From: a bacterium
Lineage (GTDB): Bacteria > Zhuqueibacterota > Zhuqueibacteria > Zhuqueibacterales > Zhuqueibacteraceae
DNA length: 64,000 bases
Assembly: GCA_044869275.1 (NCBI GenBank)
Contig: JBIOXB010000217.1
Location: forward strand, 10,095 to 74,094
Direction: 5' to 3'
A program made the position numbers and the translations under genes. The notes beneath the pieces are model-generated. The model did not search any database, was not told the origin of the DNA, and was given only the letters and a program-made list of their open reading frames with translations. Positions 1 to 64,000 of this stretch are shown here, one piece after another. Within the stretch, counting starts at the first letter, position 1; each line of letters starts with the position of its first letter.

Positions 1-2
1 AT

Positions 3-107
3 CGCCCCAAAAATGATTTGAAGCCCGGCAGCCATCTGTTGGTTGCTGAAGCACAGGATCGCTGCGGTAATATTGCCAAACGGGAGGTGAAATTTTTTGT
101 TAAATGA
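3..107 (+). CDS. 3' end of a gene entering from the left edge (C-terminus RPKNDLKPGSHLLVAEAQDRCGNIAKREVKFFVK, Ig-like terminal strand pattern)
   Basis: Manual translation of frame 3, open to TGA at 105-107; the L.PG.H.L...A.D..GN pattern is typical of C-terminal Ig-like domains. Confidence 0.5.
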   Translation, partial: RPKNDLKPGSHLLVAEAQDRCGNIAKREVKFFVK

Positions 108-153
108 GGAATCGTTGCTCAGCTCATAAAAGCCATGCAAACAGAGCAAGTTT

Positions 154-230
154 TTCGCCCACGGAAATCGAACTCCCACGGAATCGAACTCCAGCAATAC
201 TTCCGTGGGAGTTTTAATTCCGTGGGCGAA
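154..230. repeat. 30-bp imperfect inverted repeat built from CCCACGGAA units
   Basis: 154-183 TTCGCCCACGGAAATCGAACTCCCACGGAA versus the reverse complement of 201-230 (TTCGCCCACGGAATTAAAACTCCCACGGAA): 3 mismatches, 17-nt loop. Confidence 0.8.
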
Positions 231-765
231 TTTTCTCGTCGGTTTAGGTCCCGAATAAGTCGGGATTCGCTGGACAGTCATAATGATGAATCTCCCGTGA
301 AGGCGCGCAGCCGCAGATGGGCACGGAAAACTTTATCTTCTTTCGCGGCGATATGACATGCGGTTCATTTGATTGTGCTGGGTTCATTACCAGATTCTGC
401 CTGAAGCTCTTTGTTAAGGATGTTCTTATGTTTACAAGTATGCAATCTTTTTTAGCCTGCCTCCCTCCTTCGCAATTTCGTCTTTCAATTCACATAAAAA
501 AGGCAGAAAAATAAAGGACAGAATAATCGCAATAGATCTCCTGCCCGGAGGCAGGTGAATGATGAGTTGGGGCAACCGTCAAGCATTTTTCTGCCCTGCA
601 TCTTTCTGTCTTCTGCTTTTTTCCAGGATAACTGTGCCATTGCCGCTGTCCTTTGGCTTCGGTTTACAGCTCGTTTGCAAATCCGAGGTAGACGCTTAGA
701 TTACAGTTCTACCGCACTGTGTCTTTCCATGTGTTTTGTGGAATAACCAAGCAATGGAGCAAAAC

Positions 766-1869
766 ATGCAAACCATCAACGTCGCACTGGGCGAGCGCAG
801 CTATCCGATCCACATCGGCGCGGGGGTTTTGCAGCAGGCGGGTGCATTGCTCCGCGAGCAGCATTCCGCCTCACGGCTGGTGATCATCACCAACCCGATG
901 GTCGAGCAACTTTGGGGCGCGCGTGCCACGGCCAGTTTGGAACAGGCGGGATGGGCGTTCGAGAAAATACTGGTGCCGGAGGGCGAGCGCCACAAAACCT
1001 TGGCAACTTTCAACCGCATCATTGCCAAAATGTTGCACGCGCGCTGTGACCGCGAAACCCTTGTGATCGCTTTGGGCGGCGGCGTGATCGGAGACCTGGC
1101 TGGCTACGTGGCGGCGGCCTACATGCGCGGCGTGCGCTTCATCCAGATGCCGACGACTTTATTGGCGCAGGTGGACGCCAGCATCGGCGGCAAAGTAGGC
1201 GTGAATCATCGCCTCGGCAAAAACATGATCGGCGCGTTTCATCAGCCCCAAATGGTCTTGATCGACACCGAGACCCTGACGACTTTGCCGCAGCGCGAAT
1301 TGATTTGCGGCCTGGCGGAAATCGTCAAACACGCGTTGATCGCCGATCGCGCTTATTTTGAAACTTTAGAAGCGACTCTCACCTCAATCCTCGCTTTGGA
1401 TTCCCACCTGCTCACCACTCTCATCGCACAAAGCTGCAGCATCAAAGCGGAAATTGTGGCCCGCGACGAGCGCGAAGAATCCGGCCTGCGCGCGTTGTTG
1501 AACTTCGGGCATACCGTCGGTCACGCGCTCGAAGCCGCGGCCCAATTCGAAACGTTGCGCCATGGCGAAGCGATACTATTAGGCATGGTGGCCGAAGCCT
1601 ATCTCAGCAAAATGGCCGGCATGCTTGCGGAAGAAGAATTTCAGCGCGCCGTAGATTTTCTGCGCCGAATTCCGCTAAAGATCGAGCTTGCCGGTATCCG
1701 TATGGTTGAAATAGAGCGCTTCATGCAGCGGGACAAAAAAGCGCAGCAAGGTGCGCCGCGTATGGTGCTCTTGCAAGCGATTGGCGCCGCGACGTTCACC
1801 GCGCACTGGCCGCTGCACCACTTGCATGAAGCAATAGATTGCGCCCTCGCCGCCTTCTGCAAAAATTAA
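766..1869 (+). CDS. aroB: 3-dehydroquinate synthase
   Basis: Motifs GGGVIGDLAGY, PTTLLAQVDASIGGK, KNMIGAFHQP, LNFGHTVGHALE, HGEA; ATG 766 has GGAG upstream. Confidence 0.97.
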   Translation: MQTINVALGERSYPIHIGAGVLQQAGALLREQHSASRLVIITNPMVEQLWGARATASLEQAGWAFEKILVPEGERHKTLATFNRIIAKMLHARCDRETLVIALGGGVIGDLAGYVAAAYMRGVRFIQMPTTLLAQVDASIGGKVGVNHRLGKNMIGAFHQPQMVLIDTETLTTLPQRELICGLAEIVKHALIADRAYFETLEATLTSILALDSHLLTTLIAQSCSIKAEIVARDEREESGLRALLNFGHTVGHALEAAAQFETLRHGEAILLGMVAEAYLSKMAGMLAEEEFQRAVDFLRRIPLKIELAGIRMVEIERFMQRDKKAQQGAPRMVLLQAIGAATFTAHWPLHHLHEAIDCALAAFCKN

Positions 1870-2142
1870 TTTAGTGCAAAAAAAAGCGATCTCAGCTCTG
1901 AGACAATCACAATTTCGTATCCGGGTTGTATCACTTGCGACAAAGCGGCCCCGCTGTAGAGGTGCGCGGCGCTGGACTTTTGTTTGCATAGCTTGACAAA
2001 ACAGGCCGTCACTGTTGGATCAAAACGCGAAATATAGCGATTTCAGAGTCAGGCTTTTCCGGCGGGGTGCTTGGCATATGATTTGTCTTAAGCGATGGGT
2101 GGTAAACGTCGCTACGCCAAACGAGCATGAAGGGAAGCCACG

Positions 2143-2724
2143 ATGATGAGCGAGCTTTTTTATTTCTCTTTTTCCGATCTGATGGTGCGCGCGGAGTACA
2201 ACCCCGAGGCCAACTCCCTGCGTTACGCCTCGCACCGCAAAATCACCTTCAACGAACGCGTATTGGTCGAGCAATATCTGCTCAACAACCACGCCTTGAA
2301 GACGGATTACTACAAGAAGGACCCGTCTTTTTTCATTTATCTCGGCAAAGAGCCGCAACTGGCGAAAGAGCTCAATGTCTTCCATCTCAAGTCCACGCTG
2401 CATTCGCTCGTGGAAAAAGAGAAGGAAGTCAAGGAGTCGGTGCACGATCTCATCCATCAATCGATGGAGAGTTATTATTTCGAGCAGATTGGCGAGGCCT
2501 TGCTGGCGATGCGGCAGGAGGCGGCCGCCGGGGTCTCGCGCGAGCGCGCGCTGCCCATGCGGCGCAAGTTGGAAGAGCTGGTCAAAGCGTACAATCTCTA
2601 CGCCGATCAAAAGATCAACGTTACAACCGTCATTCCAGTGGATTTGCAGCCTCATTTCGGTTTTTCTTCACCCCTCCCGCCGGTGCGGAGTGTGCAAGAG
2701 CTGGAAGAAGGCAAATTAGACTGA
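2143..2724 (+). CDS. hypothetical protein (193 aa, soluble, helical C-terminal half)
   Basis: Protein-like composition, purine-rich RBS-like sequence upstream, co-oriented with neighbours. Confidence 0.75.
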   Translation: MMSELFYFSFSDLMVRAEYNPEANSLRYASHRKITFNERVLVEQYLLNNHALKTDYYKKDPSFFIYLGKEPQLAKELNVFHLKSTLHSLVEKEKEVKESVHDLIHQSMESYYFEQIGEALLAMRQEAAAGVSRERALPMRRKLEELVKAYNLYADQKINVTTVIPVDLQPHFGFSSPLPPVRSVQELEEGKLD

Positions 2725-2782
2725 TACAGAAAATTAGCGCAGCTAATTTTTCAAGCAAGGAAGCTTATTCAGGAGAGTCGTC

Positions 2783-3967
2783 ATGCGGCACTCGAGTTTT
2801 AGGATGGTACTCTGGGCTGTGTTGTTTATGGGAAGTGTTGCTGCCTTCGGGCAAAGTCTCGAACGGCGGTTCCTTTTCGGATTCGGCGCCGGCACCCAAA
2901 AGCTGGTCACCAATGCCCCGGGCTCGCAATTCGGCATCGGCGGAGAAGGCGTCGTCGGTTATCGCTTCACCAATCGCCTCGGCACCATAGGCTCGCTCGG
3001 CTATGCCACGTTTCCATTCAACGTGGGTGGCAGCTTCAATATCATCGTTGGCAACGTCTTATTCGACTTCGAGCTCGCCAATGGCGGCGCCTTCCATCCC
3101 TATTTGGCCTTGGGAGGCGGCGGCGTCAACTATCCCGTCGGTCCCAATCGCTTCAACGATATCACGGCCGTGGGAGGTGCGGGTTTTCGTTTCCTGTTCA
3201 ATGAGAAAACCGCGTTGACCTTCAACGCACTTTATAATCGCTACGTTTCCGGCAACATCAAGAACAATGCTTATGCCAGCGGGCGTTTGGGATTGACCTT
3301 CTTTTTCGGCGGAGGCGCGAGTGCTTCCGACGAGGACATGTTTGCCGAAGAAGCGCCGGTGGAAGAGTTCGACAGCTCCATGAAAGAACGCATGAACGAG
3401 ATGGAGAATTCTTCAAGCAGCGCGCGCGCGGGCAGCATGCAAGACTACATCCGCCTGAAGTCGCAAGTGGATGAGATCAATCAGGACATCGACAACAAAG
3501 AGCGCGAAATCTCTTCTTTGGTGACCGCAGTCAACGAGAGCAAGCAGCAAGCGGGCAAAATGCAATCTGCCGCTCCGGCAATGAGCGTGGAAGCGAACGC
3601 CGGCTTTTCGCGCGTTTATGAGCAGGCTTTGAGCAATTTCTACGCCAAGCGCTATCCCCAGGCCGTGCAAATGTTTACGGACTTGGTCAATCAATTTCCT
3701 GCGCATTCGCTCGCCAGCAGTTGTCATTATTGGATCGGCGAGTCGCAATTCAATCTGGGCAATTACCAGGAAGCCGTTTCCGAGCTGAACCAGGTGCTGC
3801 AAGCGGCGCGCTCGTTAAAGAAAGATGATGCCCTGCTCGTGCTGGGGAAGTCCTATGCCCAGCTCAATCGCAAAGACGAAGCGCGCGAAGCATTGAATCG
3901 TTTGATTCGGGAATTTCCCAACAGCGAGTTCGTGCCCAAGGCCGAAGCGATGCTCAATCAAATGTAG
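2783..3967 (+). CDS. outer-membrane beta-barrel (OmpA-TM-like) + coiled coil + CpoB/YbgF-like TPR protein
   Basis: Signal peptide; amphipathic beta-strands (HPYLALGGG, RLGLTFFFG); C-terminal TPRs (YWIGESQF, DALLVLG, LIREFPNSE). Confidence 0.75.
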   Translation: MRHSSFRMVLWAVLFMGSVAAFGQSLERRFLFGFGAGTQKLVTNAPGSQFGIGGEGVVGYRFTNRLGTIGSLGYATFPFNVGGSFNIIVGNVLFDFELANGGAFHPYLALGGGGVNYPVGPNRFNDITAVGGAGFRFLFNEKTALTFNALYNRYVSGNIKNNAYASGRLGLTFFFGGGASASDEDMFAEEAPVEEFDSSMKERMNEMENSSSSARAGSMQDYIRLKSQVDEINQDIDNKEREISSLVTAVNESKQQAGKMQSAAPAMSVEANAGFSRVYEQALSNFYAKRYPQAVQMFTDLVNQFPAHSLASSCHYWIGESQFNLGNYQEAVSELNQVLQAARSLKKDDALLVLGKSYAQLNRKDEAREALNRLIREFPNSEFVPKAEAMLNQM

Positions 3968-4003
3968 CCGTGTGATGCCGTTGCGGCGGAAGACAAAGCT
4001 CAG

Positions 4004-5824
4004 ATGATGAAGTTCCGTTTTCGCAAATGGGTGGCGGCGAGCCTGCTCGGCCTATGCAGCTCTGCCACCTTCGCGCAAGCGCCCGACGGCTGGCAGTTCG
4101 GCACCGGGGTTGGCCTGCAGCGCTTCACCAACAATGTTGTGGCGCAGCCCGGTTTGGGCGTGCAAGCCAGCGTGGGACGCTGGCTGATTCCTCAATTGGG
4201 CGCCAACCTCGCCATAGATTATTCCTCTCTCCCCTTCCAGCAAACCCTCAGGGCTCAGGGCATTTCTGTGCTCAATACGCGCGAGTCGAATGTATTCAGC
4301 GCGGCTTTGCTGCTTGACTATTCACTGCCAACGCAGGCCCGGGTCAGTCCCTATGTCAAGCTCGGCGGCGGGCTCGAGAGCATTCAGGTGGGGAATTCTG
4401 CGCGCCAGCTCTATGCCGCCGGCATCGCGGGCGCGGGCCTGCGCGTGAAAATTCAGCCGCAAATCGCGCTGCATGTACACGGCGATTATCATTTAATGGA
4501 CGTGCGGGTGCTGAACGGCTTCTCCCCCAACCAACCGCCGCAGGGTTATTTCACCGCGCGCGCAGGGTTCACCTTCTTCACCCCCAAAAGGGAGACACCA
4601 GACGGAGAGCTGCCCGGCGAGCGCGTGGAAATCGAAGAGGCGTCGCGCGAAGAATTTGCCAGCGATGAATCTGTAAGCCATGAGCCGGCAGCCCAAGATT
4701 CGCTGGCGGGTGATCCCACGACTCTTTCCCCGGAGCAAGCCCAGCTCGAGCGTTTTGCTTTTGATGAGGAATTCGAAGCGGAATCGTCCTCGTCAACGGA
4801 TTTTGAAGACGCTCCCGAGTCTCGAGAGAATTCTCCTGATGCCACAACCGGCAATCCAGTGGAAAACCCTAATGCTGAAACAGGGTTTGATTTGTCCGCA
4901 TTGGAGGAACGGCTGAATCAACTCGAAAACGAGTCTGCCGGCTCGCCGGAACCAGGGTTGGATGAGCGCGCGCAAACACCGTCGCAGAAGGAACTGGTAC
5001 CCGGTGATTTGGCTGAACTGGAAACGCGTGTGCAAGAGTTCGAACAGGAATACCGCGCCGCGCCCGCGCCGGCAGAAGGTGTTTCATCCCAGGATGAGTT
5101 CGACGGCCGAGAGAATACGAACGCGCCCGGCTCCCAAGGCTTCGAAGAACTTTTGGATCAGGTCGCCAGCCAATACGAAGCTCCACCAAGCCCTCCGGTT
5201 GATCAAGGTGCCGATCCTGCTTTGGAAGATATCGAAGAGGAATCAACCGGCAACTTGACCGCGCTCGAGCAAAGATTGCGGCTACTAGAAAGTGAGCCCG
5301 AGCAAACCAGCGGAGCGCCGGAAAATTCAGAATGGATTGAGGGCGCTGCCTCGGGCCACGCATCAAACCTCGAACCATCATCTTCCCCTAACGGTTTCGC
5401 CGACAACAACACAGTGGTGCAAGGATTCAAGGCTAACACGGCGTTGGCAAAAACCGGCTCGTTCGCGCAAGGCTACGAAAGCGCGTCCTATGACTTTTAT
5501 ACCGGCCGTTATGCCGAGACCGTACAAACGCTGTCGCGATTGATCGAAGAGTATCCGAATCACATTCTGGCCAGCAACTGTTACTATTGGGTGGGTGAAG
5601 CGCAATGGCAGGCCAACAATCTGCAGGAAGCGATTGCCGCATTTAACAAAGTCCTGGCTTTTGAAAAATCCTTGAAAAAAGACAATGCCCTGCTCATGCT
5701 GGGCCGGTGCTACATGACCCTAAGACGTTTAGATGAAGCGCGCACCGCCTTCAATCGCGTCATTGCCGAATATCCCGCCAGCGAAGCGGTGAGCAAAGCG
5801 CAGGAGTATTTGCGCAGTCTGTAG
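4004..5824 (+). CDS. paralogous outer-membrane beta-barrel + long acidic linker + CpoB/YbgF-like TPR protein
   Basis: Signal peptide; SPYVKLGGG and ARAGFTFF strands; long E/D/P/S-rich linker; TPR block closely similar to the previous gene (H.LAS.C.YW.GE, SLKKD.AL). Confidence 0.75.
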   Translation: MMKFRFRKWVAASLLGLCSSATFAQAPDGWQFGTGVGLQRFTNNVVAQPGLGVQASVGRWLIPQLGANLAIDYSSLPFQQTLRAQGISVLNTRESNVFSAALLLDYSLPTQARVSPYVKLGGGLESIQVGNSARQLYAAGIAGAGLRVKIQPQIALHVHGDYHLMDVRVLNGFSPNQPPQGYFTARAGFTFFTPKRETPDGELPGERVEIEEASREEFASDESVSHEPAAQDSLAGDPTTLSPEQAQLERFAFDEEFEAESSSSTDFEDAPESRENSPDATTGNPVENPNAETGFDLSALEERLNQLENESAGSPEPGLDERAQTPSQKELVPGDLAELETRVQEFEQEYRAAPAPAEGVSSQDEFDGRENTNAPGSQGFEELLDQVASQYEAPPSPPVDQGADPALEDIEEESTGNLTALEQRLRLLESEPEQTSGAPENSEWIEGAASGHASNLEPSSSPNGFADNNTVVQGFKANTALAKTGSFAQGYESASYDFYTGRYAETVQTLSRLIEEYPNHILASNCYYWVGEAQWQANNLQEAIAAFNKVLAFEKSLKKDNALLMLGRCYMTLRRLDEARTAFNRVIAEYPASEAVSKAQEYLRSL

Positions 5825-5891
5825 TCCTCTTTGTTCTCGGCGGTAAGAACGATTACTCCGTCACCTTAATCTTCGCACCCCCCTTCATCAA

Positions 5892-5961
5892 TGTCATTTG
5901 AAGGAATCCTGTGCAGCACAATAATAGTGCCTGCTTCAACCGAGATCCCTACGGGATGACA
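5892..5961. repeat. REP/MITE-like element with imperfect terminal inverted repeats TGTCAT...ATGACA
   Basis: TGTCATTTGAAGGAATCCT (5892) versus GAGATCCCTACGGGATGACA (ends 5961), between convergent genes. Confidence 0.45.
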
Positions 5962-6044
5962 TATTAGGGTTTGGGGATAGGCTCCAAGGTGACAGGGTAC
6001 TCGTGCGCTGTCGCGTCAGTTTTTGAATGTCAGCTTCAGCGAAG

Positions 6045-6350
6045 TCAAGGTGCGGTTCGCGGCCGTTTTCGAGCCACTTTGGATTTCGGCGCTTTTCGTG
6101 GGGCGGGATTTTCTTGTGCCCTTTTCTCTTGGGGAGGTGCTGCCTCAAGCCGCGCCAGCGCAGGCGGGGCGTAGGATTTATTCTCGACGATTTTGCCGTC
6201 GCGCACGAGATATTTGTCCAGCGCAAATGTCGTCAAAAAATCGTCTGGGAGTTCTTCACGCGCGACGTGGAGCACCCGCCCGCCGGATGCCGTTCCGGGT
6301 TTTGTGCTGCAAGATAGGACACGGCCCTTTGCATCGTATTTGATTTCCAT
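6045..6350 (-). CDS. small fibre-associated protein, DUF2977-like
   Basis: LPDDFLTTFALDKYLVRDGKIVEN resembles small phage proteins encoded after tail-fibre genes; last gene of the operon; GCAGGTG RBS-like site. Confidence 0.55.
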   Translation of the reverse strand: MEIKYDAKGRVLSCSTKPGTASGGRVLHVAREELPDDFLTTFALDKYLVRDGKIVENKSYAPPALARLEAAPPQEKRAQENPAPRKAPKSKVARKRPRTAP

Positions 6351-6392
6351 CGCACCTGCCAGAATTTATGCGGGTCCGCTCTTTCGAGCCTT

Positions 6393-9300
6393 TTATCCCA
6401 CCAAGATTTTCCGCACGAGGTCACCTGCGGATGAAATCCATAAATGTGTGCCGTCAAAAGCCGCGCTTTGCGGAACCCCGGGCAAGGCCAGGGTGCCCAA
6501 GTTGGCATTTGTATCCACGTCTGCCTTGTGTAAGATGCCTTCCACCACGCCGGAATTGCTTTGCCGCTGCGCCAAGAGCCACATGTTCCGGCCGTCGAAA
6601 ACCAGGTCATGGCTATCCGGAAAAACCTCCTCCGGCTGTTGGGTCAATACTCGGCCGTTGACCTCGATCTTGTAAACCGCCTGATCACCCGAGTCCGATT
6701 GACAGGCCACCCAAACATGCGCGCCGTCAAAGGCCATTGCCACCGGGGTGGCAATCAGATTGGTATTGAGCGGCGCTGCTTCTTCCTCGACGTTTCTGAT
6801 CTGGAAAAGTCGCCGCGCCGCATCTCTTTCTGCACCGATCCAAACTTGGACGCCGTCAAAAACAAGAGCCGTTGGCGTGAAACTGGCACCGCCTTCACGC
6901 AGGCTTTTGTTCACGATAACCTCGGGGTCTTCCGTATCGACGATTCTTACGGTCGCAGAGCCTCTATTCGCAATCCAAAGATACCTGCCGTCGAATACGA
7001 TTTCGCGAGGCTCGGAAAAATCTCTATCCAAACGCGTAACCACAGTTGCGGTGGCCGGATCGATTGCAAAAACTGAATTTCCCTCGGGCGAAGTGAACCA
7101 GACGTGCGTGCCGTCAAATGCGCCGCGCCACGTTCTTGCACCCACCGCAATCGGGAGGCCACCGCCAGGATCGGTTGTGTCCAAGCCTATCCTGGTGAGA
7201 GTCGAAGTCCTTGCGCTCGCGACCCAAATCGTGCGGCCATCGAAGACGAGGCCGGCAGGCGAGGAGGCTTCGAAAAAATAATTCCTGCCGTCGCGATAAG
7301 GCAGGCAGGGCAGCGTTTGCGCCAGTAAAGGCACAAACTGACGGCGATCGCGATGGGCGGCAGCGATCTTTCTGTTGCCGGCATTCAGGGCCTCTGCAAC
7401 CGTTCGTGGGATTTCGCCTTCCGCCAGGCCGGCCGTGCAGGCGGGCGTGAACGGAATGCGATCGGCCTTCAGCTCGCAAAGCAGGTTGTTCAGAATGAAT
7501 TCAACCGTGGCGGGGCCACCGGGCAGCCATTGCGGCAGCATCGCGGCGTGAAAGAGCGATTGCACCGTGGCCTCGCCATTGCCGCACGCCGGGATTTGAT
7601 AACCGATATGGCGCGCCTGGATGTTGCAAATCTCATTCAGGGCATCAGCGACGGTTTCAGTCTCTGGAGGATAAAGTTCGTTGGCGCATTCGGGCGGTCT
7701 ATAGGAAACATTGTCCGCGAAGCTGAGATTGGCGTTAAAGGAAATGGGCAAGTGCGCACATTGCTGATCATCCAGCCACAGTGTCGCGCGCACTTGCTGG
7801 CTAGGTGTGATGGCATCCAGGATCCAGCGGCAGCTCGCCACGCCGGCGCCACAGTCCTTGCCGTCCTCCGTGCGGCGCACTCTGGTTTCGGTTTCGAAAA
7901 CACGGCCACCACCCCCTTCTCCGATACTGCCGTTGCCATCCGTGATTTCAAACCTTACGCGCAAACCGCCTATGGGTTGATCTGCGCGCGTCACGCCAAC
8001 TTTGAGGGGATATGGCAGCGGTTGGCCGGGCAAAGCTTCCTGCCCGTCGCCGCCGAGATAAAAGAAATTAAGTTGTTCCGCCAGCGGTGTAAAAATCTCC
8101 CGGCAATCTTTCTTAACCTCCCAACCAGTGCTGGAGAGTTGCAGCACGGCCAGGCGGCAGTAGTGATGATGAATGCCGTGTCTGTCCTGAAAGTAGGAAT
8201 TGCCATTTTCATCGCGCGGCCAGTCAATACCGTCGTTGGCGGTGCGGGCCGGGATTAGCCAGTAGTCGCCGGTGTGATATGAATCGACGGACACAAATTG
8301 AACTTCGATGCCGTCCTCTAAGGAATGCCAAACGCCTCCTTCTATGCTTGGCAGGGCCGTTTCACTGTCGTTGATCTGCGTCGGTGTGGCGATGATCTCG
8401 GCGGCTTCTCGTTGATCCCACCGGCGCACCTTCCGGCCGGGACCGGTTGGAATCGCGGCCGTGGCGGTCATGGGATCGTAGGTAAGAAAACGATCCGAGC
8501 TCACATTGACCAAGCGTACGAGCGCGCCGTTCCCCTCTCCCAATTCATGTGCGTCATCAATGATTTCGACCCATTGCCCGGCCTCGAACTTCAGCAGCTC
8601 ATCACGGCTGGGCGCGCTGAGCGTGAGTTGTCCTGTTTGGAGGTCGATCGCGTCAATGGCGCGCAGAATGCTGCCGTTGTCCCGCGACCACTTGAAGGTA
8701 GCATCGGGGTCAGGGCGAAGTTCTTTGGAGGGGCGATGAACTTCCACGCGATAGAGTTGATTTTGCGCGCGACGAAAACCGAGAGTCGAAGCCGCGGAGC
8801 AGAGATCAGCAGCGTTTGTTGCTGGGCTAACAACGCGGGCGGCAAGGCGCACGGGGCCGCGCTCCGTCAATTTCTTCCAATCCGTAAAGCTTGGATCGCA
8901 AATCTTGTCCAACTGCAAGAGTTCAAACGGGCCGAGTGATTTCACCTGCCAGACGGTCTTGGTGCGTGTGGCGGTGTCCGCGCCGCCGAGCGCGGCTTCG
9001 CGCAGGCTGGGATCTTCGACGCTGGTGATTTGGCGTTGCCAGACGTCTAAATAGGCGAGATAAAAACCGGGCTTGGTTGGGAACGCAAGCCCGGGCAGAT
9101 CAGGTTGCTCGCCCCAAAGCAAATAGTTCTCGTTTTCACAGAGAATGCCATCGACGTAATAGCGTCCTTGGCCAATCAGCAGGGGAGGCTGGCCCCGCGC
9201 CAGCAATACTTTCAATTCGTCTTTCTCGGCTTTGCTCAGCCCCGAGAGTTGGTCGATTCTCGGCGCGTCGATCAGCTCGAACCCGGCATCATCCTTGGGT

Positions 9301-9467
9301 GCGCCGCAATGTCCAATCAAATCTGTTGTGCCGGTCGCAATGCGTTGATTGGTGATATCGACCTGCTCGTTCCAATCCGCATCGAGCTGCACGCGGCCCT
9401 GCTGCAGGCGCACGCCGCTGTAATGTTTTTCACGCTTGAAAGTGGAGCGGGTGATGTCGGATTTCAA
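6393..9467 (-). CDS. DUF6519-domain eCIS fibre-type protein with Ig-like domain and C-terminal 7-bladed beta-propeller
   Basis: N-terminal QQGRVQLDADWNEQ, NQLYRVE, FKWSRDNGS, GDYWLIPART; seven [AV]FDG..[IVLM]W repeats; TTG start with AGGAG RBS. Confidence 0.85.
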   Translation of the reverse strand: MKSDITRSTFKREKHYSGVRLQQGRVQLDADWNEQVDITNQRIATGTTDLIGHCGAPKDDAGFELIDAPRIDQLSGLSKAEKDELKVLLARGQPPLLIGQGRYYVDGILCENENYLLWGEQPDLPGLAFPTKPGFYLAYLDVWQRQITSVEDPSLREAALGGADTATRTKTVWQVKSLGPFELLQLDKICDPSFTDWKKLTERGPVRLAARVVSPATNAADLCSAASTLGFRRAQNQLYRVEVHRPSKELRPDPDATFKWSRDNGSILRAIDAIDLQTGQLTLSAPSRDELLKFEAGQWVEIIDDAHELGEGNGALVRLVNVSSDRFLTYDPMTATAAIPTGPGRKVRRWDQREAAEIIATPTQINDSETALPSIEGGVWHSLEDGIEVQFVSVDSYHTGDYWLIPARTANDGIDWPRDENGNSYFQDRHGIHHHYCRLAVLQLSSTGWEVKKDCREIFTPLAEQLNFFYLGGDGQEALPGQPLPYPLKVGVTRADQPIGGLRVRFEITDGNGSIGEGGGGRVFETETRVRRTEDGKDCGAGVASCRWILDAITPSQQVRATLWLDDQQCAHLPISFNANLSFADNVSYRPPECANELYPPETETVADALNEICNIQARHIGYQIPACGNGEATVQSLFHAAMLPQWLPGGPATVEFILNNLLCELKADRIPFTPACTAGLAEGEIPRTVAEALNAGNRKIAAAHRDRRQFVPLLAQTLPCLPYRDGRNYFFEASSPAGLVFDGRTIWVASARTSTLTRIGLDTTDPGGGLPIAVGARTWRGAFDGTHVWFTSPEGNSVFAIDPATATVVTRLDRDFSEPREIVFDGRYLWIANRGSATVRIVDTEDPEVIVNKSLREGGASFTPTALVFDGVQVWIGAERDAARRLFQIRNVEEEAAPLNTNLIATPVAMAFDGAHVWVACQSDSGDQAVYKIEVNGRVLTQQPEEVFPDSHDLVFDGRNMWLLAQRQSNSGVVEGILHKADVDTNANLGTLALPGVPQSAAFDGTHLWISSAGDLVRKILVG

Positions 9468-9540
9468 AATTCACTCCTGTGAGATTGCATTCCGAGAAAG
9501 AATGTGCTATATTTCTTCAATCCAACAACGGACACAACGT

Positions 9541-9867
9541 ATGACAGAAGCCAAACTCCAAAAGCTGCTCGCGGAAATCAAATTCGAGCTGCAGCAGCTT
9601 TACGGCGAGCAATTGGTGGCCGTGATTCTCTATGGCTCCTATGCCCGCGGCGAAGCCGGTCCGCATTCGGATTTGGATGTGGCCTTTGTCTTAAAGCACT
9701 TCGATCATGAATTTGCTGAGATCAATCGCACGGGCGAAATGGCGGCGCGGCTTTCGCTGGAGTACGATGTGACCACGGCGTTGATACCACTCCGCGAGAA
9801 GCAATGGCGCGAGAAGCAAGGGCCATTTTATCAAAACCTCCGTCGCGAAGGGATTGCCATTGCATGA
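9541..9867 (+). CDS. minimal nucleotidyltransferase (MNT) antitoxin
   Basis: ILYGSYARG...SDLDV motif, C-terminal FYQNLRREGI; ATG at 9541. Confidence 0.9.
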   Translation: MTEAKLQKLLAEIKFELQQLYGEQLVAVILYGSYARGEAGPHSDLDVAFVLKHFDHEFAEINRTGEMAARLSLEYDVTTALIPLREKQWREKQGPFYQNLRREGIAIA

Positions 9868-10080
9868 AAGTCGAAACGCAAGAATTGCTCGAAAAAGTGG
9901 AAAACTTGATCCCAAATTTCATCGATATTTACTCGACAGCTTCGGCAAACGGCAAGTTGTGGATTATCAGCTGAGTGCCGAGATCACCGAAGAATATGCT
10001 CCCGAAATCACAATCACGCCGAAGAGTTTCTTGACGCGGCGCGAAATTATCTTGCCGGTAAGACTGCCTCTCCACGATAA
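9864..10080 (+). pseudogene. HEPN-domain gene remnant (internal deletion plus frameshift)
   Basis: ATGA overlap with the MNT stop; MKVETQELLEK, then GKLDPKFHRYLLDSFGKRQVVDY in another frame, then HAEEFLDAARNYL to TAA 10080; the central part expected of HEPN is missing. Confidence 0.75.
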
Positions 10081-10099
10081 CTTTCTTTGCGATAACTTT

Positions 10100-10206
10100 A
10101 CTTGCATATTCCAATCCGCATCGAGCTGCACGCGGCCCTGCTGCATGCGCACGCCATTGTAATTTTTTTCGCGTTTGAAGGTGGAGCGGGTGATGTCGGA
10201 TTTTAA
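10100..10206 (-). pseudogene. orphan copy B of the 5' end of the DUF6519 fibre gene
   Basis: Translates LKSDITRSTFKREKNYNGVRMQQGRVQLDADWNMQV; TTG start changed to TTA; direct repeat of 9362-9467. Confidence 0.9.
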
Positions 10207-10366
10207 GAGTTGCTCTTATCGAGAAGAAAATTGTTTTCAAAACTATTACTGCAAAAAGATTTTTTTCCGTCGTAGCCTTGCCCACTTGTGGGGCAATGGT
10301 GCTTGGCCAGATTGCTCTATCCAGAGAGCCGTGCCGACGCTTCGGCAGCGGGGACTACGAAAACTA

Positions 10367-10456
10367 CCGCATCCATCTGCACGCGCCCCTGCTCCATGCG
10401 CACGCCGGTGTAATGCTTGGTAGGATTAAAGGTGCGTGGTTGATGTCGGATTTCAA
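10367..10456 (-). pseudogene. orphan copy C of the 5' end of the DUF6519 fibre gene (more diverged, frameshifted)
   Basis: TTG AAA TCC GAC ATC (MKSDI), frameshift, then TFNPTKHYTGVRMEQGRVQMDA. Confidence 0.85.
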
Positions 10457-10840
10457 GGAAGCGTCCAATAAGCCATGAAACTATCAACGCCAATTATTTA
10501 ATTAAATCGCTCTGTCAGCTTTCAATTGTAGGCTTCTATCTCTCATTTCTAGGGTCGAAGGCTAATTGATGTAGGGTCAACTAGTGGCCGTATTTCTAAA
10601 AGTTTCCATGTCCGCGCGACGTCGAGCCGTATTCGAATCTGAATGTGGCCATGGTGTTGTTATGTGATTGCCGCAGCGGATTCTAAAAGATTAGTCGCAT
10701 GCGCTAAATCGTCGCGCGATTGCCATCGGAGGATGATGCCACAGTTTTGCTTGCTCCGGTTCATGAAATCAATTGACCTAAAGAGCCGGTCTCGGTTTAC
10801 GAAAGCCTGCATTTTGATGAAATTAAGATCTCTTGTGATT

Positions 10841-11437
10841 CTAAAGTAGCGAGTTATTGTCTTGTCGTTCATTTAACTCATTGAGCGCCTTTTTTGCAAT
10901 GTCCTGCACATCGGGGCTCTGATCACTCAGAGCCTTGTTCCAAACGTCCTGCAACCTAGGACGATTCAGTCTATACAGAGATTCGGCAGCATGGTCTCGC
11001 ACAAAAACATCATCATCTTGCAGCAATGCAATCAGTGCTTCTATAGATTGCTCCGTGTTGTAGTTACGGAGTTGTTTCGCAACTTCCTGCCTAGGGGGCC
11101 TTGAACGCTTCTTTCGATATACTTCAGCAACAAGGCAGTCGGCGATTTCCGGGCTTGAGTATTCGGCAAGCGATAACAACGCCTCTGCACGTACGTCTTC
11201 TGATTGATCAGATTCAATTGCCATGATAAGGTGAGGAATAGCTCTGTTATCATGAATCAAACCTAGATTGCAAGCTGCAGTACCTCGTACCTCTGGATCA
11301 GTGTCTGAAAGAAATGGAATAATGAGTTCAACGGCATTGCTAGGCTTTAACTCACCTATTCTATCTAAGGCGGCCTCTCTGATAGCAGCGTTCGGGTCCT
11401 GTAGATTCTGCAAAATTGCTTTCATCTCTTCTGCCAT
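10841..11437 (-). CDS. HEAT-repeat (PBS-lyase-like) protein, candidate immunity protein
   Basis: Repeated L.D.D..VR..AA..L units; AT-rich; starts 26 nt after the stop of the toxin-tipped gene; AGGTGA RBS. Confidence 0.85.
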   Translation of the reverse strand: MAEEMKAILQNLQDPNAAIREAALDRIGELKPSNAVELIIPFLSDTDPEVRGTAACNLGLIHDNRAIPHLIMAIESDQSEDVRAEALLSLAEYSSPEIADCLVAEVYRKKRSRPPRQEVAKQLRNYNTEQSIEALIALLQDDDVFVRDHAAESLYRLNRPRLQDVWNKALSDQSPDVQDIAKKALNELNERQDNNSLL

Positions 11438-11463
11438 ACTTCACCTATCTTCTGGTATGAATT

Positions 11464-14400
11464 TCATGTTGACCATTTTAATATTTCAGCAGGAATTAAC
11501 CCCTCGATCAAAACTTCTCCATTTTTCTCCATATCTTGTTTGACCGATCTAGCTAATCGCCTGACCTTTGGCTTGTCATGAGCAAGCATGAGTCTTTCAA
11601 CATCGTCAGGTGTATATATTTTTATAGTTCCTTTGTTCTTGAGTGCATCTAAAGCATCCAATGTTGCTTTCAAAATTCTATTTTTCTTTGTGAACTTAGC
11701 CGTACCCCTTCTAGTAATTGAGAATGAGACAAACCGGCTAGTTTGTTCACTTTGCTTCTTCCGAACATGCTCCCAAGGAGTCTGAATTTCAGCCTCTTCG
11801 GCCTCTTTACTTCCTATTTCGAACCCCAGTGGACCAGCTTTGTAATAATCATCGCCTCTAAATAGAAAACGTGAGCCAGAAGCGCTAGCTTGCTCGACTT
11901 CTTCTTTTGGTTTTAACACTTGCCCATTGCCAAGTTCACGCTCAGGGCTAAATCCAGCAACAATCTTGAAGTTATTCCGCGATTCTTGTATGCGAAGCAC
12001 TTTAAATCGGTATCTAAGCTTCAGCAGCACGAGCAAACCATTTACGATTATTTTAGGTAACCATTTTCTTAGTCTCTGTCCTAATAACTGGCGGGCTCGT
12101 TCAAATGCTCGATCCTGCCGTTCTCGCAGTCTTCGTTCTTGATCAGCCCTGCGATCTCTTCTCCGCCCACCTCTCCTCCCAAACCTCCTCCTCGCCCTCG
12201 CCCTCAACCTCCGAAATCCTCTCCCAATCCGCCTCCCCACTCTCCTCAACGCCCCTCCAACCCTCCGCGCCACGCTCCTCAATCTTTGCATAATCCGCTG
12301 CGCAATCGCGCGAAGCCGGCCAGCAACACGCCCAGCCGGCCGGCGCAAGCGGCGCAATAGCCAGTTGGCAACGAAGTCGATCACCGCAATTGCCGCAGCA
12401 GCAATGGCCTGCGCGAACTTCTGTCCGGCATTGCCGGATTTCACGGCTTTGAGGAAGGCAAAGAACTTTTCAAACGCTTGCAGGATGCGGCTCACCGTGC
12501 CCCACGCGGCCTGCAAGCCTTCGATAATCGCCATGACCGCGCCGGCAGCCAGTATTATAAGCGATACTAGTTTCTCAATCAAGATTTGAATTAATACCGT
12601 CGGGATTGCGGACTTCAGAGCTTCCCAGGCCATTTGGCCGACTTGCGCGAGTTGAATGCCGCCGTTGCGCAGAAAATTCCAAATGGCAATACCCAGACCT
12701 AAAACTTCTTCGAGCTTTTGATTGAACCAATTCTGTATCGCTGCTTTGAAAGCTGTCCACAAATGGTTGCGAACGCCATCCCAAGCAGAGGCACCGAGAT
12801 TGCGAAGCCAACGTATCGGATTAGCGGCGATATCCTTGATCAGCGCGGCAAACGCCGCCAGCGCTTGCACCACGGATTTCGCAAAGTTGATCGCGCCTTG
12901 CACGACACGGCCTACGACGTCAACCGCGGCAAGATAGGCACGCTCGAGCAGGCCCAATGCCGCATCCAAAACGGCGCCCAGAGCATTCAGCGCGCGTTGC
13001 ACATCCTCTTTCAGGCGATCCGCCAAGGCGTTGACCACGGCTTCGGCGCGATTGACACCTTCCTCAATTAAATTGCGGAAACGATCGCGCAGGCCAGGGA
13101 AGCCCGCGAGCACGACTCCTCCAATAGCGATCAGCGCCTGCCCGGCGATCCGGATAAGGCCCACCACGGCTTGCCGCGCGCGCTCGATAGCTGCGACGGC
13201 CAAACGCTTTGCTGCATCGATGGCGGCGCGCACGGCGCGGCGGGCGGCATCGAAAACCGCTTTGATGCCTTCTTTGATTCTATTGAAAAATGCCGTGGCC
13301 TGATCCGCGAGCCAGCCGAAGAAGCCGCTGGATTCCGATTCCCGTTCGCCCTCGCGGCGCTGGCGCTCCGCCTCGCGCTCAGCCCCCTGGCGCTCCTCCT
13401 CGGCGCGGCGGTTGCCTTCCTGAATGTGGCCGGCAGACTCGGTGTTGGCGCGATCTTGCTCGCGGCCAATCTCTTGCTCGTTCTGCCGCATGACGCGATC
13501 AGATTCGGCGCGGTTGCGATCCACCAGCGTGCGCTGCTCTTCTGTCCACTGCTGGCGTTGCTGTTGCACCTCTTGTTGCGCGGCCGAGCGCTCGCGCTGT
13601 TGCTCAGCAGCGTTTTGTTCTTGCAGTTGCGCGATTTCCTGGTCGGCATTGGCGCGCTCTTCCGTTACCTGGCTCTGATGCTCTTCCCGGCGCGCGGCAA
13701 CTTCACTTTGGCCCTGGCTCAGGGCATTGCTGATCTCTTCGCCGCGTTGTTCTCGCGCGATGACGGAGGCGGCAATATCCATTTCGCTCCCGCCGGCAGC
13801 TGCGCCGTTTCCTCCTGCAACTGCGGCTCCACCTCCCGCACCCGTCGTTGCCTCAGCGCCCGCCGCGCCATTGCTGCCGCTCGGAATCTGCGCCGTGAGC
13901 GTTTCATTGGGATCGACATTCGTCGGAAAGATTTCATTTTCACCCATGGGCTGCGCCGCATCTTGCAAGCCTTGCGTGTGCGCCTCGGCCATGCTGCGCT
14001 CGAGCTGAATTTGCTGTTGGCGCGCTTGCGCGGGATCGGCATTGCCCTCCAGAGCCAGCGTGGGCGTTGGACCGGCATCGACTTCCAGTCCGGAATCGCT
14101 GATGGGCAAACGGCTGATGGAAGCTTGCATGCGTTGTGCGTCGTTTGCCGTGAGCTCGCCCTGTTGATCACTGGTGACGGCAGGAGTACGCACCGCTTGC
14201 GTGGGAGAAGGCGGCGGCGCCGGCAATGGTGCCGGTTGAGGCGTGCGAACAGACTGGCCCTCAGGCGTGCGTTCGACTTGACGGAACGCGGTAGTGGAGG
14301 GCGGAGGTACGCGCTGGGCCACGGGTGCTTCATGCGTTTCGGGCGCGCCTGAGGGCCGCGGCATTTGCGGCGGATGGCTTGTCAACTCGTCGCGTTGTGC

Positions 14401-16773
14401 ACTAACTGAGCGTGCCGCTGCGCCTGAAACCTGCGGCAATGCGGCTTGCAACTGTATCGGCGCCAATTGGTGCAAGCCCGCCATTGCCTGGCCGGGATCA
14501 TTCGTTTGCGAAAGATCTGGAGGTTCGGAGGGTGTGGGATCAGGAATCGCTTCGCCACCGCCGGAGGAGGCTCCGGCGCCTGCCGCCGCACCACTGCTTG
14601 CGTCTTCCGCAATCATGGACATCGCCGCTTGCTGCTCGCCGGATTCGAGCAAAGCACCGCTTGCCGGCGGAGCGGCAGTTTCTACGCCTTCTTCTTCAGG
14701 AATGCCTTCAAGCTCCGGAGCTGGTGCTGCTGCGGTCGTTTCCAAACTCGCTGCTTGCTCTTCGGCCGGCTCCGGCGGTGTCAATGTTTCGAGAGCCGCC
14801 TCAGGCACCGGCGTTGCGCTCGCGGTTTCGACTTCCGGTGCGATCGTCGAAGGTTCAGTCTCTGTGGCAAATGGAAGCTCTTCTGCTGAAGATGCGGCTT
14901 CAGAAATAGCATCTGCCGGCTCAGCCTCCACCGGCGCCTCGGCTTCGGGAGGGACTTCCGATTCTTCAGGCGTGGAGACGAATTCTTCGGCGGGCGCGAC
15001 TGCAGCCACTTCCGGCGAGAGCGCTGCTTCTGATCCTTCACCTTCATCGACGAACTCATCGGCTTCTTCGGGCGCTTCGCTACGCCGCGCTTGTGCCATG
15101 CGTTCTTCAGTTCTGCCGCTCTCTTCTTCCTGCTCAGCAGGGCTGGCCTCCTCTTCTGGGGCAGCTCCAACAGCACTGATCGGAGGAGCGGAGGCGGCAG
15201 TCGCTTGCTCTGTGGGCGCAGAAGTTTCTTCTGGCGATGTTTCTTCTTCGCTTGGCGAGATTGCTTCTGCTGAGGCGGGTTCTCCCAATGACTCGACAGG
15301 TGTTTCTTCCGCAACAGCTTCTTCTTGCTCTCTTGGCTCAGGAGCCTGCCGGGTTTCGACACGTGTATTTGCCTGATCTCGAGCCTCGCTTATTTCTGCA
15401 GAAGGGGATTCTCGTTGCAGACGCCGGACAGCAAAAATCTCTGGCGCCAGGAGAGCAGCGGCGCCAGTTCGCAGCTCACCTCTTTCCGGTACCATTTCAT
15501 CAGAAAATTCGGAGGCAGAGAAATGCGCATCGGGCGAAATGATTTCACGCCGGCTGCCGGTTTGTGGCTGCGAGGTTATTCGAGATGATCGAGCTGCGGC
15601 TGATTCAGTTGAAGATGAAGGCGCTTCGGTTTCTGTGGGCACGGGTTGAGCTAACAGCGTCTGCAGCCGTTCCCATTGCGAGGGGGAAATGCGCAGCCGC
15701 ACCTTTTCCAAGACCATCTCGCGTGTCAAAGTATCCAAATTCGCGAGACGCTGCCGGATGCCGCCCAACTCATCACTGGGATCAAGTTGAAAATTGAGCA
15801 CCACCCATTCGGCCAGCCGCTCGTCTGTATTTTCCAGTTGTCGCGGACTTGTCGACGTGTTGGAAAAACTCTGACCCGCGATTCGCCGCGCAATCACATT
15901 TGGCGGCGCCGGCGTCAAGCTGACTGCAATTTTGCCATTGAAAGTGCGACTGTTGGATAGCTGTTGCGCCGCACGCTCGGCCTCATGCTCGCCCGGCTCG
16001 TGTTGCCGGTTCAATTCATAATGAAGAGGCGATGTTGCCAGCGCGGCCGGCACTGGTGAAGGCTGTTGTTGCACCACATGCGTTAATTCATGCGCCAGCA
16101 GCCAGCGTCCGGGCGACGTATCGGGCTGGTATTGACCGGCGCCAAAAAAGATGTCGTTGCCATGTGTGAAGGCCTGTGCATGCAACTCCCGCGCAAGCTC
16201 GCCCGCCTCGGCGCCGTCATGCACGCGCACCTGGCTGAAATCATGGCCGAAACGCGGCTCGAAATAGGTGCGTGCTGCGTCCGGCAAAGGCCGGCCGCGG
16301 CCGAACAAGGACTTCATGCGATCGATCAGCTTACGAGGAAGCTTCGAAGGCTGGCCGGAAAGCCCTTTGGTTTGCACACGTTTCCCTTTGTCCTGCTCTT
16401 CCTCTTCATCCTTCTCGTTTTCGCCTTTTTTCTCCTCTTCGGCTTCAGCCGCACGCAAGCGCAGCTTGGGTTGGGCTTCAGGAAAAACGCGCCGGAGCAG
16501 AAGCCCGCCCGCTGGTTTTACAGAATTCGGGCCCGTAATACCTTCCGCGACCGGGCCGGACATCATAGCGCCGGCAATACGATCGGCTTCCTGCTCGTAC
16601 TCATCCCCATGCTGGCCGAGCCTGAGCTTGGCCTGCACCAATGGGAATGCGGGCTGGAACAGCCTTTGGTCTTCCGTGCGCGGCACCGGTGAGCGTGAGC
16701 GCTCAGCCATGCGCTTGGCACGCTGCGGCGCCGGCGAACAAGGCTGCGGAGATTTTGGAACAGGGCTTTTCAA
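11464..16773 (-). CDS. DUF4157 (eCIS core) protein, 1769 aa, with helical tape-measure-like region and C-terminal ADP-ribosyltransferase-like toxin domain
   Basis: GRPLP...FEPRFGHDFSQVRVH...AQAFTHGNDIFF...LLAHELTHVVQQ; acidic/Pro linker; coiled coil; amphipathic helices; C-terminal LFRGD / FVSFS / EKNGEVLIEG. Confidence 0.85.
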   Translation of the reverse strand: MKSPVPKSPQPCSPAPQRAKRMAERSRSPVPRTEDQRLFQPAFPLVQAKLRLGQHGDEYEQEADRIAGAMMSGPVAEGITGPNSVKPAGGLLLRRVFPEAQPKLRLRAAEAEEEKKGENEKDEEEEQDKGKRVQTKGLSGQPSKLPRKLIDRMKSLFGRGRPLPDAARTYFEPRFGHDFSQVRVHDGAEAGELARELHAQAFTHGNDIFFGAGQYQPDTSPGRWLLAHELTHVVQQQPSPVPAALATSPLHYELNRQHEPGEHEAERAAQQLSNSRTFNGKIAVSLTPAPPNVIARRIAGQSFSNTSTSPRQLENTDERLAEWVVLNFQLDPSDELGGIRQRLANLDTLTREMVLEKVRLRISPSQWERLQTLLAQPVPTETEAPSSSTESAAARSSRITSQPQTGSRREIISPDAHFSASEFSDEMVPERGELRTGAAALLAPEIFAVRRLQRESPSAEISEARDQANTRVETRQAPEPREQEEAVAEETPVESLGEPASAEAISPSEEETSPEETSAPTEQATAASAPPISAVGAAPEEEASPAEQEEESGRTEERMAQARRSEAPEEADEFVDEGEGSEAALSPEVAAVAPAEEFVSTPEESEVPPEAEAPVEAEPADAISEAASSAEELPFATETEPSTIAPEVETASATPVPEAALETLTPPEPAEEQAASLETTAAAPAPELEGIPEEEGVETAAPPASGALLESGEQQAAMSMIAEDASSGAAAGAGASSGGGEAIPDPTPSEPPDLSQTNDPGQAMAGLHQLAPIQLQAALPQVSGAAARSVSAQRDELTSHPPQMPRPSGAPETHEAPVAQRVPPPSTTAFRQVERTPEGQSVRTPQPAPLPAPPPSPTQAVRTPAVTSDQQGELTANDAQRMQASISRLPISDSGLEVDAGPTPTLALEGNADPAQARQQQIQLERSMAEAHTQGLQDAAQPMGENEIFPTNVDPNETLTAQIPSGSNGAAGAEATTGAGGGAAVAGGNGAAAGGSEMDIAASVIAREQRGEEISNALSQGQSEVAARREEHQSQVTEERANADQEIAQLQEQNAAEQQRERSAAQQEVQQQRQQWTEEQRTLVDRNRAESDRVMRQNEQEIGREQDRANTESAGHIQEGNRRAEEERQGAEREAERQRREGERESESSGFFGWLADQATAFFNRIKEGIKAVFDAARRAVRAAIDAAKRLAVAAIERARQAVVGLIRIAGQALIAIGGVVLAGFPGLRDRFRNLIEEGVNRAEAVVNALADRLKEDVQRALNALGAVLDAALGLLERAYLAAVDVVGRVVQGAINFAKSVVQALAAFAALIKDIAANPIRWLRNLGASAWDGVRNHLWTAFKAAIQNWFNQKLEEVLGLGIAIWNFLRNGGIQLAQVGQMAWEALKSAIPTVLIQILIEKLVSLIILAAGAVMAIIEGLQAAWGTVSRILQAFEKFFAFLKAVKSGNAGQKFAQAIAAAAIAVIDFVANWLLRRLRRPAGRVAGRLRAIAQRIMQRLRSVARRVGGALRRVGRRIGRGFRRLRARARRRFGRRGGRRRDRRADQERRLRERQDRAFERARQLLGQRLRKWLPKIIVNGLLVLLKLRYRFKVLRIQESRNNFKIVAGFSPERELGNGQVLKPKEEVEQASASGSRFLFRGDDYYKAGPLGFEIGSKEAEEAEIQTPWEHVRKKQSEQTSRFVSFSITRRGTAKFTKKNRILKATLDALDALKNKGTIKIYTPDDVERLMLAHDKPKVRRLARSVKQDMEKNGEVLIEGLIPAEILKWST

Positions 16774-16992
16774 ACGTTAGTCCCAGAGACGCATTTTATT
16801 CAGAAGTGTGATGGTGGTTTGGCCAAGTTTCTTCAACCGCGAATCATCGCTAATGAGCGCTAATATTTTTCATTTTTGTCAATTCTCGCTCATTTGTGAT
16901 TGCCCCTGGCTAGATTCCTCCTCGTCCGGGTTATGAAGCTTGCGCAGAACCATTCAGATTTTTTCCGAATCTGAGGGGCAGATCGCGTATCG

Positions 16993-18591
16993 TCAGTTTT
17001 CCCCTCGTGCTTTGGGTTTGGAGGTGGGCTTGGCCTTAGCTGGAGGCCGGGTTTCGAGCTCAGGCTTGGGCTCGGGAGCAATGGGCCTCATGACGGCCGG
17101 CCGATCGAACAGTGAAGTTTCACCTCCATCCGGCACGCAAAGCAAAGGCTCGAACGCGCAGCGGCAATCATCAAAATCCTGCGGCGAGCGGATGACGGCG
17201 AGGGGAGCGTAATAATGCGTCACGCCGTGCGGCGGCAGCGCTGCCGGTAGCTGCCTTTCTTCATCATCCGGATCAGGCACTTGCGGCCAGTCCACGTCGC
17301 CCGTGATGGTGCGAGCGGGAATCAGCCAATAGTCGCCAGGGCGAAAGGTCGCAAAGGGTTCAAATTGAATTTGCACGCCGTTTTCCAGCGTAATCCAATC
17401 GGCTGTAATCCAATCAAGTTTTTTGAGATCTGCTGGGATCTGTATGGCACCGTCTTCGAAACTGATTCCTGCTTGAGAAAGGCTACCTTCTTTCTGATCC
17501 CAACGTCGCAGCAGCGGGTGTTTGGCGAGATCGATGCTGGCTGCCGGTGCGCCGGCGAGCGTCACTTGCAAATTCGCACGATCTATGGCCTGCACTTGCA
17601 ACAACGGTTCAGCGCGTTCGTGCAAAACGTATTCATCATCCAACAGCTCTACCCAATCGCCCGGCGCCAAGCCGAAACGGCCGTCGCGGCCGAGATGAGC
17701 AATTGTGACGGTGGTCAGCGTCAAAGCGTTGCTGGTGACTTCATGCAGGGCGAGGATCGGAAAGACGACTGCGCCGTTTTCCCGCGACCATTTGAAGGCC
17801 CCGGGGCGATAGTCTTTCGTGACCACTGAACCTGTGCTCCTTTTCTGAATCTCCACGCGATAGAGTTGATTCTCTGCGCCGCGATATTGCGCTTCGGGAG
17901 AAATTGTGCAAGCCTCGACTTCCGGCTTCGTGGAGGGCCTGGCGCGCGCCTTTAGACGGCCGCGGGCCGGTTGCCACTTATCGACCCAACTCCGCCAATT
18001 GCCTTTGATGTCTGCGCAGGTCCAGTCCTGCGCGGCAGAGCGAGCGATTGAGTCATTTGCCCCACCGCCTTTCCCGGGCATTTCATTCGTGACTTTTACC
18101 TGGCACACGACCTTTGAGCGGCTGGCCGTGTCCGGCCCGTCGAGCGCCACTTCCCGCAGGCGCAAATCCTCGACGGACGTAAGGTGGCGCTCCCAAACAT
18201 CAAGATAGACGAGATAAGGCGGTGGCGGCAGCGGAAACCTGGTACGGTCGAGGGGATAGTCAAGCTGATCAAAATAGGTGCTCACCAGCTCACTCTCGTC
18301 GGGCTTGAATCGCCGCGCCATTTCGCACAACATACCGCTGACATAATAACGGCCCGTTCCAATCTCGAAATCCGAACCATCAATCTTGGGCCGTATGGCG
18401 AAGCCCAAATGCTCGCCGGACGGCCCGCCAAAAGGGCCGATGATGTCCGCAGCCAGGGTTTGCAAATAGTGCAATAGAATCGCCATTTGCTCATTCCAAT
18501 CCGCATCGAGTTGGACGCGGCCCTGTTGCTGCAACACCCGCAGAAAATGCTTGCCGGGATCAAAGGTCTGGCGTGAAAAATCACCTTTCAT
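16993..18591 (-). CDS. DUF6519-domain protein (short paralogue without C-terminal adhesin)
   Basis: MKGDFSRQTFDP...QQGRVQLDADWNEQ, ENQLYRVE, FKWSRENG, GDYWLIPART; GGAGG RBS. Confidence 0.85.
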   Translation of the reverse strand: MKGDFSRQTFDPGKHFLRVLQQQGRVQLDADWNEQMAILLHYLQTLAADIIGPFGGPSGEHLGFAIRPKIDGSDFEIGTGRYYVSGMLCEMARRFKPDESELVSTYFDQLDYPLDRTRFPLPPPPYLVYLDVWERHLTSVEDLRLREVALDGPDTASRSKVVCQVKVTNEMPGKGGGANDSIARSAAQDWTCADIKGNWRSWVDKWQPARGRLKARARPSTKPEVEACTISPEAQYRGAENQLYRVEIQKRSTGSVVTKDYRPGAFKWSRENGAVVFPILALHEVTSNALTLTTVTIAHLGRDGRFGLAPGDWVELLDDEYVLHERAEPLLQVQAIDRANLQVTLAGAPAASIDLAKHPLLRRWDQKEGSLSQAGISFEDGAIQIPADLKKLDWITADWITLENGVQIQFEPFATFRPGDYWLIPARTITGDVDWPQVPDPDDEERQLPAALPPHGVTHYYAPLAVIRSPQDFDDCRCAFEPLLCVPDGGETSLFDRPAVMRPIAPEPKPELETRPPAKAKPTSKPKARGEN

Positions 18592-18600
18592 GATACCTCC

Positions 18601-21177
18601 TTAACTCGCAAAAAAAATCCCCGCATCCATTCCCGCGGGAGTATACTCGTCCAAGCGTGTGCGCAGGTTGGCTTCGCGCTGCGGCTGATAGAGATCGTGA
18701 AACACGCCCATCTCGGATTCGTCATCCGCGCCGCGCTTGATTTCGGCCGGGCCGGTGTCGGCCGGCCGGCCGTAATCCGGCAGGCCGTAGCGCGGCGGAT
18801 CGCTGTTGAATTGCGGCCGCACACGCAGGCGCTCGCCCTCCAAAGCTTGTTGCATTTCATTTTGGTCGATTTCATTTCGTTTGAACCGCTCGCGAATCGG
18901 CTTCTCCACCAAATCCGGCTGGCAGTTGTAGCGCCGTGGCGTGCGCGATCCCGGCGGCACGTAGCAAAAGCGCATGCAGCCGATCTGCCGGCGCGCGACG
19001 GTTACCAATCCGGTGAAAATGCTGTTTTCCGCCAGCTCGATGGCGTGCGTTTGCACTTGGCCGATCACGGTGCTGCGCACCACCCTCAGGATGGCATGTG
19101 CTGCCGGGCAGCCCGGCTCGCCCAGTGCTTCTTCCTCGTGGCTGGTGGCATCGAGAGCGCTGTCGCTGAGATGTATCGAAATCGGATCGGTTTTGATCTC
19201 GTCCTGGCGCACGAGAATCGAGCCGATGAGGCTGTGGCTGACGTTGATGCTCGCATTGGTGTTCAACAGATACAGGCTGGCCTCTTTGGGGCGTTCCGGC
19301 TCGCAATCGTGGCCGATTTCCCAGCCCGGCACCAATGTGGTGTGGCGAATGTTGACTTCCTCCATCTCGCCTTTGACCTCAATGCCGCGGCCGGAAAACA
19401 GCAAGCCGTCTACGGTGAAGCGCGCTCTGGCCGCGCCGTTTACGGTAAGCGCATCCGGGCCGGGCACGGTATAGTCCAGCAGCCGCAAAACCGGCCGCCG
19501 GAGATTGGCCGCGCGAATTTGCAGGCTTTTGCCCGCGATCATGTCGATCTTGATTTGCTCGGTGTAGGCGCCGCTATCCGTAATCTCGATAATCGCGTTG
19601 CGCGGTTTTTGGCGCTGCCAGGAGGCCAGCGCATCATTGATGCGTTTCAATTCTTCCGCCTCACCCACGCGGAAGATCACCAGCCCCAGCGCGATTTCAT
19701 CCTTATAGGCATCTTCCAGCAACATGCGATTCAACAAGATCAAATCATCGTCCTGTGGATCTTCTTCGAGAAGCCGGCGTGTTTCTGCTCGCAGCTCGAT
19801 TAAACGAAAGCCGGGCAGATCATAAAGACTCGTGTTCGCCATGAGCCTGTTCAGCTCGTCCAGAAGTGCGGGTCGCAGCTTGGCAAGATCCGGTGGAGTA
19901 GTCTCGTCGCCAAAGAGCGCCTGCGTTTCGGGTGTAAGCTGTTGAAACAAATTATTTGAAACTGGATCGCTCGGCGCTTTGAGCTTGGAAACAAACACTG
20001 CTTCGTCGTTCAGATCATCGTCCAACAGCAGAGGCGAATCGGCAGGTTGAAACAAAGGCCGGTCATACTCGCCGCCGCCGATATCCGCACTGAAGCCATA
20101 ATGGTAAAAGACCCAGACTTTCTTGGGCAACTGGTTGGGCGGAAAAACCATGCGGCCAAATTCAGGATCAACTGCGACAAAACCAGGCTTGGGCTCGTAT
20201 TGCCAAGTGCTCAGATCGGCCGGGACGATGGCCTTACGTGGAATCGGCTTGCTGCGATCCGCGTCTGGCAGGTTTGCCCATCCCGCCCAATCGTCCGAGG
20301 CCCAAACCGCGAGACTCTTGTCTGCGCCGTAATAATGCGCAGAGGCTTGCCGGATTTCCGTGCCGTCCGCTTGCGTAATGACTTCTTCGAATCCTTTCAG
20401 GCGAATCGGCGCCGGCAGATTCAATTCGCCGGCGATCTGTGTCGGCTCCGGCTCCGGTCTCCACGGCGAGTAAAGCTGTAAATCGTTGGCCAGCACACTG
20501 AAGGTGTACGCATTCATGCCCGAGCCTTCGACATAGTAAGCGGGAGTGCGGGTGACCGAATAGGTGTGCATGCGCCAGATGAAAAGGCCGACGCTGGGAA
20601 TATTGTATTTCCCCTGGCTGCGATGCGAGTTGGGGCGGCGCACGTCAATCGTGTGCGCCAATTCATCAAAAGGCCCGTCGAGGCGCGAGAGCGCGTCGCC
20701 GTTGCGCAGGTCGACGGTGCGGCCGAGATTGAGGCGCAGATGATTGAGCGATTGCGTCATACCCAGCAAAACGTAAAACTCCACGGCGCGCGCCGGCCAG
20801 CCTGCCACATCGCGCGCCAGCAGCTCCAACAACGCGAGCGTGCCTTTGCGCCGGCGATTGCGAATGGTGTTGGCCACCTCGGCGCGCGGAACCAGAATCT
20901 TGTTGCGTTCACGCCCTTGTGTGGTCGTAATCTCGCCCGGCTGGCCGGCTTCAAACACGGGCTCGAAACCGGCGAGATCACCGATATACGGCACCACCCA
21001 ATCCTGGCAGGTCTCGATGAACCAGTTCTCATATAGCTGTGCGATATCCGCTTCCACCACCCCGAGCTGTTCCGAGAGCACGCGCAGCAGCGCTTTGAGC
21101 GGCAGACCCTGTTCCGCGTCGCGTTGGCGATAGATCGCCGGCAGCAATTCGTAGAGCCGGTCTTTGGTATCCTTCAT
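18601..21177 (-). CDS. baseplate wedge / phage tail protein (P2 gpI-like N-terminus)
   Basis: LYELLPAIYRQRD...NWFIETCQDWVVPYIGDL...RRRKGT; position directly after the gpJ-like genes. Confidence 0.8.
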   Translation of the reverse strand: MKDTKDRLYELLPAIYRQRDAEQGLPLKALLRVLSEQLGVVEADIAQLYENWFIETCQDWVVPYIGDLAGFEPVFEAGQPGEITTTQGRERNKILVPRAEVANTIRNRRRKGTLALLELLARDVAGWPARAVEFYVLLGMTQSLNHLRLNLGRTVDLRNGDALSRLDGPFDELAHTIDVRRPNSHRSQGKYNIPSVGLFIWRMHTYSVTRTPAYYVEGSGMNAYTFSVLANDLQLYSPWRPEPEPTQIAGELNLPAPIRLKGFEEVITQADGTEIRQASAHYYGADKSLAVWASDDWAGWANLPDADRSKPIPRKAIVPADLSTWQYEPKPGFVAVDPEFGRMVFPPNQLPKKVWVFYHYGFSADIGGGEYDRPLFQPADSPLLLDDDLNDEAVFVSKLKAPSDPVSNNLFQQLTPETQALFGDETTPPDLAKLRPALLDELNRLMANTSLYDLPGFRLIELRAETRRLLEEDPQDDDLILLNRMLLEDAYKDEIALGLVIFRVGEAEELKRINDALASWQRQKPRNAIIEITDSGAYTEQIKIDMIAGKSLQIRAANLRRPVLRLLDYTVPGPDALTVNGAARARFTVDGLLFSGRGIEVKGEMEEVNIRHTTLVPGWEIGHDCEPERPKEASLYLLNTNASINVSHSLIGSILVRQDEIKTDPISIHLSDSALDATSHEEEALGEPGCPAAHAILRVVRSTVIGQVQTHAIELAENSIFTGLVTVARRQIGCMRFCYVPPGSRTPRRYNCQPDLVEKPIRERFKRNEIDQNEMQQALEGERLRVRPQFNSDPPRYGLPDYGRPADTGPAEIKRGADDESEMGVFHDLYQPQREANLRTRLDEYTPAGMDAGIFFAS

Positions 21178-21190
21178 CTAAAGATCTCCA

Positions 21191-24151
21191 TTATCCCGCA
21201 ATCGGCTTGAGCACGAGCGTATCCGGCACGTTGGGCGATAAGTAGGCGATTTCCGCCGGCTTGATCCTTTTCAACGGATCCACCACGGCATAATCCGCTC
21301 GCGCCAACTCGATGCTGACACGTTCTTTTCGGGCAATGAACTGGTCTTGTTGTAGCCTCAGGCTCTCCAACTCTCCTTCTTCAGCCGGCGAGCGCGAGGG
21401 CTTGGCTTCAAGCTCCTGAATTCTCTCCTGCATTCTCAGATACGTCACCAGCGCCTGCGTGTCCAGTGCGTCGAAATCGTCAATATCAACGTAATCCACG
21501 CCCGTGACCGCCTGCATGGCGCTGAGGGCCTCGCTAAGCAACACGTCCTGCCCCAAGGTACGGCGCTCGAAGCTGAAGGCGTCCAGCAGTGCCGCGCGAA
21601 TCCGGGGCTCGGTTGCTTCCCAAAGATAATCCGGCAACAAACGTACATTCGCGCTCATGACGATCAATTTGAGCTCACGCAGCTCGACTTCCAGGGGCTG
21701 GTGCGGATCGCCGAATTGAAACAGCGCCTGGCGCAAGTTGCGATACAGGTCGGAATCTTTCGTGATGGGAATGTCGTCTGCGCCGGCAATGGTGAGGTAT
21801 ACCAGCTCGCGGCGGCCGTCGGACAGCCGGGTCGCAAGCGCTTTGCCGATGCCGGCGAAGGCGCGCGCGAAGTCCGCATAGTCCTGCACCGAGACCGCGC
21901 GATCGAGCGCTTTCAAATGCAACGGGGCATTTTGCCGCGCGTGATCGCGATCTTCCGGATCCGCGCCGCCGCTGGCGGCTTGCGGATTGAACACGCCTTT
22001 GACGCCGAGCGGGCGAATGCTCAACAGGCTGATTTGCTCGGCGGCGACATTGCCGGCCCTGCCAATGCCGCTGCGATAAACCGCCCTCACGTTTTCGATG
22101 CCGGTGGGCAGGCGGCCGCCGCGCACGCCATCGCCGAAGATGATGGTGGTTTTGCCTTCGTTATCGGTTTGGACGAAATAATCGCGATCGTTCGATCCCG
22201 AGGCCACCAGGCTGTCGGTTTCGTGCCAAAGCACGTCGTTCACGCGCACGCGCAGCGTGTTTTCGATGCCGGCAGAGGTCGAGGCCGAGACGTAAGTGAG
22301 CGGCGATTGCCGCAACGAGAATTTTTGAAATACCTTGCTGCCGTCGCCGCTGCCCAGAATTTCGAGGCGGGTTTCACCGTGTGTCGCGCGCACGACATTG
22401 GCGTTGATGGTGACGGTGCCGCGCTTGTAAGAAAAAGCCAACCGGTTGGCAAGCTCGAGCGTGGTGTGGGTTTTGTCACCGGGCAGATCCTTCCCGTTGA
22501 TTTCAATCTGCTGCACACCCTGCGTGACGCCCGACAACATGACTAATTCTCTCCCTCTGACCGCGGTCACTGCTTCAATGTCGTCCCGCTCGCCGGAAAT
22601 CATCAGCCATCGCCCGGATTCCAAGCCGTCATAGACGTCATCCAATTCGATGCGGCGAGCGTTCTCTTCAGCAGCGCTTACTTCCTCGGAAGTTGGGTTC
22701 GATTTGCTCAGTTTGTACCCAATGGAATTCATGATAGGTTCTTCGTCCAGTTCCAACAATTCGCTTTGGGAATAAACAGCGCTGCCTCGGATGACATCAA
22801 ACTTCTCATTTGAGGTGTCCAGCCATTTTTGGCCGGTGCCCAGATTCAAGGTAATTGCCGTAGTTTTTGCGCTTATTCCGTATGCAGCTCGCGTTCGATT
22901 CTCGGTAGAGACGACAACAAAAACTACCGGATTTTCGGGTGGCTTGGTTCCAGATGGCACCTTCTCAGTGGGCTTGCGAATTACCAAATAGTCGCCATTT
23001 TTGATTCCATCATAGTAATTATCCAAGAAAACAGTTTCACCGTTCTCGCCATCAAGCTCCCACTCCTTCCATTCTAATGGGTCACATATTTCGCCAGACT
23101 CTTTGAAGGTCACTTTTTTCGGCACATTATGCCCAAATAGCCCGGCCATAAGACGCATGGCATAAACCTTCACGGAACTCGCCTCTGTCACCTGTGCCGT
23201 ACGCCAGGAATCATACGACGGCGCACGCAACTCTTTACGCAACTCTGTCAGTGCCTGCACACTGAGGTCGGACTTTTCACGAAAACCGCCTGGCAAGCTG
23301 CGAAACAGGTTTCTGGAGCTGGCCGGCGGAATTGAAACCGGCGGCGGCGGCGTGCGCAGTCGGTCGAAAAATTTGGTAAAGGATGTGGGTCCTCCAGAAT
23401 TCGAATCGGGGTCGTCGGCCGGCACGTCGAGTGTAGCCTTGGTGCGATTGGCCGCGTTATCCAATGTGACGCTGACCACGCGGCGGGTCACTTGAGAAGC
23501 GCCAAAATTGATCAATAAGATGTCATTCGTTTTAAGGTTGGTAGCGACTCCATTGAAGTAGATTTCGCGTGTCTGGGCCGTGATATATTGCGGCCGGCCC
23601 ATGCGCGGCCTGAGCTCGTTCCACACCGCGCGGCCCTTCAACGGTTCGGCGGTTTCGAACGATTGCGGCAATTCCCCCGGACCGGGAATGCTCTGGGCGC
23701 GCACACCGATGGGAATCACGCCTGCGAAGCCCTTTTCCATCGTAAAAGCGAGATACACGCTCGCGGCCACGCCCGGGCGCAGCTTGTACCCCACCAATTG
23801 CGCCAGCTCCAAAATCGAGCGGCGTTCGGTCGCGGTCAGGAGGTAGCCTTCGTTCGCCATCCGCTCTTGATAGAATGCCAGCACCTCCCCCACAGTCGCG
23901 CAGACGTCCAACAGCGCGATCGACGGATCCTCGCCCGCACGCGTTTTCAGTGCCAGCAACGGGTTGAGCGCGTTTTTGACGTTCGGGTCGTCGAGCTGCA
24001 GATCGGTGAGGCGCGCCTGCATCGTTTCCAGAAATGTAGCGTGGGTGCCCACGCGATACGCCAATGACTTCAGGCCCGGCCGATTTGCGATCGGCAGAGG
24101 CGTCAGTCTTTCAATCCCTTCACAGCAACCGCAAGTACAGGTTCCGTTCAT
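21191..24151 (-). CDS. putative baseplate assembly protein (gpJ/gp6-like) 2
   Basis: FYQERMANEGYLLTATERRS, FGDGVRGGRLPTG, GGADPE, RAVSVQDY. Confidence 0.9.
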   Translation of the reverse strand: MNGTCTCGCCEGIERLTPLPIANRPGLKSLAYRVGTHATFLETMQARLTDLQLDDPNVKNALNPLLALKTRAGEDPSIALLDVCATVGEVLAFYQERMANEGYLLTATERRSILELAQLVGYKLRPGVAASVYLAFTMEKGFAGVIPIGVRAQSIPGPGELPQSFETAEPLKGRAVWNELRPRMGRPQYITAQTREIYFNGVATNLKTNDILLINFGASQVTRRVVSVTLDNAANRTKATLDVPADDPDSNSGGPTSFTKFFDRLRTPPPPVSIPPASSRNLFRSLPGGFREKSDLSVQALTELRKELRAPSYDSWRTAQVTEASSVKVYAMRLMAGLFGHNVPKKVTFKESGEICDPLEWKEWELDGENGETVFLDNYYDGIKNGDYLVIRKPTEKVPSGTKPPENPVVFVVVSTENRTRAAYGISAKTTAITLNLGTGQKWLDTSNEKFDVIRGSAVYSQSELLELDEEPIMNSIGYKLSKSNPTSEEVSAAEENARRIELDDVYDGLESGRWLMISGERDDIEAVTAVRGRELVMLSGVTQGVQQIEINGKDLPGDKTHTTLELANRLAFSYKRGTVTINANVVRATHGETRLEILGSGDGSKVFQKFSLRQSPLTYVSASTSAGIENTLRVRVNDVLWHETDSLVASGSNDRDYFVQTDNEGKTTIIFGDGVRGGRLPTGIENVRAVYRSGIGRAGNVAAEQISLLSIRPLGVKGVFNPQAASGGADPEDRDHARQNAPLHLKALDRAVSVQDYADFARAFAGIGKALATRLSDGRRELVYLTIAGADDIPITKDSDLYRNLRQALFQFGDPHQPLEVELRELKLIVMSANVRLLPDYLWEATEPRIRAALLDAFSFERRTLGQDVLLSEALSAMQAVTGVDYVDIDDFDALDTQALVTYLRMQERIQELEAKPSRSPAEEGELESLRLQQDQFIARKERVSIELARADYAVVDPLKRIKPAEIAYLSPNVPDTLVLKPIAG

Positions 24152-26748
24152 CGTCCACCTCTGACCTCTAAATCGAGCCTGCCATTTTCCGGAAAGCTCG
24201 GGTCATTGTCCACGCGCGCGATTTCCAGGGAATTCAGCGGCAAAATGCCGTTTTCAATTTCGCTATTGGGGCCTTGAAACAGGCGCTCCAGCCGCGTCAC
24301 CGTGACGCTTTCCACGCCGGGCACGGCCTGCGCCTCCGCGATCAGCTTGCTCAACCGAATGCTTTGAGCAAACGTCAAATTGTCGGGATGGAAGAAGCCT
24401 TTGCGGCCGTCGGACAAAACTTCGTCACTGAACACTTCCAACAACGCCGCTTTGACGTGGCCGCGCAAATAATTCGGCTTTGCGCACACGATCATGGCAA
24501 TGTCGAGCGGCACATATCGCGCCCGCGCCACCACCAGATCATGGCCCATGCGGCGATAGCGATAGAGATAACCGGCAATTTCGTCCAGTAAATCTTGATC
24601 CGCTTCGGCTTGGCCGAAAGGATCGATGGCCACCAACACCTCGTACCAACTGCCGATCCAGCGCAGGGCCGCAGAGGCGCGCTGCACTTTGGGATGGCGC
24701 TCGGCAAGGCGGGTGTAATCGTCCGCGGTGACCGCGCGTTCGAGTTTTTTGCGAAACGCGGTGGGTGCGAACAGTTTCACCTCCTCGAGCGGTTGCGGCT
24801 CTACGCCGCCTTGCGCCGGCAACGGATTGCGAGGCGTCAGGAGAAGCGCAGGCGTTGCCTCGCCGCCGCTCAAGCCGGGGTATACGACATGGGCAATCGC
24901 CTCCGCGCCGACGTTGCCGGACAAGCCATTGCCGATGCGATACCTCGCTTTGAAGGACGTGTTGGCCTCGGGCATGCGGCCCAAATCATTGTCGCTGAAA
25001 CGCAAATGGCCGCGTCCGTCATTGTCCATTTCAACCACGAAGTGGCAATCCCGGCGCAAGCTGCCGAACAAATCCGGCACTGCCGTCCATTGCTCGATGA
25101 CCATTCGTCCGGAACCCGAGCACACCCCTTCCAACCAGACTTGGGGCCCGGCTTGCTGAGGGTCGTTCTTGATCAAATCGGCGGCAGAATTCAACACGGG
25201 TGTGAGTGGCTGGGCAAAAGCCAACGGCCCTCTTTCCAAGACCGGATGAAACGACTCCGCCTCGATGACGATTTCTGCCGCGCGGTTTTCTTTCTTGCAG
25301 ATGATTCGTTTTGATTTTGCTCGTACTTTGCCAAGGGGCTCTTTCTCGGCGTAACGGCCGTGATCCACGAGTATGACGTTACCTCGCGCCACGCTGATGT
25401 TCTCCAGCAGTTTGCATTCCGGTGCGGGACCGAGGGCGGAAATGCAGAGCGGGAAGGGCAAGGCATCTTCCTCTGCCCAGGCAATTTCAACCACCGGCTT
25501 GTTGTGAAGCGCGTCAATCGCGGATTCGACTTTGGTCAAGCGCACGGCATGGCGATGCCCGGGATCTGCATCATCCTCATCGCCGGTTTTCGGGCCGAAG
25601 ACTTCCTCGAAAATCAAAACATCGCCTTCTTTCAAATACAACAGCGGCGGCTCCGTCTCCCGCGCCGGTTGCTCGGCTGGCGTCGTTTTCAATGCTAAAG
25701 CTGCTTGCTGGTTTGCGGGGTCCGCCAACTGGCCCCGCAAGGTTGCCGAGGTCGCGCCGCGGGGCAGGCAGCAATTCCGGTCGTCCCAGGTATAAAACTC
25801 AATGCGGTTATGATCTTTGTAGAATTTGATTTGATCGCCGCCATTCCAAAACAGCGGCAGGAACACTTCAAAGCTCCTGGACGAAACGTGGGTAATCAAG
25901 TCTTCATGATTCATGTTGATGATCTTCCCACGCATCGGTGCGTCGGGAAAGGAAGTGACAAAAGCGAGTTTCGCCGTTTCAAGTTCCGGGGTATTGCTGC
26001 TCGTCTCCACGGTCACCCAGGCGCGCGCGTTACTGCCCTCGTGCACGGCATAATCCACCAACCGTGCATGGCGGCGCACGGAAATCCGCCGCCGGGCGGT
26101 GTTAAGATAGGCCTCCGTGGCCACGGCGTCCTGATAATAGCTGAGATGATCGCCCACGTACGCCAGCGTTTCCACCAGTGCCATGCCAAGATCAGGAAGA
26201 TGCCGCTCCTTCCAATTGGGCATGATTTGTGACAGGCGATCAAGAATCAATTGCCGGAAGCTGGCATAATCCTTGGCGAGATAATTGATCTCGGGCTGCA
26301 GGTGCACCGGTGGCGGGCAGACTTTTTTCGGCTTGCAATCGAGATCACTCGGGCAATTGGCTTTAAAGGTGAACTCGAGCTGGTAATAGCGTTGATCGAA
26401 ACCGGGGAAGGGCTGGTTCGTGGGCCGGCCATTGTCCAATGCCACCACGCTCAATGTATAATTCGAAAAATCCCCAAACTTGTTGACCACCACTTGAAAA
26501 CAGTCGCCGTTTTCTTCTCCGTCCTGCTCACACAGGCCGAAACCGACAACCTCGACATCGGTGATGCGCCGGCCGCCGGAGATGCGTATGTTCTCCTTCG
26601 TCAACTCAGGGGGCACTTGGCCGAGCAGGTGAACGGTGAGCGTGAATTGATCATCACTCACTTCCACGTAATCGAGGCCGTTCAAATTGTTTTTGCGGAC
26701 CTGATGGCGCCGTTGTTCATCTGTGCAGATCAAAACCGAGTCATTCAT
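24148..26748 (-). CDS. putative baseplate assembly protein (gpJ/gp6-like) 1
   Basis: YLAKDYASFRQLILD, LAYVGDHLSYYQDAVATEAYL, YRIGNG..GNVGA, RAVTADDY. Confidence 0.9.
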   Translation of the reverse strand: MNDSVLICTDEQRRHQVRKNNLNGLDYVEVSDDQFTLTVHLLGQVPPELTKENIRISGGRRITDVEVVGFGLCEQDGEENGDCFQVVVNKFGDFSNYTLSVVALDNGRPTNQPFPGFDQRYYQLEFTFKANCPSDLDCKPKKVCPPPVHLQPEINYLAKDYASFRQLILDRLSQIMPNWKERHLPDLGMALVETLAYVGDHLSYYQDAVATEAYLNTARRRISVRRHARLVDYAVHEGSNARAWVTVETSSNTPELETAKLAFVTSFPDAPMRGKIINMNHEDLITHVSSRSFEVFLPLFWNGGDQIKFYKDHNRIEFYTWDDRNCCLPRGATSATLRGQLADPANQQAALALKTTPAEQPARETEPPLLYLKEGDVLIFEEVFGPKTGDEDDADPGHRHAVRLTKVESAIDALHNKPVVEIAWAEEDALPFPLCISALGPAPECKLLENISVARGNVILVDHGRYAEKEPLGKVRAKSKRIICKKENRAAEIVIEAESFHPVLERGPLAFAQPLTPVLNSAADLIKNDPQQAGPQVWLEGVCSGSGRMVIEQWTAVPDLFGSLRRDCHFVVEMDNDGRGHLRFSDNDLGRMPEANTSFKARYRIGNGLSGNVGAEAIAHVVYPGLSGGEATPALLLTPRNPLPAQGGVEPQPLEEVKLFAPTAFRKKLERAVTADDYTRLAERHPKVQRASAALRWIGSWYEVLVAIDPFGQAEADQDLLDEIAGYLYRYRRMGHDLVVARARYVPLDIAMIVCAKPNYLRGHVKAALLEVFSDEVLSDGRKGFFHPDNLTFAQSIRLSKLIAEAQAVPGVESVTVTRLERLFQGPNSEIENGILPLNSLEIARVDNDPSFPENGRLDLEVRGGR

Positions 26749-27110
26749 AGCGTTCTGCTCCGCGCAAAGGTTTCAGTGCGCCGTTCTTCGGTGCGCCGGA
26801 TCAAGTATTGCAACTCTACGCGCAAGGTCGAGTCTTCGCTCGTGACCTGCAACGCCTGCACTTCGATCAAATCCCCCAGCCAGCGCTGCAACGCGGCCTG
26901 AATGCTGAATTGCAGCGCGGTGGCCAGCTCGGAGCTGTTGGGTGCGAACACCAGTCCCAACAAGCCGCTGCCAAAATCCGGCCGGTTGACGCGCTCGCCT
27001 GGGCTGGTGAAAAGCAGTTGCTCGATCATATCGCGAAGATGATCGCCATCATCCGTCACCGCCGTCCGGCCAGCTTTGTCGAAATGAAAAGGATAGTCGA
27101 TATGGGTCAT
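26745..27110 (-). CDS. GPW/gp25 baseplate protein
   Basis: LLFTSPGERVNRPDFGSGL signature. Confidence 0.92.
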   Translation of the reverse strand: MTHIDYPFHFDKAGRTAVTDDGDHLRDMIEQLLFTSPGERVNRPDFGSGLLGLVFAPNSSELATALQFSIQAALQRWLGDLIEVQALQVTSEDSTLRVELQYLIRRTEERRTETFARSRTL

Positions 27111-27113
27111 AGA

Positions 27114-27190
27114 GATGCTCGTTGCTCGATACTCGTTGCTCGATACTCGATGCTTGATACTTGATACTTGATACTTGATTCTTGACGCCT
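27114..27190. repeat. heptamer tandem repeat (about 11 units, consensus GATACTY)
   Basis: gatgctc gttgctc gatactc gttgctc gatactc gatgctt gatactt x3 gattctt gacgcct. Confidence 0.9.
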
Positions 27191-27215
27191 AATTACCTGC
27201 AACTGATTCGCTCTT

Positions 27216-27270
27216 CGTCTCCCCGTCTCCCCGTCTCCCCGTCTCCCCGTCCCCCCGTCTCCCCGTCTCC
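27216..27270. repeat. octamer tandem repeat (GTCTCCCC) x about 7
   Basis: Directly visible; six runs of at least 4 C on the + strand. Confidence 0.95.
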
Positions 27271-27271
27271 T

Positions 27272-27595
27272 TCAAACCCCCTTCACCCTCACCTGCGTCA
27301 CAACGATATTCACCCCCGTGCCGGTGGGCGCACACACGGCCTGGCTATCTTGCAATAATAAAGGAATCCCTCCCGCGCGCACACGCGTCGCGGCCGTCAC
27401 GAATTGCGCCGTAACGCACGGGCCATTCGCCGCGGGTGGCGCCGGCAAGGTGCAGCCAGAGATGGTATAAAGCGCGGGTTGTGTCACAATCGCCTGGCTG
27501 GCGACCTTTACGCGCGGAAACACCGTTGCCGGCTGTGCCTGGCCTGCGTGCAAGCACAACACGGTCGCGCCTTGATGCAGCAAGAATCCCGGCAT
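27272..27595 (-). CDS. PAAR-like (DUF4280-type) spike tip protein
   Basis: GATVLCLHAG...GC...PC...ATRV...PLLLQDSQAVC; small Cys-containing gene after gp5. Confidence 0.75.
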   Translation of the reverse strand: MPGFLLHQGATVLCLHAGQAQPATVFPRVKVASQAIVTQPALYTISGCTLPAPPAANGPCVTAQFVTAATRVRAGGIPLLLQDSQAVCAPTGTGVNIVVTQVRVKGV

Positions 27596-28092
27596 TACGT
27601 CACCTCCAATGCACCGTTGTTGATCGACACCTGCGGCCCGGAAAGCTTGATGGTCGCGCCCGCGCCGTTGGTGATTTCGATACCCTGCAAATTCATCACG
27701 ATTTTCATGCCGTTTTTGGTTTCGATGGTGATGCCGCCCGCGCCGGGCAGATCATTCAGCGTAATCGTGCCCGCATCCGTTTTAAGAACTTTCATTTCGG
27801 GGGCGGCAGGCGAGGCCGGCAATTCGCCCTGCGCCCAAAAGCATCCACTCCAAATGGGATAGTCCGGATCACCGTGCTCGAATTCGACCCACACCAGCGC
27901 GTCGGTGGGCGGCACAAGAAATAATCCCACGCCATTGCCGGCATACGGCAGGCTGGGCATGGCCCAACCGCTTTCATGCTCGCCCAAGACATCCTGCACC
28001 TTCACGCGCACGCGGCCCAGAAACAGCGGATCGCGATTGTCGGTGACGATCCCGCGAAATTTGCCGTAAAACGGCGGCCCGCCTCCGTTCAT
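27595..28092 (-). CDS. baseplate assembly protein V / gp5 (C-terminal half of split VgrG)
   Basis: FYGKFRGIV.DNRDP..LGRVRV, VWVEFEHGDPDYPIWSG OB-fold motifs. Confidence 0.9.
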   Translation of the reverse strand: MNGGGPPFYGKFRGIVTDNRDPLFLGRVRVKVQDVLGEHESGWAMPSLPYAGNGVGLFLVPPTDALVWVEFEHGDPDYPIWSGCFWAQGELPASPAAPEMKVLKTDAGTITLNDLPGAGGITIETKNGMKIVMNLQGIEITNGAGATIKLSGPQVSINNGALEVT

Positions 28093-29210
28093 GGTCGCAC
28101 CACCGGGGTTATTGAGCCGCGGCCTTCGCGCGTGAGGCTGAAGCTTTGTTTATACTCTCCGCGCTTGAGGCGGTGCGTCACCTCTTTTACATAATAAATG
28201 CCGCCGTAGCTTCCGCCCACCCCGCGCACCCCCACCAATCGCCGCGGCTGCAGCACACGGCCGTAACGCACCGCATCGATTTCGCCGGTGGCGGTCACGG
28301 CATCCGAGGATTGGCTGGCGGAAGACACGCCGCGCAATGCGGCTTGTGCCGGATTGCGATTCGCCGTGTTACGCGCCAGCGTGCTGCGCAATGAGCGCGC
28401 GGGCCGGCTCACCAGCGGCGGCCACAAGCCACCACCGGACGGGATTGGAATCGGAATCGCCAGTTTCGTGAACGGCTCGACAATCGTCACCTCCGGATCC
28501 GCCGGGCCGAGCGCATTGAAGCGAAAGCTGAGGGGATTGTCCACGTTCGTGTCTGCGCCCATGTTCATGGTCAAGGCCGGCTGCGGCAGGCCCAGACGGT
28601 TGTCAATACCCCAATACGCGATATTGGTGCCGGGCACCGGCCCGGGCTCGACATAGAAAATGAAGCCGTTGCGCTCCGCCAGCTGCTGAATGAACGCGAG
28701 ATCCGTGCCCTGTTGCGTCGGCACCCGGTCGACTTGAATGGGCACGTCGGTGGTGGGCGTGACTTTGGGAATCAAGCCGAACTGCGCATATTCCGCGAGG
28801 ATTCGCGTGACGATCACCGCATCGGTTTGATTCGGAAACGTGGCATTTTTTTCCCTCAAATCGAGCATCACGCTCACATCTTCACCGGTGACGGCCAGGC
28901 TGGATTCACCGGGCTTGTTGCTGGGCGAGATTTGATGATCCGTAATGATGCCGTCGATCAACACCTGCGGCATGGCGCCAAAAATCACCGTGATGGTGAC
29001 GCGATTCGGCGGATCGAGCAAGCCCGATTTGAGCAAGCCATAGTCGAGCGGCGAGTCCTTGCCCAAGGAGAACTTCATTTGAAAACCGTCGCGCTCGCGA
29101 TCCTTGTTGGTGACTTCGAGCTCGATCAGCGCGTCGATCAAGGCATAAGGCGCGGGCAACGGGATGGTCGGGCCAATCATGAGCTGGAGTCGCACGCCGA
29201 GATCAAGCAT
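28089..29210 (-). CDS. gp27/late-control-D-like hub protein (N-terminal half of split VgrG)
   Basis: Q.GTDLAFIQQLAERNGF, YGGIYYVKEVTH; position between the LysM and gp5 genes. Confidence 0.8.
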   Translation of the reverse strand: MLDLGVRLQLMIGPTIPLPAPYALIDALIELEVTNKDRERDGFQMKFSLGKDSPLDYGLLKSGLLDPPNRVTITVIFGAMPQVLIDGIITDHQISPSNKPGESSLAVTGEDVSVMLDLREKNATFPNQTDAVIVTRILAEYAQFGLIPKVTPTTDVPIQVDRVPTQQGTDLAFIQQLAERNGFIFYVEPGPVPGTNIAYWGIDNRLGLPQPALTMNMGADTNVDNPLSFRFNALGPADPEVTIVEPFTKLAIPIPIPSGGGLWPPLVSRPARSLRSTLARNTANRNPAQAALRGVSSASQSSDAVTATGEIDAVRYGRVLQPRRLVGVRGVGGSYGGIYYVKEVTHRLKRGEYKQSFSLTREGRGSITPVVRP

Positions 29211-29213
29211 GAA

Positions 29214-29507
29214 TCACCTTCCTTGCGGCAACGGGATGTGCAGACGGCGGCCGATCGTTTCAGTCAATTCTTCGGGGTGCATGGCATTGTTCGCGTCACT
29301 CAGCTGCCAAAATTGCTCGGGATCGCCCAGATAGCGCGCTGTAATGTTGTCGAGACGTTCGCCTTGCGCCACGCTGTGCTCGGCCAGTACCAGAGGCTCT
29401 CCGCTCGGCGGCAGAAAACGGCGGCGCAGGTAGACTATTTTCCGGCCATTGGCCTCGGTCAATTCCGCGACCAGAATGTTGAAATAACGGCTGGTTTCGG
29501 GAAACAT
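29214..29507 (-). CDS. LysM/tail-X-like baseplate protein
   Basis: HSVAQGERLDNITARYLGDPEQFWQLSDAN. Confidence 0.85.
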   Translation of the reverse strand: MFPETSRYFNILVAELTEANGRKIVYLRRRFLPPSGEPLVLAEHSVAQGERLDNITARYLGDPEQFWQLSDANNAMHPEELTETIGRRLHIPLPQGR

Positions 29508-29552
29508 AATTCTCCACTGCCAAAATATTCAAAGAAACAAGAATTGCTGGTC

Positions 29553-30209
29553 TCAGAAAAACTTCAACGAGGAGCCCACGGCGCTTGCACCGTTTACCAC
29601 ATTTGATTTGCCCAGAATTTCCTTGGAAATCTGATGCGCGACATACATGCTGTGGCCGGGGTGTGTCGCGCGCAAATCCGCCGAGCTCAACACTTGCAGA
29701 CCCAGCTCGGCTTTCGCGCGAATGGGATTGAGTTTCGTGTCATAAGCCTCCTCGGAGACGCTGAAGCTGGTCAGCCGCACCGGCACCACACGCTGCGGTC
29801 CCCACACAAAAATCGTCAGCGGCGCTTCCGGCGGAACCACCTCCAGGAAGCCCACCTGCGCCAAGGCGGTATTGGCGATGATGGTTTGGCTTTTGGGATA
29901 CAACATGAGCTCGAGCGCAGAAATCGATGCGCCCAAACCCGAGGCGGCTGCCAGAGGGTCCGAGCGCTCGAGCTGATCGGCCGCGTCCATGGTCACGCTC
30001 AAGGTGAGGTTCTCTTTCGGCGGGCCTGATAAGCGAAAGGCTTCGCCGCGGTCACTGCCTTCGCCGCCGCCCGTGGCGCGCGCTTCCAGGCGCCGCGTGA
30101 GGGTGTCCGGATTATATTGGAACACAATCACGTTGGGCACGGGCACCAGGGGATTCATCTCAACCAGCGCACCTTTGAGGATGCGCGGGGAGCCGGGGAA
30201 TGAGGCCAT
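29553..30209 (-). CDS. CIS tube-initiator protein (Afp7 N-terminal-like)
   Basis: VFQYNPDTL, FVWGPQRVVPVRLTSFSVSEEAYD...PIRA. Confidence 0.8.
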   Translation of the reverse strand: MASFPGSPRILKGALVEMNPLVPVPNVIVFQYNPDTLTRRLEARATGGGEGSDRGEAFRLSGPPKENLTLSVTMDAADQLERSDPLAAASGLGASISALELMLYPKSQTIIANTALAQVGFLEVVPPEAPLTIFVWGPQRVVPVRLTSFSVSEEAYDTKLNPIRAKAELGLQVLSSADLRATHPGHSMYVAHQISKEILGKSNVVNGASAVGSSLKFF

Positions 30210-30401
30210 TTATGCTTTCCTCGATTTTAGCATGTTGCTGTAAACTGTATGTGCCAGTGCATTCGCTGATCCTGCCGGCTTTGTTGCACTATCCTTCGTA
30301 TGCACGCGATTCTGCGATGGCGCAGGCCAGAATGCGTTCAATTGAGTTGCCGTTTTCGATTGCGGCTTTGTTGTAATTGGTGTGCTCATAGATATTTCAT
30401 C

Positions 30402-31646
30402 TCAAAATCTCAAGGTTGCGGTTCCGCCAAGGAAAGACTCTTGTTCTTCGCCGGGCAAAGCGCCGGGTCGTCTTTCCAGCGGAGTTCTGGCGCCGAAATC
30501 GAGCTCGAACAGGGGCACTTCACGACACGGCGCTTTGGCTGCTTCGACTGCGGAATGAACGCCGCCAATCGCGGAGACAACGTCGGCCATTCGACTGAGA
30601 TTGCCCGCCTGGGCTTCACCCGGCGCGGGAGGTGGTGCATTCTGCAAATTCAAGATCGCATCGCGCAGCGCCTCACCGGCTCTCTGCAGCGCCGCACGCG
30701 CGGCCAGGGGATTCTGAGCGCGGCAAACCGTGCGTGTGGTTTCAATTCTCAAACCGGCAGAGGCCGTGCGATCACCAACGTCGACGCCGGCGCGCGCGGA
30801 AATGCGAACGTGTGGAATCGCATCAAGTGTGATGGAGAATGAAAAATCACCGGAAGTCCCCGCGCTCAAATTGAAAACGATGGCACGTGAGCCTTGCAAA
30901 GAAACGGGCAGTCTCATGCGCAACGAGCTGGGTAGGTCAACCGTAAATTGTGCCGGTCCGAAATTAAAGCGAAAAGTGGTAAGCTCGCTGAGATTCAATC
31001 CTCCGGACTGTGGCCTTGGCTGGGGCGGCGCGGGCTGTGCTGCCGGCACGCCATTCAATCTCAGCGCCGGTGCGCTTGCCCCGATTGCCGGCAAAGCACC
31101 TTGATGCGTCACCACATTGTTTGCGGCCAGTTGTGCTTCATGCTCATCGGTCGATTCATTTCTCGGCACAGGGCTCACGCCGGTCGCTCCCTGTGCTTGC
31201 TGAACCACGTGGGTCAGTTCATGCGCCAGCAATCTCTTTCCCGAAAGAATATTTGGTGAATATCTTCCTTCTCCAAAGACCACATCTTGTCCTACGGTGT
31301 ACGCCAAAGCATTCACCGCTTTTGCCGATTCCGTCGCTTTGGCATTGGAGTGCACACGCACTCTGCTGAAATCATGCGCAAATCGCGATTCCATAAAAGT
31401 TCGCGTATCCCGATCCAGCGGCTGTCCCGGCGAGTGTAACACCTCCTCCACGATCGGCGGCACGCTCGTTGGCACGGCGCCGTTTGTAGATCGTCTTTGC
31501 AGACGCTTACCGCGGCATTCTTCGCATTCGCCCGCCAACCCAGCCGAGCCGCCGCAAGCACATTTGCGTTGCAGCAGGCCGCGCGGCACGGGTGTGAAAG
31601 AAGAGGGCGTGCTCGGTTTTAACTCGGTTTGAAATTGCGCATTCAC
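30402..31646 (-). CDS. DUF4157 (eCIS core) protein, 414 aa, with unknown C-terminal domain
   Basis: LQRKCACGG...ECEEC leader; SPGQPLD...FAHDFSRVRVH...ALAYTVGQDVVF...LLAHELTHVVQQ. Confidence 0.88.
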   Translation of the reverse strand: MNAQFQTELKPSTPSSFTPVPRGLLQRKCACGGSAGLAGECEECRGKRLQRRSTNGAVPTSVPPIVEEVLHSPGQPLDRDTRTFMESRFAHDFSRVRVHSNAKATESAKAVNALAYTVGQDVVFGEGRYSPNILSGKRLLAHELTHVVQQAQGATGVSPVPRNESTDEHEAQLAANNVVTHQGALPAIGASAPALRLNGVPAAQPAPPQPRPQSGGLNLSELTTFRFNFGPAQFTVDLPSSLRMRLPVSLQGSRAIVFNLSAGTSGDFSFSITLDAIPHVRISARAGVDVGDRTASAGLRIETTRTVCRAQNPLAARAALQRAGEALRDAILNLQNAPPPAPGEAQAGNLSRMADVVSAIGGVHSAVEAAKAPCREVPLFELDFGARTPLERRPGALPGEEQESFLGGTATLRF

Positions 31647-31894
31647 TGCTTCATGCCTCCGAATACCGCTTGGCCGATTTGGGCACCAAGGTTTTCCGCT
31701 GGCGCGTGCGGAGTCACCTGAAACTCGCCGCCATGCAAATGCAAATGATCACCCGCGTGCTGCAATAGAGCGGGCGTGCCCTGCGTGCTCATGAGTCTCG
31801 TCAATTCTTGCATGATGGCGTCTCGAATCAAATAACGATCCGCATAACCAAAGCCGTGGAGCCTGAGCTCTTCAATGTTGATCTCTATGTTCAT
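31643..31894 (-). CDS. small eCIS-associated hypothetical protein
   Basis: MNIEINIEELRLHGF...LGAQIGQAVFG, a pattern seen next to eCIS ATPases; ATGA overlap with the next gene. Confidence 0.75.
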   Translation of the reverse strand: MNIEINIEELRLHGFGYADRYLIRDAIMQELTRLMSTQGTPALLQHAGDHLHLHGGEFQVTPHAPAENLGAQIGQAVFGGMKQ

Positions 31895-31961
31895 ATGCCG
31901 CGTACCAAGTGCGCAAATAGCTCTGCGCGGGTGAACTCACTTATCTGGTCGTCTTCTAAGC

Positions 31962-31999
31962 TACTGATCACTGAACACTGATGACTGAACACTGATTAC
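31962..31999. repeat. heptamer tandem repeat (NACTGAW x5)
   Basis: tactgat cactgaa cactgat gactgaa cactgat tact, directly after the ATPase stop. Confidence 0.85.
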
Positions 32000-34030
32000 T
32001 CACATCCAACCTTTCACTTCCGCTTCGGTCAAGGACTTCTCCATTTTGGCATAATCGCTTCTGGCAGCGCGCAGGATATGTTTCATGCTCACGGCCTCGC
32101 CGGCATCGGCCGCCAAAAATGCGGCATTCAAAGCGGTGTTGCGAATACTGCCGCCGGTGAGGTTGAGGCGCGCGAGCTTTTCGAAGTCCAGGCCCACGGT
32201 CGGGGTGTTGGGCGGAAAGATGCGGCGCCAGATTTGTTCCCGCTGCCCGGCGTCCGGAAATGTAAATGGCACGATGAAACGAATGCGCCGCATGAACGCG
32301 GCATCCAGAGCCTCTTTCATATTGGTGGTCAGTATCGCCAGGCCGCGATATTCTTCCATGCGCTGCAGCAAGTAACTGATTTCGATATTGGCATAACGAT
32401 CGTGGCTGTCTTTGACCTCACTGCGCTTGCCGAACAAGGCATCGGCTTCGTCGAACAACAGGATGGCGCCGCCTTCTTCCGCGGCGTCGAACACCCGGCG
32501 CAGATTTTTTTCGGTCTCACCGATGTATTTGCTCACGACCTGGCTCAGATCGATGCGGTACAAATCCAAATGCAGCGTGTTGGCAAGCACTTCAGCCGCC
32601 ATGGTCTTGCCCGTGCCGCTGGCGCCGGCGAACAAGGCGCTGATGCCCAACCCGCGCGCGCCCTTGGAACTGAATCCCCAGGACTCGTAAACTTTCGCGC
32701 GCTGGCGCACGTGCGCCGCAATATCGCGCAGGATTTGCAGCTGCAATTGCGGCAGCACCAGATCTTCCCATAGGGCTGCCGGCACAATGCGCTGCGCCAG
32801 TTCCGCCAGCCGCGGCCGCGCGTGCATGCGGCAGGCTTCCCACAACCTTTGCGAAAACCGAGGATCGAGGGTCAAAGCTCGAGGATCGCGCTCTTCGCTC
32901 TTCGATCCTCGAGCTTCGACCCTGAGCCGCGCTTCGGCCACGGCACTTTGAATCATTCTGGAGCTGAAACTGAATTGCGAGACCAGCGCGTCCAAATGCG
33001 CGCTTAGAGCCGGCGCGGCATCCCCCAGAGTTTTTTGCCACAACACGCGCTGCTCGCCCGCCGTCGGGCGCAGCACCTCGAACGTCACCACGCCGCGATG
33101 AAACTGGCTGCGGCGCTCGCGGCTCGCCAGCATGAGGGGTGCAAAGGTGAAATCCACAAAACGCTGAATCGCGTTTTTGCGCAATGCCTCGGCGCTTTCG
33201 ATTTCGTCGCTCTCCAGCAACAGCGCGCAGTTCTGCAGCGCCGACTCGCGCTCCCACAGCCGCATCAGGGTTTCCAGCTCGCTGGCATGAGTCGGGATCA
33301 TTTGCGCCGGCATGATCTTGAGGGGCAAGCCGAGCCGGGCACATCCCGCGGCAGCCACCGCGCGCTTCGCTGAGGGATCGGCACCGCATAATTGCACCAC
33401 CGGCCAGTCCGCCAAATTCTTCGAAGCAGACCAGGCCCTGACGATGCTTTCCGCCAGTTTATCATGCGAAGGAACGAGTGCTTCCTCCGCGCCGGCCTCC
33501 TCCAGCAATCCTTGCAGGCGTTCATCTGCATGAAACACGCCAGCAAGATAATGCAAGACTCGTTCATCCAGGCGCAGCGCGCTTTGCGTCAAGCTTCCGC
33601 TGCTGCCGACCTCCAGCAGGCGCCAGCGCCGCAAAGGCGCTACCGGTGTGATCGCACTCCAATGCGCCTCCGGCAGCGCAGCCAGCGCCAGGCCAAAAGT
33701 GGGATAGGCGCGATGCGCGTCTCCGTGCGCTTGCGCGCAGAGCCCGGCGAAATGGGCATCGAATTCCAGGCCGGCGCACAGGAGCAGTACTTGACGCTCA
33801 AAAGCAGAGAGGCCGAATTTCGCGCTCAACGTCTCCACCGCCGCAGGCGCGGGCATCGCGGCCGCCGCGAGCTGCAATTCCGCTTGCGCTTCGGTTTCCG
33901 CTTGTCCAGGCTCGGATTTTCCTTGCGCGCGTGCGAGGTAATTTTCCAGTGCGACACGCAGCACGGCCAGCGCAGCAGTTAAGTATCGTTGATTCGCTTC
34001 TTGCCATCCACTCATCGCCTGCGTTCTCAT
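32000..34030 (-). CDS. AAA+ ATPase (Afp15/Pvc15-like)
   Basis: Walker A GASGTGKT, VVSKYIGETEKNL, Walker B LLFDEAD, DSHDRYAN, LDAAFMRR. Confidence 0.95.
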   Translation of the reverse strand: MRTQAMSGWQEANQRYLTAALAVLRVALENYLARAQGKSEPGQAETEAQAELQLAAAAMPAPAAVETLSAKFGLSAFERQVLLLCAGLEFDAHFAGLCAQAHGDAHRAYPTFGLALAALPEAHWSAITPVAPLRRWRLLEVGSSGSLTQSALRLDERVLHYLAGVFHADERLQGLLEEAGAEEALVPSHDKLAESIVRAWSASKNLADWPVVQLCGADPSAKRAVAAAGCARLGLPLKIMPAQMIPTHASELETLMRLWERESALQNCALLLESDEIESAEALRKNAIQRFVDFTFAPLMLASRERRSQFHRGVVTFEVLRPTAGEQRVLWQKTLGDAAPALSAHLDALVSQFSFSSRMIQSAVAEARLRVEARGSKSEERDPRALTLDPRFSQRLWEACRMHARPRLAELAQRIVPAALWEDLVLPQLQLQILRDIAAHVRQRAKVYESWGFSSKGARGLGISALFAGASGTGKTMAAEVLANTLHLDLYRIDLSQVVSKYIGETEKNLRRVFDAAEEGGAILLFDEADALFGKRSEVKDSHDRYANIEISYLLQRMEEYRGLAILTTNMKEALDAAFMRRIRFIVPFTFPDAGQREQIWRRIFPPNTPTVGLDFEKLARLNLTGGSIRNTALNAAFLAADAGEAVSMKHILRAARSDYAKMEKSLTEAEVKGWM

Positions 34031-34031
34031 T

Positions 34032-35579
34032 TCAGGCCGACACCGTCCGGCTCTTGCTCAAGATGCTATTGGCCGAATCGAAAGTATAGCCTGTCTTTTC
34101 GATGTTCGTAACTGTCAAAACATAAACGCCGAAACCGTCGATCGCTTCGAACCAAGCGTAGCCGTTCTCGTCGGTGTGATCGGTTTGATCTTCGCGCGTG
34201 CCGTCCGGGAATGTCCATTGCGCCGAAACCAGTGCGTTTTGCATGCGCGCGCCGGTGCGATCCTTGACGGTGACGCGTGCCGGCACCCTCGCCTGGGGGC
34301 CTTCCACCTGAACGTTTTCAAACGAAATATCATCGGAAATCAGCGGATTGCCGGGCACCTCCAGCGTTTTGAACGGAACGCTGCCGGCTTGATCGAAGTA
34401 GAAGCCCGGCTTGGATACTTCTTTTATCGACAGAACATAGGTGCCGCGCTGCTCGCTGGAGAACTCCAGCCAGGCATAGCCGTTGCCATCAGTGTGGTCG
34501 TCGGTTTGCAAATGTTTGCTGGCATCAGGAGATGTCCATTCCACCGTCACGGCAGCGCCCTCCACGCGCGCGCCGGTGCGATCTTTGATCGTAACCCGGC
34601 CGCGAATGTCTACGGAGCTGCCGCGATCGTCGAACTCGAAGTAAATGTCATCTGCGATCAATGGCTCGCCGGGCGCGACAATGCTCTGGCGCAGTACGCT
34701 GTTATTCGCATCGAAGGTGAAGCCGGTTTTGGCAACTCCGGTGACATTCAAGGTATAGGAACCGGGGCCGTTGGTGGCCGTGAACGCCGCCTCTCCCGCG
34801 CTATCCGTCGGCGCCGTTTGGTTGTGCGGCACGGAGACACCGGGTAGATTCCAAAACCCGGCCACGACTGCGCCGGGCACGGGATTCTGGTTGTCGTCCA
34901 CCACCATGACGCGCGCGCGAATGCTAAATTGATCGTTGAGCGGTGTGACCTCGAAGTCGATCCGGGTGGTGCGCATGCGATTGAGTGCCGGGACGATGAT
35001 GGTCGCTTCCAGGCGACTGTGCTCATGATCGAAAACATAACCCGCTTTATTGATGGTATTGATGTGGAAAACGTAGGCGCCTCGCCCGTTGGGGAGCGAG
35101 AAGCGGACAATGCCACCAGGGTCTGTTGCTTGGGATTGATTTTGCGTGGAGCCTTCCGGCAAGGTCCAAAGGGCTGCCACTTGCGCGCCAGGCACCGTCA
35201 CATTGTTTTGATCCTTCACCGTAACTGCGCTCTGCACCGTGATCGCGCTGCCCTCGCCGGTAAAGGTCAATTGAATGTTCGTGGCGATCAAGCGGCTGGG
35301 CGGAGGCGCTGCTCCGATTCTCAGCTTGAGCGTTTTCGGTTTCTTCGTCTCCGAATCGAGAGACACGCTTTCAACCTCATCGACCTGCAAGCGCACTACA
35401 TACTCCCCCGGTGCAACATCACTAACGGGAATTTCGATCGGCCGGCCGGCAACCGGCGGCAGGGCGGGGAAGCGATAGAAGCGCGGCGGCTGGCTGGCGT
35501 CAGATGAAACTTCATTGAGCAACAATACAATACGTTGCTGCACCGTGGCTTGGGGGTTTAGATTTATGAGTATTTTCAT
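34032..35579 (-). CDS. C-terminal continuation of the DUF4255 protein with four Ig-like repeats
   Basis: Four ~105-aa repeats V.V.D....V.GA.V...W..P...TD..G...F...G.Y.L....K.G..FD...S; ATG 1 nt after the upstream stop. Confidence 0.75.
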   Translation of the reverse strand: MKILINLNPQATVQQRIVLLLNEVSSDASQPPRFYRFPALPPVAGRPIEIPVSDVAPGEYVVRLQVDEVESVSLDSETKKPKTLKLRIGAAPPPSRLIATNIQLTFTGEGSAITVQSAVTVKDQNNVTVPGAQVAALWTLPEGSTQNQSQATDPGGIVRFSLPNGRGAYVFHINTINKAGYVFDHEHSRLEATIIVPALNRMRTTRIDFEVTPLNDQFSIRARVMVVDDNQNPVPGAVVAGFWNLPGVSVPHNQTAPTDSAGEAAFTATNGPGSYTLNVTGVAKTGFTFDANNSVLRQSIVAPGEPLIADDIYFEFDDRGSSVDIRGRVTIKDRTGARVEGAAVTVEWTSPDASKHLQTDDHTDGNGYAWLEFSSEQRGTYVLSIKEVSKPGFYFDQAGSVPFKTLEVPGNPLISDDISFENVQVEGPQARVPARVTVKDRTGARMQNALVSAQWTFPDGTREDQTDHTDENGYAWFEAIDGFGVYVLTVTNIEKTGYTFDSANSILSKSRTVSA

Positions 35580-35580
35580 T

Positions 35581-36573
35581 TCATTCCCCTACCATAGCCG
35601 ACTGCAACTCGGGCCGAAGTATGAAAGCGGCGAGATTCGATTCCAGCACGTGATGCGGCTCGTTATTGGGCGGAAATAGAATCGAATGCACAATCTGGAC
35701 AACGTGCCGGCCGGTTTGCAACTGTCCCTTCAACGTAGTGGCGTCCAGGTTGAATTTGATTCGCGTGTCGTTGAACTCTACAAACAAGTCCGAGGGAATG
35801 ACCTCAGTGTTGAAACGCACAAAAGTGGTGTCGCGCCGCAGCCCTTGGCCGGACAGAACCAAAATATCTCCGGCGACGATGGGTTGGTTTTCCAGCGCCT
35901 CCGCCTGCGGGCCCTTTTGCGAGAGAATTTTGTCAATCACCGGCGGCATGTCCGTGCCATGCACGTTGCGTTCCAACACCGGCACGGCCGCGCGCGGCGC
36001 CTCTTTGCCTTCGATCAAAACCACCGAGGCTTGATAGGCGATGGAAATGCGGTAGGCGGTTTGAAAAAACACCGACCACAATTTCGACAGCTCCTCCAAA
36101 TTCAAAACGATGGGAGAGAATTTGACGCGCTCGGGCTGCTCAGCCAGGTTCGAGGGAGTGAGAAAATGATCCGGGTTTCCGCCCGTGACGGCGGCGAGCG
36201 CGCCCACAATGTCTTGGCGCGTCAGCACCGCGTGGGCCTGCAGCGTGCGCAGCACACTGCCGAGCAGGCGCTGCGGCACCCATTCATTCTCATTGCCGAA
36301 AAACGTCAAGAGATAATGCAAATCCAGAGCGGCTTGCGCGCGTTTCACGACTTGACCTTCGCTGTCCCGCGTCGGCAAATCTGCGTTGCGATATGCCGCG
36401 TTGGGCGTGACCTGGTACAAATAGAGATTGACCACCGGTTGCGCCAGCCCGCTTTCCAAATCTTCCGGCCTTTCCGTTCTGACGTCTGCGCCCGTGACGT
36501 CTTCTCGTACCGCGCGGCGCAAAAGATCTGCGAGACTCGCCGTGACCGTGGCAATCGCCAAAAAATTGCTCAT
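35581..36573 (-). CDS. DUF4255/Pvc16 tail terminator (cap) protein
   Basis: MSNFLAIATVT, VNLYLYQV.PNAAYRN, LDLHYLLT, LEELSKLWS, SIAYQASVVLIE. Confidence 0.9.
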   Translation of the reverse strand: MSNFLAIATVTASLADLLRRAVREDVTGADVRTERPEDLESGLAQPVVNLYLYQVTPNAAYRNADLPTRDSEGQVVKRAQAALDLHYLLTFFGNENEWVPQRLLGSVLRTLQAHAVLTRQDIVGALAAVTGGNPDHFLTPSNLAEQPERVKFSPIVLNLEELSKLWSVFFQTAYRISIAYQASVVLIEGKEAPRAAVPVLERNVHGTDMPPVIDKILSQKGPQAEALENQPIVAGDILVLSGQGLRRDTTFVRFNTEVIPSDLFVEFNDTRIKFNLDATTLKGQLQTGRHVVQIVHSILFPPNNEPHHVLESNLAAFILRPELQSAMVGE

Positions 36574-37490
36574 CGCCGCCCTCCTTGGCGTTGCTTCAAG
36601 TAGTCTTCTAATGAAAGCCGCGGACTTGGTGGAGTCCGCTTGCGGGCGACAGGCTCGGGCGGAATGACGGCCCGCACTTCGATGCGGCCGATGTTCACTC
36701 GAATCGTGGGCGCGGGTTGGGAGACAGGCGCAGAAACGTCCTCCGTAACTGCCGGCGAAGTTCTGTCAAGAAAGGAGGGCATGACCAGGGGTTCAAAAGA
36801 TGCCTTCGCTGCCGGAGTTCGGGCCGTCTCAAATGGGTTTGTCGTTGGGGCTTGCACAGGCATCACCGCGATCGCGTCTCCGCGCTGGCCGGCAGTCACC
36901 GTTGGAAGCGGTTGATTTGGTGAAGCCGTTACCTCGGAGAAAGATTCGAGCGTTGCTGTTCTTGTATTAACCGAAGCAAGCGCCGCCAGTGCAGCTGGCT
37001 TCGCAGCAGCAGAACGGGCGTGATCGCGAAGCGTATCTGAAAACGTATGCGCCGGTAAATGCTCTTCGTTTGCTTGCCGCTCTTCAGGTGAGGTTGGCTG
37101 CTGTGAAGCGCTTCGAGACGAGGCCGCATCTGTCAGGTCCTGCGCTGCGGTTCGATTTCGTGCCGGTGTTAAAATGGACTGAGGGGCAGCCGTTGTTGGC
37201 CTTGCCAAATTCTGCAAGGCATCAAATCCCGCCCCACGGTTTTCGCCTTTCGCCGTTTTCATGCGGAGTTCAGGCTCAGGCGCTGGTGACGGTGCTGGCG
37301 TTCTCGCGGGCACTTCCATTTCCATCTCTTGCCATGGCGGCTCGTCACTGGGAAGATCGCTGGGGCTGCGCAGAAATGTCGCCTCTGCAACGGGCGAGTA
37401 CGGCGAGCCAAACATCGGCGCGAAGCGAGGTTGTATCGTCCGGGCGGGCGTCATCGTTCTGGAGACCAAATTGCTCAGAAAGTCGCTCAT
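36570..37490 (-). CDS. low-complexity eCIS-associated protein with conserved termini
   Basis: Start at MSDFLSNL (ATG 37490, ATGA overlap); C-terminal PTIRVNIGRIEVRA...LSLEDYL. Confidence 0.7.
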   Translation of the reverse strand: MSDFLSNLVSRTMTPARTIQPRFAPMFGSPYSPVAEATFLRSPSDLPSDEPPWQEMEMEVPARTPAPSPAPEPELRMKTAKGENRGAGFDALQNLARPTTAAPQSILTPARNRTAAQDLTDAASSRSASQQPTSPEERQANEEHLPAHTFSDTLRDHARSAAAKPAALAALASVNTRTATLESFSEVTASPNQPLPTVTAGQRGDAIAVMPVQAPTTNPFETARTPAAKASFEPLVMPSFLDRTSPAVTEDVSAPVSQPAPTIRVNIGRIEVRAVIPPEPVARKRTPPSPRLSLEDYLKQRQGGRR

Positions 37491-38221
37491 CGTCTCACCA
37501 TGCTTAAATAATAATGACGACGCCAAGGACTCATCGTCAAGATATCCGCTTCGCGCCAGCCATAGGCAGAAGCCAGCACATGCACCTCGTGCAGCAGGCG
37601 TTGCGCCCATGTCTGAATCTCAAGCCAGAGAAAGGATACGATGTCAAAGCTCGCGCGCCAACGATGATCGCACGACACGCAGGCCACCTCGAGTTGCACA
37701 TCGGCCTGGGGATCCTGCTGCGCCATTTTAGCCACTACCGCGTCCACCACCTGCGCGGGCAACTCTGCCGGAGACTTTTCCTCGCCGCACCAGTGCGTTC
37801 GCAAGAGACAGCGCTGCAGCAAAATCTCGCGACTCGCTGGCCTCTCCTCGAGTTCTGCAAGAGCTTGCAGGTCGTTGCTGTTGGGCAGACGAAACAACAG
37901 TTCATAGCCTTCGAGGCGCAATTCGCAAAGCTCGTCATTGCCCGTCGTTGGCGTGAGCAGGAGATCGGTGGTATTAAAAGTGATCTCCAAACGCGCGCTG
38001 CAAGCGGGGCAGGTGGCCATACTGGCCATTTGCGGCCCGAACAGCCGTTCGCGCAGCCTGAGCAATTGGGCGTCCCGTTGGCCGATGCTGAGCCGGGCGA
38101 GCTCTGCCAAATCTGCTTCCGGCTGAGCGATCGCCAGCAAGGCCAGGCCGCGCTGCACCATGTTTTGCGTTTGCCCTCGTTCCCAAACGCGCAATAGCTC
38201 CGGCGTGGAAAGCGTGCGCAT
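37487..38221 (-). CDS. T4 gp26-like baseplate hub/tube assembly chaperone with DUF6760-like C-terminus
   Basis: CPAC and CVSC pairs, FRLP, EVHVLASAYGWREADIL.M. Confidence 0.75.
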   Translation of the reverse strand: MRTLSTPELLRVWERGQTQNMVQRGLALLAIAQPEADLAELARLSIGQRDAQLLRLRERLFGPQMASMATCPACSARLEITFNTTDLLLTPTTGNDELCELRLEGYELLFRLPNSNDLQALAELEERPASREILLQRCLLRTHWCGEEKSPAELPAQVVDAVVAKMAQQDPQADVQLEVACVSCDHRWRASFDIVSFLWLEIQTWAQRLLHEVHVLASAYGWREADILTMSPWRRHYYLSMVRR

Positions 38222-38227
38222 TCACTC

Positions 38228-38755
38228 TCATCCTGCCGGCTCGGTGAACGTCGGCTCGGTGGGCTCGGCCACTTCGAGGTCGCGCTCCCAACCCTCGTTC
38301 TCCAGTTTGAGCATTTGAATCGCGACGGCGTTGGCATTGGCGTCGAGATCCGGCATGGCTTGAAACTCCGACACCCAGCAGCGAAACACTTTGTAAGCGA
38401 TCACCACTTGCCCGGCTTCGTTGTACATTTCAATAATGAGGTCTTTGCGGAAATCCTTGAGCGAAACTTCCGCACCCAGGCCGGAACCGAAATTCCACAC
38501 CTTATTCGCCCATTTTTCAAACTCGATGTCGTGCGTGACTCCGCGTTCGAGCGTGACCGGCTCATACTTGGTGCGGCCGGGCGACTTGCGGCTGAGGCTG
38601 GGATCGCCGCCCTCGCGATGTTCGACCACCTCGGTGGTGCGCTTCAGCGCGCTGATCTTGCTCACGCCGGCGACGTATTTGCCATCCCACTTGACCCGAA
38701 ATTTGAAATTCTTGTACGGATCGAAGCGCTGTGCATTGACGGTGAATTGAGCCAT
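38228..38755 (-). CDS. tail tube protein (T4 gp19-like)
   Basis: DPYKNFKFRV, HREGG, PGRTKYEPVTLERG, ANAVAIQMLKL. Confidence 0.95.
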   Translation of the reverse strand: MAQFTVNAQRFDPYKNFKFRVKWDGKYVAGVSKISALKRTTEVVEHREGGDPSLSRKSPGRTKYEPVTLERGVTHDIEFEKWANKVWNFGSGLGAEVSLKDFRKDLIIEMYNEAGQVVIAYKVFRCWVSEFQAMPDLDANANAVAIQMLKLENEGWERDLEVAEPTEPTFTEPAG

Positions 38756-38833
38756 AGGGTATCATCCCGTGTTGATTGCAGTTAGAAATTGGTTAATTGT
38801 TTCCCACCTTTGGCCGTTGCGATTTGCCTTTCA

Positions 38834-40522
38834 CTAAGCTTCAATCTGACCCGCCATTTGTTGAATCTTGATGATCACGAACTCAGCAGGCTTGAGCGGT
38901 GCAAAACCGACGACAATGTTGACGATGCCGAGATTGATGTCGTTCTGCGTCGTGCTCTCCTTGTCGCATTTCACATAATAGGCCTCACGTGGCGAGCGGC
39001 CCTGAAACGCGCCCTGGCGAAACAGATTCTGCATGAAGGCGCCTACATTCAGTCGAATCTGCGCCCATAAGGGCTCATCGTTCGGCTCGAATACCACCCA
39101 CTGCGTGCCGCGGTAGAGGCTCTCTTCGATGAAAAGCGCGGTACGCCGCACCGGAATGTATTTCCATTCCGAAGCGAGGCGGTCATTGCCTTGTAATGTG
39201 CGCGAGCCCCAAACCACGCGACCGGCAGCCGGCATGGTGCGGAGACAATTGATGCCGAGAGGGTTGAGCTCGCCGTTTTCATCGTCAGTAAGGGTGACGC
39301 TGAGCTGAGGCACACCATTCAATGTTGCGTCCAAGCCCGCCGGCGCTTTCCACACGCCGCGTTGCGTATCCGTACGCGCGAAGATGCCGGCCATCGCGCC
39401 GCAGGGAACGAAGTCGTCCACTTGATTGTCGCGCAAGGGGTTGCGCTGACGCAGGCGTGGGAAGAAAAGAGCTGAATTTTTGCTGTTGGTGCCGACGTCA
39501 TCCACGCCGTCCTTGGCATCATCCTTATCATTCCATACGCTGGGAGGATCGACAAGCAACATGGCGCGGCGCTTCTCGCAATAAACCGCGGCCTCGGAGA
39601 TTAACTCACTATCCACGTCTCCACTTGCAAGATAGGGCGGAATACAAAGCAGATTGAAGAGGTCGGCGTGTTCCAAAGCAAACAAGCCTTTCTTTTGACT
39701 TTCAGCATTAACCGGAGTAAAGTCAGCTGCTTTTGTCAGCGCTATTCCATTCGAAACCGCAACAGCACGTGCTTGTTTAGCAGCCGCAATTTCATCCTCC
39801 TTCGCTGTGATCGCAGTCGGGTTTTTCGGAACGGCGCGCTTGAGCACAGCCAACTCCTTTTCCAGAGTGGTCACATTGTCGCTTTTGGTGCCATCTGCGT
39901 CCATAGCTGGAATAGCAGGTGGTGTTGCAGGGTAGGCGCCATCCCAAATGACTAGTCTGGACTCTTCCTTCAAAACCTTGTCGATCCGTCGCGGGCTGTC
40001 TTTGGTTGAGAGATTGAGAAAGCGCTCGATGACGCCCGAAGGGCCGGCATCGCGAACGGTGAGATTGAAAATATCCGCCTGCGTCAATCCCATGCGCTCC
40101 GCGAGCTCTTTCGAAACATCATTATCAATTGTCGCGCGAAGATGCATGCCCCATCTACCTTTGTAAGTCGCTTCCATCGCAATCGTGCCGATGGCCAACT
40201 TACTCTTTGAGGCTATGGGGAGAACCGGTGGGGTCACGTTGGGATCTCCCGGATCGTCGTGAAACAGGCGAACCACGATGCCCTGGCTGCCGCCATTGAG
40301 ATAAAAATCCCGGACGGCATAACCAAGCGAACTATCAACCCATAGCCCGCCAAAGATGCGTTCGAAATCGCCATAGCTATTGATCGTGACGGCTGTGTCT
40401 GTGGGCCCGCGCAACGCTCGGCCAATAAACGCTGTTATCGACGTCGCCACGCCGGTGATGGTACGCACCCCGCTGGGAATCTCTTCAATGTAAACACCCG
40501 GATAAGTTGGATTGACTGGCAT
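38834..40522 (-). CDS. contractile tail sheath protein
   Basis: YPGVYIEE, RGVWKAPAG, VVWGSRT, WVVFEPND, GFAPLKPAEF; ATG 40522 with GGAGG RBS. Confidence 0.97.
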   Translation of the reverse strand: MPVNPTYPGVYIEEIPSGVRTITGVATSITAFIGRALRGPTDTAVTINSYGDFERIFGGLWVDSSLGYAVRDFYLNGGSQGIVVRLFHDDPGDPNVTPPVLPIASKSKLAIGTIAMEATYKGRWGMHLRATIDNDVSKELAERMGLTQADIFNLTVRDAGPSGVIERFLNLSTKDSPRRIDKVLKEESRLVIWDGAYPATPPAIPAMDADGTKSDNVTTLEKELAVLKRAVPKNPTAITAKEDEIAAAKQARAVAVSNGIALTKAADFTPVNAESQKKGLFALEHADLFNLLCIPPYLASGDVDSELISEAAVYCEKRRAMLLVDPPSVWNDKDDAKDGVDDVGTNSKNSALFFPRLRQRNPLRDNQVDDFVPCGAMAGIFARTDTQRGVWKAPAGLDATLNGVPQLSVTLTDDENGELNPLGINCLRTMPAAGRVVWGSRTLQGNDRLASEWKYIPVRRTALFIEESLYRGTQWVVFEPNDEPLWAQIRLNVGAFMQNLFRQGAFQGRSPREAYYVKCDKESTTQNDINLGIVNIVVGFAPLKPAEFVIIKIQQMAGQIEA

Positions 40523-40556
40523 AAAAAATCCTCCATTCAAAACACGGTTTCAATTT

Positions 40557-40844
40557 TTATTTGCGTTGATTGCGGCGCCGCAAGTGCTTCAAAATTTTCT
40601 CGATTTGTTCCTGCACAACGGATTCTGCCACCGTTTGAGCCAGGCAATAGATCCGGCCTCGTTTCTCCATCACGCCCGCTGCAATGAGCAGCAAGAGTGC
40701 ACGTTCGACGACTTCTTCCGATTCTCCCACCCACCACTGGGCAATACCGTGCGTACTATCCTTGGCTTGGGGATGATCACGGAGGTAACCCAAAATCGCG
40801 GCCGCCACCCGTTTGATGCGATGATTGTCCGAAGTCCTTTTCAA
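40557..40844 (-). CDS. small winged-helix-like protein
   Basis: AILGYLRDHPQAKDSTHGIAQWW...VERALLLLIAAGVMEK helix-helix-wing pattern. Confidence 0.65.
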   Translation of the reverse strand: MKRTSDNHRIKRVAAAILGYLRDHPQAKDSTHGIAQWWVGESEEVVERALLLLIAAGVMEKRGRIYCLAQTVAESVVQEQIEKILKHLRRRNQRK

Positions 40845-40957
40845 AACCGGAAGAGACGAAAAATGTCATGACTGGTTTTGCAGTGACGTTTTGGTGTTAC
40901 GGCGATCATGCTTGATCCAAGGACCAGCTCATTTATGAGCGCGACCAAGAATGCCAT

Positions 40958-40973
40958 TGCAGGAATTGCGCCA
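40958..40973 (-). promoter_or_regulatory. sigma54 -24/-12 promoter of the eCIS operon
   Basis: Minus strand TGGCGCAATTCCTGCA = GG-N10-GC, about 115 nt upstream of the first operon gene. Confidence 0.65.
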
Positions 40974-41119
40974 TGAAGAAGCAGAATCACGGGCTGCGTT
41001 AAGCAGTTGAGTTTCTTGGGAGGTCGAGCCGGCGTGCTCAGCGCATTGTATAAGAAGATGGGGTTCCAACGTATCAGCGGATCAGGCGCGTGGAAAAACA
41101 CGCGAAGGTGGGAGGTGCG

Positions 41120-41161
41120 CAGAGTGGGGCTCAAAACCCCACTCTGGGTGTTTCCGCCCCA
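41120..41161. promoter_or_regulatory. tandem palindromes TGGG-N9-CCCA, candidate enhancer (UAS)
   Basis: 41125-41141 and 41145-41161, 20 bp apart; the first extends to a perfect 10-bp inverted repeat (41120-41146). Confidence 0.55.
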
Positions 41162-41186
41162 GTAGTGTGGAATGTGGAAGAATGCT

Positions 41187-42548
41187 TCAACTAGGCTGGC
41201 GATAATGCAGAGGATTCATGCCGTGCTTCCTGAGCAACAGCCGCAGATTTTTGCGATCGACCGCGGCCACGCGTGCCGCGGCACTGAGATTGCCTTTGGT
41301 TTCAACCATGAGGTCGGTCAGATAAATCCGCTCACAGCGTGTTACGGCTTCCTGGCGAATTTGCTTCAAAGTCGAGAGGCGGGCTGAGGTACGAGGCGCG
41401 CGAGGTGCGAAATCGTGAGCGCCCGCGAGCACATCCGCAACCCAAACTTGCACTTTATTCTCCAGCTCGCGAACATTCCCGGGCCAGTCGTAAGTCACCC
41501 AGTCTTGCATGATCTCGTCTGGCAAATGAGTGGCCGAGGACGCGCTCCCGCCGTGGCGTGACAAAAAACAACGCACCAAAGCCGGAATATCCGCCCTTCT
41601 CTCGCGCAAGGGCGGAACCAGCAGCGGAATGACATTCAAGCGATAATAGAGATCAGCACGGAAATTCTTCTGCTCTACCGCTTCGGCCAAATTCAAGTTT
41701 GTGGCTGCCAAAACGCGCACTTCCGCAGACAGATATTTCGAATGGCCCAGCGGACGATATTGCCGGTCCTGCAAAAAGCGTAGAAACTTGGCCTGCACGG
41801 CGAGCGGCAGGGCCTCCACCTCATCCAAAAACAATGTTCCACCACCGGCTTCCTGAATCAAGCCGCGGGAAGAAGAAGCCGCATCGGTATAAGCGCCGCG
41901 CACATGGCCAAAGAGCTCGTTTTCCACCAAATGCTCGGGAATGGCGCCACAATCGACCGTCACGAACGGCTGTCCGGCACGCGGGCCCAAATAATGAATT
42001 GCGCGCGCAATCAGCTCCTTGCCGACCCCCGTCTCTCCGGTGATGAGCACGGTCGAAGAGGAGTTCCCCAATTTCGGCAATTGCTGCATGATGAATCGCA
42101 TGGGCTTGCTCTTGGCCACGATCTGGCATTCGCCCATTTGTTGGCGCAGCGTCTCTTGCAAAGTGGCGATACGATCAAGCGTGTTGATGCAATGCGAAAT
42201 CTGTTCGATCAAATGGCAAGTAAACGCTTCATTTCCCGGTCGTCGCATGACTTCGTCGACACGATGCGACAGGAGCCCGGCAACTGCTTCCCAACTTTCT
42301 TCCGGAACTACCGAAATAATCAATGCCTCCGGATAATGACATCTGAGCCCGTCAACCCAATGACGCACAGAACTGAGAGTGCTGGGATATTCTATGATGA
42401 ATAGTGTTGGTTTGAAATGTTCGGGAGCGAGGAGTTTTTGCTCAGGGTCGGAAAGAGAGAAAACAGTGCATTGCGTTACTTCGCACAGAGCACGGCCAAT
42501 GCTTTTCATCAAGCCGTCGTCGTTTGCCACAAAGCCAACTTGACACAT
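41187..42548 (-). CDS. sigma54-dependent enhancer-binding protein with degenerate receiver domain
   Basis: GETGVGKE, ENELFGH, GAYTDA loop, GTLFLDE, FRADLYYRL, WPGNVREL, C-terminal Fis-type HTH; start placed at ATG 42548 (ORF track extends to 42680). Confidence 0.92.
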   Translation of the reverse strand: MCQVGFVANDDGLMKSIGRALCEVTQCTVFSLSDPEQKLLAPEHFKPTLFIIEYPSTLSSVRHWVDGLRCHYPEALIISVVPEESWEAVAGLLSHRVDEVMRRPGNEAFTCHLIEQISHCINTLDRIATLQETLRQQMGECQIVAKSKPMRFIMQQLPKLGNSSSTVLITGETGVGKELIARAIHYLGPRAGQPFVTVDCGAIPEHLVENELFGHVRGAYTDAASSSRGLIQEAGGGTLFLDEVEALPLAVQAKFLRFLQDRQYRPLGHSKYLSAEVRVLAATNLNLAEAVEQKNFRADLYYRLNVIPLLVPPLRERRADIPALVRCFLSRHGGSASSATHLPDEIMQDWVTYDWPGNVRELENKVQVWVADVLAGAHDFAPRAPRTSARLSTLKQIRQEAVTRCERIYLTDLMVETKGNLSAAARVAAVDRKNLRLLLRKHGMNPLHYRQPS

Positions 42549-42835
42549 GTCCTGTCCCCTAAAAACAAGGTCCCATAAATCTGAGATGCGCATCCTGCAA
42601 ATCGAACAGCCGTCGCGAAACGACGAAAAGAATTCACAGAAACTGGATGCTTGAGCAACTGGGAGAAGAATTGCGCCCACGCTATTTCAAAGAGTACGCG
42701 GGCGTATCCCAGTTGGCCTATTGCCCGTCACGTACTTTGTGCTGATTGTGGTGTCGCCCAAGGTGGTCCCCGGAATGGATACGTATCAATCATTCGTTAG
42801 GTGAAACTACAAAATGCCTCTATTTTGCGCAAGAG

Positions 42836-42879
42836 TTTTTAGAGGTTTGTTGAGTCATTCGCCAACAAACATCTAAAAA
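42836..42879. repeat. 17-bp inverted repeat upstream of the activator
   Basis: TTTTTAGAGGTTTGTTG-N10-CAACAAACATCTAAAAA, one mismatch. Confidence 0.75.
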
Positions 42880-43406
42880 ATCTTGCGGCAGCAACAATCT
42901 TGTTACAATCACGACATATCCGACGCAACGATTCCCCCAGTCCATAGGCTCCCGCGAACTCGACGAACGTGTCCGAGCTCTCCGAACCCAGCAACAGGTT
43001 TGGTGCATTTCTCGTTCCCCATTTGTCTTTGCGGGCGATACCAAATACTACAACGTTAGGTTCACATCCTTGCACTAAAAACTGCACTGTCATCCTGATG
43101 CTTCGCGATGACAAGCCTAGTGATGGCGTTGACTTAACGTTGTAGAACTAATCTCAATCGCATTGCAGGTTTATTCAGAAGGATCCCCGTTTCGTCAAGC
43201 TCTACCGGCGTTGAGCTGATTTTGCGTACGAATTTTAACCGTTCGATCACAAATATTTTGCAGGCCACCCTTGGCGATTGACAACCCTCACACCTCTGCA
43301 CACCCCTTTTCCCTTGCGGTTTTAGGTGTCCCTTCCTATATTATTTGTGTTCTTACCTATCCGTTGTGCGCTTGGCTGGACAACATTCCTTCATTATATT
43401 ATCATC

Positions 43407-44648
43407 ATGGCAAGATTCACCCTCATCATCGTTGCATTGCTTTTCGTTTTGACGGTCTTTTTTCTCGCCTTCGGCCGCGCCGAACGTGATCCCAACGATC
43501 TCGTGATTTGGACGCAGGATTTGCCCGCGGGCCGCGTGGTGTTGGACACATTGTTGGCGCGTTTCCAAAGACAGAACCCCGGGATTCACGCCAGCGAGAT
43601 TTATTACGAGACCGAAGAGCTGCGCAGCAATTTCATCGTCGCGGCGCAAGGCGGCAGCGGGCCAGATTTGGTTTATGGCCCGGCGGATATGGTGGGGGTG
43701 TTGCACGTGATGGGCATCATTCAGCCGTTGCAGGCGTTCTTTTCTGCGCAAGCATTGGCCCAGTTCGATCCCATGGCGCGTGTACAATACAAGGGAAATT
43801 TGTATTTGCTCGCCGACCGCGTGGGCAATCATCTCACTTTGGTCTATAACAAAAAATTCGTGCCGCATCCCCCGCGCACCACGGCGGAATTGATCGAGAT
43901 GGGGCGGCGGCTCAGCAAAGATACCGACGGCGACGGCAACATCGATCAATATGCTTTGGTGTGGAATTTCATTGAACCGTTTTTCTTTATTCCTTTCATC
44001 GGTGGATACGGCGGCTGGGTGATGGACGATCATGCGCGCCCGACGCTCAATTCGCCCGCCATCATAGAAGCGTCGAAATTCATTGTGCGCTTACGCAAAG
44101 AGAAAATCGTGCCCTACGAGTGCGATCTCAATCTCGCCAATCAACTCTTCAAACAAAGCAACGCCGCGATGGTGATCAACGGGCCGTGGAGTTGGGGCGG
44201 TTATCTCGACGCCGGCATCGACATCGGTGTGACGCGCATTCCCATGGTTTCCGAAACCGGCCTGTGGCCCGCTCCCATGGTTTCCGCCACCGGCTATTGC
44301 TTGAATGTCAACGTTCAAGGCGAACGCCGTGAGCGCGTACTCAAACTGCTGCGCTTTTTGACTGCGCCGGAAAATCAATTGGAATATACCCGCGCGTTGC
44401 GCGCCATTCCTTCGAACTTGGAGGCGCGCAAAGATTCGATGTTCGTGCAGGATCCCATCCTGCTCGGCTCGCAAGATCAAATCACCGTGGGCCGGCCTAT
44501 GCCCATCGATCCCGAAATGCGCGCCATTTGGGACGCGATGCGGCCGGCGTATCAAAGCATCTTGAACGGCCAGCTTACGCCCGAGCAGGCGACAAAAAAA
44601 ATGCAAGCCGAAGCCACCAAGCTGATCGCGGAGATGTTCGAGCAGTAG
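43407..44648 (+). CDS. maltose/maltodextrin-type ABC transporter substrate-binding protein
   Basis: GPDL, LVYNK, AAMVINGPW, PMP..PEM.AIW; N-terminal hydrophobic signal/anchor. Confidence 0.88.
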   Translation: MARFTLIIVALLFVLTVFFLAFGRAERDPNDLVIWTQDLPAGRVVLDTLLARFQRQNPGIHASEIYYETEELRSNFIVAAQGGSGPDLVYGPADMVGVLHVMGIIQPLQAFFSAQALAQFDPMARVQYKGNLYLLADRVGNHLTLVYNKKFVPHPPRTTAELIEMGRRLSKDTDGDGNIDQYALVWNFIEPFFFIPFIGGYGGWVMDDHARPTLNSPAIIEASKFIVRLRKEKIVPYECDLNLANQLFKQSNAAMVINGPWSWGGYLDAGIDIGVTRIPMVSETGLWPAPMVSATGYCLNVNVQGERRERVLKLLRFLTAPENQLEYTRALRAIPSNLEARKDSMFVQDPILLGSQDQITVGRPMPIDPEMRAIWDAMRPAYQSILNGQLTPEQATKKMQAEATKLIAEMFEQ

Positions 44649-44668
44649 TTCGCTCTCGTTTGGACATT

Positions 44669-44715
44669 CTCGTTCCCACGGTCCCCGTGGGAACGCATTC
44701 TTGACGCTCTGCGTC
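44669..44715. repeat. REP-like palindrome
   Basis: CGTTCCCACGG-TCC-CCGTGGGAACG (perfect 11-bp stem) followed by the GACGC-TCT-GCGTC hairpin. Confidence 0.75.
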
Positions 44716-44737
44716 CTCGGCGGAGGAGAAAAAAAAC

Positions 44738-46543
44738 TTGCCCTACCCGAAAGCGCTGGGATTGCTGCTGCTTTTCGCCTGCAGCCGGCCGCAGCCGCAG
44801 CTTGAGACGGCAGGTCCACACTGGGCCAAGGGCGCGGTGTGGTATCAGATCTTTCCCGAACGCTTTTGCAACGGTGATACCACCAACGATCCCACGGCAG
44901 CCGACGCCAGTCTCGAAAACTATCCGGGTTGGAAAATTTCTCCCTGGACTTCCAACTGGTACGAATTGCAGCCTTGGGAAAAAGGGCGCCACTCCAAATT
45001 CTATGATGTCGTTTTCAGCCGGCGCTACGGCGGCGACCTGCAAGGCATGATTGGCCGCCTCGATTATCTCGCCACGCTGCACGTCACCGCGATCTACCTC
45101 AATCCGATTTTTGATGCGCGCAGCATGCACAAATACGACGCGGCGACGTATCATCACCTCGATCACAATTTCGGCCCCGATCCTGCTGGCGATCGCCAGC
45201 GCATTGCCGGCGAAACGGAGGATCCCAAAACTTGGAAATGGACAAGAGCCGATAGCCTATTTTTACATTTCATCGAAGCAGCCCATGCCCGTGGCATGCG
45301 CGTCATTCTCGACGGCGTGTTCAATCACGTCGGCCGCGATTTTTGGGCTTTTCGTGACGTGCTGCAAAAAGGCCGGGCTTCGCCTTACGTGAATTGGTTC
45401 GTCATTCGCGCCTGGGATGATCCCGGCACGCCTGAGGACGAATTCGATTATCAAGGCTTTTGGGATTTGCGCAGCATGCCGGTTTTCCGCGAGGATGAAC
45501 AAGGTGTGGTGCACGGCCCGCGCGAATATCTTTTTGCGATCACCAAACGCTGGATGGATCCCAACGGCGACGGCGACCCGGGCGACGGCGTAGATGGCTG
45601 GCGGCTCGATGCACTTTCGGAAATGAACAAAGACGGATTCTGGGTGGATTGGTGCCGGTGGGTTCGGGAAATCAATCCACAAGCCTACACCGTGGGCGAA
45701 GTTTGGGGGCGGGCGGAGGAGTGGCTTGCCGGCGGCCGCTTCGATGCCGTGATGAACTATCCCGTGGCCTACGCCATGCGCAATTTTTTCATCGGCGGCG
45801 AAGAACGCTGGCAGGCCACCAGGTTCGATGCCGAGCTCAAAAAAATTCGCGACCACTATCCCGCTGCCACCACTCAGGTCATGCAAATCTTGATCGACAG
45901 CCATGACACCGATCGCGTGGGCAGCATGATCAAGAACGACGGCAGCCGCGGTTATGATCAAAATGCGAGTCCGCGCGACAACCCGGAATACGATCCCACC
46001 AAACCCACGGCTGACGATTTTCGCACGCAAAGGATGATTATCGCGTTTCAAGCCACTTACGCCGGTGCGCCCATGATCTATTATGGCGCCGAGGCCGGCA
46101 TGTGGGGCGGCGACGATCCCGATTGCCGCAAACCCATGGTCTGGCCGGAATTGCAATATCAACCAGAAACTTATGCCTCCATCTCGCGCTACAGCGATCG
46201 CGATTCGGTTTTCTTTGATCAGGCTTTATTCGCACATTATCAAAAGCTGCTCCAATTGCGCCAGCAGCACCCGGCTCTGCGTCAGGGCGATTTCGTGACG
46301 CTGCTGACGGACGACACCAATGGTATTTATGCCTTTCGCCGACAGCATGAAAAGGATGTGGTGATTGCCGTCTTCAATATCGGCACGGCCGAGCGTTCTC
46401 TGGCCCTGCCCCTCCCACCTCCTGCGAAGCAAAACTGGCGCGAAATCTCGAGCGGACAGCAGTGCACGGCGCCAGGACAAGAATTGGCGATGGTCATTCC
46501 GCCGCGCACCGCGCAAGTCTGGACGGAGACCGTGGGAGAATGA
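44738..46543 (+). CDS. GH13 alpha-amylase family glycosidase (neopullulanase/cyclomaltodextrinase-like), predicted lipoprotein
   Basis: YQIFPERF, GGDLQG, DGVFNH, DGWRLD, GEVW, SHD, G.PMIYYG.E; LLFAC lipobox. Confidence 0.92.
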   Translation: MPYPKALGLLLLFACSRPQPQLETAGPHWAKGAVWYQIFPERFCNGDTTNDPTAADASLENYPGWKISPWTSNWYELQPWEKGRHSKFYDVVFSRRYGGDLQGMIGRLDYLATLHVTAIYLNPIFDARSMHKYDAATYHHLDHNFGPDPAGDRQRIAGETEDPKTWKWTRADSLFLHFIEAAHARGMRVILDGVFNHVGRDFWAFRDVLQKGRASPYVNWFVIRAWDDPGTPEDEFDYQGFWDLRSMPVFREDEQGVVHGPREYLFAITKRWMDPNGDGDPGDGVDGWRLDALSEMNKDGFWVDWCRWVREINPQAYTVGEVWGRAEEWLAGGRFDAVMNYPVAYAMRNFFIGGEERWQATRFDAELKKIRDHYPAATTQVMQILIDSHDTDRVGSMIKNDGSRGYDQNASPRDNPEYDPTKPTADDFRTQRMIIAFQATYAGAPMIYYGAEAGMWGGDDPDCRKPMVWPELQYQPETYASISRYSDRDSVFFDQALFAHYQKLLQLRQQHPALRQGDFVTLLTDDTNGIYAFRRQHEKDVVIAVFNIGTAERSLALPLPPPAKQNWREISSGQQCTAPGQELAMVIPPRTAQVWTETVGE

Positions 46544-47199
46544 AGGCGCGTGCTTTGTCTTTCGGCCCGGCCATTCGCGAGATCCAACGGGCGATTGCGC
46601 CGTTTCGCGCAACCACGATCAGCGAAATCAGTGCTGACAAAGAGCCGTTTCGCATTTTGATTTCCTGCATTATCAGCTTGCGCACCAAAGACGAGGTTAC
46701 CGGCCCCGCCAGCGCGCGTTTGTTTCAAGCCGCGAACACGCCGGAAAAAATGCTTGCGCTGCCCGCGCGAAGCATCGAGAAGCTGATTTTCCCGGCGGGG
46801 TTTTATCGCACCAAGGCCAAAACCATTCGTGAAATCTCTAAAACTCTGCTGGAAAAATATGGCGGCCATGTGCCTGCGTCGCTCGAGGAATTGCTGAAAT
46901 TGAAAGGCGTGGGCCGCAAAACGGCGAATCTGGTCATTACCGTGGCCTACAACCAACCCGGCATTTGTGTCGATACCCATGTGCATCGCATCAGCAACCG
47001 TTTGGGCTGGGTAAAAACGCAAACGCCGGAGCAAACCGAAACGGCGCTGCGTGCTGCTTTGCCTCAGAAATATTGGATTGCAATCAATGATCTGCTGGTG
47101 ACGTTCGGACAGAATCTATGCCGGCCCACCAGCCCGTGGTGTTCGAAATGCACGTTGGCGCGTGATTGTCCGAAAATCGGCGTCGTCCGCAAACGATGA
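46540..47199 (+). CDS. nth: endonuclease III
   Basis: HhH motif L.GVGRKTAN, VDTHV, C-X6-C-X2-C-X5-C Fe-S motif; ATG 46540 overlaps the upstream stop. Confidence 0.93.
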   Translation: MKARALSFGPAIREIQRAIAPFRATTISEISADKEPFRILISCIISLRTKDEVTGPASARLFQAANTPEKMLALPARSIEKLIFPAGFYRTKAKTIREISKTLLEKYGGHVPASLEELLKLKGVGRKTANLVITVAYNQPGICVDTHVHRISNRLGWVKTQTPEQTETALRAALPQKYWIAINDLLVTFGQNLCRPTSPWCSKCTLARDCPKIGVVRKR

Positions 47200-47343
47200 A
47201 GGTACGTGAGGAGAAAGCCGCTTGAACAAAGGGTCCTTGAGATTGATTGCGGGAATTGGAGGCAAGCGGCGGCATGATCATCGGCCTCGCCCCGGAGCAC
47301 TGGGTGCGATCATCAGAACCAAAGCATGAAAGGGAGAATAGCC

Positions 47344-47610
47344 ATGCCAACGACCTACAAGAATTGCCAAAGCTGCGGCATGCCGCTCAAGAAAGATCCA
47401 GAGGGCGGCGGAACGGAAGCGAATGGAACAAAAAGCATGAAGTATTGCAGCCGTTGTTACCAGGCCGGAGCATTCGTCAATCCCGGCATGACGATGGTCG
47501 AGATGCAAGTCCTGGTAAAGAACAAGCTAAAGGAGATGGGCTTTCCGGGTTTCTTGGCGGGTTTTTTCGTCAAAGGTATTCCGAGATTGGAGCGCTGGAA
47601 AACCGCCTGA
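47344..47610 (+). CDS. putative zinc-ribbon protein
   Basis: CQSCGMP...YCSRCY..G.F...L.RW; GGAG RBS before ATG 47344. Confidence 0.85.
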   Translation: MPTTYKNCQSCGMPLKKDPEGGGTEANGTKSMKYCSRCYQAGAFVNPGMTMVEMQVLVKNKLKEMGFPGFLAGFFVKGIPRLERWKTA

Positions 47611-47631
47611 TGCGTCGTCAAGTTTGTCTCG

Positions 47632-48600
47632 ATGGTTTGCCTCATGCGCTTTCCACTCAGCCCAGGTGATCGTAACGCCATCAACACGGAGCACGCTGTG
47701 AGCCTCGCCGGTCTCATTAAGAACTTTCGCGCCAACCAACTTGCATACTTGTACATCATTCCTTCGTTCTTGCTGTTGGGATTCGTGGTGATTTATCCCT
47801 TCGCCTACAATCTGGTGATCTCATTCTCCAACATGAGCCTGACACATTTCCGCGATTGGAAATTCACCGGCCTGGAACAGTATCTCAAAGTTTTCAGCGA
47901 GCCCGTGTTTTATGTTTTGTTGTTCAAAACCGTGGTGTGGACGGTGGTTAATCTGGTCTTTCACGTGGCCATTGGCGTGTCGCTCGCGCTGTTATTGCAC
48001 CGGCCTTTGCCGGGCCGCGCCCTGTTCCGCACGCTGCTGGTGCTGCCTTGGGCCATGCCGCAATATATCACCGCACTGACCTGGCGCGGCATGTTCAACT
48101 ACGAATACGGCTCGATCAATCTCATTCTGCAACAGCTGTTGAGCCTTCCGCCCGTGCAGTGGCTCTCCGATCCCTTCGGCGCATATGCCGCCGCGACCAT
48201 CACCAACATCTGGCTGGGCTTCCCCTTCATGATGGTCATCGCCCTCGGGGGCCTGCAATCCATTCCCAAAGAACTTTATGAAGCCGCCGAAGTGGACGGC
48301 GCGAGCGCGTGGCGGCAATTTTTGACGATCACGGTGCCGCTGCTGAAACCGGTGATGGTGCCCGCCATCACCCTGGGCGTCATCTGGACCTTTAACAACT
48401 TCAACGTGATCTGGCTGGTGAGCGATGCCGGCAAGCCGGCGGACTCGACGCACATTCTGGTATCTTTCGTTTATCGGCAAGCTTTCAACTATTACCGCTA
48501 TGGCTATGCCGCCGCGCTGTCGCTGGTCATTTTTGCGATTCTGGTGATTTTCAGCATTCGTTTCATCAAACAAACGCAAGCGACGAAGGCGGTATATTGA
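47632..48600 (+). CDS. carbohydrate ABC transporter permease (MalF-like); start may be GTG at about 47698
   Basis: Multiple TM helices; EAA loop LYEAAEVDGAS. Confidence 0.92.
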   Translation: MVCLMRFPLSPGDRNAINTEHAVSLAGLIKNFRANQLAYLYIIPSFLLLGFVVIYPFAYNLVISFSNMSLTHFRDWKFTGLEQYLKVFSEPVFYVLLFKTVVWTVVNLVFHVAIGVSLALLLHRPLPGRALFRTLLVLPWAMPQYITALTWRGMFNYEYGSINLILQQLLSLPPVQWLSDPFGAYAAATITNIWLGFPFMMVIALGGLQSIPKELYEAAEVDGASAWRQFLTITVPLLKPVMVPAITLGVIWTFNNFNVIWLVSDAGKPADSTHILVSFVYRQAFNYYRYGYAAALSLVIFAILVIFSIRFIKQTQATKAVY

Positions 48601-48652
48601 AACGACATGACTTTAGAGGGACGAGGCAAAAAAGGCGGAGGCAAGCCCTGGC

Positions 48653-49579
48653 ATGGCAAAATTAGAGAAAACCACTTCCAAGTGGACGTATGTCATGATC
48701 TACACGATCCTGACCGTATTCACGCTGATCACGATTTATCCGATCATTCAAGTGATCGGCGTGTCGTTACGCCCGGGCGACATGTTGCATACCACTTCGC
48801 TGCGCCTCTTTCCCGAAAACGCCTCCTTCGCTTCGTATCGCAAGTTGATTTACCTGGACGCGCACGTTCGGCACGAAGTGGGCAAGGCGTGGAACGCCGG
48901 CGGAGGGATCGCGGCGTATCGCGTGCTGGGCCGTGAAAAGCCTTTCATTTCATGGATGATCAACAGCACCATCGTTTCAAGCATGGTCACGATTATCGGC
49001 GTGTCCCTGGCCTGCACCGCCGGATATGCGTTTTCACGCTTCCAATTCGCCGGCCGCGACGCCGGCATGATCGCGCTGATCACGACGCAAATGTTTCCGG
49101 CCACGATGTTGCTGCTGCCGCTCTTCTTGATGCTGATCAAATTGCAAATTTTCGATTCGTTTCTCGGACTGACCCTGGCTTACTCCGCGACCGCCCTGCC
49201 CTTCACCATATGGCAAATGAAGGGCTACTATGACACGATTCCCTACAGCCTGGAGGAGGCCGCGCGCATCGATGGCTGCAGCCAGTTCAAAACTTTTTAT
49301 CAAATCGTGCTGCCGCTGGCCGCGCCGGCGCTGGTGATCACCGCCCTGTTCAGCTTCATGTCGGCGTGGAGCGAGTATCTGGTCGCGGCGGTCATCATCA
49401 GCGATCGCAGCTTGTTCACTTTGCCGTTGGGATTGAAATTATTTCAATCCAATTTCGATACGCAATGGGGGCTCTACGCCGCGGGCGCAGTGCTGGTCTG
49501 CATTCCGGTCATGACTTTGTTTCTGATCTTGAGCCGCTGGTTGATTTCCGGTCTGACCCTGGGCAGCGTGAAAGGTTAG
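48653..49579 (+). CDS. carbohydrate ABC transporter permease (MalG-like)
   Basis: GYAFSRF, TQMFP, LEEAARIDG, C-terminal SGLT.GSVKG. Confidence 0.93.
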   Translation: MAKLEKTTSKWTYVMIYTILTVFTLITIYPIIQVIGVSLRPGDMLHTTSLRLFPENASFASYRKLIYLDAHVRHEVGKAWNAGGGIAAYRVLGREKPFISWMINSTIVSSMVTIIGVSLACTAGYAFSRFQFAGRDAGMIALITTQMFPATMLLLPLFLMLIKLQIFDSFLGLTLAYSATALPFTIWQMKGYYDTIPYSLEEAARIDGCSQFKTFYQIVLPLAAPALVITALFSFMSAWSEYLVAAVIISDRSLFTLPLGLKLFQSNFDTQWGLYAAGAVLVCIPVMTLFLILSRWLISGLTLGSVKG

Positions 49580-49585
49580 GGTAAA

Positions 49586-50017
49586 ATGGCCCCCGGCGCA
49601 AAAAACATTCCGAACGGATTATGGGGCGTGGCAGCGATGTTCCTCCTGGTGCTCGCGCTGGCCCTCCTGCTCCTGTCGGATGAACTCGTGCTCTTCCTGA
49701 TCTTCGACAATTTGGGCAGCAGCGTGCAAGTCGATTTCTCGCTGCGACTCACGGCCGCTCTGGTGCTCATGATTTTGAATATGGTCTTGGTGATCTTCGC
49801 CTTCGGCATGCTCAAGAAGAAACCTGAAACCGGCGCCGAGGCGATGATCGGCATGACCGGCGTCGTCACGCGGGTCACGGCTTCGGAAACGTGGGTGAAA
49901 GTGCGCGGCGAATTATGGCGCGCGCAATGCGCACAAATGATCGCCCAAAATGAAGCGGTCCGGGTGATAGGCCTGAACGGGTTGACGCTGCAGGTGGAAA
50001 AGACAGCATCCGTTTAG
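49586..50017 (+). CDS. NfeD-like membrane protein (C-terminal OB fold)
   Basis: Two TM segments, then TGAEAMIG..G...V.VRGELWRA...GLTLQVE. Confidence 0.8.
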   Translation: MAPGAKNIPNGLWGVAAMFLLVLALALLLLSDELVLFLIFDNLGSSVQVDFSLRLTAALVLMILNMVLVIFAFGMLKKKPETGAEAMIGMTGVVTRVTASETWVKVRGELWRAQCAQMIAQNEAVRVIGLNGLTLQVEKTASV

Positions 50018-50084
50018 CCTGCCTGTCGCTCGCCACTGCATGGCGCTTTGGTGCAATGGGCAGGTGATTGGAAGGAGCAGGTGG

Positions 50085-50600
50085 ATGATCGGGCTCGAGT
50101 ATCTCATTTGGATACTCTTCACAGGATTATGCTGTTTTATTGCGGTACGCTTGTATTGGATATATCAGCGGCACCGCTATCATCTTTTTTGGAAGAGGCC
50201 GGGTGCACGGCAATATATTTTTGTGGCAACGCTTTTGCTGTTTAGCGCTCTGGCCGTCGTGCTCATGCGCTGGCCTAACTTTTATCTTCTACCGCTGGCG
50301 GTGGCGATCTACTGGTTATGCACGCTGGCAGCAGTAAAAATCAGCGAGCGCGGCATTTTTGCCGGCGGCATGATGGCACGCTGGCTGGACATCATCCAGG
50401 TGCGGCACCTTTCGGAAAAGAATCAATACTGCGTCATCACCAACAAGAGCTGGCGGCGGTTGCGCTTCGAGGTGCCAGCGGAAATTGAAGCACCATTTCG
50501 CAAAATGCTCGCCTTGCAAAAAATCCCCGTGCTGCAAGAAGAGCAGACTGCGGCCCATCAGCCCTCACCGGCCTCTCACCGCCATCCCCTAACGCCATAA
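50085..50600 (+). CDS. hypothetical membrane protein (three TM segments + small soluble domain)
   Basis: Hydrophobic segments; GGAG/CAGGTG upstream of ATG 50085. Confidence 0.6.
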   Translation: MIGLEYLIWILFTGLCCFIAVRLYWIYQRHRYHLFWKRPGARQYIFVATLLLFSALAVVLMRWPNFYLLPLAVAIYWLCTLAAVKISERGIFAGGMMARWLDIIQVRHLSEKNQYCVITNKSWRRLRFEVPAEIEAPFRKMLALQKIPVLQEEQTAAHQPSPASHRHPLTP

Positions 50601-50955
50601 AGCAAAGAGCCGGCCACAACCCCGTGGCCGATGGAGAAGCGCGCGCCTCCTCCCGATCGCTGGCAAGAGGTTGGAGCGATCATTTGCAATGGCGGCGTTG
50701 CGGCAGGCAGAATTTGTTGTTGACAATCCAGAGGGCGATGTCTATATTTGTCGCATTTGAAAATCAAACGAAGTGCGCCGACGCTGGGCCATGTGCCGCG
50801 CAGGCGTGATCAGCTCATTTTTCCACAGCGCAAACACGTTTCCCCTTCAAGCAAAACTTTCTGTGAAACTTCAAATCGGGGCTGTGACGTTTCTACCCCG
50901 GAAAATGCAGCACCGGTGGTGATCTACCTCGGCAGAGACATGAGCGCGGCAGTAT

Positions 50956-51717
50956 ATGGCTTCATTTGAAAAATGGGTGCCACCGGCGATCAGCACTTAT
51001 CATAAAATCACGCGCTCGCACTTCTTCGGCTTGATGATCATTTCGGTCGTGTTGCTCATCTATGAAAGCAGCAGTGCCATTGCCTATCAAGAGGGCAATA
51101 CGGTGCTCAGAAACGCTGCGGAAGTGATGATCAAGCGCACGTTTTTGTACATCGGTTTGTGGCACCCCTTATCCTACTGGATCGTTTATGCGGCCTTGCT
51201 GTTCTGGGCTTACTGGCAGGCGAAGAAAATTAATGTGCTGGCATTGCAATTTCCCTACTTCCCCTACGCCATTTTCGAAAGCCTGATCTATGCACTGTCG
51301 TTGAGCAGCATCATCCATTTGATTTCGCGCAGCATTGTGATCCGGATATTGGGCACCGAAGGCGCGGAGCTGGCTCTGGGAGAGCGCATGGCGCTGGCGC
51401 TGGGTGCAGGGATTTACGAAGAGTTGCTGTTTCGCTTTGGCATCCTCTCCACGCTGCTGTTCTTTTTTCGGAAGACTTTGCCGGCGCAATCGTTCGTGCA
51501 CCAAGCGCTGGCGGTCATGATCTCCGCCGCGCTGTTTTCGGCTTTTCATTACTGGAGCGGCCGGGAAACGGCGGCGATGGATTCTTTTTTTTATCGTTTT
51601 TATGCCGGCATCCTTCTGGGCATGCTCTATCTGTGGCGCGGCATCGGCGTGGCGGTGTACACGCACGCGTTTTACGATTTGTTGCTGGTTTTCCAGCGCC
51701 CGCCCAGTGTCGGGTGA
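50956..51717 (+). CDS. CPBP (CAAX/Abi) family intramembrane metalloprotease
   Basis: EELLFR, FSAFH and HAFYD motifs. Confidence 0.9.
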   Translation: MASFEKWVPPAISTYHKITRSHFFGLMIISVVLLIYESSSAIAYQEGNTVLRNAAEVMIKRTFLYIGLWHPLSYWIVYAALLFWAYWQAKKINVLALQFPYFPYAIFESLIYALSLSSIIHLISRSIVIRILGTEGAELALGERMALALGAGIYEELLFRFGILSTLLFFFRKTLPAQSFVHQALAVMISAALFSAFHYWSGRETAAMDSFFYRFYAGILLGMLYLWRGIGVAVYTHAFYDLLLVFQRPPSVG

Positions 51718-51823
51718 CCTGGGCTCAGGACCTTTGCATCAGTTTTCATCATGAAAACTACGAGCCGCATTCGAATGTTTCGACATCACGCATCAAACCT
51801 CCAAGTTTTCGCATCGTGGCTGC

Positions 51824-52879
51824 ATGAAAAAACTTTTCCTTGGAATCTTGCTGCTGGCGGGGCTGGGTATTCTAGCCGGAGCTTCTTATCTCTATCCGAT
51901 ATTCTTTGCGCCCGCTGTTCCTGCCTCTCTGCCCAAAACGGATTTTATCATCCCGCGTGGCGTGAGCGTCGCTCAAATCGCCGACAGCCTGCAGCGCCAA
52001 TCCTTCATTGCTGAGCGCGAGCACTTTTTGCTGGCCGCGCGATTGACGCGCTGGGCAAATCAATTGAAAGCCGGCAGATACCAAATCATGCCGCGGGCTT
52101 CGCATTTGGATTTATTGAAGCTGTTTCGCTCGGGCAAGGTCATGGCGCAACGTGTGACTTTGCCCGAAGGCAAGACCGCGGAAGATTTCGCCGCAATCCT
52201 GCAGCGCGAATTGGCCCTCGATCCGGCCGCCTTTCTGAAATTGACGGAAGACTCTTCCTTTGTGCGGCAATTGGGAGTGCCGGCCGGGCGCTTGGAAGGC
52301 TATCTGTATCCGAACACCTATCACTTTTTCTGGGGCGCGACACCGGCGGAAGTGATCACGACGCTGGTACGCGAGCTGCAAAAAAACTTGACCGACTCCG
52401 TGCGCGCTCAAATCGCGGCGCAGGGCATGACGCTGCATCAGGTGCTCACGCTCGCGGCGATCGTCGAAGGTGAAGCCGTCGTCGACAGTGAGCGCGCCGT
52501 GATTGCCGCCGTGTATCTCAATCGCCTGCGCCAGGGCATGTTGTTGCAGGCCGACCCCACGATTCAATACCTCGTCCCCGGGCCGCCGCGCCGTTTGCTG
52601 CTTCGCGATCTGGAAATCGATTCACCGTATAACACCTACCGTTATCCTGGCCTGCCGCCCGGACCGGTGAACAATCCCGGCATCAAATCGATCATGGCAG
52701 TTTTGTATCCCGCCCCCGCGCACTACCTGTATTTCGTCGCGCGCGGGGACGGATCGCATCGCTTCAGCTATACGCTGCAGCAACACATGCAAGCGAAGCG
52801 CGACTTCGACATGGTGCGCACGCAAGTTCGCCGTGAACAAGAAAGCAAATCACCAGACCGCGGGAGGAAAGCCAACTGA
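51824..52879 (+). CDS. mltG: endolytic transglycosylase MltG
   Basis: LEGYLYPNTY, TLAAIVEGE, LQADPT, SPYNTY..PGLPPGP..NPG. Confidence 0.95.
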   Translation: MKKLFLGILLLAGLGILAGASYLYPIFFAPAVPASLPKTDFIIPRGVSVAQIADSLQRQSFIAEREHFLLAARLTRWANQLKAGRYQIMPRASHLDLLKLFRSGKVMAQRVTLPEGKTAEDFAAILQRELALDPAAFLKLTEDSSFVRQLGVPAGRLEGYLYPNTYHFFWGATPAEVITTLVRELQKNLTDSVRAQIAAQGMTLHQVLTLAAIVEGEAVVDSERAVIAAVYLNRLRQGMLLQADPTIQYLVPGPPRRLLLRDLEIDSPYNTYRYPGLPPGPVNNPGIKSIMAVLYPAPAHYLYFVARGDGSHRFSYTLQQHMQAKRDFDMVRTQVRREQESKSPDRGRKAN

Positions 52880-55098
52880 GCCGCAAAAGCCACAACCATC
52901 TCCTGGGAGCCCTGAATGACGCGCAACGCCGCGCCGTCACCTGCGAGCTCGGACCGACCTTGGTGCTCGCCGGCGCCGGTAGCGGCAAAACGCGTGTATT
53001 GGCACATCGCATTGCCTTCTTGATCGAGAAGCACGGCGTCTCACCGGCGAGCACTCTGGCCGTGACCTTCACGAATAAGGCAGCGCAGGAGATGCGCGAG
53101 CGCATCAGCCGATTGCTGGCCACGCCGCTGCCGCCGGCGTATGACTGGGACGGCCCATGGATCGGAACGTTTCATTCGATTTGTGCCCGCATGCTGCGCG
53201 CGGACGCCGAGCGCCTGGGCTTTTCACGCCAATTCACCATTTATGACACCGAGGACCAACTCGCTCTCATCCGCCGCGTCATTGAAGAGGCGAGAATTCC
53301 AACGGACCAAATCTCACCAGCCTATGCGCGCGCCAGCATTTCCCGCGCCAAGAATGCATTCATTTTCCCCGAGGATTTTGCGGCGACCGTTGAGAGCAAC
53401 CGCCAAGCGGCAGTGGCGGCGGTTTACCAAATCTACCAGCAGCGCCTGGCGGAAAACAACGCCATGGATTTCGACGACCTGCTGCTGTTGCCATTGATTC
53501 TCTTCAAGCGCGAGCCCGCGATCCTGGCCAACTACCAGAATCGTTTTCAAAATGTCCTGGTGGATGAATTTCAAGACACGAATCGCGCGCAATACCTCTG
53601 GCTCAAAGCACTCGCAGGCCACCGTCAGAATATTTTTGTCGTGGGCGACGACGATCAATCCATCTACAGTTGGCGCGGCGCAGATTTGCGTAACATTCTC
53701 GAATTTGAAGCGGATTTTCCCGTCTGCAAAATTTTCCGGCTCGAGCAAAACTACCGTTCCACCGGCAATATCCTGGCCGCGGCGCATTCGGTGATCGTGA
53801 ACAACAAGCAGCGCATGGACAAAAAGCTGTGGACCGAACGTGAGAGCGGCGAAAAGGTTATGCTCGTCGAAGCCAATGACGGCTACCACGAGGCTCAGAT
53901 CATCTACGACAAAATTCGCGAAGAATTGAGCGGCCACAACGGCGACGATCGCCATTACGACCGCAGCTTTCGCGATTTTGCCGTGCTGTATCGCACCAAC
54001 GCGCAGTCGCGCTCGCTGGAAGAGGTGCTGCGGCGCAATGGCGTGCCTTACACCATCGTCGGCGGCTTGCGCTTCTATGAACGCAAAGAAGTGAAAGACA
54101 TTCTCGCCTATTTGCGCGTGGTCGCGAATGCGGCGGACAGCGTGAGCCTGCGCCGCATCATCAATTATCCGCTGCGCGGTATCGGTGAGGCCACGCTGGG
54201 CAAGCTCGAAAGTTTTGCGCGCAGCCAAAGCCTTACGTTTTTTGAGGCCTTGGGCCGGGCGGCAGAAGTGTCATCCCTCTCCGCGAGCTTGCGCGAAAAA
54301 ATCGCGGGCTTTCATCGTTTCATCGGCAAATACATGACCCTCAAGAACGAACTCTCCTTGCCGGAATGGTGTACGGCGCTGGTCGATGAAACCGGCGTCA
54401 TTGCCATGCTCAAAAAAGAGAGCGCGCAGGAGCGCATCGACAACATTCGCGAATTGCTGAGCGCGATTCACGATTTTTACGTGCAAAAATCCGGCGCGAC
54501 CATCGAAGCTTTTCTCGAGCTGGTGTCCTTGGTCACGGACTTCGATCAATGGGACGACAAAAACAATGCCGTCACCTTGATGACACTGCACAGCGCCAAG
54601 GGCCTGGAGTTTCCCGTGGTCTTCATCACCGGCCTCGAAGAAGGGCTGTTTCCCTTGCTGCGCCAGGGCGACGAGTTCGACGACCTCGAAGAAGAGCGCC
54701 GGCTATTTTACGTGGGTGCCACGCGCGCGCAACAGAAGCTTTTCCTCTCCTTTGCCCGCGCGCGCGCGCGCTTCGGCGAGGAGCTGAACCAAACCTTGCC
54801 CTCACGTTTTCTCGACGAATTGAGCACGCCCTTCGTCCGCCACGAAGCGGTGCGCAAGCAGCGCTTCTATGAAAACGAGGCCGCGCCCGATCCCGACACC
54901 AGCATGCCCTATTATGAAGACGAGTCGCAAGACAGCGAACCCGTGCGCGCCGGCCGCTGGGTGATGCACGCTTCCTTTGGCCGCGGCCGCATCGTGTCCG
55001 TGGAGGGCAAAGGCGAAAGCTTAAAAGTCACTGTTCATTTTGAAAACCTTGGTCACAAGAAAATCTTAGTGAAATATGGCAATCTCCGGCTTATTTAA
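52876..55098 (+). CDS. pcrA: ATP-dependent DNA helicase PcrA/UvrD (probable CTG start)
   Basis: LNDAQRRAV Q-motif, AGAGSGKT, VDEFQDTN, VGDDDQSIY, LEQNYRS, TLHSAKGLEF, EERRLFYVG; C-terminal Tudor-like domain. Confidence 0.93.
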   Translation: MSRKSHNHLLGALNDAQRRAVTCELGPTLVLAGAGSGKTRVLAHRIAFLIEKHGVSPASTLAVTFTNKAAQEMRERISRLLATPLPPAYDWDGPWIGTFHSICARMLRADAERLGFSRQFTIYDTEDQLALIRRVIEEARIPTDQISPAYARASISRAKNAFIFPEDFAATVESNRQAAVAAVYQIYQQRLAENNAMDFDDLLLLPLILFKREPAILANYQNRFQNVLVDEFQDTNRAQYLWLKALAGHRQNIFVVGDDDQSIYSWRGADLRNILEFEADFPVCKIFRLEQNYRSTGNILAAAHSVIVNNKQRMDKKLWTERESGEKVMLVEANDGYHEAQIIYDKIREELSGHNGDDRHYDRSFRDFAVLYRTNAQSRSLEEVLRRNGVPYTIVGGLRFYERKEVKDILAYLRVVANAADSVSLRRIINYPLRGIGEATLGKLESFARSQSLTFFEALGRAAEVSSLSASLREKIAGFHRFIGKYMTLKNELSLPEWCTALVDETGVIAMLKKESAQERIDNIRELLSAIHDFYVQKSGATIEAFLELVSLVTDFDQWDDKNNAVTLMTLHSAKGLEFPVVFITGLEEGLFPLLRQGDEFDDLEEERRLFYVGATRAQQKLFLSFARARARFGEELNQTLPSRFLDELSTPFVRHEAVRKQRFYENEAAPDPDTSMPYYEDESQDSEPVRAGRWVMHASFGRGRIVSVEGKGESLKVTVHFENLGHKKILVKYGNLRLI

Positions 55099-58000
55099 GC
55101 TCTCAGGCCATTTCTGCGCATGCAGGAATAATCTGGCGATTCTGATGCGCTTTTCATGCGAATGTGCAGGCGCATTCTTTTTGTCATGCTGGAGGAATCT
55201 TCCCGTGCACTGGGCCCAACGCCAGAGAGAACTGCACGTCCAGCACACGGGCAGACTCCAACGGCAAGAACCACAACAGAGTTGGTTGCTTCCACGCTGG
55301 TACTCCCCATATACTTACGCCGTGGTCTTGGGCTTTGTCATCATGGGACTCCTTTTCAGCGCAAGGCCATGCCGCGCACAAACTTCTCCAGCGACGGACG
55401 ATTTTACCTACGCGCAAAAACTGTTTAAGGAAGGCTACTTCGAGCTTTGCCTTGCACAACTTGAAGCCTTCCGCCTGCGCTACCCCGAGGCGCAAGAGAT
55501 CGCGGAGAGCTGGAGCATGACCGGCGATGCCAATCTGGCATTGCGCCGGTACGACGCAGCAGCGAGCGCATTTCGTACCTTCGAGGTGCGCCATCCTTTC
55601 CATCCCAATGTCGCCGCGGCCAGGTTCAAACTTGCGGAAAGCCTGCAGGCCGGCGAGAAACTGGCGGAAGCGGCAGATGCTTTTGAGCGCGTGGTGGCGT
55701 ATCATCCCCGGGGCGAAAACGCGCCGCAGGCGCAGTATCAGGCCGCCGCGCTCTGGCACCAGCTCGGCGAAGCGCAAAAAGCGCGCAGCGACTTGTACAG
55801 TTTGCTGGAAAACTATCCGCAAAGCCCGCAACATTTGCCCACGCAGCTTTTGCTGGTGGAGAGTTTCTTGGCGGGCGGCGAACCCGCACGCGCGTTGCAG
55901 GAAGCCGATCGTTTGTTCCGTTCCTTTCCGCAACCGCAACTCAACGCGCCGGCTTATTTCATTCGCGGCCGCGCGCAGGAACAAGTGGGACAATTGCAAT
56001 TGGCGGAGGAATCGTATCTGGAATTACTCAAGAAATTCCCCAAAAGCGAATGGACAAGTGCAGCGCATGCACGGCTGGGGGAATTGCAGTTTGCACGCGG
56101 CGACCTTGCCGCAGCTACGGCGGCATTGGAAAAAGCGGCCGCTGACACTTCAAATCAAAGCGCGAAAAATCACTTTGCTTTGCGCGCCGCGGAGATGATG
56201 CTCAGTGCCGGAAAAATCGATGCGGCCGCCGCCACGCTGCAGAAAATCGAGCCGGTAAAGACCGACAGCGTGAACAATTTGACCTACTATTTCACCCGCG
56301 GCCAAATCGAAGCACAGCAGGGCAATTTTTCCGAGGCCGCGGAAGCTTATCAACGCGCCACGGCGCTAACCATTCCGACAGAAAGAAAAAGCGACCGCGC
56401 CAAAGCCCAACCCGCGTATTTGCGGCAGCGCAGTTTTTGGCGCGGCGCGCAGGCCCAATTCGATGGCAAAAACAGCGAGGCCGCACTCAAGCTATGCCAG
56501 CAGTACCGCCGCGAATACCCCCAAGGCCAGTTTCGCGACGCGCTCTTGCTGCTCGAAGCCCGCGTCCAACAAGAAGGCAGGGGTGATCTCACTCAAGCAC
56601 AACGCTTGTATGACGAACTGCTCGATACTTTTCCGCGCAGCCCGTACGTCGATGAAGCCCAATTCGAGCTCGCGAAAATCTACGCCGCCGCCGGAGAGTC
56701 AAAAATCGCGCGCTGGCAATGGCAGCGCTTTTTACAGCTTTATCCCGCCAGCGAATGGGCTGAAGCGGCCCGCGCACAGGTGCGCTTGCTGGCAGAATTC
56801 ACGCCCGCGGAAGCACCGGGCAGCATGGCGCAAATCTCCGAAACATTGATGAAAATGCAGGCCGGCACGCCGCGTGAGGAGGTTTTGCTTTCGCTCGCGC
56901 GTTTGCATTTTGCTCGCCATGAATTTGAAATGGCGCTGCATTATAGCCGCCCGCTGGCGAATTCTGAACCCGAATCGGATCTGCAGCACGAAGCGCAGTA
57001 TCTCATGGGCGCCAGCTATTATGCCCTCGGCGAGGCGGAACGCTTGCGCGGCGGTGAGATGCGGGCGTGGCGTGACAGCGCGGGCGTCGTACTGCAATCC
57101 CTTGCCCATTCCAGCCCGAACGCGGAACTTTCCACTGCCGCTGGGATTTTGCTGGCGCGCATGGCTTTCGAGCCTCCGCCAGAGGCCACAGCGATGGCGC
57201 TGGCACGCGCAGACTCGGCCTTGCAACAACATGGTGACCATCCCGATTTGGACGGTCTGCGCTTGTGGAGTGCCATGGCGCGGAAGCTTCTCGCTGCGCC
57301 ACAAGACACGGCCGCGCACCGGCTGGCGCTACAAGGCTTGCAACAGGTCGCCGCGCGTGACAGTTCTGTTCATCGCAATCAAGCCAGGTTGCAACTCGCC
57401 GCTTGGCAATGGCAGCGCGGCGACTCTGCGCAAGCGCAGCGCAGCCTGGCACAGCTCGAAGCGGCGAAAATCATCGATGCCAGCCAGGCCCAGGGCCAGC
57501 TCTTGAAAGCGCGCTGGCTGGCAGCGCAGAAAAAGTACGACGAAGCCCTGACCGGGCTCAAAACCATGCGCGAACGCTACTTCTACAGCGTCTATGCGGA
57601 CTCCGCGCAATCCCTCATGCTGCGCCTGTTCATTCTTTCCGGCCGCACGACAGAGGCCCTGCAAACGCTGGAGGCGGACGCCGAGCTTGCGACGAACCTC
57701 AACGACGGCGTGGATTTGACACGTGCCAACTTGCTGGAAGCTCAAGGCAATTATCCGCAAGCCATCCAGTTCTATTTGCGTTTTTTGGAAACACAGCCTC
57801 AGGCGCCTGAGGCGGCTGCAGCACTTTTGTCCGCCGCGCGGCTGACCTATCGCGCCGGCGCGCTGCAATTGGCGAGCGGCTATTATGAGGAGTGCCTGAG
57901 GCGCTTTCCGAACACGGATTACAGCCACGAAGCGCGTTTTCGCTTGGCGGAAATCCAATTCGATCACAACGACTTCGTCAACGCCCGCCCGCTTTTCCTG

Positions 58001-58984
58001 GAAGCCTATCAAGAGAAACCGAATGGGCCCTATGCGAAAGAGGCGCTAAAGAAATTCATCATCTGTCTGTACAAAACCAAAAATGGCAGCCAGGCTGAAA
58101 CCGAAAGTAAGAAATTCGAAGAGACATTCAAAAACGAGCGCGACAGCATCGCCGAACTGCAATATGCCGCCGGCGAAGCCGCACTGGACAACAAGGATTT
58201 TGCCAACGCCGAGCGCATTTTCAAAAAACTCAGAGATTATCGCGACACGCCTTCGGGCATTTTGGGCGAATATGGCCTGGCGAAAACGCTGCTCATTCAA
58301 ACCAAAACTGAAGAAGCGCTGGAAATTTTGACCGGCATCCCCAAGCGCTATCCCAATCATCCTTTCCTCCCCACCGTCTATTTGGGCCTCGGCGATTTCT
58401 ATCAGGCGCAGCAGCAGTGGGACAATGCCATCGCCTCCTTCAGCAAAGTCGTGCAAGATTCCGCGTTCGACAATAATTATCGGATCGCCGTGCGCTCGCT
58501 GATCGATGTTTACGATCGCATCAATCTCAAAGACCGGGCCCTGGCTTTGGCGCGCCATTATACCATGCGCTTTCCCGACGACCCGAAAACTCTCGATTTG
58601 CAAATCAAAACTGGCCTGCTGCTGATCGATCTGGCGCAATATGACGATGCGATTGCCCTGTTGCGCCGCCTCAAGCCCTTTGCCGATGCCGCGGCCGAGC
58701 CCGAGATTCAATATTACATCGGCAAATCGCACATGAACGCCGGGCGCTTCGAGCTCGCGATTTCCGAGTTGCTGCGCGTCAAATTTTTTTCGAAGCCCGC
58801 GAAACTGCCCTGGGACGTGATTGCCTTATACGATTCAGCACTCTGCTATATGCGCCTGCACAATTGCCCCATGGCACGCAAGCTGTTCCAACAAATCGTG
58901 CGCGAACAAGGCACTGCCAGCGAATTCGGCCGCTTTGCGAATGCGAAGGTCGCGGAGCTGGGCACCTGCCAGGAGGCGAATTGA
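55076..58984 (+). CDS. giant tetratricopeptide-repeat protein, probably exported (true start uncertain, perhaps about 55343)
   Basis: Many BamD/YbgF-like repeats (..YP.S....A...L); hydrophobic segment near the N-terminus. Confidence 0.85.
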   Translation: MAISGLFKLSGHFCACRNNLAILMRFSCECAGAFFLSCWRNLPVHWAQRQRELHVQHTGRLQRQEPQQSWLLPRWYSPYTYAVVLGFVIMGLLFSARPCRAQTSPATDDFTYAQKLFKEGYFELCLAQLEAFRLRYPEAQEIAESWSMTGDANLALRRYDAAASAFRTFEVRHPFHPNVAAARFKLAESLQAGEKLAEAADAFERVVAYHPRGENAPQAQYQAAALWHQLGEAQKARSDLYSLLENYPQSPQHLPTQLLLVESFLAGGEPARALQEADRLFRSFPQPQLNAPAYFIRGRAQEQVGQLQLAEESYLELLKKFPKSEWTSAAHARLGELQFARGDLAAATAALEKAAADTSNQSAKNHFALRAAEMMLSAGKIDAAAATLQKIEPVKTDSVNNLTYYFTRGQIEAQQGNFSEAAEAYQRATALTIPTERKSDRAKAQPAYLRQRSFWRGAQAQFDGKNSEAALKLCQQYRREYPQGQFRDALLLLEARVQQEGRGDLTQAQRLYDELLDTFPRSPYVDEAQFELAKIYAAAGESKIARWQWQRFLQLYPASEWAEAARAQVRLLAEFTPAEAPGSMAQISETLMKMQAGTPREEVLLSLARLHFARHEFEMALHYSRPLANSEPESDLQHEAQYLMGASYYALGEAERLRGGEMRAWRDSAGVVLQSLAHSSPNAELSTAAGILLARMAFEPPPEATAMALARADSALQQHGDHPDLDGLRLWSAMARKLLAAPQDTAAHRLALQGLQQVAARDSSVHRNQARLQLAAWQWQRGDSAQAQRSLAQLEAAKIIDASQAQGQLLKARWLAAQKKYDEALTGLKTMRERYFYSVYADSAQSLMLRLFILSGRTTEALQTLEADAELATNLNDGVDLTRANLLEAQGNYPQAIQFYLRFLETQPQAPEAAAALLSAARLTYRAGALQLASGYYEECLRRFPNTDYSHEARFRLAEIQFDHNDFVNARPLFLEAYQEKPNGPYAKEALKKFIICLYKTKNGSQAETESKKFEETFKNERDSIAELQYAAGEAALDNKDFANAERIFKKLRDYRDTPSGILGEYGLAKTLLIQTKTEEALEILTGIPKRYPNHPFLPTVYLGLGDFYQAQQQWDNAIASFSKVVQDSAFDNNYRIAVRSLIDVYDRINLKDRALALARHYTMRFPDDPKTLDLQIKTGLLLIDLAQYDDAIALLRRLKPFADAAAEPEIQYYIGKSHMNAGRFELAISELLRVKFFSKPAKLPWDVIALYDSALCYMRLHNCPMARKLFQQIVREQGTASEFGRFANAKVAELGTCQEAN

Positions 58985-59036
58985 GGGGAATAAATATCAC
59001 CCTGCTGCGTATTTTCATCAGAAGCCAAACGTCACA

Positions 59037-59639
59037 ATGTCTTCGTTCTCAAAAAATGGGCGGCTCGAGGCGGCTCCGCCCGATCAGGAAGATCGCGCGT
59101 TGATCGCCGCAGTTTTGCGTGGCGAGCAACAGGCCTTTGCGCCGCTGGTGCGGAAATACCAGCGTCAGCTCTATGCGGCGGTGCGGCGTTTGGTGCGGCA
59201 GCATGAAGATGCCGACGATCTCGTGCAAGAATGCTTCGTGCGCGCCTACCAACACTTGCACGAGTTCGACCTGAATCGCTCGTTTTATCCCTGGCTGTAT
59301 CGCATCGGTATCAACCTGGCCATCAGTTTCATGCGCAAGCGCAAATGGCATTCGGCGGTGGATAGCGTCGATATTTTCCCGACGGCGGAAGGAAATCCCG
59401 CAGCAATTTCTGAAACGCAGGAGTTTTATCAGGCTTTGGAAAATGCCATTGCCCGGCTGCCGGCAGAGCAGCGCTCCATTCTGCTGTTGCGCACGCGGGA
59501 GGACATGAGCTATCAGGAAATGAGCGAAATCCTGGGCATCGAAATCGGCACGGTGATGTCGCGGCTGGCGCGCGCACGCGAAAAGCTGCGCGCCTGGATG
59601 CGTCCGCATTTGAAAGCACGCGCCGAAAAAATTAAATGA
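59037..59639 (+). CDS. ECF RNA polymerase sigma factor
   Basis: DADDLVQECF, F..WLYRI..N, region 4 SYQEMSEILG..IGTVMSRL.RAR. Confidence 0.93.
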   Translation: MSSFSKNGRLEAAPPDQEDRALIAAVLRGEQQAFAPLVRKYQRQLYAAVRRLVRQHEDADDLVQECFVRAYQHLHEFDLNRSFYPWLYRIGINLAISFMRKRKWHSAVDSVDIFPTAEGNPAAISETQEFYQALENAIARLPAEQRSILLLRTREDMSYQEMSEILGIEIGTVMSRLARAREKLRAWMRPHLKARAEKIK

Positions 59640-59751
59640 GCGTTAGCAGATTTTCTTACAGCAGTCGAACCAGCGCGCCGGCCTCTCCGCCGGGCATCCG
59701 GCCAGGGATGCCCCAGGGTGAGGTCGAACGCCTTCTGGCTCAGCTTCAGAC

Positions 59752-61011
59752 ATGAATAGAAAGAATCAAAACCAGATTGATTGCGGCACTGCCCTCGAAT
59801 GGATTCATCTTTCGCTGGATCAAGAACTGCCGCAGCTCGATCACCAAAAATTGCAGTCGCATCTGCAGAATTGCAAAGACTGCAGCGCCGCGCAGCGCGA
59901 ATTGAGCTTGCTTGAAAACGCGCACGCCGAGCTGGACAAGCCCATCGCCGCCGTTCCCGCCAGTTATTTCGAGGCATTGCCCGAGCGCGTGCTGGCGCGC
60001 ATTGCCAAGGCGGAAGCGCGGCGGGGGCGCGCGTTTTCATTGCCCAAGCCGCAATTGCCGAAATGGCGAACGCCGGGCTGGCTGCATGCATTGATCTTCG
60101 GCCGTGGCAAATACGCGCTTGCTTTCGCGGCGGTGGCGTTATTGGCTTTCATCATCACGAGCCGGTTGCGCCAAACCCCTTCAAGTGAAACGGTGCTGCT
60201 CGAACCCTCAGCGGCAGCGCCCCCGCCTACGGTTGTCGAAAAGCCGTCCGTCGCGGCGCCTCCAACCGGAGCGCAAGCTCGCCGTGATTTTGCCGAAGCT
60301 GAAAAAACGCCGGCGCCAAGTGAGGCTGAAACACAGGCCGCGGCGCGCCAACATCTCGCAAAACTAACCACGCTTCAGGCTGCGGATGAAGCGCGTGCAA
60401 ACATGGCCGGGGGAGAAAATGAGGCGATCGTTTCAGAACAAGAAAGAGGTGAACAAAAAGATAATGCCGCCATGACGCTTGCGCCAACGACTACCTCAGA
60501 GCTTAATCGCGTTGCCTTCGAGGATTCGGGCAGCCGGACGGCCTACTCCTTAGACGCTGTCCAGAGAGCGGATGTGGTTTCTCCCCAAAGCGCCGCGGGT
60601 GCGGGTGCGGCAGCACGGTCTGCAGCAGAAATGTACATCCCTGCTAGCAATACGCCTGTGAAGATGAACTCGAAATCAGTGTACTCTCCGGCACCTGCCT
60701 CCGCGAGTGCTGCTCTCTTCACCAGAACGGCGCAGCAGGCAGCCAGTGCCCCGTCCGAACCGCAACGGCGCAAAATCTGGCAGGGATTTCTCAGCACCAA
60801 TCCGGATTCCGTGCATTACTATTTTGCCGTCACGGAAATCGGCCGCAGCTTTGCGGCTGAGATTGACAGCACCACGAGGCGCGCGGGCGTGGAAGAAGCG
60901 TTGCAATTTTACAGCAAAATGAAAGCGGTACTGGCCTCACAACTGGGCCAGGAAGCCGTCGCCAATGAGCAGGCAAGATTGGAGGGCCTGTTGCGTTGGA
61001 AGGAAAAGTGA
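59752..61011 (+). CDS. zf-HC2 anti-sigma factor with TM helix and extracytoplasmic domain
   Basis: HLQNCKDC (HxxxCxxC), one TM segment, directly after the ECF sigma gene. Confidence 0.85.
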   Translation: MNRKNQNQIDCGTALEWIHLSLDQELPQLDHQKLQSHLQNCKDCSAAQRELSLLENAHAELDKPIAAVPASYFEALPERVLARIAKAEARRGRAFSLPKPQLPKWRTPGWLHALIFGRGKYALAFAAVALLAFIITSRLRQTPSSETVLLEPSAAAPPPTVVEKPSVAAPPTGAQARRDFAEAEKTPAPSEAETQAAARQHLAKLTTLQAADEARANMAGGENEAIVSEQERGEQKDNAAMTLAPTTTSELNRVAFEDSGSRTAYSLDAVQRADVVSPQSAAGAGAAARSAAEMYIPASNTPVKMNSKSVYSPAPASASAALFTRTAQQAASAPSEPQRRKIWQGFLSTNPDSVHYYFAVTEIGRSFAAEIDSTTRRAGVEEALQFYSKMKAVLASQLGQEAVANEQARLEGLLRWKEK

Positions 61012-61287
61012 AAGGAGCGCCGCACCTCATCTCGCACGCGGCAATGGTGTGGACAAAAGTGTAATGCTCATCGCCATTGCCCAAGCGCGATTTAGTGATT
61101 GAGATTCCAAAACTGTATCATTCTCGCAACTGTCAATTTCAATTCTGCACTTGAAACAATCGGGGACCTTCTCGCTTATTTAATGCCGTTTGGCGGCACA
61201 CTCCCACCCTTACTGCAATTCTTGAGGATACAATCTTTTAAGACGGTTTCACCATTTCTCTAAAAATCCCGTACACGAGTTCGCGCG

Positions 61288-61303
61288 CGGCACGCTGCTT
61301 GCA
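61288..61303 (+). promoter_or_regulatory. sigma54 -24/-12 promoter candidate
   Basis: CGGCACGCTGCTTGCA, one base from the TGGCACG-N4-TTGCW consensus. Confidence 0.6.
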
Positions 61304-61313
61304 ATAATAAAAG

Positions 61314-61563
61314 GCGAAGCACGAAAGTCACCGCAGGCCAGGAAGGTTGACGGCGACCATCAGCGTCCAGCTTGATAGCGGGAAACCGGTTCTTAATCGA
61401 ATTTCAATCCGAGAATTGGCCGAATAGGATTTTCCTCCACTTCTTAAGGCGCGACCGACTGGACGCATTTTTCATGCACACTCGCCGCGAAATGGCGATA
61501 GACATAAATGTGGCTCCCCCTCACAGCCAAGAGGCCTGGGTCGAAAGACTTGGGCCTTTTTTA
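61314..61563 (+). ncRNA. candidate sigma54-dependent small RNA (about 250 nt)
   Basis: Bounded by the sigma54 promoter and an intrinsic terminator; no convincing ORF inside. Confidence 0.35.
61532..61563 (+). terminator. intrinsic terminator
   Basis: AGGCCTGGGTC-GAAA-GACTTGGGCCT stem (with G-U pairs) followed by a T-tract. Confidence 0.75.
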
Positions 61564-61630
61564 TTGTTCACGGCAGTTTTCTTGACCACGATCTCTTCGG
61601 CGTATACCCGCAAAAATTTCACCCTTGCGG

Positions 61631-64000
61631 CTATGCCAAAGCCATGGCCTGCTCTCGGGACGGTGCCTGTGGTGGCGCGAGGCGCACCGGCTCAGGCTCA
61701 TCTTGCATGACGGTCACGCGTAACGCGTGCAATCCGTGCATGCCCTGGAGATCTTCCAGCTCAAAATCCTCGAGCTGCGGCAACAAGTATCCGGAGGCTT
61801 GCAGGTATGCGACATACTCGCGATACTCCCCGCCCTCCTTGGGCTGGGAATACACGATGGCGATTTTGCCCGGCTGGGTGAGGCGCTCTTGCGTGCCTTT
61901 GATCACGGCTTTGTCGATGCGCTTCTTCATGATTTCGTAGCGCACATTATAAGCGCCGTCCACGTCAAATTTCTTTTCATCATAACGGAAACGAATCGAA
62001 AGCGGGATATTCTGCACCAGAATGAGATGCGCCATTTCCAGCGGCACCGGGAGCTGGCTTTTGACGTGCTCGAGGCGCCGCGCCACGCCACACATCATCT
62101 GCAATTGCCACAAACGCAGGTTGCGCAAATACAGCGTATCGAATTTTCCGTCTTCCACCAAAGCGGCACCGATGTACATGCCGTGCTCCACGCCGTCGCT
62201 TTTGTACTTTTCAAAGTAATGCGGAAACATCTTCTGCGCGAGCTCCTGCTGCTCATCGATGTATTGCGAAACGGTCTCATTGAGCTGCATCACACTCAGG
62301 TCGAAATCCTTGCGGCGGCGATAAATCACCCCGTGCTGCGGATCGATCGCAGCGCGGTAGGCTTCGATCTGGCCGCGCACGTCCTTGCCAAACTGCTGCA
62401 ACTGTTCAAAAAAAGGCTGGATTTCCCGGTGCAGGAAATCCAGCACCGTGGATTCATCGCCGCTGCTGAGGCCGTCTTCCAGTCGCGCGATTCGGCGGTC
62501 TAAATCAAAATCGAGCTTTGACAAGAAAGGCAGTTGTTTGTGCTGCGCGGCCGTTCTGACGATTTGTTGCGCGGCGCGCAGTTGTTCCAACAAATCTGCA
62601 CGAATAGCATCATTGCGGCGCGCGGAAGAGCCGCGGATGTCGGAAACACCAAAAAGCGGAAAGACCTCCTTGAAGACGATGCTTTCCATTTCTGCCATCA
62701 CGTTCGCTTGCTGGTGCTGCAGATAGTTCATCGCCGCGCGCCGGAACTTCCACTCCACGGCGGGGTGGATGGCCGTGCATTGATTTTTGATCACGGCTTC
62801 GACGCGATCGTTCAACTCGTCCAGGCTGCGCTTGATGGCGAGACCGAGAAGACTGAAGACCTCGCGCAGTCTGAAAATATTGACGGCATTGAGGTCCCCG
62901 GGATTGGGCGACCCCAGTTCCAACACCCCGACCATTTGTTGGTCATGATACAGCGGCGCAATGAATATGTTCTTTATGCCCTGCTGCAGAATTTCATCTT
63001 CCACCTGCGTGCGGGCGGGATGAGCCGCGAGATCCTCGACGATAACGTGCTCGCCTTGCCTCATCGCACGCTCATAAACGGAGCCGGCATAGGAAGAACA
63101 CTTGTGGCGGCAGCGATCGCCCAAAATGAAGCTTTGGCCGATTTTGCGCCCCTGTTGCTGCAAGAGATTGGTGGCGCCGGGAATGCCCGCGAGGCCCAGC
63201 AGCAAGTCCGGCCGCTGCAGCAACGCGCGCAGTTTTTCCTGCAAACGCTGAAATTTGAGCGCTGAGATGAGCGCGTCCTTTTCCAGCAAATCGTTCTTGA
63301 GGGACGAAAGGATTTCGTGATCGGAGATATCCACGGCATTGAAAACCGCAAAGCCGTGAAACTCGAAAATCTCCGGCGGCAGGAGTTTCGTCCAAATCTC
63401 CAGGTTGCGCGGATTCGCCAGCAACAGGTGCTTATCCTCGGTCGATAACGGCGGCAGCGGCTGCACATGCTTGACGTCGATGAAACGCGCGTCGATGTGC
63501 AGACGGTGATAGCGCGGCAGCATGGTGGCGGGATCGTAACACGTCAGAATAATCGGATACTCAAACCCGGTTTCAGTGCCATAAAATTTTCTGAGAATAT
63601 AGGAATAGGCGTTCAAGATTTTGCCCAGGACCAGGAGCTCCGCCTCGAGACTCACGCCGGCGCCGAAGCCACCGTCTTTGAGAATTTCCATTTGTATGAA
63701 CTTGGGCGTGGCGTAAAATGACCGCATCTGGAAAGGAACGATGGCGGCACTGCATACCTCTTGCCAAGAAGCCGGAGGGACAACCAGACTCATGAGCTGG
63801 TGGACGAGACGGTTATGCTTTTCGATAATTTGCAGATCGTCGATCGGCCCGGCCAATTCCGGCGCCTTCCTCAGCTCCTCACGCATTCTCTGGGCAGCGG
63901 CAACTTTGAGGGGATCACCGTCCTGATCGTATTGGTTCCAATACTCAATCAGCGGTTTTAAGGTCAAAAAAGTTCTAAAGGGAAAAGACGGCGAATGCTC
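61631..64000 (-). CDS. large GAF-domain protein, 5'-truncated by the window edge
   Basis: GAF motif IVEDL...GIKNIFIAPL....VGVLELGS; frame stays open from 63967 to the window end (EHSPSFPFRTFL). Confidence 0.8.
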   Translation of the reverse strand, partial: EHSPSFPFRTFLTLKPLIEYWNQYDQDGDPLKVAAAQRMREELRKAPELAGPIDDLQIIEKHNRLVHQLMSLVVPPASWQEVCSAAIVPFQMRSFYATPKFIQMEILKDGGFGAGVSLEAELLVLGKILNAYSYILRKFYGTETGFEYPIILTCYDPATMLPRYHRLHIDARFIDVKHVQPLPPLSTEDKHLLLANPRNLEIWTKLLPPEIFEFHGFAVFNAVDISDHEILSSLKNDLLEKDALISALKFQRLQEKLRALLQRPDLLLGLAGIPGATNLLQQQGRKIGQSFILGDRCRHKCSSYAGSVYERAMRQGEHVIVEDLAAHPARTQVEDEILQQGIKNIFIAPLYHDQQMVGVLELGSPNPGDLNAVNIFRLREVFSLLGLAIKRSLDELNDRVEAVIKNQCTAIHPAVEWKFRRAAMNYLQHQQANVMAEMESIVFKEVFPLFGVSDIRGSSARRNDAIRADLLEQLRAAQQIVRTAAQHKQLPFLSKLDFDLDRRIARLEDGLSSGDESTVLDFLHREIQPFFEQLQQFGKDVRGQIEAYRAAIDPQHGVIYRRRKDFDLSVMQLNETVSQYIDEQQELAQKMFPHYFEKYKSDGVEHGMYIGAALVEDGKFDTLYLRNLRLWQLQMMCGVARRLEHVKSQLPVPLEMAHLILVQNIPLSIRFRYDEKKFDVDGAYNVRYEIMKKRIDKAVIKGTQERLTQPGKIAIVYSQPKEGGEYREYVAYLQASGYLLPQLEDFELEDLQGMHGLHALRVTVMQDEPEPVRLAPPQAPSREQAMALA

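Follow-up and report, generated by a model that had tools for sequence, protein, structure and literature searches.

The window analysed here is a stretch of 64,000 nucleotides from a bacterial genome (G000; 6.67 Mb, 94% complete), and it holds a contractile injection system (CIS) of 25 co-oriented genes on the minus strand (6045–42548). The island extends over about 5825–43304 (~37 kb), slightly beyond the 6045–42548 given in the first-pass annotation, and contigs of run X1, possibly from the same DNA source, match positions 3001–23000 with no differences. Its features are listed below from the upstream end; G001 is a genome of the same genus and G016 carries a syntenic CIS.

41187–42548, minus: sigma54 enhancer-binding protein, 453 aa from the ATG (PF00158, E 8.5e-63)
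41125–41160: two tandem palindromes (KRGG-N8-CCYM), candidate activator sites that precede the promoter by 187 and 168 nt
40958–40973, minus: sigma54 −24/−12 element with GG-N10-GC spacing; YGGY-N7-YTGC conserved across loci
40557–40844, minus: 95-aa protein, conserved, without family match; its gene opens the predicted transcript
38834–40522, minus: contractile sheath (PF17482/PF04984; PHROG 23, E 2e-55)
38228–38755, minus: inner tube, single copy (PF06841, E 9e-47; TIGR02241 over cut-off)
37487–38221, minus: T4 baseplate-hub-like protein (PF12322, E 3e-10; PHROG 150), which we take to be gp26-type
36570–37490, minus: 306-aa Pro/Ala/Thr-rich protein, C-terminal 70 aa conserved, no family match, orthologues in G016 and G001
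35581–36573, minus: cap/tail terminator (Pvc16_N, DUF4255; PF14065, E 6.5e-47)
34032–35579, minus: Ig-like repeat protein (cap extension), 1-nt gap to the cap ORF
32000–34030, minus: Afp15-type AAA+ ATPase with intact Walker A and B motifs
31643–31894, minus: conserved 83-aa protein, no family match, 51% identity to the G016 ortholog
30402–31646, minus: 414-aa DUF4157 protein with HELTH motif (PF13699, E 1e-31), directly upstream of the tube initiator
29553–30209, minus: Afp7-like tube initiator (CIS_tube; PF19266, E 1.4e-4, below cut-off)
29214–29507, minus: small baseplate protein (PHROG 7145 and 46, E ~1e-3), presumably LysM/gp53-like
27595–29210, minus: split spike (VgrG), with a gp27-like hub (28089–29210) and a gp5 OB-fold gene (27595–28092) (PF05954, PF04717, VgrG models)
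27272–27595, minus: PAAR-like tip (DUF4280-like; PF14107, E 0.001, weak; 83% to G016)
26745–27110, minus: gp25 wedge protein (PF04965, E 1e-18)
21191–26748, minus: two baseplate-J (Afp11) proteins, 866 and 986 aa, both over the TIGR02243 cut-off
18601–21177, minus: 858-aa protein in the wedge/fibre-adaptor position, with such a gene at the same position in most of 80 related loci
16993–18591, minus: short DUF6519 (eBAP5) protein (PF20129, E 2e-96), anchor region only, without receptor-binding tail
11464–16773, minus: 1769-aa Tme-like carrier, the largest ORF, with DUF4157 at residues 162–237
11464–11886, minus: toxin tip of the carrier, predicted R-S-E ADP-ribosyltransferase (R1639, S1683, E1753), GC 0.405
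10841–11437, minus: HEAT-repeat protein, gene directly after the tip, likely cognate immunity protein
9468–10840: scar region of 1373 nt with gene-start copies and MNT and HEPN pieces
6393–9467, minus: long DUF6519 (eBAP5) tail fibre (PF20129, E 9e-55), C-terminal beta-propeller repeats (TIGR02276/TIGR03866, weak)
6045–6350, minus: 101-aa fibre-associated protein (PHROG 2671 tail fibre, E 1.6e-5; DUF2977)

The toxin tip, the HEAT partner and the 1.37-kb scar region had gone unmentioned in the first-pass annotation. The genes that it did list were all recovered on the minus strand by Pfam, PHROG and TIGR profile matches, and the eCIS marker set lies in one cluster (tube, sheath, Afp7, spike, gp25, Afp11, Afp15 ATPase and Afp16 cap, the Afp7 match being below the Pfam cut-off). 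The island is a CIS of the widespread DUF6519 (eBAP5)/Tme type. Its DUF6519 fibre gene follows the baseplate-J and adaptor-position genes, the arrangement of the eBAP5 group, and its gene content would place it in dbeCIS lineage II, subtype IIa or IIc. The Afp15-type ATPase is a likely cargo loader, the 414-aa DUF4157 protein is likely a second cargo or an adaptor, the long DUF6519 fibre likely binds the receptor, and the 101-aa protein is possibly a fibre chaperone. The 858-aa protein gave no Pfam (including Tail_P2_I), PHROG or PDB match. Profile searches of the island ORFs found no capsid, terminase, integrase, holin, endolysin or T6SS membrane gene, which bears out the earlier statement that no holin or endolysin is recognisable. 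Nor does the absence of lysis and tape-measure genes set the island apart, because lineage II eCIS are reported generally to lack afp14 (PMC6899500).

The sequence of the 1769-aa protein identifies it as a tape-measure-like carrier with a swappable tip. DUF4157 is followed by an acidic disordered region, a tape-measure-like helical region with four hydrophobic segments, an Arg-rich segment and the variable tip. Residues 1151–1451 match a PHROG tape-measure family (E 4e-10); the first-pass annotation was therefore right that a stand-alone tape measure gene is absent, but the tape-measure-like region is fused rather than missing. Across residues 1151–1500, about 115 of 119 homologues align at 54–75% identity per 50-residue block, and beyond residue 1650 about one does. 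The tips of 115 carriers sort into 34 clusters, the largest of which (60 of 115) may be chained via a shared linker, and nuclease, Ntox15, HNH and Hint types occur among 27 tips scanned. In the syntenic CIS of G016, a different carrier bears a different tip and is accompanied by a TPR partner.

The tip is predicted to adopt the fold of an R-S-E ADP-ribosyltransferase (model pLDDT 90.7), and its activity is predicted accordingly from the model. Its first Atlas match (0.95) is scabin/pertussis-S1/NarE-like, and proteins of the ADP-ribosyltransferase fold make up nearly all of its best 50 structural matches. The best of these are pertussis S1 (Z 8.5; 110 aligned at rmsd 2.9) and the Rhs toxin TreX (Z 8.5; 101 aligned at rmsd 3.2), a Z score barely above the level that the tool calls common; Foldseek returned no match under E 0.001 (best 0.021). 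The R, S and E residues are invariant in 33 of 33 aligned homologues. Neither Pfam nor NCBIfam has a model for the family, and sequence comparison gave no solved relative. Several homologues form the C-terminal ends of other proteins, which we take to carry Rhs-core-like motifs.

The HEAT protein is likely the immunity protein for this tip. Of 24 loci with the tip, 21 have a HEAT orthologue (51–65% identity) beside it (20 of the 23 distinct ones, which are cyanobacterial), and in one cyanobacterial locus (L188) a close carrier homologue that shares both tip and HEAT gene lies upstream of Afp7. The modelled complex of tip and HEAT protein scores 0.74 against 0.00 for the best control, a level reached by 116 of 157 solved pairs and 2 of 215 mismatched pairs; the partner has a pLDDT of 89, and at least 92% of contacts are shared between model runs. 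Verified examples of DUF4157 toxins followed by immunity genes exist in archaeal and actinobacterial CIS (PMC11566945, PMC13277306), and the tip–HEAT pairing was not found in the available portions of the DUF4157 polymorphic-toxin literature (PMC3482391, PMC8213781, PMC11566945, PMC13277306). As a candidate effector–immunity pair it indicates a prokaryotic target, and with a long cargo protein whose tip is predicted to ADP-ribosylate and whose gene neighbours that of a likely immunity protein, the system is likely an antibacterial weapon.

Sigma54-type control, which the first-pass annotation had asserted, is supported by the sequence: a −24/−12 element, upstream candidate activator sites, a GAFTGA-type activator gene and a genomic rpoN were all located. 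The enhancer-binding protein, likely the dedicated activator, has a degenerate receiver-like N-terminus, an AAA+ domain and, from an ortholog alignment, a GAYTDA loop, which is among the variants expected to remain active (PMC4641369). Its gene precedes the 95-aa gene in 13 of the 14 loci; it was not seen in the other (G014), whose contig starts there. The promoter motif YGGY-N7-YTGC, defined after the data had been seen, occurs at all 14 homologous loci, at neither of the 2 control loci and in 2–12% of shuffles. The palindrome, likewise picked after the data had been seen, is present in 1–3 copies in 13 of the 14 (shuffle mean 0.01–0.09); 11 of the compared loci are metagenomic, 9 of them from one assembly. 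The island's own promoter is two positions off consensus, and promoter and two palindromes occur together at this locus only in the genome. The CIS of G001 has neither the activator nor the 95-aa gene upstream. Atlas places the 95-aa protein in unnamed clusters (0.93–0.94), with DsrD as the nearest named match (0.84), a weak lead to a possible small winged-helix regulator. Reported eCIS regulators are of the RfaH, GerE and BTAD types (PMC8213781), and our literature search found no earlier sigma54 switch with promoter and binding motif for such a system.

Taken as a whole, we favour, with a probability of about 0.55, a DUF6519/Tme-type CIS that is switched by sigma54, is released by dying producers and injects an ADP-ribosyltransferase-tipped carrier into competing bacteria, with the HEAT protein conferring immunity. 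The activator would bind the palindromes at 41125–41160 and open the −24/−12 promoter at 40973, where the motifs and their conservation are observed. Baseplate, spike, tube, sheath, cap and the two DUF6519 proteins would form the particle as in its relatives, and the ATPase would load the DUF4157 proteins as in other eCIS. Once the propeller-tipped fibre had bound its target and the sheath had contracted, the hydrophobic and Arg-rich segments of the carrier would take the tip over the membrane, and the tip, given its predicted fold, would ADP-ribosylate a cytoplasmic target; the HEAT protein likely spares the producer. Release is the weakest step: with no dedicated holin in the island, particles would be freed after producer death by functions encoded elsewhere. 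Several observations weigh against this explanation. No release gene is linked to the island, an immunity gene would equally fit a cell-bound or self-acting machine, and the cap extension is split off as a separate ORF. In addition, the S. davawensis CIS, the sole characterised member of this subtype, is described as acting on the mycelium that produces it, with no evident lysis (PMC11126660).

It is possible, if unlikely, that the particle instead stays attached to the envelope of a living cell and fires into touching neighbours like a T6SS, with the short DUF6519 protein as adaptor, possibly on TssJ-TssL-TssM. This would suit an island without lysis genes. The earlier statement that T6SS membrane genes are absent holds for the island but not for the genome, which has an intact tssJ-tssL-tssM trio on another contig (G000:C139:50511-55263). 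TssC (PF05943) and TssK (PF05936) were not found in this genome, where a control was detected, and a canonical T6SS (type i) was rejected. The trio is conserved (88–90% identity) at the same site in G001, separate from the complete T6SS of that genome (28–31% identity), and the DUF6519 CIS of G001 closes with the short form alone. According to published work, the related fibre anchor eBAP3 is TssK-like (PMC12923769), and an archaeal CIS with DUF4157 toxin–immunity pairs is membrane-bound and contact-dependent (PMC11566945). However, the trio lacks the promoter-plus-palindrome pattern of the CIS, and a PAAR-like fragment, read from the sequence behind tssM, resembles a T6SS remnant. G016 has the syntenic CIS but a single TssM match, adjoining TssK, and all 11 other TssM-positive relatives have TssK. 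The 94% completeness of the genome, the lack of a membrane adaptor among the island's genes and a long propeller fibre that suggests an outside receptor also argue against live-cell firing. A hybrid machine, with an eCIS-type tail docked on the orphan TssJ-TssL-TssM and the tail-less DUF6519 protein replacing TssK, is improbable; a sigma54-controlled eCIS would then fire its toxin from a living diderm cell and so need no lysis genes, and a trio that did anchor the tail would form a bridge between eCIS and T6SS.

Action on self or kin as in Streptomyces (controlled death, membrane remodelling or DNA release), with the HEAT protein only keeping the tip inactive until firing, is distinctly unlikely. 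The solved sheaths nearest to that of the island, 8bky and 8bl4, are presumably from S. coelicolor, which would fit such a role. The S. davawensis CIS, the closest characterised system, has a Tme of the same layout and works on the producer's own envelope (PMC11126660), but a word search of that paper returned no mention of immunity. The tip is moreover swapped between lineages, being found in one genome out of 167 from the phylum and differing in G016, a pattern of inter-bacterial conflict, and the island has a long fibre whose tail is variable.

That the island is a recent acquisition already decaying, with no working particle, is quite improbable. Its site is empty in G001, and the scar holds two further copies of the start of the long DUF6519 gene, each taking in its first ~100 nt (10100–10215 and 10367–10456), an intact MNT gene (9541–9867, plus strand), a truncated HEPN gene without a start and an MNT relic near 10578–10658. 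The long fibre gene itself holds the 40-nt repeat family D3, and the fibre may be poorly expressed because the region preceding it is scarred and 1373 nt long. The cap extension counts as a separate ORF here because its first ~80 aa belong to the cap ORF in G016 and G001. Yet all core ORFs are full length and tightly coupled, with the lengths of their orthologues in G016:C194. Promoter, palindromes, catalytic residues and immunity gene are intact, a duplicate of this kind also occurs in G016, and the window's genome is rich in gene-end duplicates. That the system is functional, as the first-pass annotation held, is still an inference. A prophage tail module or remnant is scarcely tenable despite the phage-tail homology of the structural genes, as Pvc16_N, Afp15-type ATPase, DUF4157 and CIS_tube are eCIS markers, neither integrase nor flanking direct repeat was found, and capsid (PF05065) and terminase (PF03237, PF03354) families, the three searched, were absent genome-wide with controls detected.

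The gene set alone is ordinary, since eCIS loci number in the thousands and one member of this subtype has already been characterised. The analysis adds a candidate antibacterial weapon in an uncultured soil lineage, probably KSB1, a toxin–immunity pair without a family model that is common to the island and cyanobacteria, and an exchangeable effector slot between two fibre genes. The predicted dedicated sigma54 switch would allow induction of a subtype whose diderm members remain untried.

The first-pass annotation had called the CIS probably uncharacterised, but the machine itself is already known from Streptomyces davawensis, which shares its DUF6519 and Tme make-up (Tme BN159_7576, DUF6519 protein BN159_7587), in a clade spread across phyla (PMC11126660). 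The likeness, by gene make-up and layout, covers the DUF6519 gene after the baseplate genes and a large DUF4157 carrier with disorder, tape-measure homology, hydrophobic helices, an Arg-rich segment and an enzyme tip. Unlike in S. davawensis, the gene for the large carrier is found at the 3′ end, flanked by the two DUF6519 genes; because the tme slot upstream of the tube-initiator/baseplate genes holds the 414-aa DUF4157 gene, we call the carrier Tme-like and do not assign it to the same synteny group. Instead of a nuclease, its tip is predicted to be an ADP-ribosyltransferase and has a likely immunity partner, a long propeller fibre stands in contrast to the peptidoglycan-binding partner there, and the host here is likely diderm, with a sigma54 module. 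DUF6519 fibres are shared with the eBAP5 group (PMC12923769), and two afp11, a split afp8, afp10 and no stand-alone afp14 with dbeCIS lineage II (PMC6899500), whereas two DUF6519 genes around an effector slot occur in 2 genomes of the host family and in none of 80 related loci checked with 10 kb flanks. As in DUF4157 (PVC-metallopeptidase) polymorphic toxins, among which Tox-ART-RSE is a listed class (PMC3482391, PMC8213781, PMC11566945, PMC13277306), an N-terminal DUF4157, a long linker and a variable C-terminal toxin precede a downstream immunity gene, but this tip family lacks a Pfam or NCBIfam model. The predicted fold and R-S-E residues recall the TreX/TreTu Rhs toxins and the pertussis, cholera and scabin catalytic domains, although identity is 12–21% and there is no binding subunit here. 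Finally, a cluster-linked sigma54 activator is also reported to drive a contractile machine in T6SS clusters, for example under RpoN in Vibrio cholerae (PMC3439928), whereas the machine here is eCIS-type.

The island is real and apparently intact, and combines a known machine with new regulation and a new effector. Its 25 genes run on the minus strand from 42548 down to 6045, many with 1–4 nt overlaps or gaps of a few bases, and Pfam, PHROG and NCBIfam profile matches bear out the gene list of the first-pass annotation. Each structural gene is present as a single copy in the source genome (G000; assembly of 6.67 Mb, 94% complete), in which the window occupies C217:10095-74094. The features discussed are as follows.

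~5825-43304, island carrying a DUF6519 (eBAP5), Tme-type contractile injection system (CIS)
41187..42548, minus strand, activator gene
40557..40844, minus strand, 95-aa gene
11464..16773, minus strand, 1769-aa DUF4157 carrier gene, with its C-terminal tip at 11464..11886
10841..11437, minus strand, HEAT gene
9468-10840, scar region
6393..9467, minus strand, long DUF6519 gene, fibre

The two flanking genes are only ~200 nt apart in a same-genus genome (G001), so roughly 5825-43304 is an insertion; an integrase and a flanking direct repeat were sought and neither was found. Between activator and long fibre, a same-family genome (G016) keeps the gene order, and its genes match in length. Over its C-terminal half the sheath shares 80%, 74% and 69% identity with a cyanobacterial, an acidobacterial and a myxobacterial sheath, whereas its identity to most of the remaining CIS sheaths in its family is ~35–46%; these DUF6519-type sheaths form a starred clade of the sheath tree (13 of 27 rows). 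Of the 80 best loci out of 561, most contain the baseplate-to-DUF6519 block; they span many phyla and one archaeon. By these identities and this recurrence, the CIS is of a widespread and horizontally moved type. The host is probably a member of candidate division KSB1, judged from one gene, since the best phylum-named matches to AroB come from that division (55–60% identity). Sequencing runs containing this DNA are labelled soil metagenome and belong to one study, in which four contig sets, three of them patchy, showed no strain variation in the cassette. Rfam gave no match, sigma70 promoter and terminator counts between 5800 and 17100 were at chance level, and sequence searches for solved relatives of the carrier, DUF6519, wedge gene and tip found none. 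A ~60-nt element at the left island edge (~5925-5990) has many repeats in G000 and G001, and short-period tandem repeats (7, 8 and 14 nt) occupy intergenic gaps of the operon at 27114-27280 and 31963-32000. The left flank (2783-5824) holds two genes of the outer-membrane beta-barrel + TPR kind; the right flank (55076-61011) encodes a 1302-aa TPR protein, an ECF sigma factor and a zf-HC2 anti-sigma factor.

Sigma54 control, previously proposed from one adjacent gene, has gained a promoter element, palindromes and an rpoN gene in the genome. With the 95-aa gene as query, 13 metagenomic loci were recovered; the activator lies directly upstream in 11, and the other two are weak matches lacking it. 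CIS genes follow directly downstream in nine of these 11 loci; of the remaining two, one reaches its contig end and one has no recognised CIS gene. Adding the window, G016 and a further relative (G014) gives a 14-locus set, in which nine of the 11 metagenomic loci come from one assembly. Two patterns, both defined after viewing the data, recur here: YGGY-N7-YTGC in 14/14 loci, 65–141 nt before the start (2–12% of shuffles; 0/2 other loci), and the palindrome KRGG-N8-CCYM, with 1–3 copies in 13/14 (shuffle means 0.01–0.09) clustering ~90–100 and ~160–195 nt upstream of the promoter. A palindrome pattern with a 7-nt spacer fitted only 1/16 regions and was dropped for the 8-nt version. Promoter and two palindromes together occur once in the genome, at this locus, from which the cluster would be transcribed; the region upstream of the related CIS in G001 is different. 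The activator loop reads GAYTDA, a variant expected from the account in PMC4641369 to remain active, and the N terminus resembles a receiver domain with Glu where several orthologues have Asp; no linked kinase was seen at the locus. A 97-aa ORF (40841-41134) that overlaps promoter and palindromes was taken as spurious. At three loci (L154, L158 and L162), CIS clusters that start with the cap or ATPase and not the sheath are headed by this activator, promoter and 95-aa gene; the switch is therefore not tied to a single gene order. No paper on sigma54 control of an eCIS was found by title or abstract start, and survey supplements may list sigma54 regulators.

The carrier bears DUF4157 at residues 162–237, an acidic region of low complexity, similarity to tape-measure proteins over residues 1151–1451 (E 4e-10), four hydrophobic segments and one segment of net charge +31. 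Among the best 120 of 321 homologues, conservation extends to about residue 1500 and stops short of the tips; the 115 tips that could be anchored fall into 34 clusters, the largest of which (60) is possibly chained. The carrier middle has no credible match in 40 relatives. GC content is 0.405 in the tip vs 0.58 in the core. The tip has 103 homologues; its R, S and E residues are invariant (33/33 aligned), and the structure model is confident, with R-S-E ADP-ribosyltransferases as its best structural matches (Z 8.5; Foldseek best E 0.021); a single-sequence fold was poor (pLDDT 44). The tip is thus predicted to adopt an R-S-E ADP-ribosyltransferase fold. It occurs in 1/167 genomes of the phylum and in 22/389 from a cyanobacterial family; a search of the Corallococcus order (301 genomes), run with no positive control, did not find it.

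In the cyanobacterial family, a HEAT gene (51–65% identity) follows the tip in 21/24 loci (20/23 distinct), the three exceptions being one locus at a contig edge and two fragments. The modelled tip–HEAT complex scores 0.74 vs 0.00 for the best control, at least 92% of contacts are shared between runs and the partner has a pLDDT of 89; the score mark is reached by 116/157 solved and 2/215 mismatched pairs. As a prediction, the model supports binding of the tip by the HEAT protein, the likely immunity partner. At cyanobacterial loci L189-L203 the tip and HEAT gene often form a short stand-alone cassette lacking a carrier.

The effector slot is documented in two genomes only, G000 and G016. In G016 it is occupied by a TPR gene and a carrier whose middle is unrelated and whose tip differs, which means that carrier–immunity blocks are exchanged whole. 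Directly behind the putative immunity gene both genomes repeat the opening ~100 nt of the long DUF6519 gene, and every such repeat resembles the gene of the genome in which it lies. These extra copies, two in G000 (window 9361-10456) and one in G016 (L014:1400-1750), arose separately and read as scars of repeated insertion, the window's accompanied by an MNT gene and a truncated HEPN gene. None was seen in 80 other loci; genome-wide, G000 has 21 similar 5′ duplicates, some of them paralogues. An attC-like site was rejected, as the folding of the DUF6519 gene-start duplicates did not exceed that of shuffled sequence (z −0.05 to 1.67). In G000, duplicated gene ends beside small insertions seem to be common, and at C77:27907-33172 (L107) an integrase-like gene adjoins a complete MNT–HEPN pair whose MNT is 72% identical to that of the scar region.

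No island protein other than the carrier has a credible membrane helix, so the island lacks both a holin and a membrane adaptor. Lysis in trans was sought with four profiles: PF04020 holin and PF00959 lysozyme had no match in G000 while their controls scored, PF05838 was uninformative as no control scored, and Amidase_2 found four genes, all unlinked to the island. One of these (C130:12640-15093), membrane-anchored, heads a run of amidase, membrane protein and Rz-like gene (E 1e-4; 12011-15093, L101) outside any prophage seen. This run was rejected as a dedicated CIS lysis cassette: its middle gene occurs in 9/41 genomes, of which seven are sheath-negative, and G016 and G014 gave no match for it.

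We favour an assembled, antibacterial particle that would be released from the cell (probability about 0.55). A contact weapon held in the cell is a distinctly weaker prospect. Its version acting through an unexpected tssJ-tssL-tssM trio (C139:50511-55263, L105), consecutive, intact and flanked by housekeeping genes, is improbable. TssK and TssC were not found in G000; G001 (C289 and C254) has the trio at the same site, with 88–90% identity, alongside a separate complete T6SS. The trio's TssM lacks the N-terminal hydrophobic stretch of relatives' canonical copies, and a PAAR-like fragment follows the trio, joined in G001 by a partial duplicate of the upstream aminotransferase gene. TssK is present in each of the other 11 TssM-positive relatives, and G016 has a syntenic CIS and no second TssM, so this CIS type does not need the trio, which is more likely what is left of a T6SS, conserved and put to another use. 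TssM and a sheath occur together in 10/12 TssM-positive genomes, which was set aside as explained by the relatives' canonical T6SS. CIS and T6SS have been reported as rarely found together; ten relatives among G001-G021 combine canonical T6SS genes with a CIS-type sheath, and G001 holds two or more CIS types besides a T6SS.

A self-acting system as in Streptomyces, which the carrier's layout recalls, is somewhat less likely than retention as a contact weapon; decay is unlikely, and a prophage is scarcely credible.

The main text of PMC12210884 does not mention KSB1 and none of the papers listed by the literature searches named it; eCIS survey supplements may list KSB1 loci. Toxins of the DUF4157 kind that carry long linkers or come with immunity genes appear in PMC8213781, PMC3482391, PMC11566945 and PMC13277306, and loading could be ATPase-dependent, as set out in bioRxiv 10.64898/2026.05.27.728243. 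By its two afp11 copies, its split afp8, the presence of afp10 and the lack of afp14, the island falls into subtype IIa or IIc as outlined in PMC6899500. DUF6519 is described as the eBAP5 fibre anchor (PMC12923769), and the carrier layout is that described for Tme of S. davawensis, whose CIS likewise pairs Tme with a DUF6519 gene (PMC11126660).

Follow-up and report, generated by a model that had tools for sequence, protein, structure and literature searches.

A predicted ADP-ribosyltransferase tip and its HEAT-repeat partner on a DUF4157 effector of an eCIS cluster

Does the end of a long DUF4157 protein form a toxin module with the short gene behind it, and against which cells would such a module be directed? 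An earlier note, made from the letters of the window alone (the whole 64,000-nt stretch of DNA analysed here), proposed a polymorphic toxin-immunity cassette with an ADP-ribosyltransferase (ART) tip. Our analysis makes it likely that the long protein is a polymorphic cargo of an eCIS, that its predicted ART tip is injected into bacteria, and that the HEAT-repeat protein encoded next to it blocks the tip in the producer.

Effector gene and its eCIS neighbourhood

We recovered both open reading frames described earlier, 26 nt apart, and profile searches placed DUF4157 in the 1769-aa protein and HEAT repeats in the short one, as had been proposed (Table 1). The TTG start of the effector is uncertain; the database protein begins at M22 and has 1748 aa. 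Hydropathy shows four hydrophobic segments in the trunk, located between aa 1203 and 1473.

Table 1. Features of the effector locus and of the second partner family. Coordinates are those of the window unless a locus is named.
Feature	Position	Strand	Basis or remark
eCIS cluster upstream of effector	16993..40540	(-)	same strand
DUF4157 polymorphic effector, Tme-like architecture, 1769 aa	11464..16773	(-)	
DUF4157/eCIS_core (PVC metallopeptidase-like) domain, aa 162-237, HELTH at aa 228	16063..16290	(-)	E 1.5e-33
Tape-measure-like helical trunk, aa 1151-1451	12421..13323	(-)	phage tape-measure family phrog_1272, E 4e-10; hydropathy
Arg-rich segment, 27 Arg in aa 1501-1560	12094..12273	(-)	directly before GC change point
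AT-rich pre-toxin linker, aa 1562-1624	11902..12090	(-)	first part of swapped unit
Predicted ART-fold tip, aa 1625-1769	11464..11901	(-)	profile, alignment, structure model
HEAT_2/alphaRep-type repeat protein, 198 aa, candidate immunity	10841..11437	(-)	HEAT_2 E 3.3e-35
Decayed copies (two) of first ~90 nt of downstream DUF6519 gene	10080..10480, approximate	(-)	
Second DUF6519 gene, 1024 aa	6393..9467	(-)	closes slot with effector and partner
Small partner family, 85-102 aa	L009:5395-5688, L010:1726-1983, L011:988-1260, L012:1272-1541, L013:1247-1555		after ART tip

The gene neighbourhood of the effector is an eCIS cluster. It encodes DUF6519, baseplate J, gp25, a DUF4280-like protein (below the cut-off), a spike OB domain, hub-like and CIS tube-like proteins, a second DUF4157 protein, an AAA ATPase, Pvc16 and a sheath, and its longest ORF is the effector with its N-terminal DUF4157. 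DUF4157 occurs in 15 of the 41 genomes searched (this genome and its relatives). The second DUF4157 protein (414 aa, 30402-31646, minus strand) adjoins the AAA ATPase and has an unannotated C-terminal part. The second DUF6519 protein ends in FDG..W repeats that look beta-propeller-like, a possible receptor-binding part.

The two decayed DUF6519 copies separate the HEAT gene from the DUF6519 gene at 9467; one is frameshifted and the other has lost its start codon. They suggest repeated insertion or turnover at the junction of the effector slot. A pair at 9436-10162 is inserted on the opposite (plus) strand within the cluster: a minimal nucleotidyltransferase gene (NTP_transf_2), then an ORF that resembles a HEPN remnant by eye and gave no Pfam or NCBIfam match. 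At 2783-5824 (plus strand) there are two tandem genes with an outer-membrane beta-barrel-like N-terminus (below the cut-off) and C-terminal TPR repeats.

The effector is Tme-like in build, as judged from the published description of Tme, and we do not class it as a Tme member. According to the available part of PMC11126660, Tme of Streptomyces davawensis shares with it the N-terminal DUF4157, a long low-complexity region, tape-measure homology, hydrophobic helices, a C-terminal enzyme and the position of longest ORF in its cluster. The tip type of Tme, Endonuclea_NS_2 (EndA-type), also ends two trunk homologues of our effector. The effector itself has an ART tip and not a nuclease, and a partner gene follows it; tme-like genes lie immediately upstream of the baseplate genes, whereas this one lies downstream, between two DUF6519 genes. 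Sle1-type effectors, including M. eburnea RS14790/RS14785, are CIS cargo of tape-measure-like build too, with tips that vary and an immunity gene behind them. One such toxin-immunity pair has been validated in M. eburnea; Sle1 itself is described as being without DUF4157 (PMC13277306, available part). The tip of RS14790 may overlap the present tip family.

The effector gene changes composition near its end. GC content is 0.57-0.64 over aa 1-1560 and 0.38-0.44 beyond, with a change point at codon ~1562 (window ~12087), and GC3 falls there from 0.47-0.67 to 0.32-0.40. Ranked against 10,988 segments of 600 bp from the genome, the GC percentile is 0.2 for the tip and 2.9 for the HEAT gene. The earlier note was thus right that both are more AT-rich than the rest, and too short in its tip of ~135 aa: the drop at codon ~1562 defines a low-GC unit of ~208 codons (a ~60-aa linker and the ART domain) plus the partner gene. 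An assembly error at the trunk/tip junction is unlikely because one Logan contig, possibly the window's own source run, covers 10116-17200 (trunk, tip and partner) with 0 differences. A second sequencing run covers the HEAT gene and the trunk, not the tip, and is uninformative on the junction. No RNA run was listed as carrying the locus.

Of 167 genomes of the phylum that were searched, this one alone gave the tip and it was not found in the other 166, so acquisition from outside is likely. No tip was found in the plasmids searched, no second copy or orphan tip occurs within this genome, and the trunk query gave no match in 40 relatives. A recent swap had been proposed. The swap is supported by the variability of tips, while its recency is not datable: the closest tip match found is 67% identical, which is no close donor, and in all 8 of the distinct related loci whose tip is intact, tip GC lies 0.01-0.13 below that of the upstream DNA.

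The C-terminal tip and its predicted fold

The tip carries LFRGD from aa 1637 (11865-11851), SRFVSFS from aa 1679 (11739-11719) and EKNGEVLIEGLIP from aa 1749 (11529-11491). The R-S-E triad proposed from these motifs holds in the tip family, with R1639 (11857-11859) conserved in 68, S1683 (11725-11727) in 70 and E1753 (11515-11517) in 69 of 71 rows. The catalytic Glu is taken to be E1753, in N-G-E; the position of E1749 is D/E in 27% of the 71 rows and is not conserved. Two residues before the Glu, at N1751, the family has N in 66 of 71 rows, H in 3, K in 1 and a gap in 1. Glu occurs there in none, which means that the E-x-E dyad of arginine-specific ARTs is absent. The guanine ARTs scabin and pierisin have a Q-x-E motif, which the tip family lacks as well. 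Further conserved features are H1669, F1694 and a basic helix at aa 1734-1750, and the tip is basic overall (net charge +5).

A structure model and a structural search predict an ART fold for the C-terminal tip, a split beta-sheet closest to ARTC members, which agrees with the cholera/pertussis class named earlier. An Arg follows an aromatic residue on the first strand, the Ser is on the second and the Glu is at the start of strand 5. A first model from a 7-row alignment left strand 1 unresolved (pLDDT 69.8) and was replaced. Pertussis S1, EcPltA, LT and CARDS are among the closest solved folds, with TreX equally close. Modeling and conservation support a predicted cholera/pertussis-type (ARTC, R-S-E) ART fold, with class definitions as in the available part of PMC10789625.

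Pfam, PHROGs and NCBIfam hold no family for the window's tip, and PDB sequence searches with it gave nothing significant. The tip family comprises 151 representatives at 50% identity. A weak match to DUF7587 occurs in 10 of the 71 members (best E 1.8e-6), and no mention of DUF7587 was found in the literature searched. Tox-ART-RSE, in the available part of PMC3482391, shares R-x-D, S and E with the tip; of its full pattern (RxDxR, S, [DN]xN, E) the tip lacks the second Arg, and [DN]xN could not be placed. RhsP2 also has basic residues right before the catalytic Glu, where they bind RNA (PMC12340436); it was considered as a tip relative and rejected.

RhsF-RhsFi of Chromobacterium violaceum (PDB 9ZDM) combines a small antibacterial ART-like tip of unknown target with an immunity protein that is entirely helical and blocks the active site (bioRxiv 10.64898/2025.12.06.692724). 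The tip matches 9ZDM weakly and collinearly over the strands of the Ser and the Glu, below significance (E 0.54). The structural matches listed for the tip model do not include 9ZDM, nor is RhsFi among the best 60 of 68 PDB matches of the HEAT profile. RhsF differs in its T6SS Rhs carrier and in having D-x-E and Tyr where the tip family has N-x-E and Phe. Tre1 and TreX-TriX of Xenorhabdus bovienii carry E-x-E in place of the tip family's N-x-E and act by modifying FtsZ; TriX is not a HEAT protein (PMC11606950).

Could the tip instead deplete NAD as an ART-fold NAD(P)+ glycohydrolase and modify no macromolecule, with the HEAT protein still its immunity protein? Tne5 sets a precedent, since it combines the ART fold with NADase activity and has an immunity gene downstream (PMC13285283, available part), and the E-2 residue, which in other ARTCs selects the acceptor, is here something other than Glu or Gln. 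Tne5, however, uses K-E, with K1392 and a Glu whose loss it tolerates (same source), whereas the tip family has Arg in place of the strand-1 Lys and keeps the full R-S-E. Tne5 was rejected as a tip relative on these residues. The best structural matches of the tip are transferases, and we regard the NADase alternative as unlikely.

Variable tips and their partner genes

A search with trunk aa 1130-1500 gave 493 proteins, and the best 120 (119 besides the query) were aligned. Among these 119 homologues, mean identity is 0.60-0.75 over aa 1161-1480 and falls to 0.01-0.02 past aa 1640, and only one, Cylindrospermum Cylst_2289, bears the present tip. Within the same best 120 of 493, the ends of 105 homologues and the query form 33 clusters; 14 homologues not aligned at aa 1495 were left out, and the largest cluster (39) may be chained. 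The question whether tips vary over a constant trunk, raised in the earlier note, is thereby answered. Named tips occur in 6 of 24 homologues hand-picked as top matches and cluster representatives (Endonuclea_NS_2 twice, HNH, Tox-HNH-EHHH, Ntox15 and GIY-YIG) and a PT-HINT domain in 2. The present tip also ends Rhs proteins, PT-HINT proteins and other trunks, and is C-terminal in 122 of 125 complete domain ends. The system is polymorphic in both directions: one trunk with many tips, one tip on many carriers.

Three observations on relatives and trunk homologues may be added. In genome G016, the slot between two DUF6519 genes holds a DUF4157 protein with another end and a TPR partner (L019:5789-11162); by eye, that end resembles a PD-(D/E)xK nuclease. 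Loci L018 and L021 have long DUF4157 proteins, each with its own small downstream genes. P0195 of Allocoleopsis franciscana has the same trunk with another C-terminus, R-S-E ART-like by eye, that does not match the tip profile.

The range of tips and carriers bears on a second alternative, in which the eCIS acts in or on the producer's own population (in development, lysis or stress) and the HEAT protein checks a self-directed tip. Some Streptomyces CISs are reported to act in or on their own producers, Tme among them (PMC11126660, available part), and the tip-HEAT pair also stands alone in L005 and L006, as a toxin-antitoxin pair might. The same tip on Rhs and HINT carriers, and 106 trunk ends in 33 clusters, fit conflict between cells instead. 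We think self-directed action distinctly improbable.

Partner genes were followed in a metagenome scan for the tip, which gave 14 loci, 9 of them distinct. A partner gene stands directly after the tip in 14 of 14, and two unrelated families fill the place. In 6 loci (4 distinct) it encodes a HEAT protein 41-54% identical to the window's, which upholds the pairing proposed earlier; in the other 8 (5 distinct, one with the tip gene in pieces) it belongs to an unrelated, unnamed family of 85-102 aa. The window's HEAT protein is acidic (net -12), and HEAT partners of tips share a (S/T)RxPRxxxAxQLxxY stretch that occurs once in this genome. In L007, the present tip and HEAT partner have a Sle1/2-type layout. 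HEAT-paired tips are 53-61% identical to the window's tip and the four intact small-partner tips 41-44%. One branch (support 78) of a quick tree on 145 columns splits 5 HEAT-paired from 4 small-partner rows, which is suggestive only of tip branches tracking the partner family.

Sequence comparison thus supports well a polymorphic toxin-immunity cassette with the HEAT gene as candidate immunity gene. The 85-102-aa family is a candidate second immunity family; it has no match in Pfam, NCBIfam or PDB, and its Atlas matches are all under 0.9 and unnamed. The tip gene is fragmented in L001 (near 850-1243) and in L013-L016, while the small partner gene behind it is intact. The stand-alone tip-HEAT pair occurs twice in L004:3662-6572, ~2 kb apart (once in L005), by duplication or as an assembly effect.

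The elements have precedents. In the available part of PMC3482391, PVC-metallopeptidase (DUF4157) toxins likewise have a constant DUF4157 N-terminus and variable tips (also PMC8213781, available part), and HEAT repeats are a listed immunity class. Among the rows listed there, HEAT immunity goes with REase-7 and Ntox34, and Tox-ART-RSE differs from the present case in not going with PVC delivery and in its immunity (Imm41, ADP-ribosylglycohydrolase); the three were each described in 2012, uncombined in those rows. Among the listed supplement matches of the 2021 eCIS census (PMC8213781, available part), eCIS loci have 0 Pertussis_S1, 0 Enterotoxin_a, 5 ADPrib_exo_Tox and 4 HEAT_2, and two of the HEAT_2 genes adjoin long genes, in arrangements that resemble those of L007 and of tme. 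No description of an ART tip with a HEAT partner on an eCIS was found in the literature searched, which took in few subscription papers and some sources in part. DUF4157-linked PT6 (Nachmias preprint, available part) is unlikely to be the present tip, since it is toxic in the E. coli periplasm only.

A eukaryotic target (a protist or invertebrate), as for pertussis-class toxins and PVC/Afp, would make the HEAT protein a chaperone or a guard against incidental self-toxicity. The pertussis-like nearest folds point that way, and known eCISs hit invertebrates (PMC8213781, available part), but a partner in all 14 loci from two unrelated families is typical of immunity, and TreX, with its equally close fold, is antibacterial. 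The chance of this is slim. The earlier note had argued that the partner implies a prokaryotic or self-toxic target; a target in the producer is indeed implied, and one common to eukaryotes (NAD, RNA or DNA) is still compatible. That the HEAT gene is an unrelated neighbour is very improbable: HEAT proteins are common and the partner profile also picks up 8 further HEAT-like ORFs of this genome, but at identities of at most 31% to the HEAT partner, against 41-54% for tip partners, which keep their place across loci of 36-71% GC.

Possible mode of action and its meaning

If the tip is eCIS cargo injected into bacteria, as we think likely, DUF4157 would link the effector to the spike or baseplate, the helical trunk would be carried inside the tube or beneath it, and passage of the tip across a membrane may be helped by the hydrophobic and Arg-rich segments, all by analogy with S. 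davawensis Tme and S. lividans Sle1/2. The trunk would bring the tip into the bacterial cytoplasm, where it would use NAD+ to modify an essential molecule. By ARTC chemistry, R1639 and S1683 would hold NAD+, and E1753 would support nicotinamide loss and ADP-ribose transfer. The acceptor is the least sure step: a nucleic acid (RNA or a guanine base) is a tentative first choice, a protein is possible, and water (NADase activity) is doubtful. Nucleic acid is slightly favoured because of the missing E-x-E, the conserved basic helix before E1753 and the nuclease-type named sister tips on the trunk. RhsFi and TriX cover the ARTs they pair with, and the acidic HEAT solenoid may likewise sit over the basic active-site face of the tip.

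A bolder and rather unlikely reading is that the tips form an undescribed N-x-E clade of R-S-E ARTs that would modify bacterial RNA or DNA via the basic helix, mobile across eCIS, Rhs, HINT and stand-alone settings and served by two unrelated immunity families (HEAT in one branch, the ~90-aa proteins in others). If true, this would be a pertussis-fold antibacterial eCIS cargo with its own immunity gene.

The general design of a DUF4157 carrier, variable tips and an immunity gene is already known; the toxin family and its target are new ground. No curated model covers the family, and its acceptor-selecting motif is non-standard. Work on antibacterial ARTs has uncovered new targets more than once, so the acceptor of this tip could also be new. 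With two unrelated partner families, the one toxin family is a test case for immunity replacement. Most of the eCIS toxins that have been tested lack immunity genes, and whether eCISs attack bacteria is posed as an open question in the available part of PMC8213781. That question can be approached directly through a tip that has a cognate partner and also occurs on Rhs toxins.
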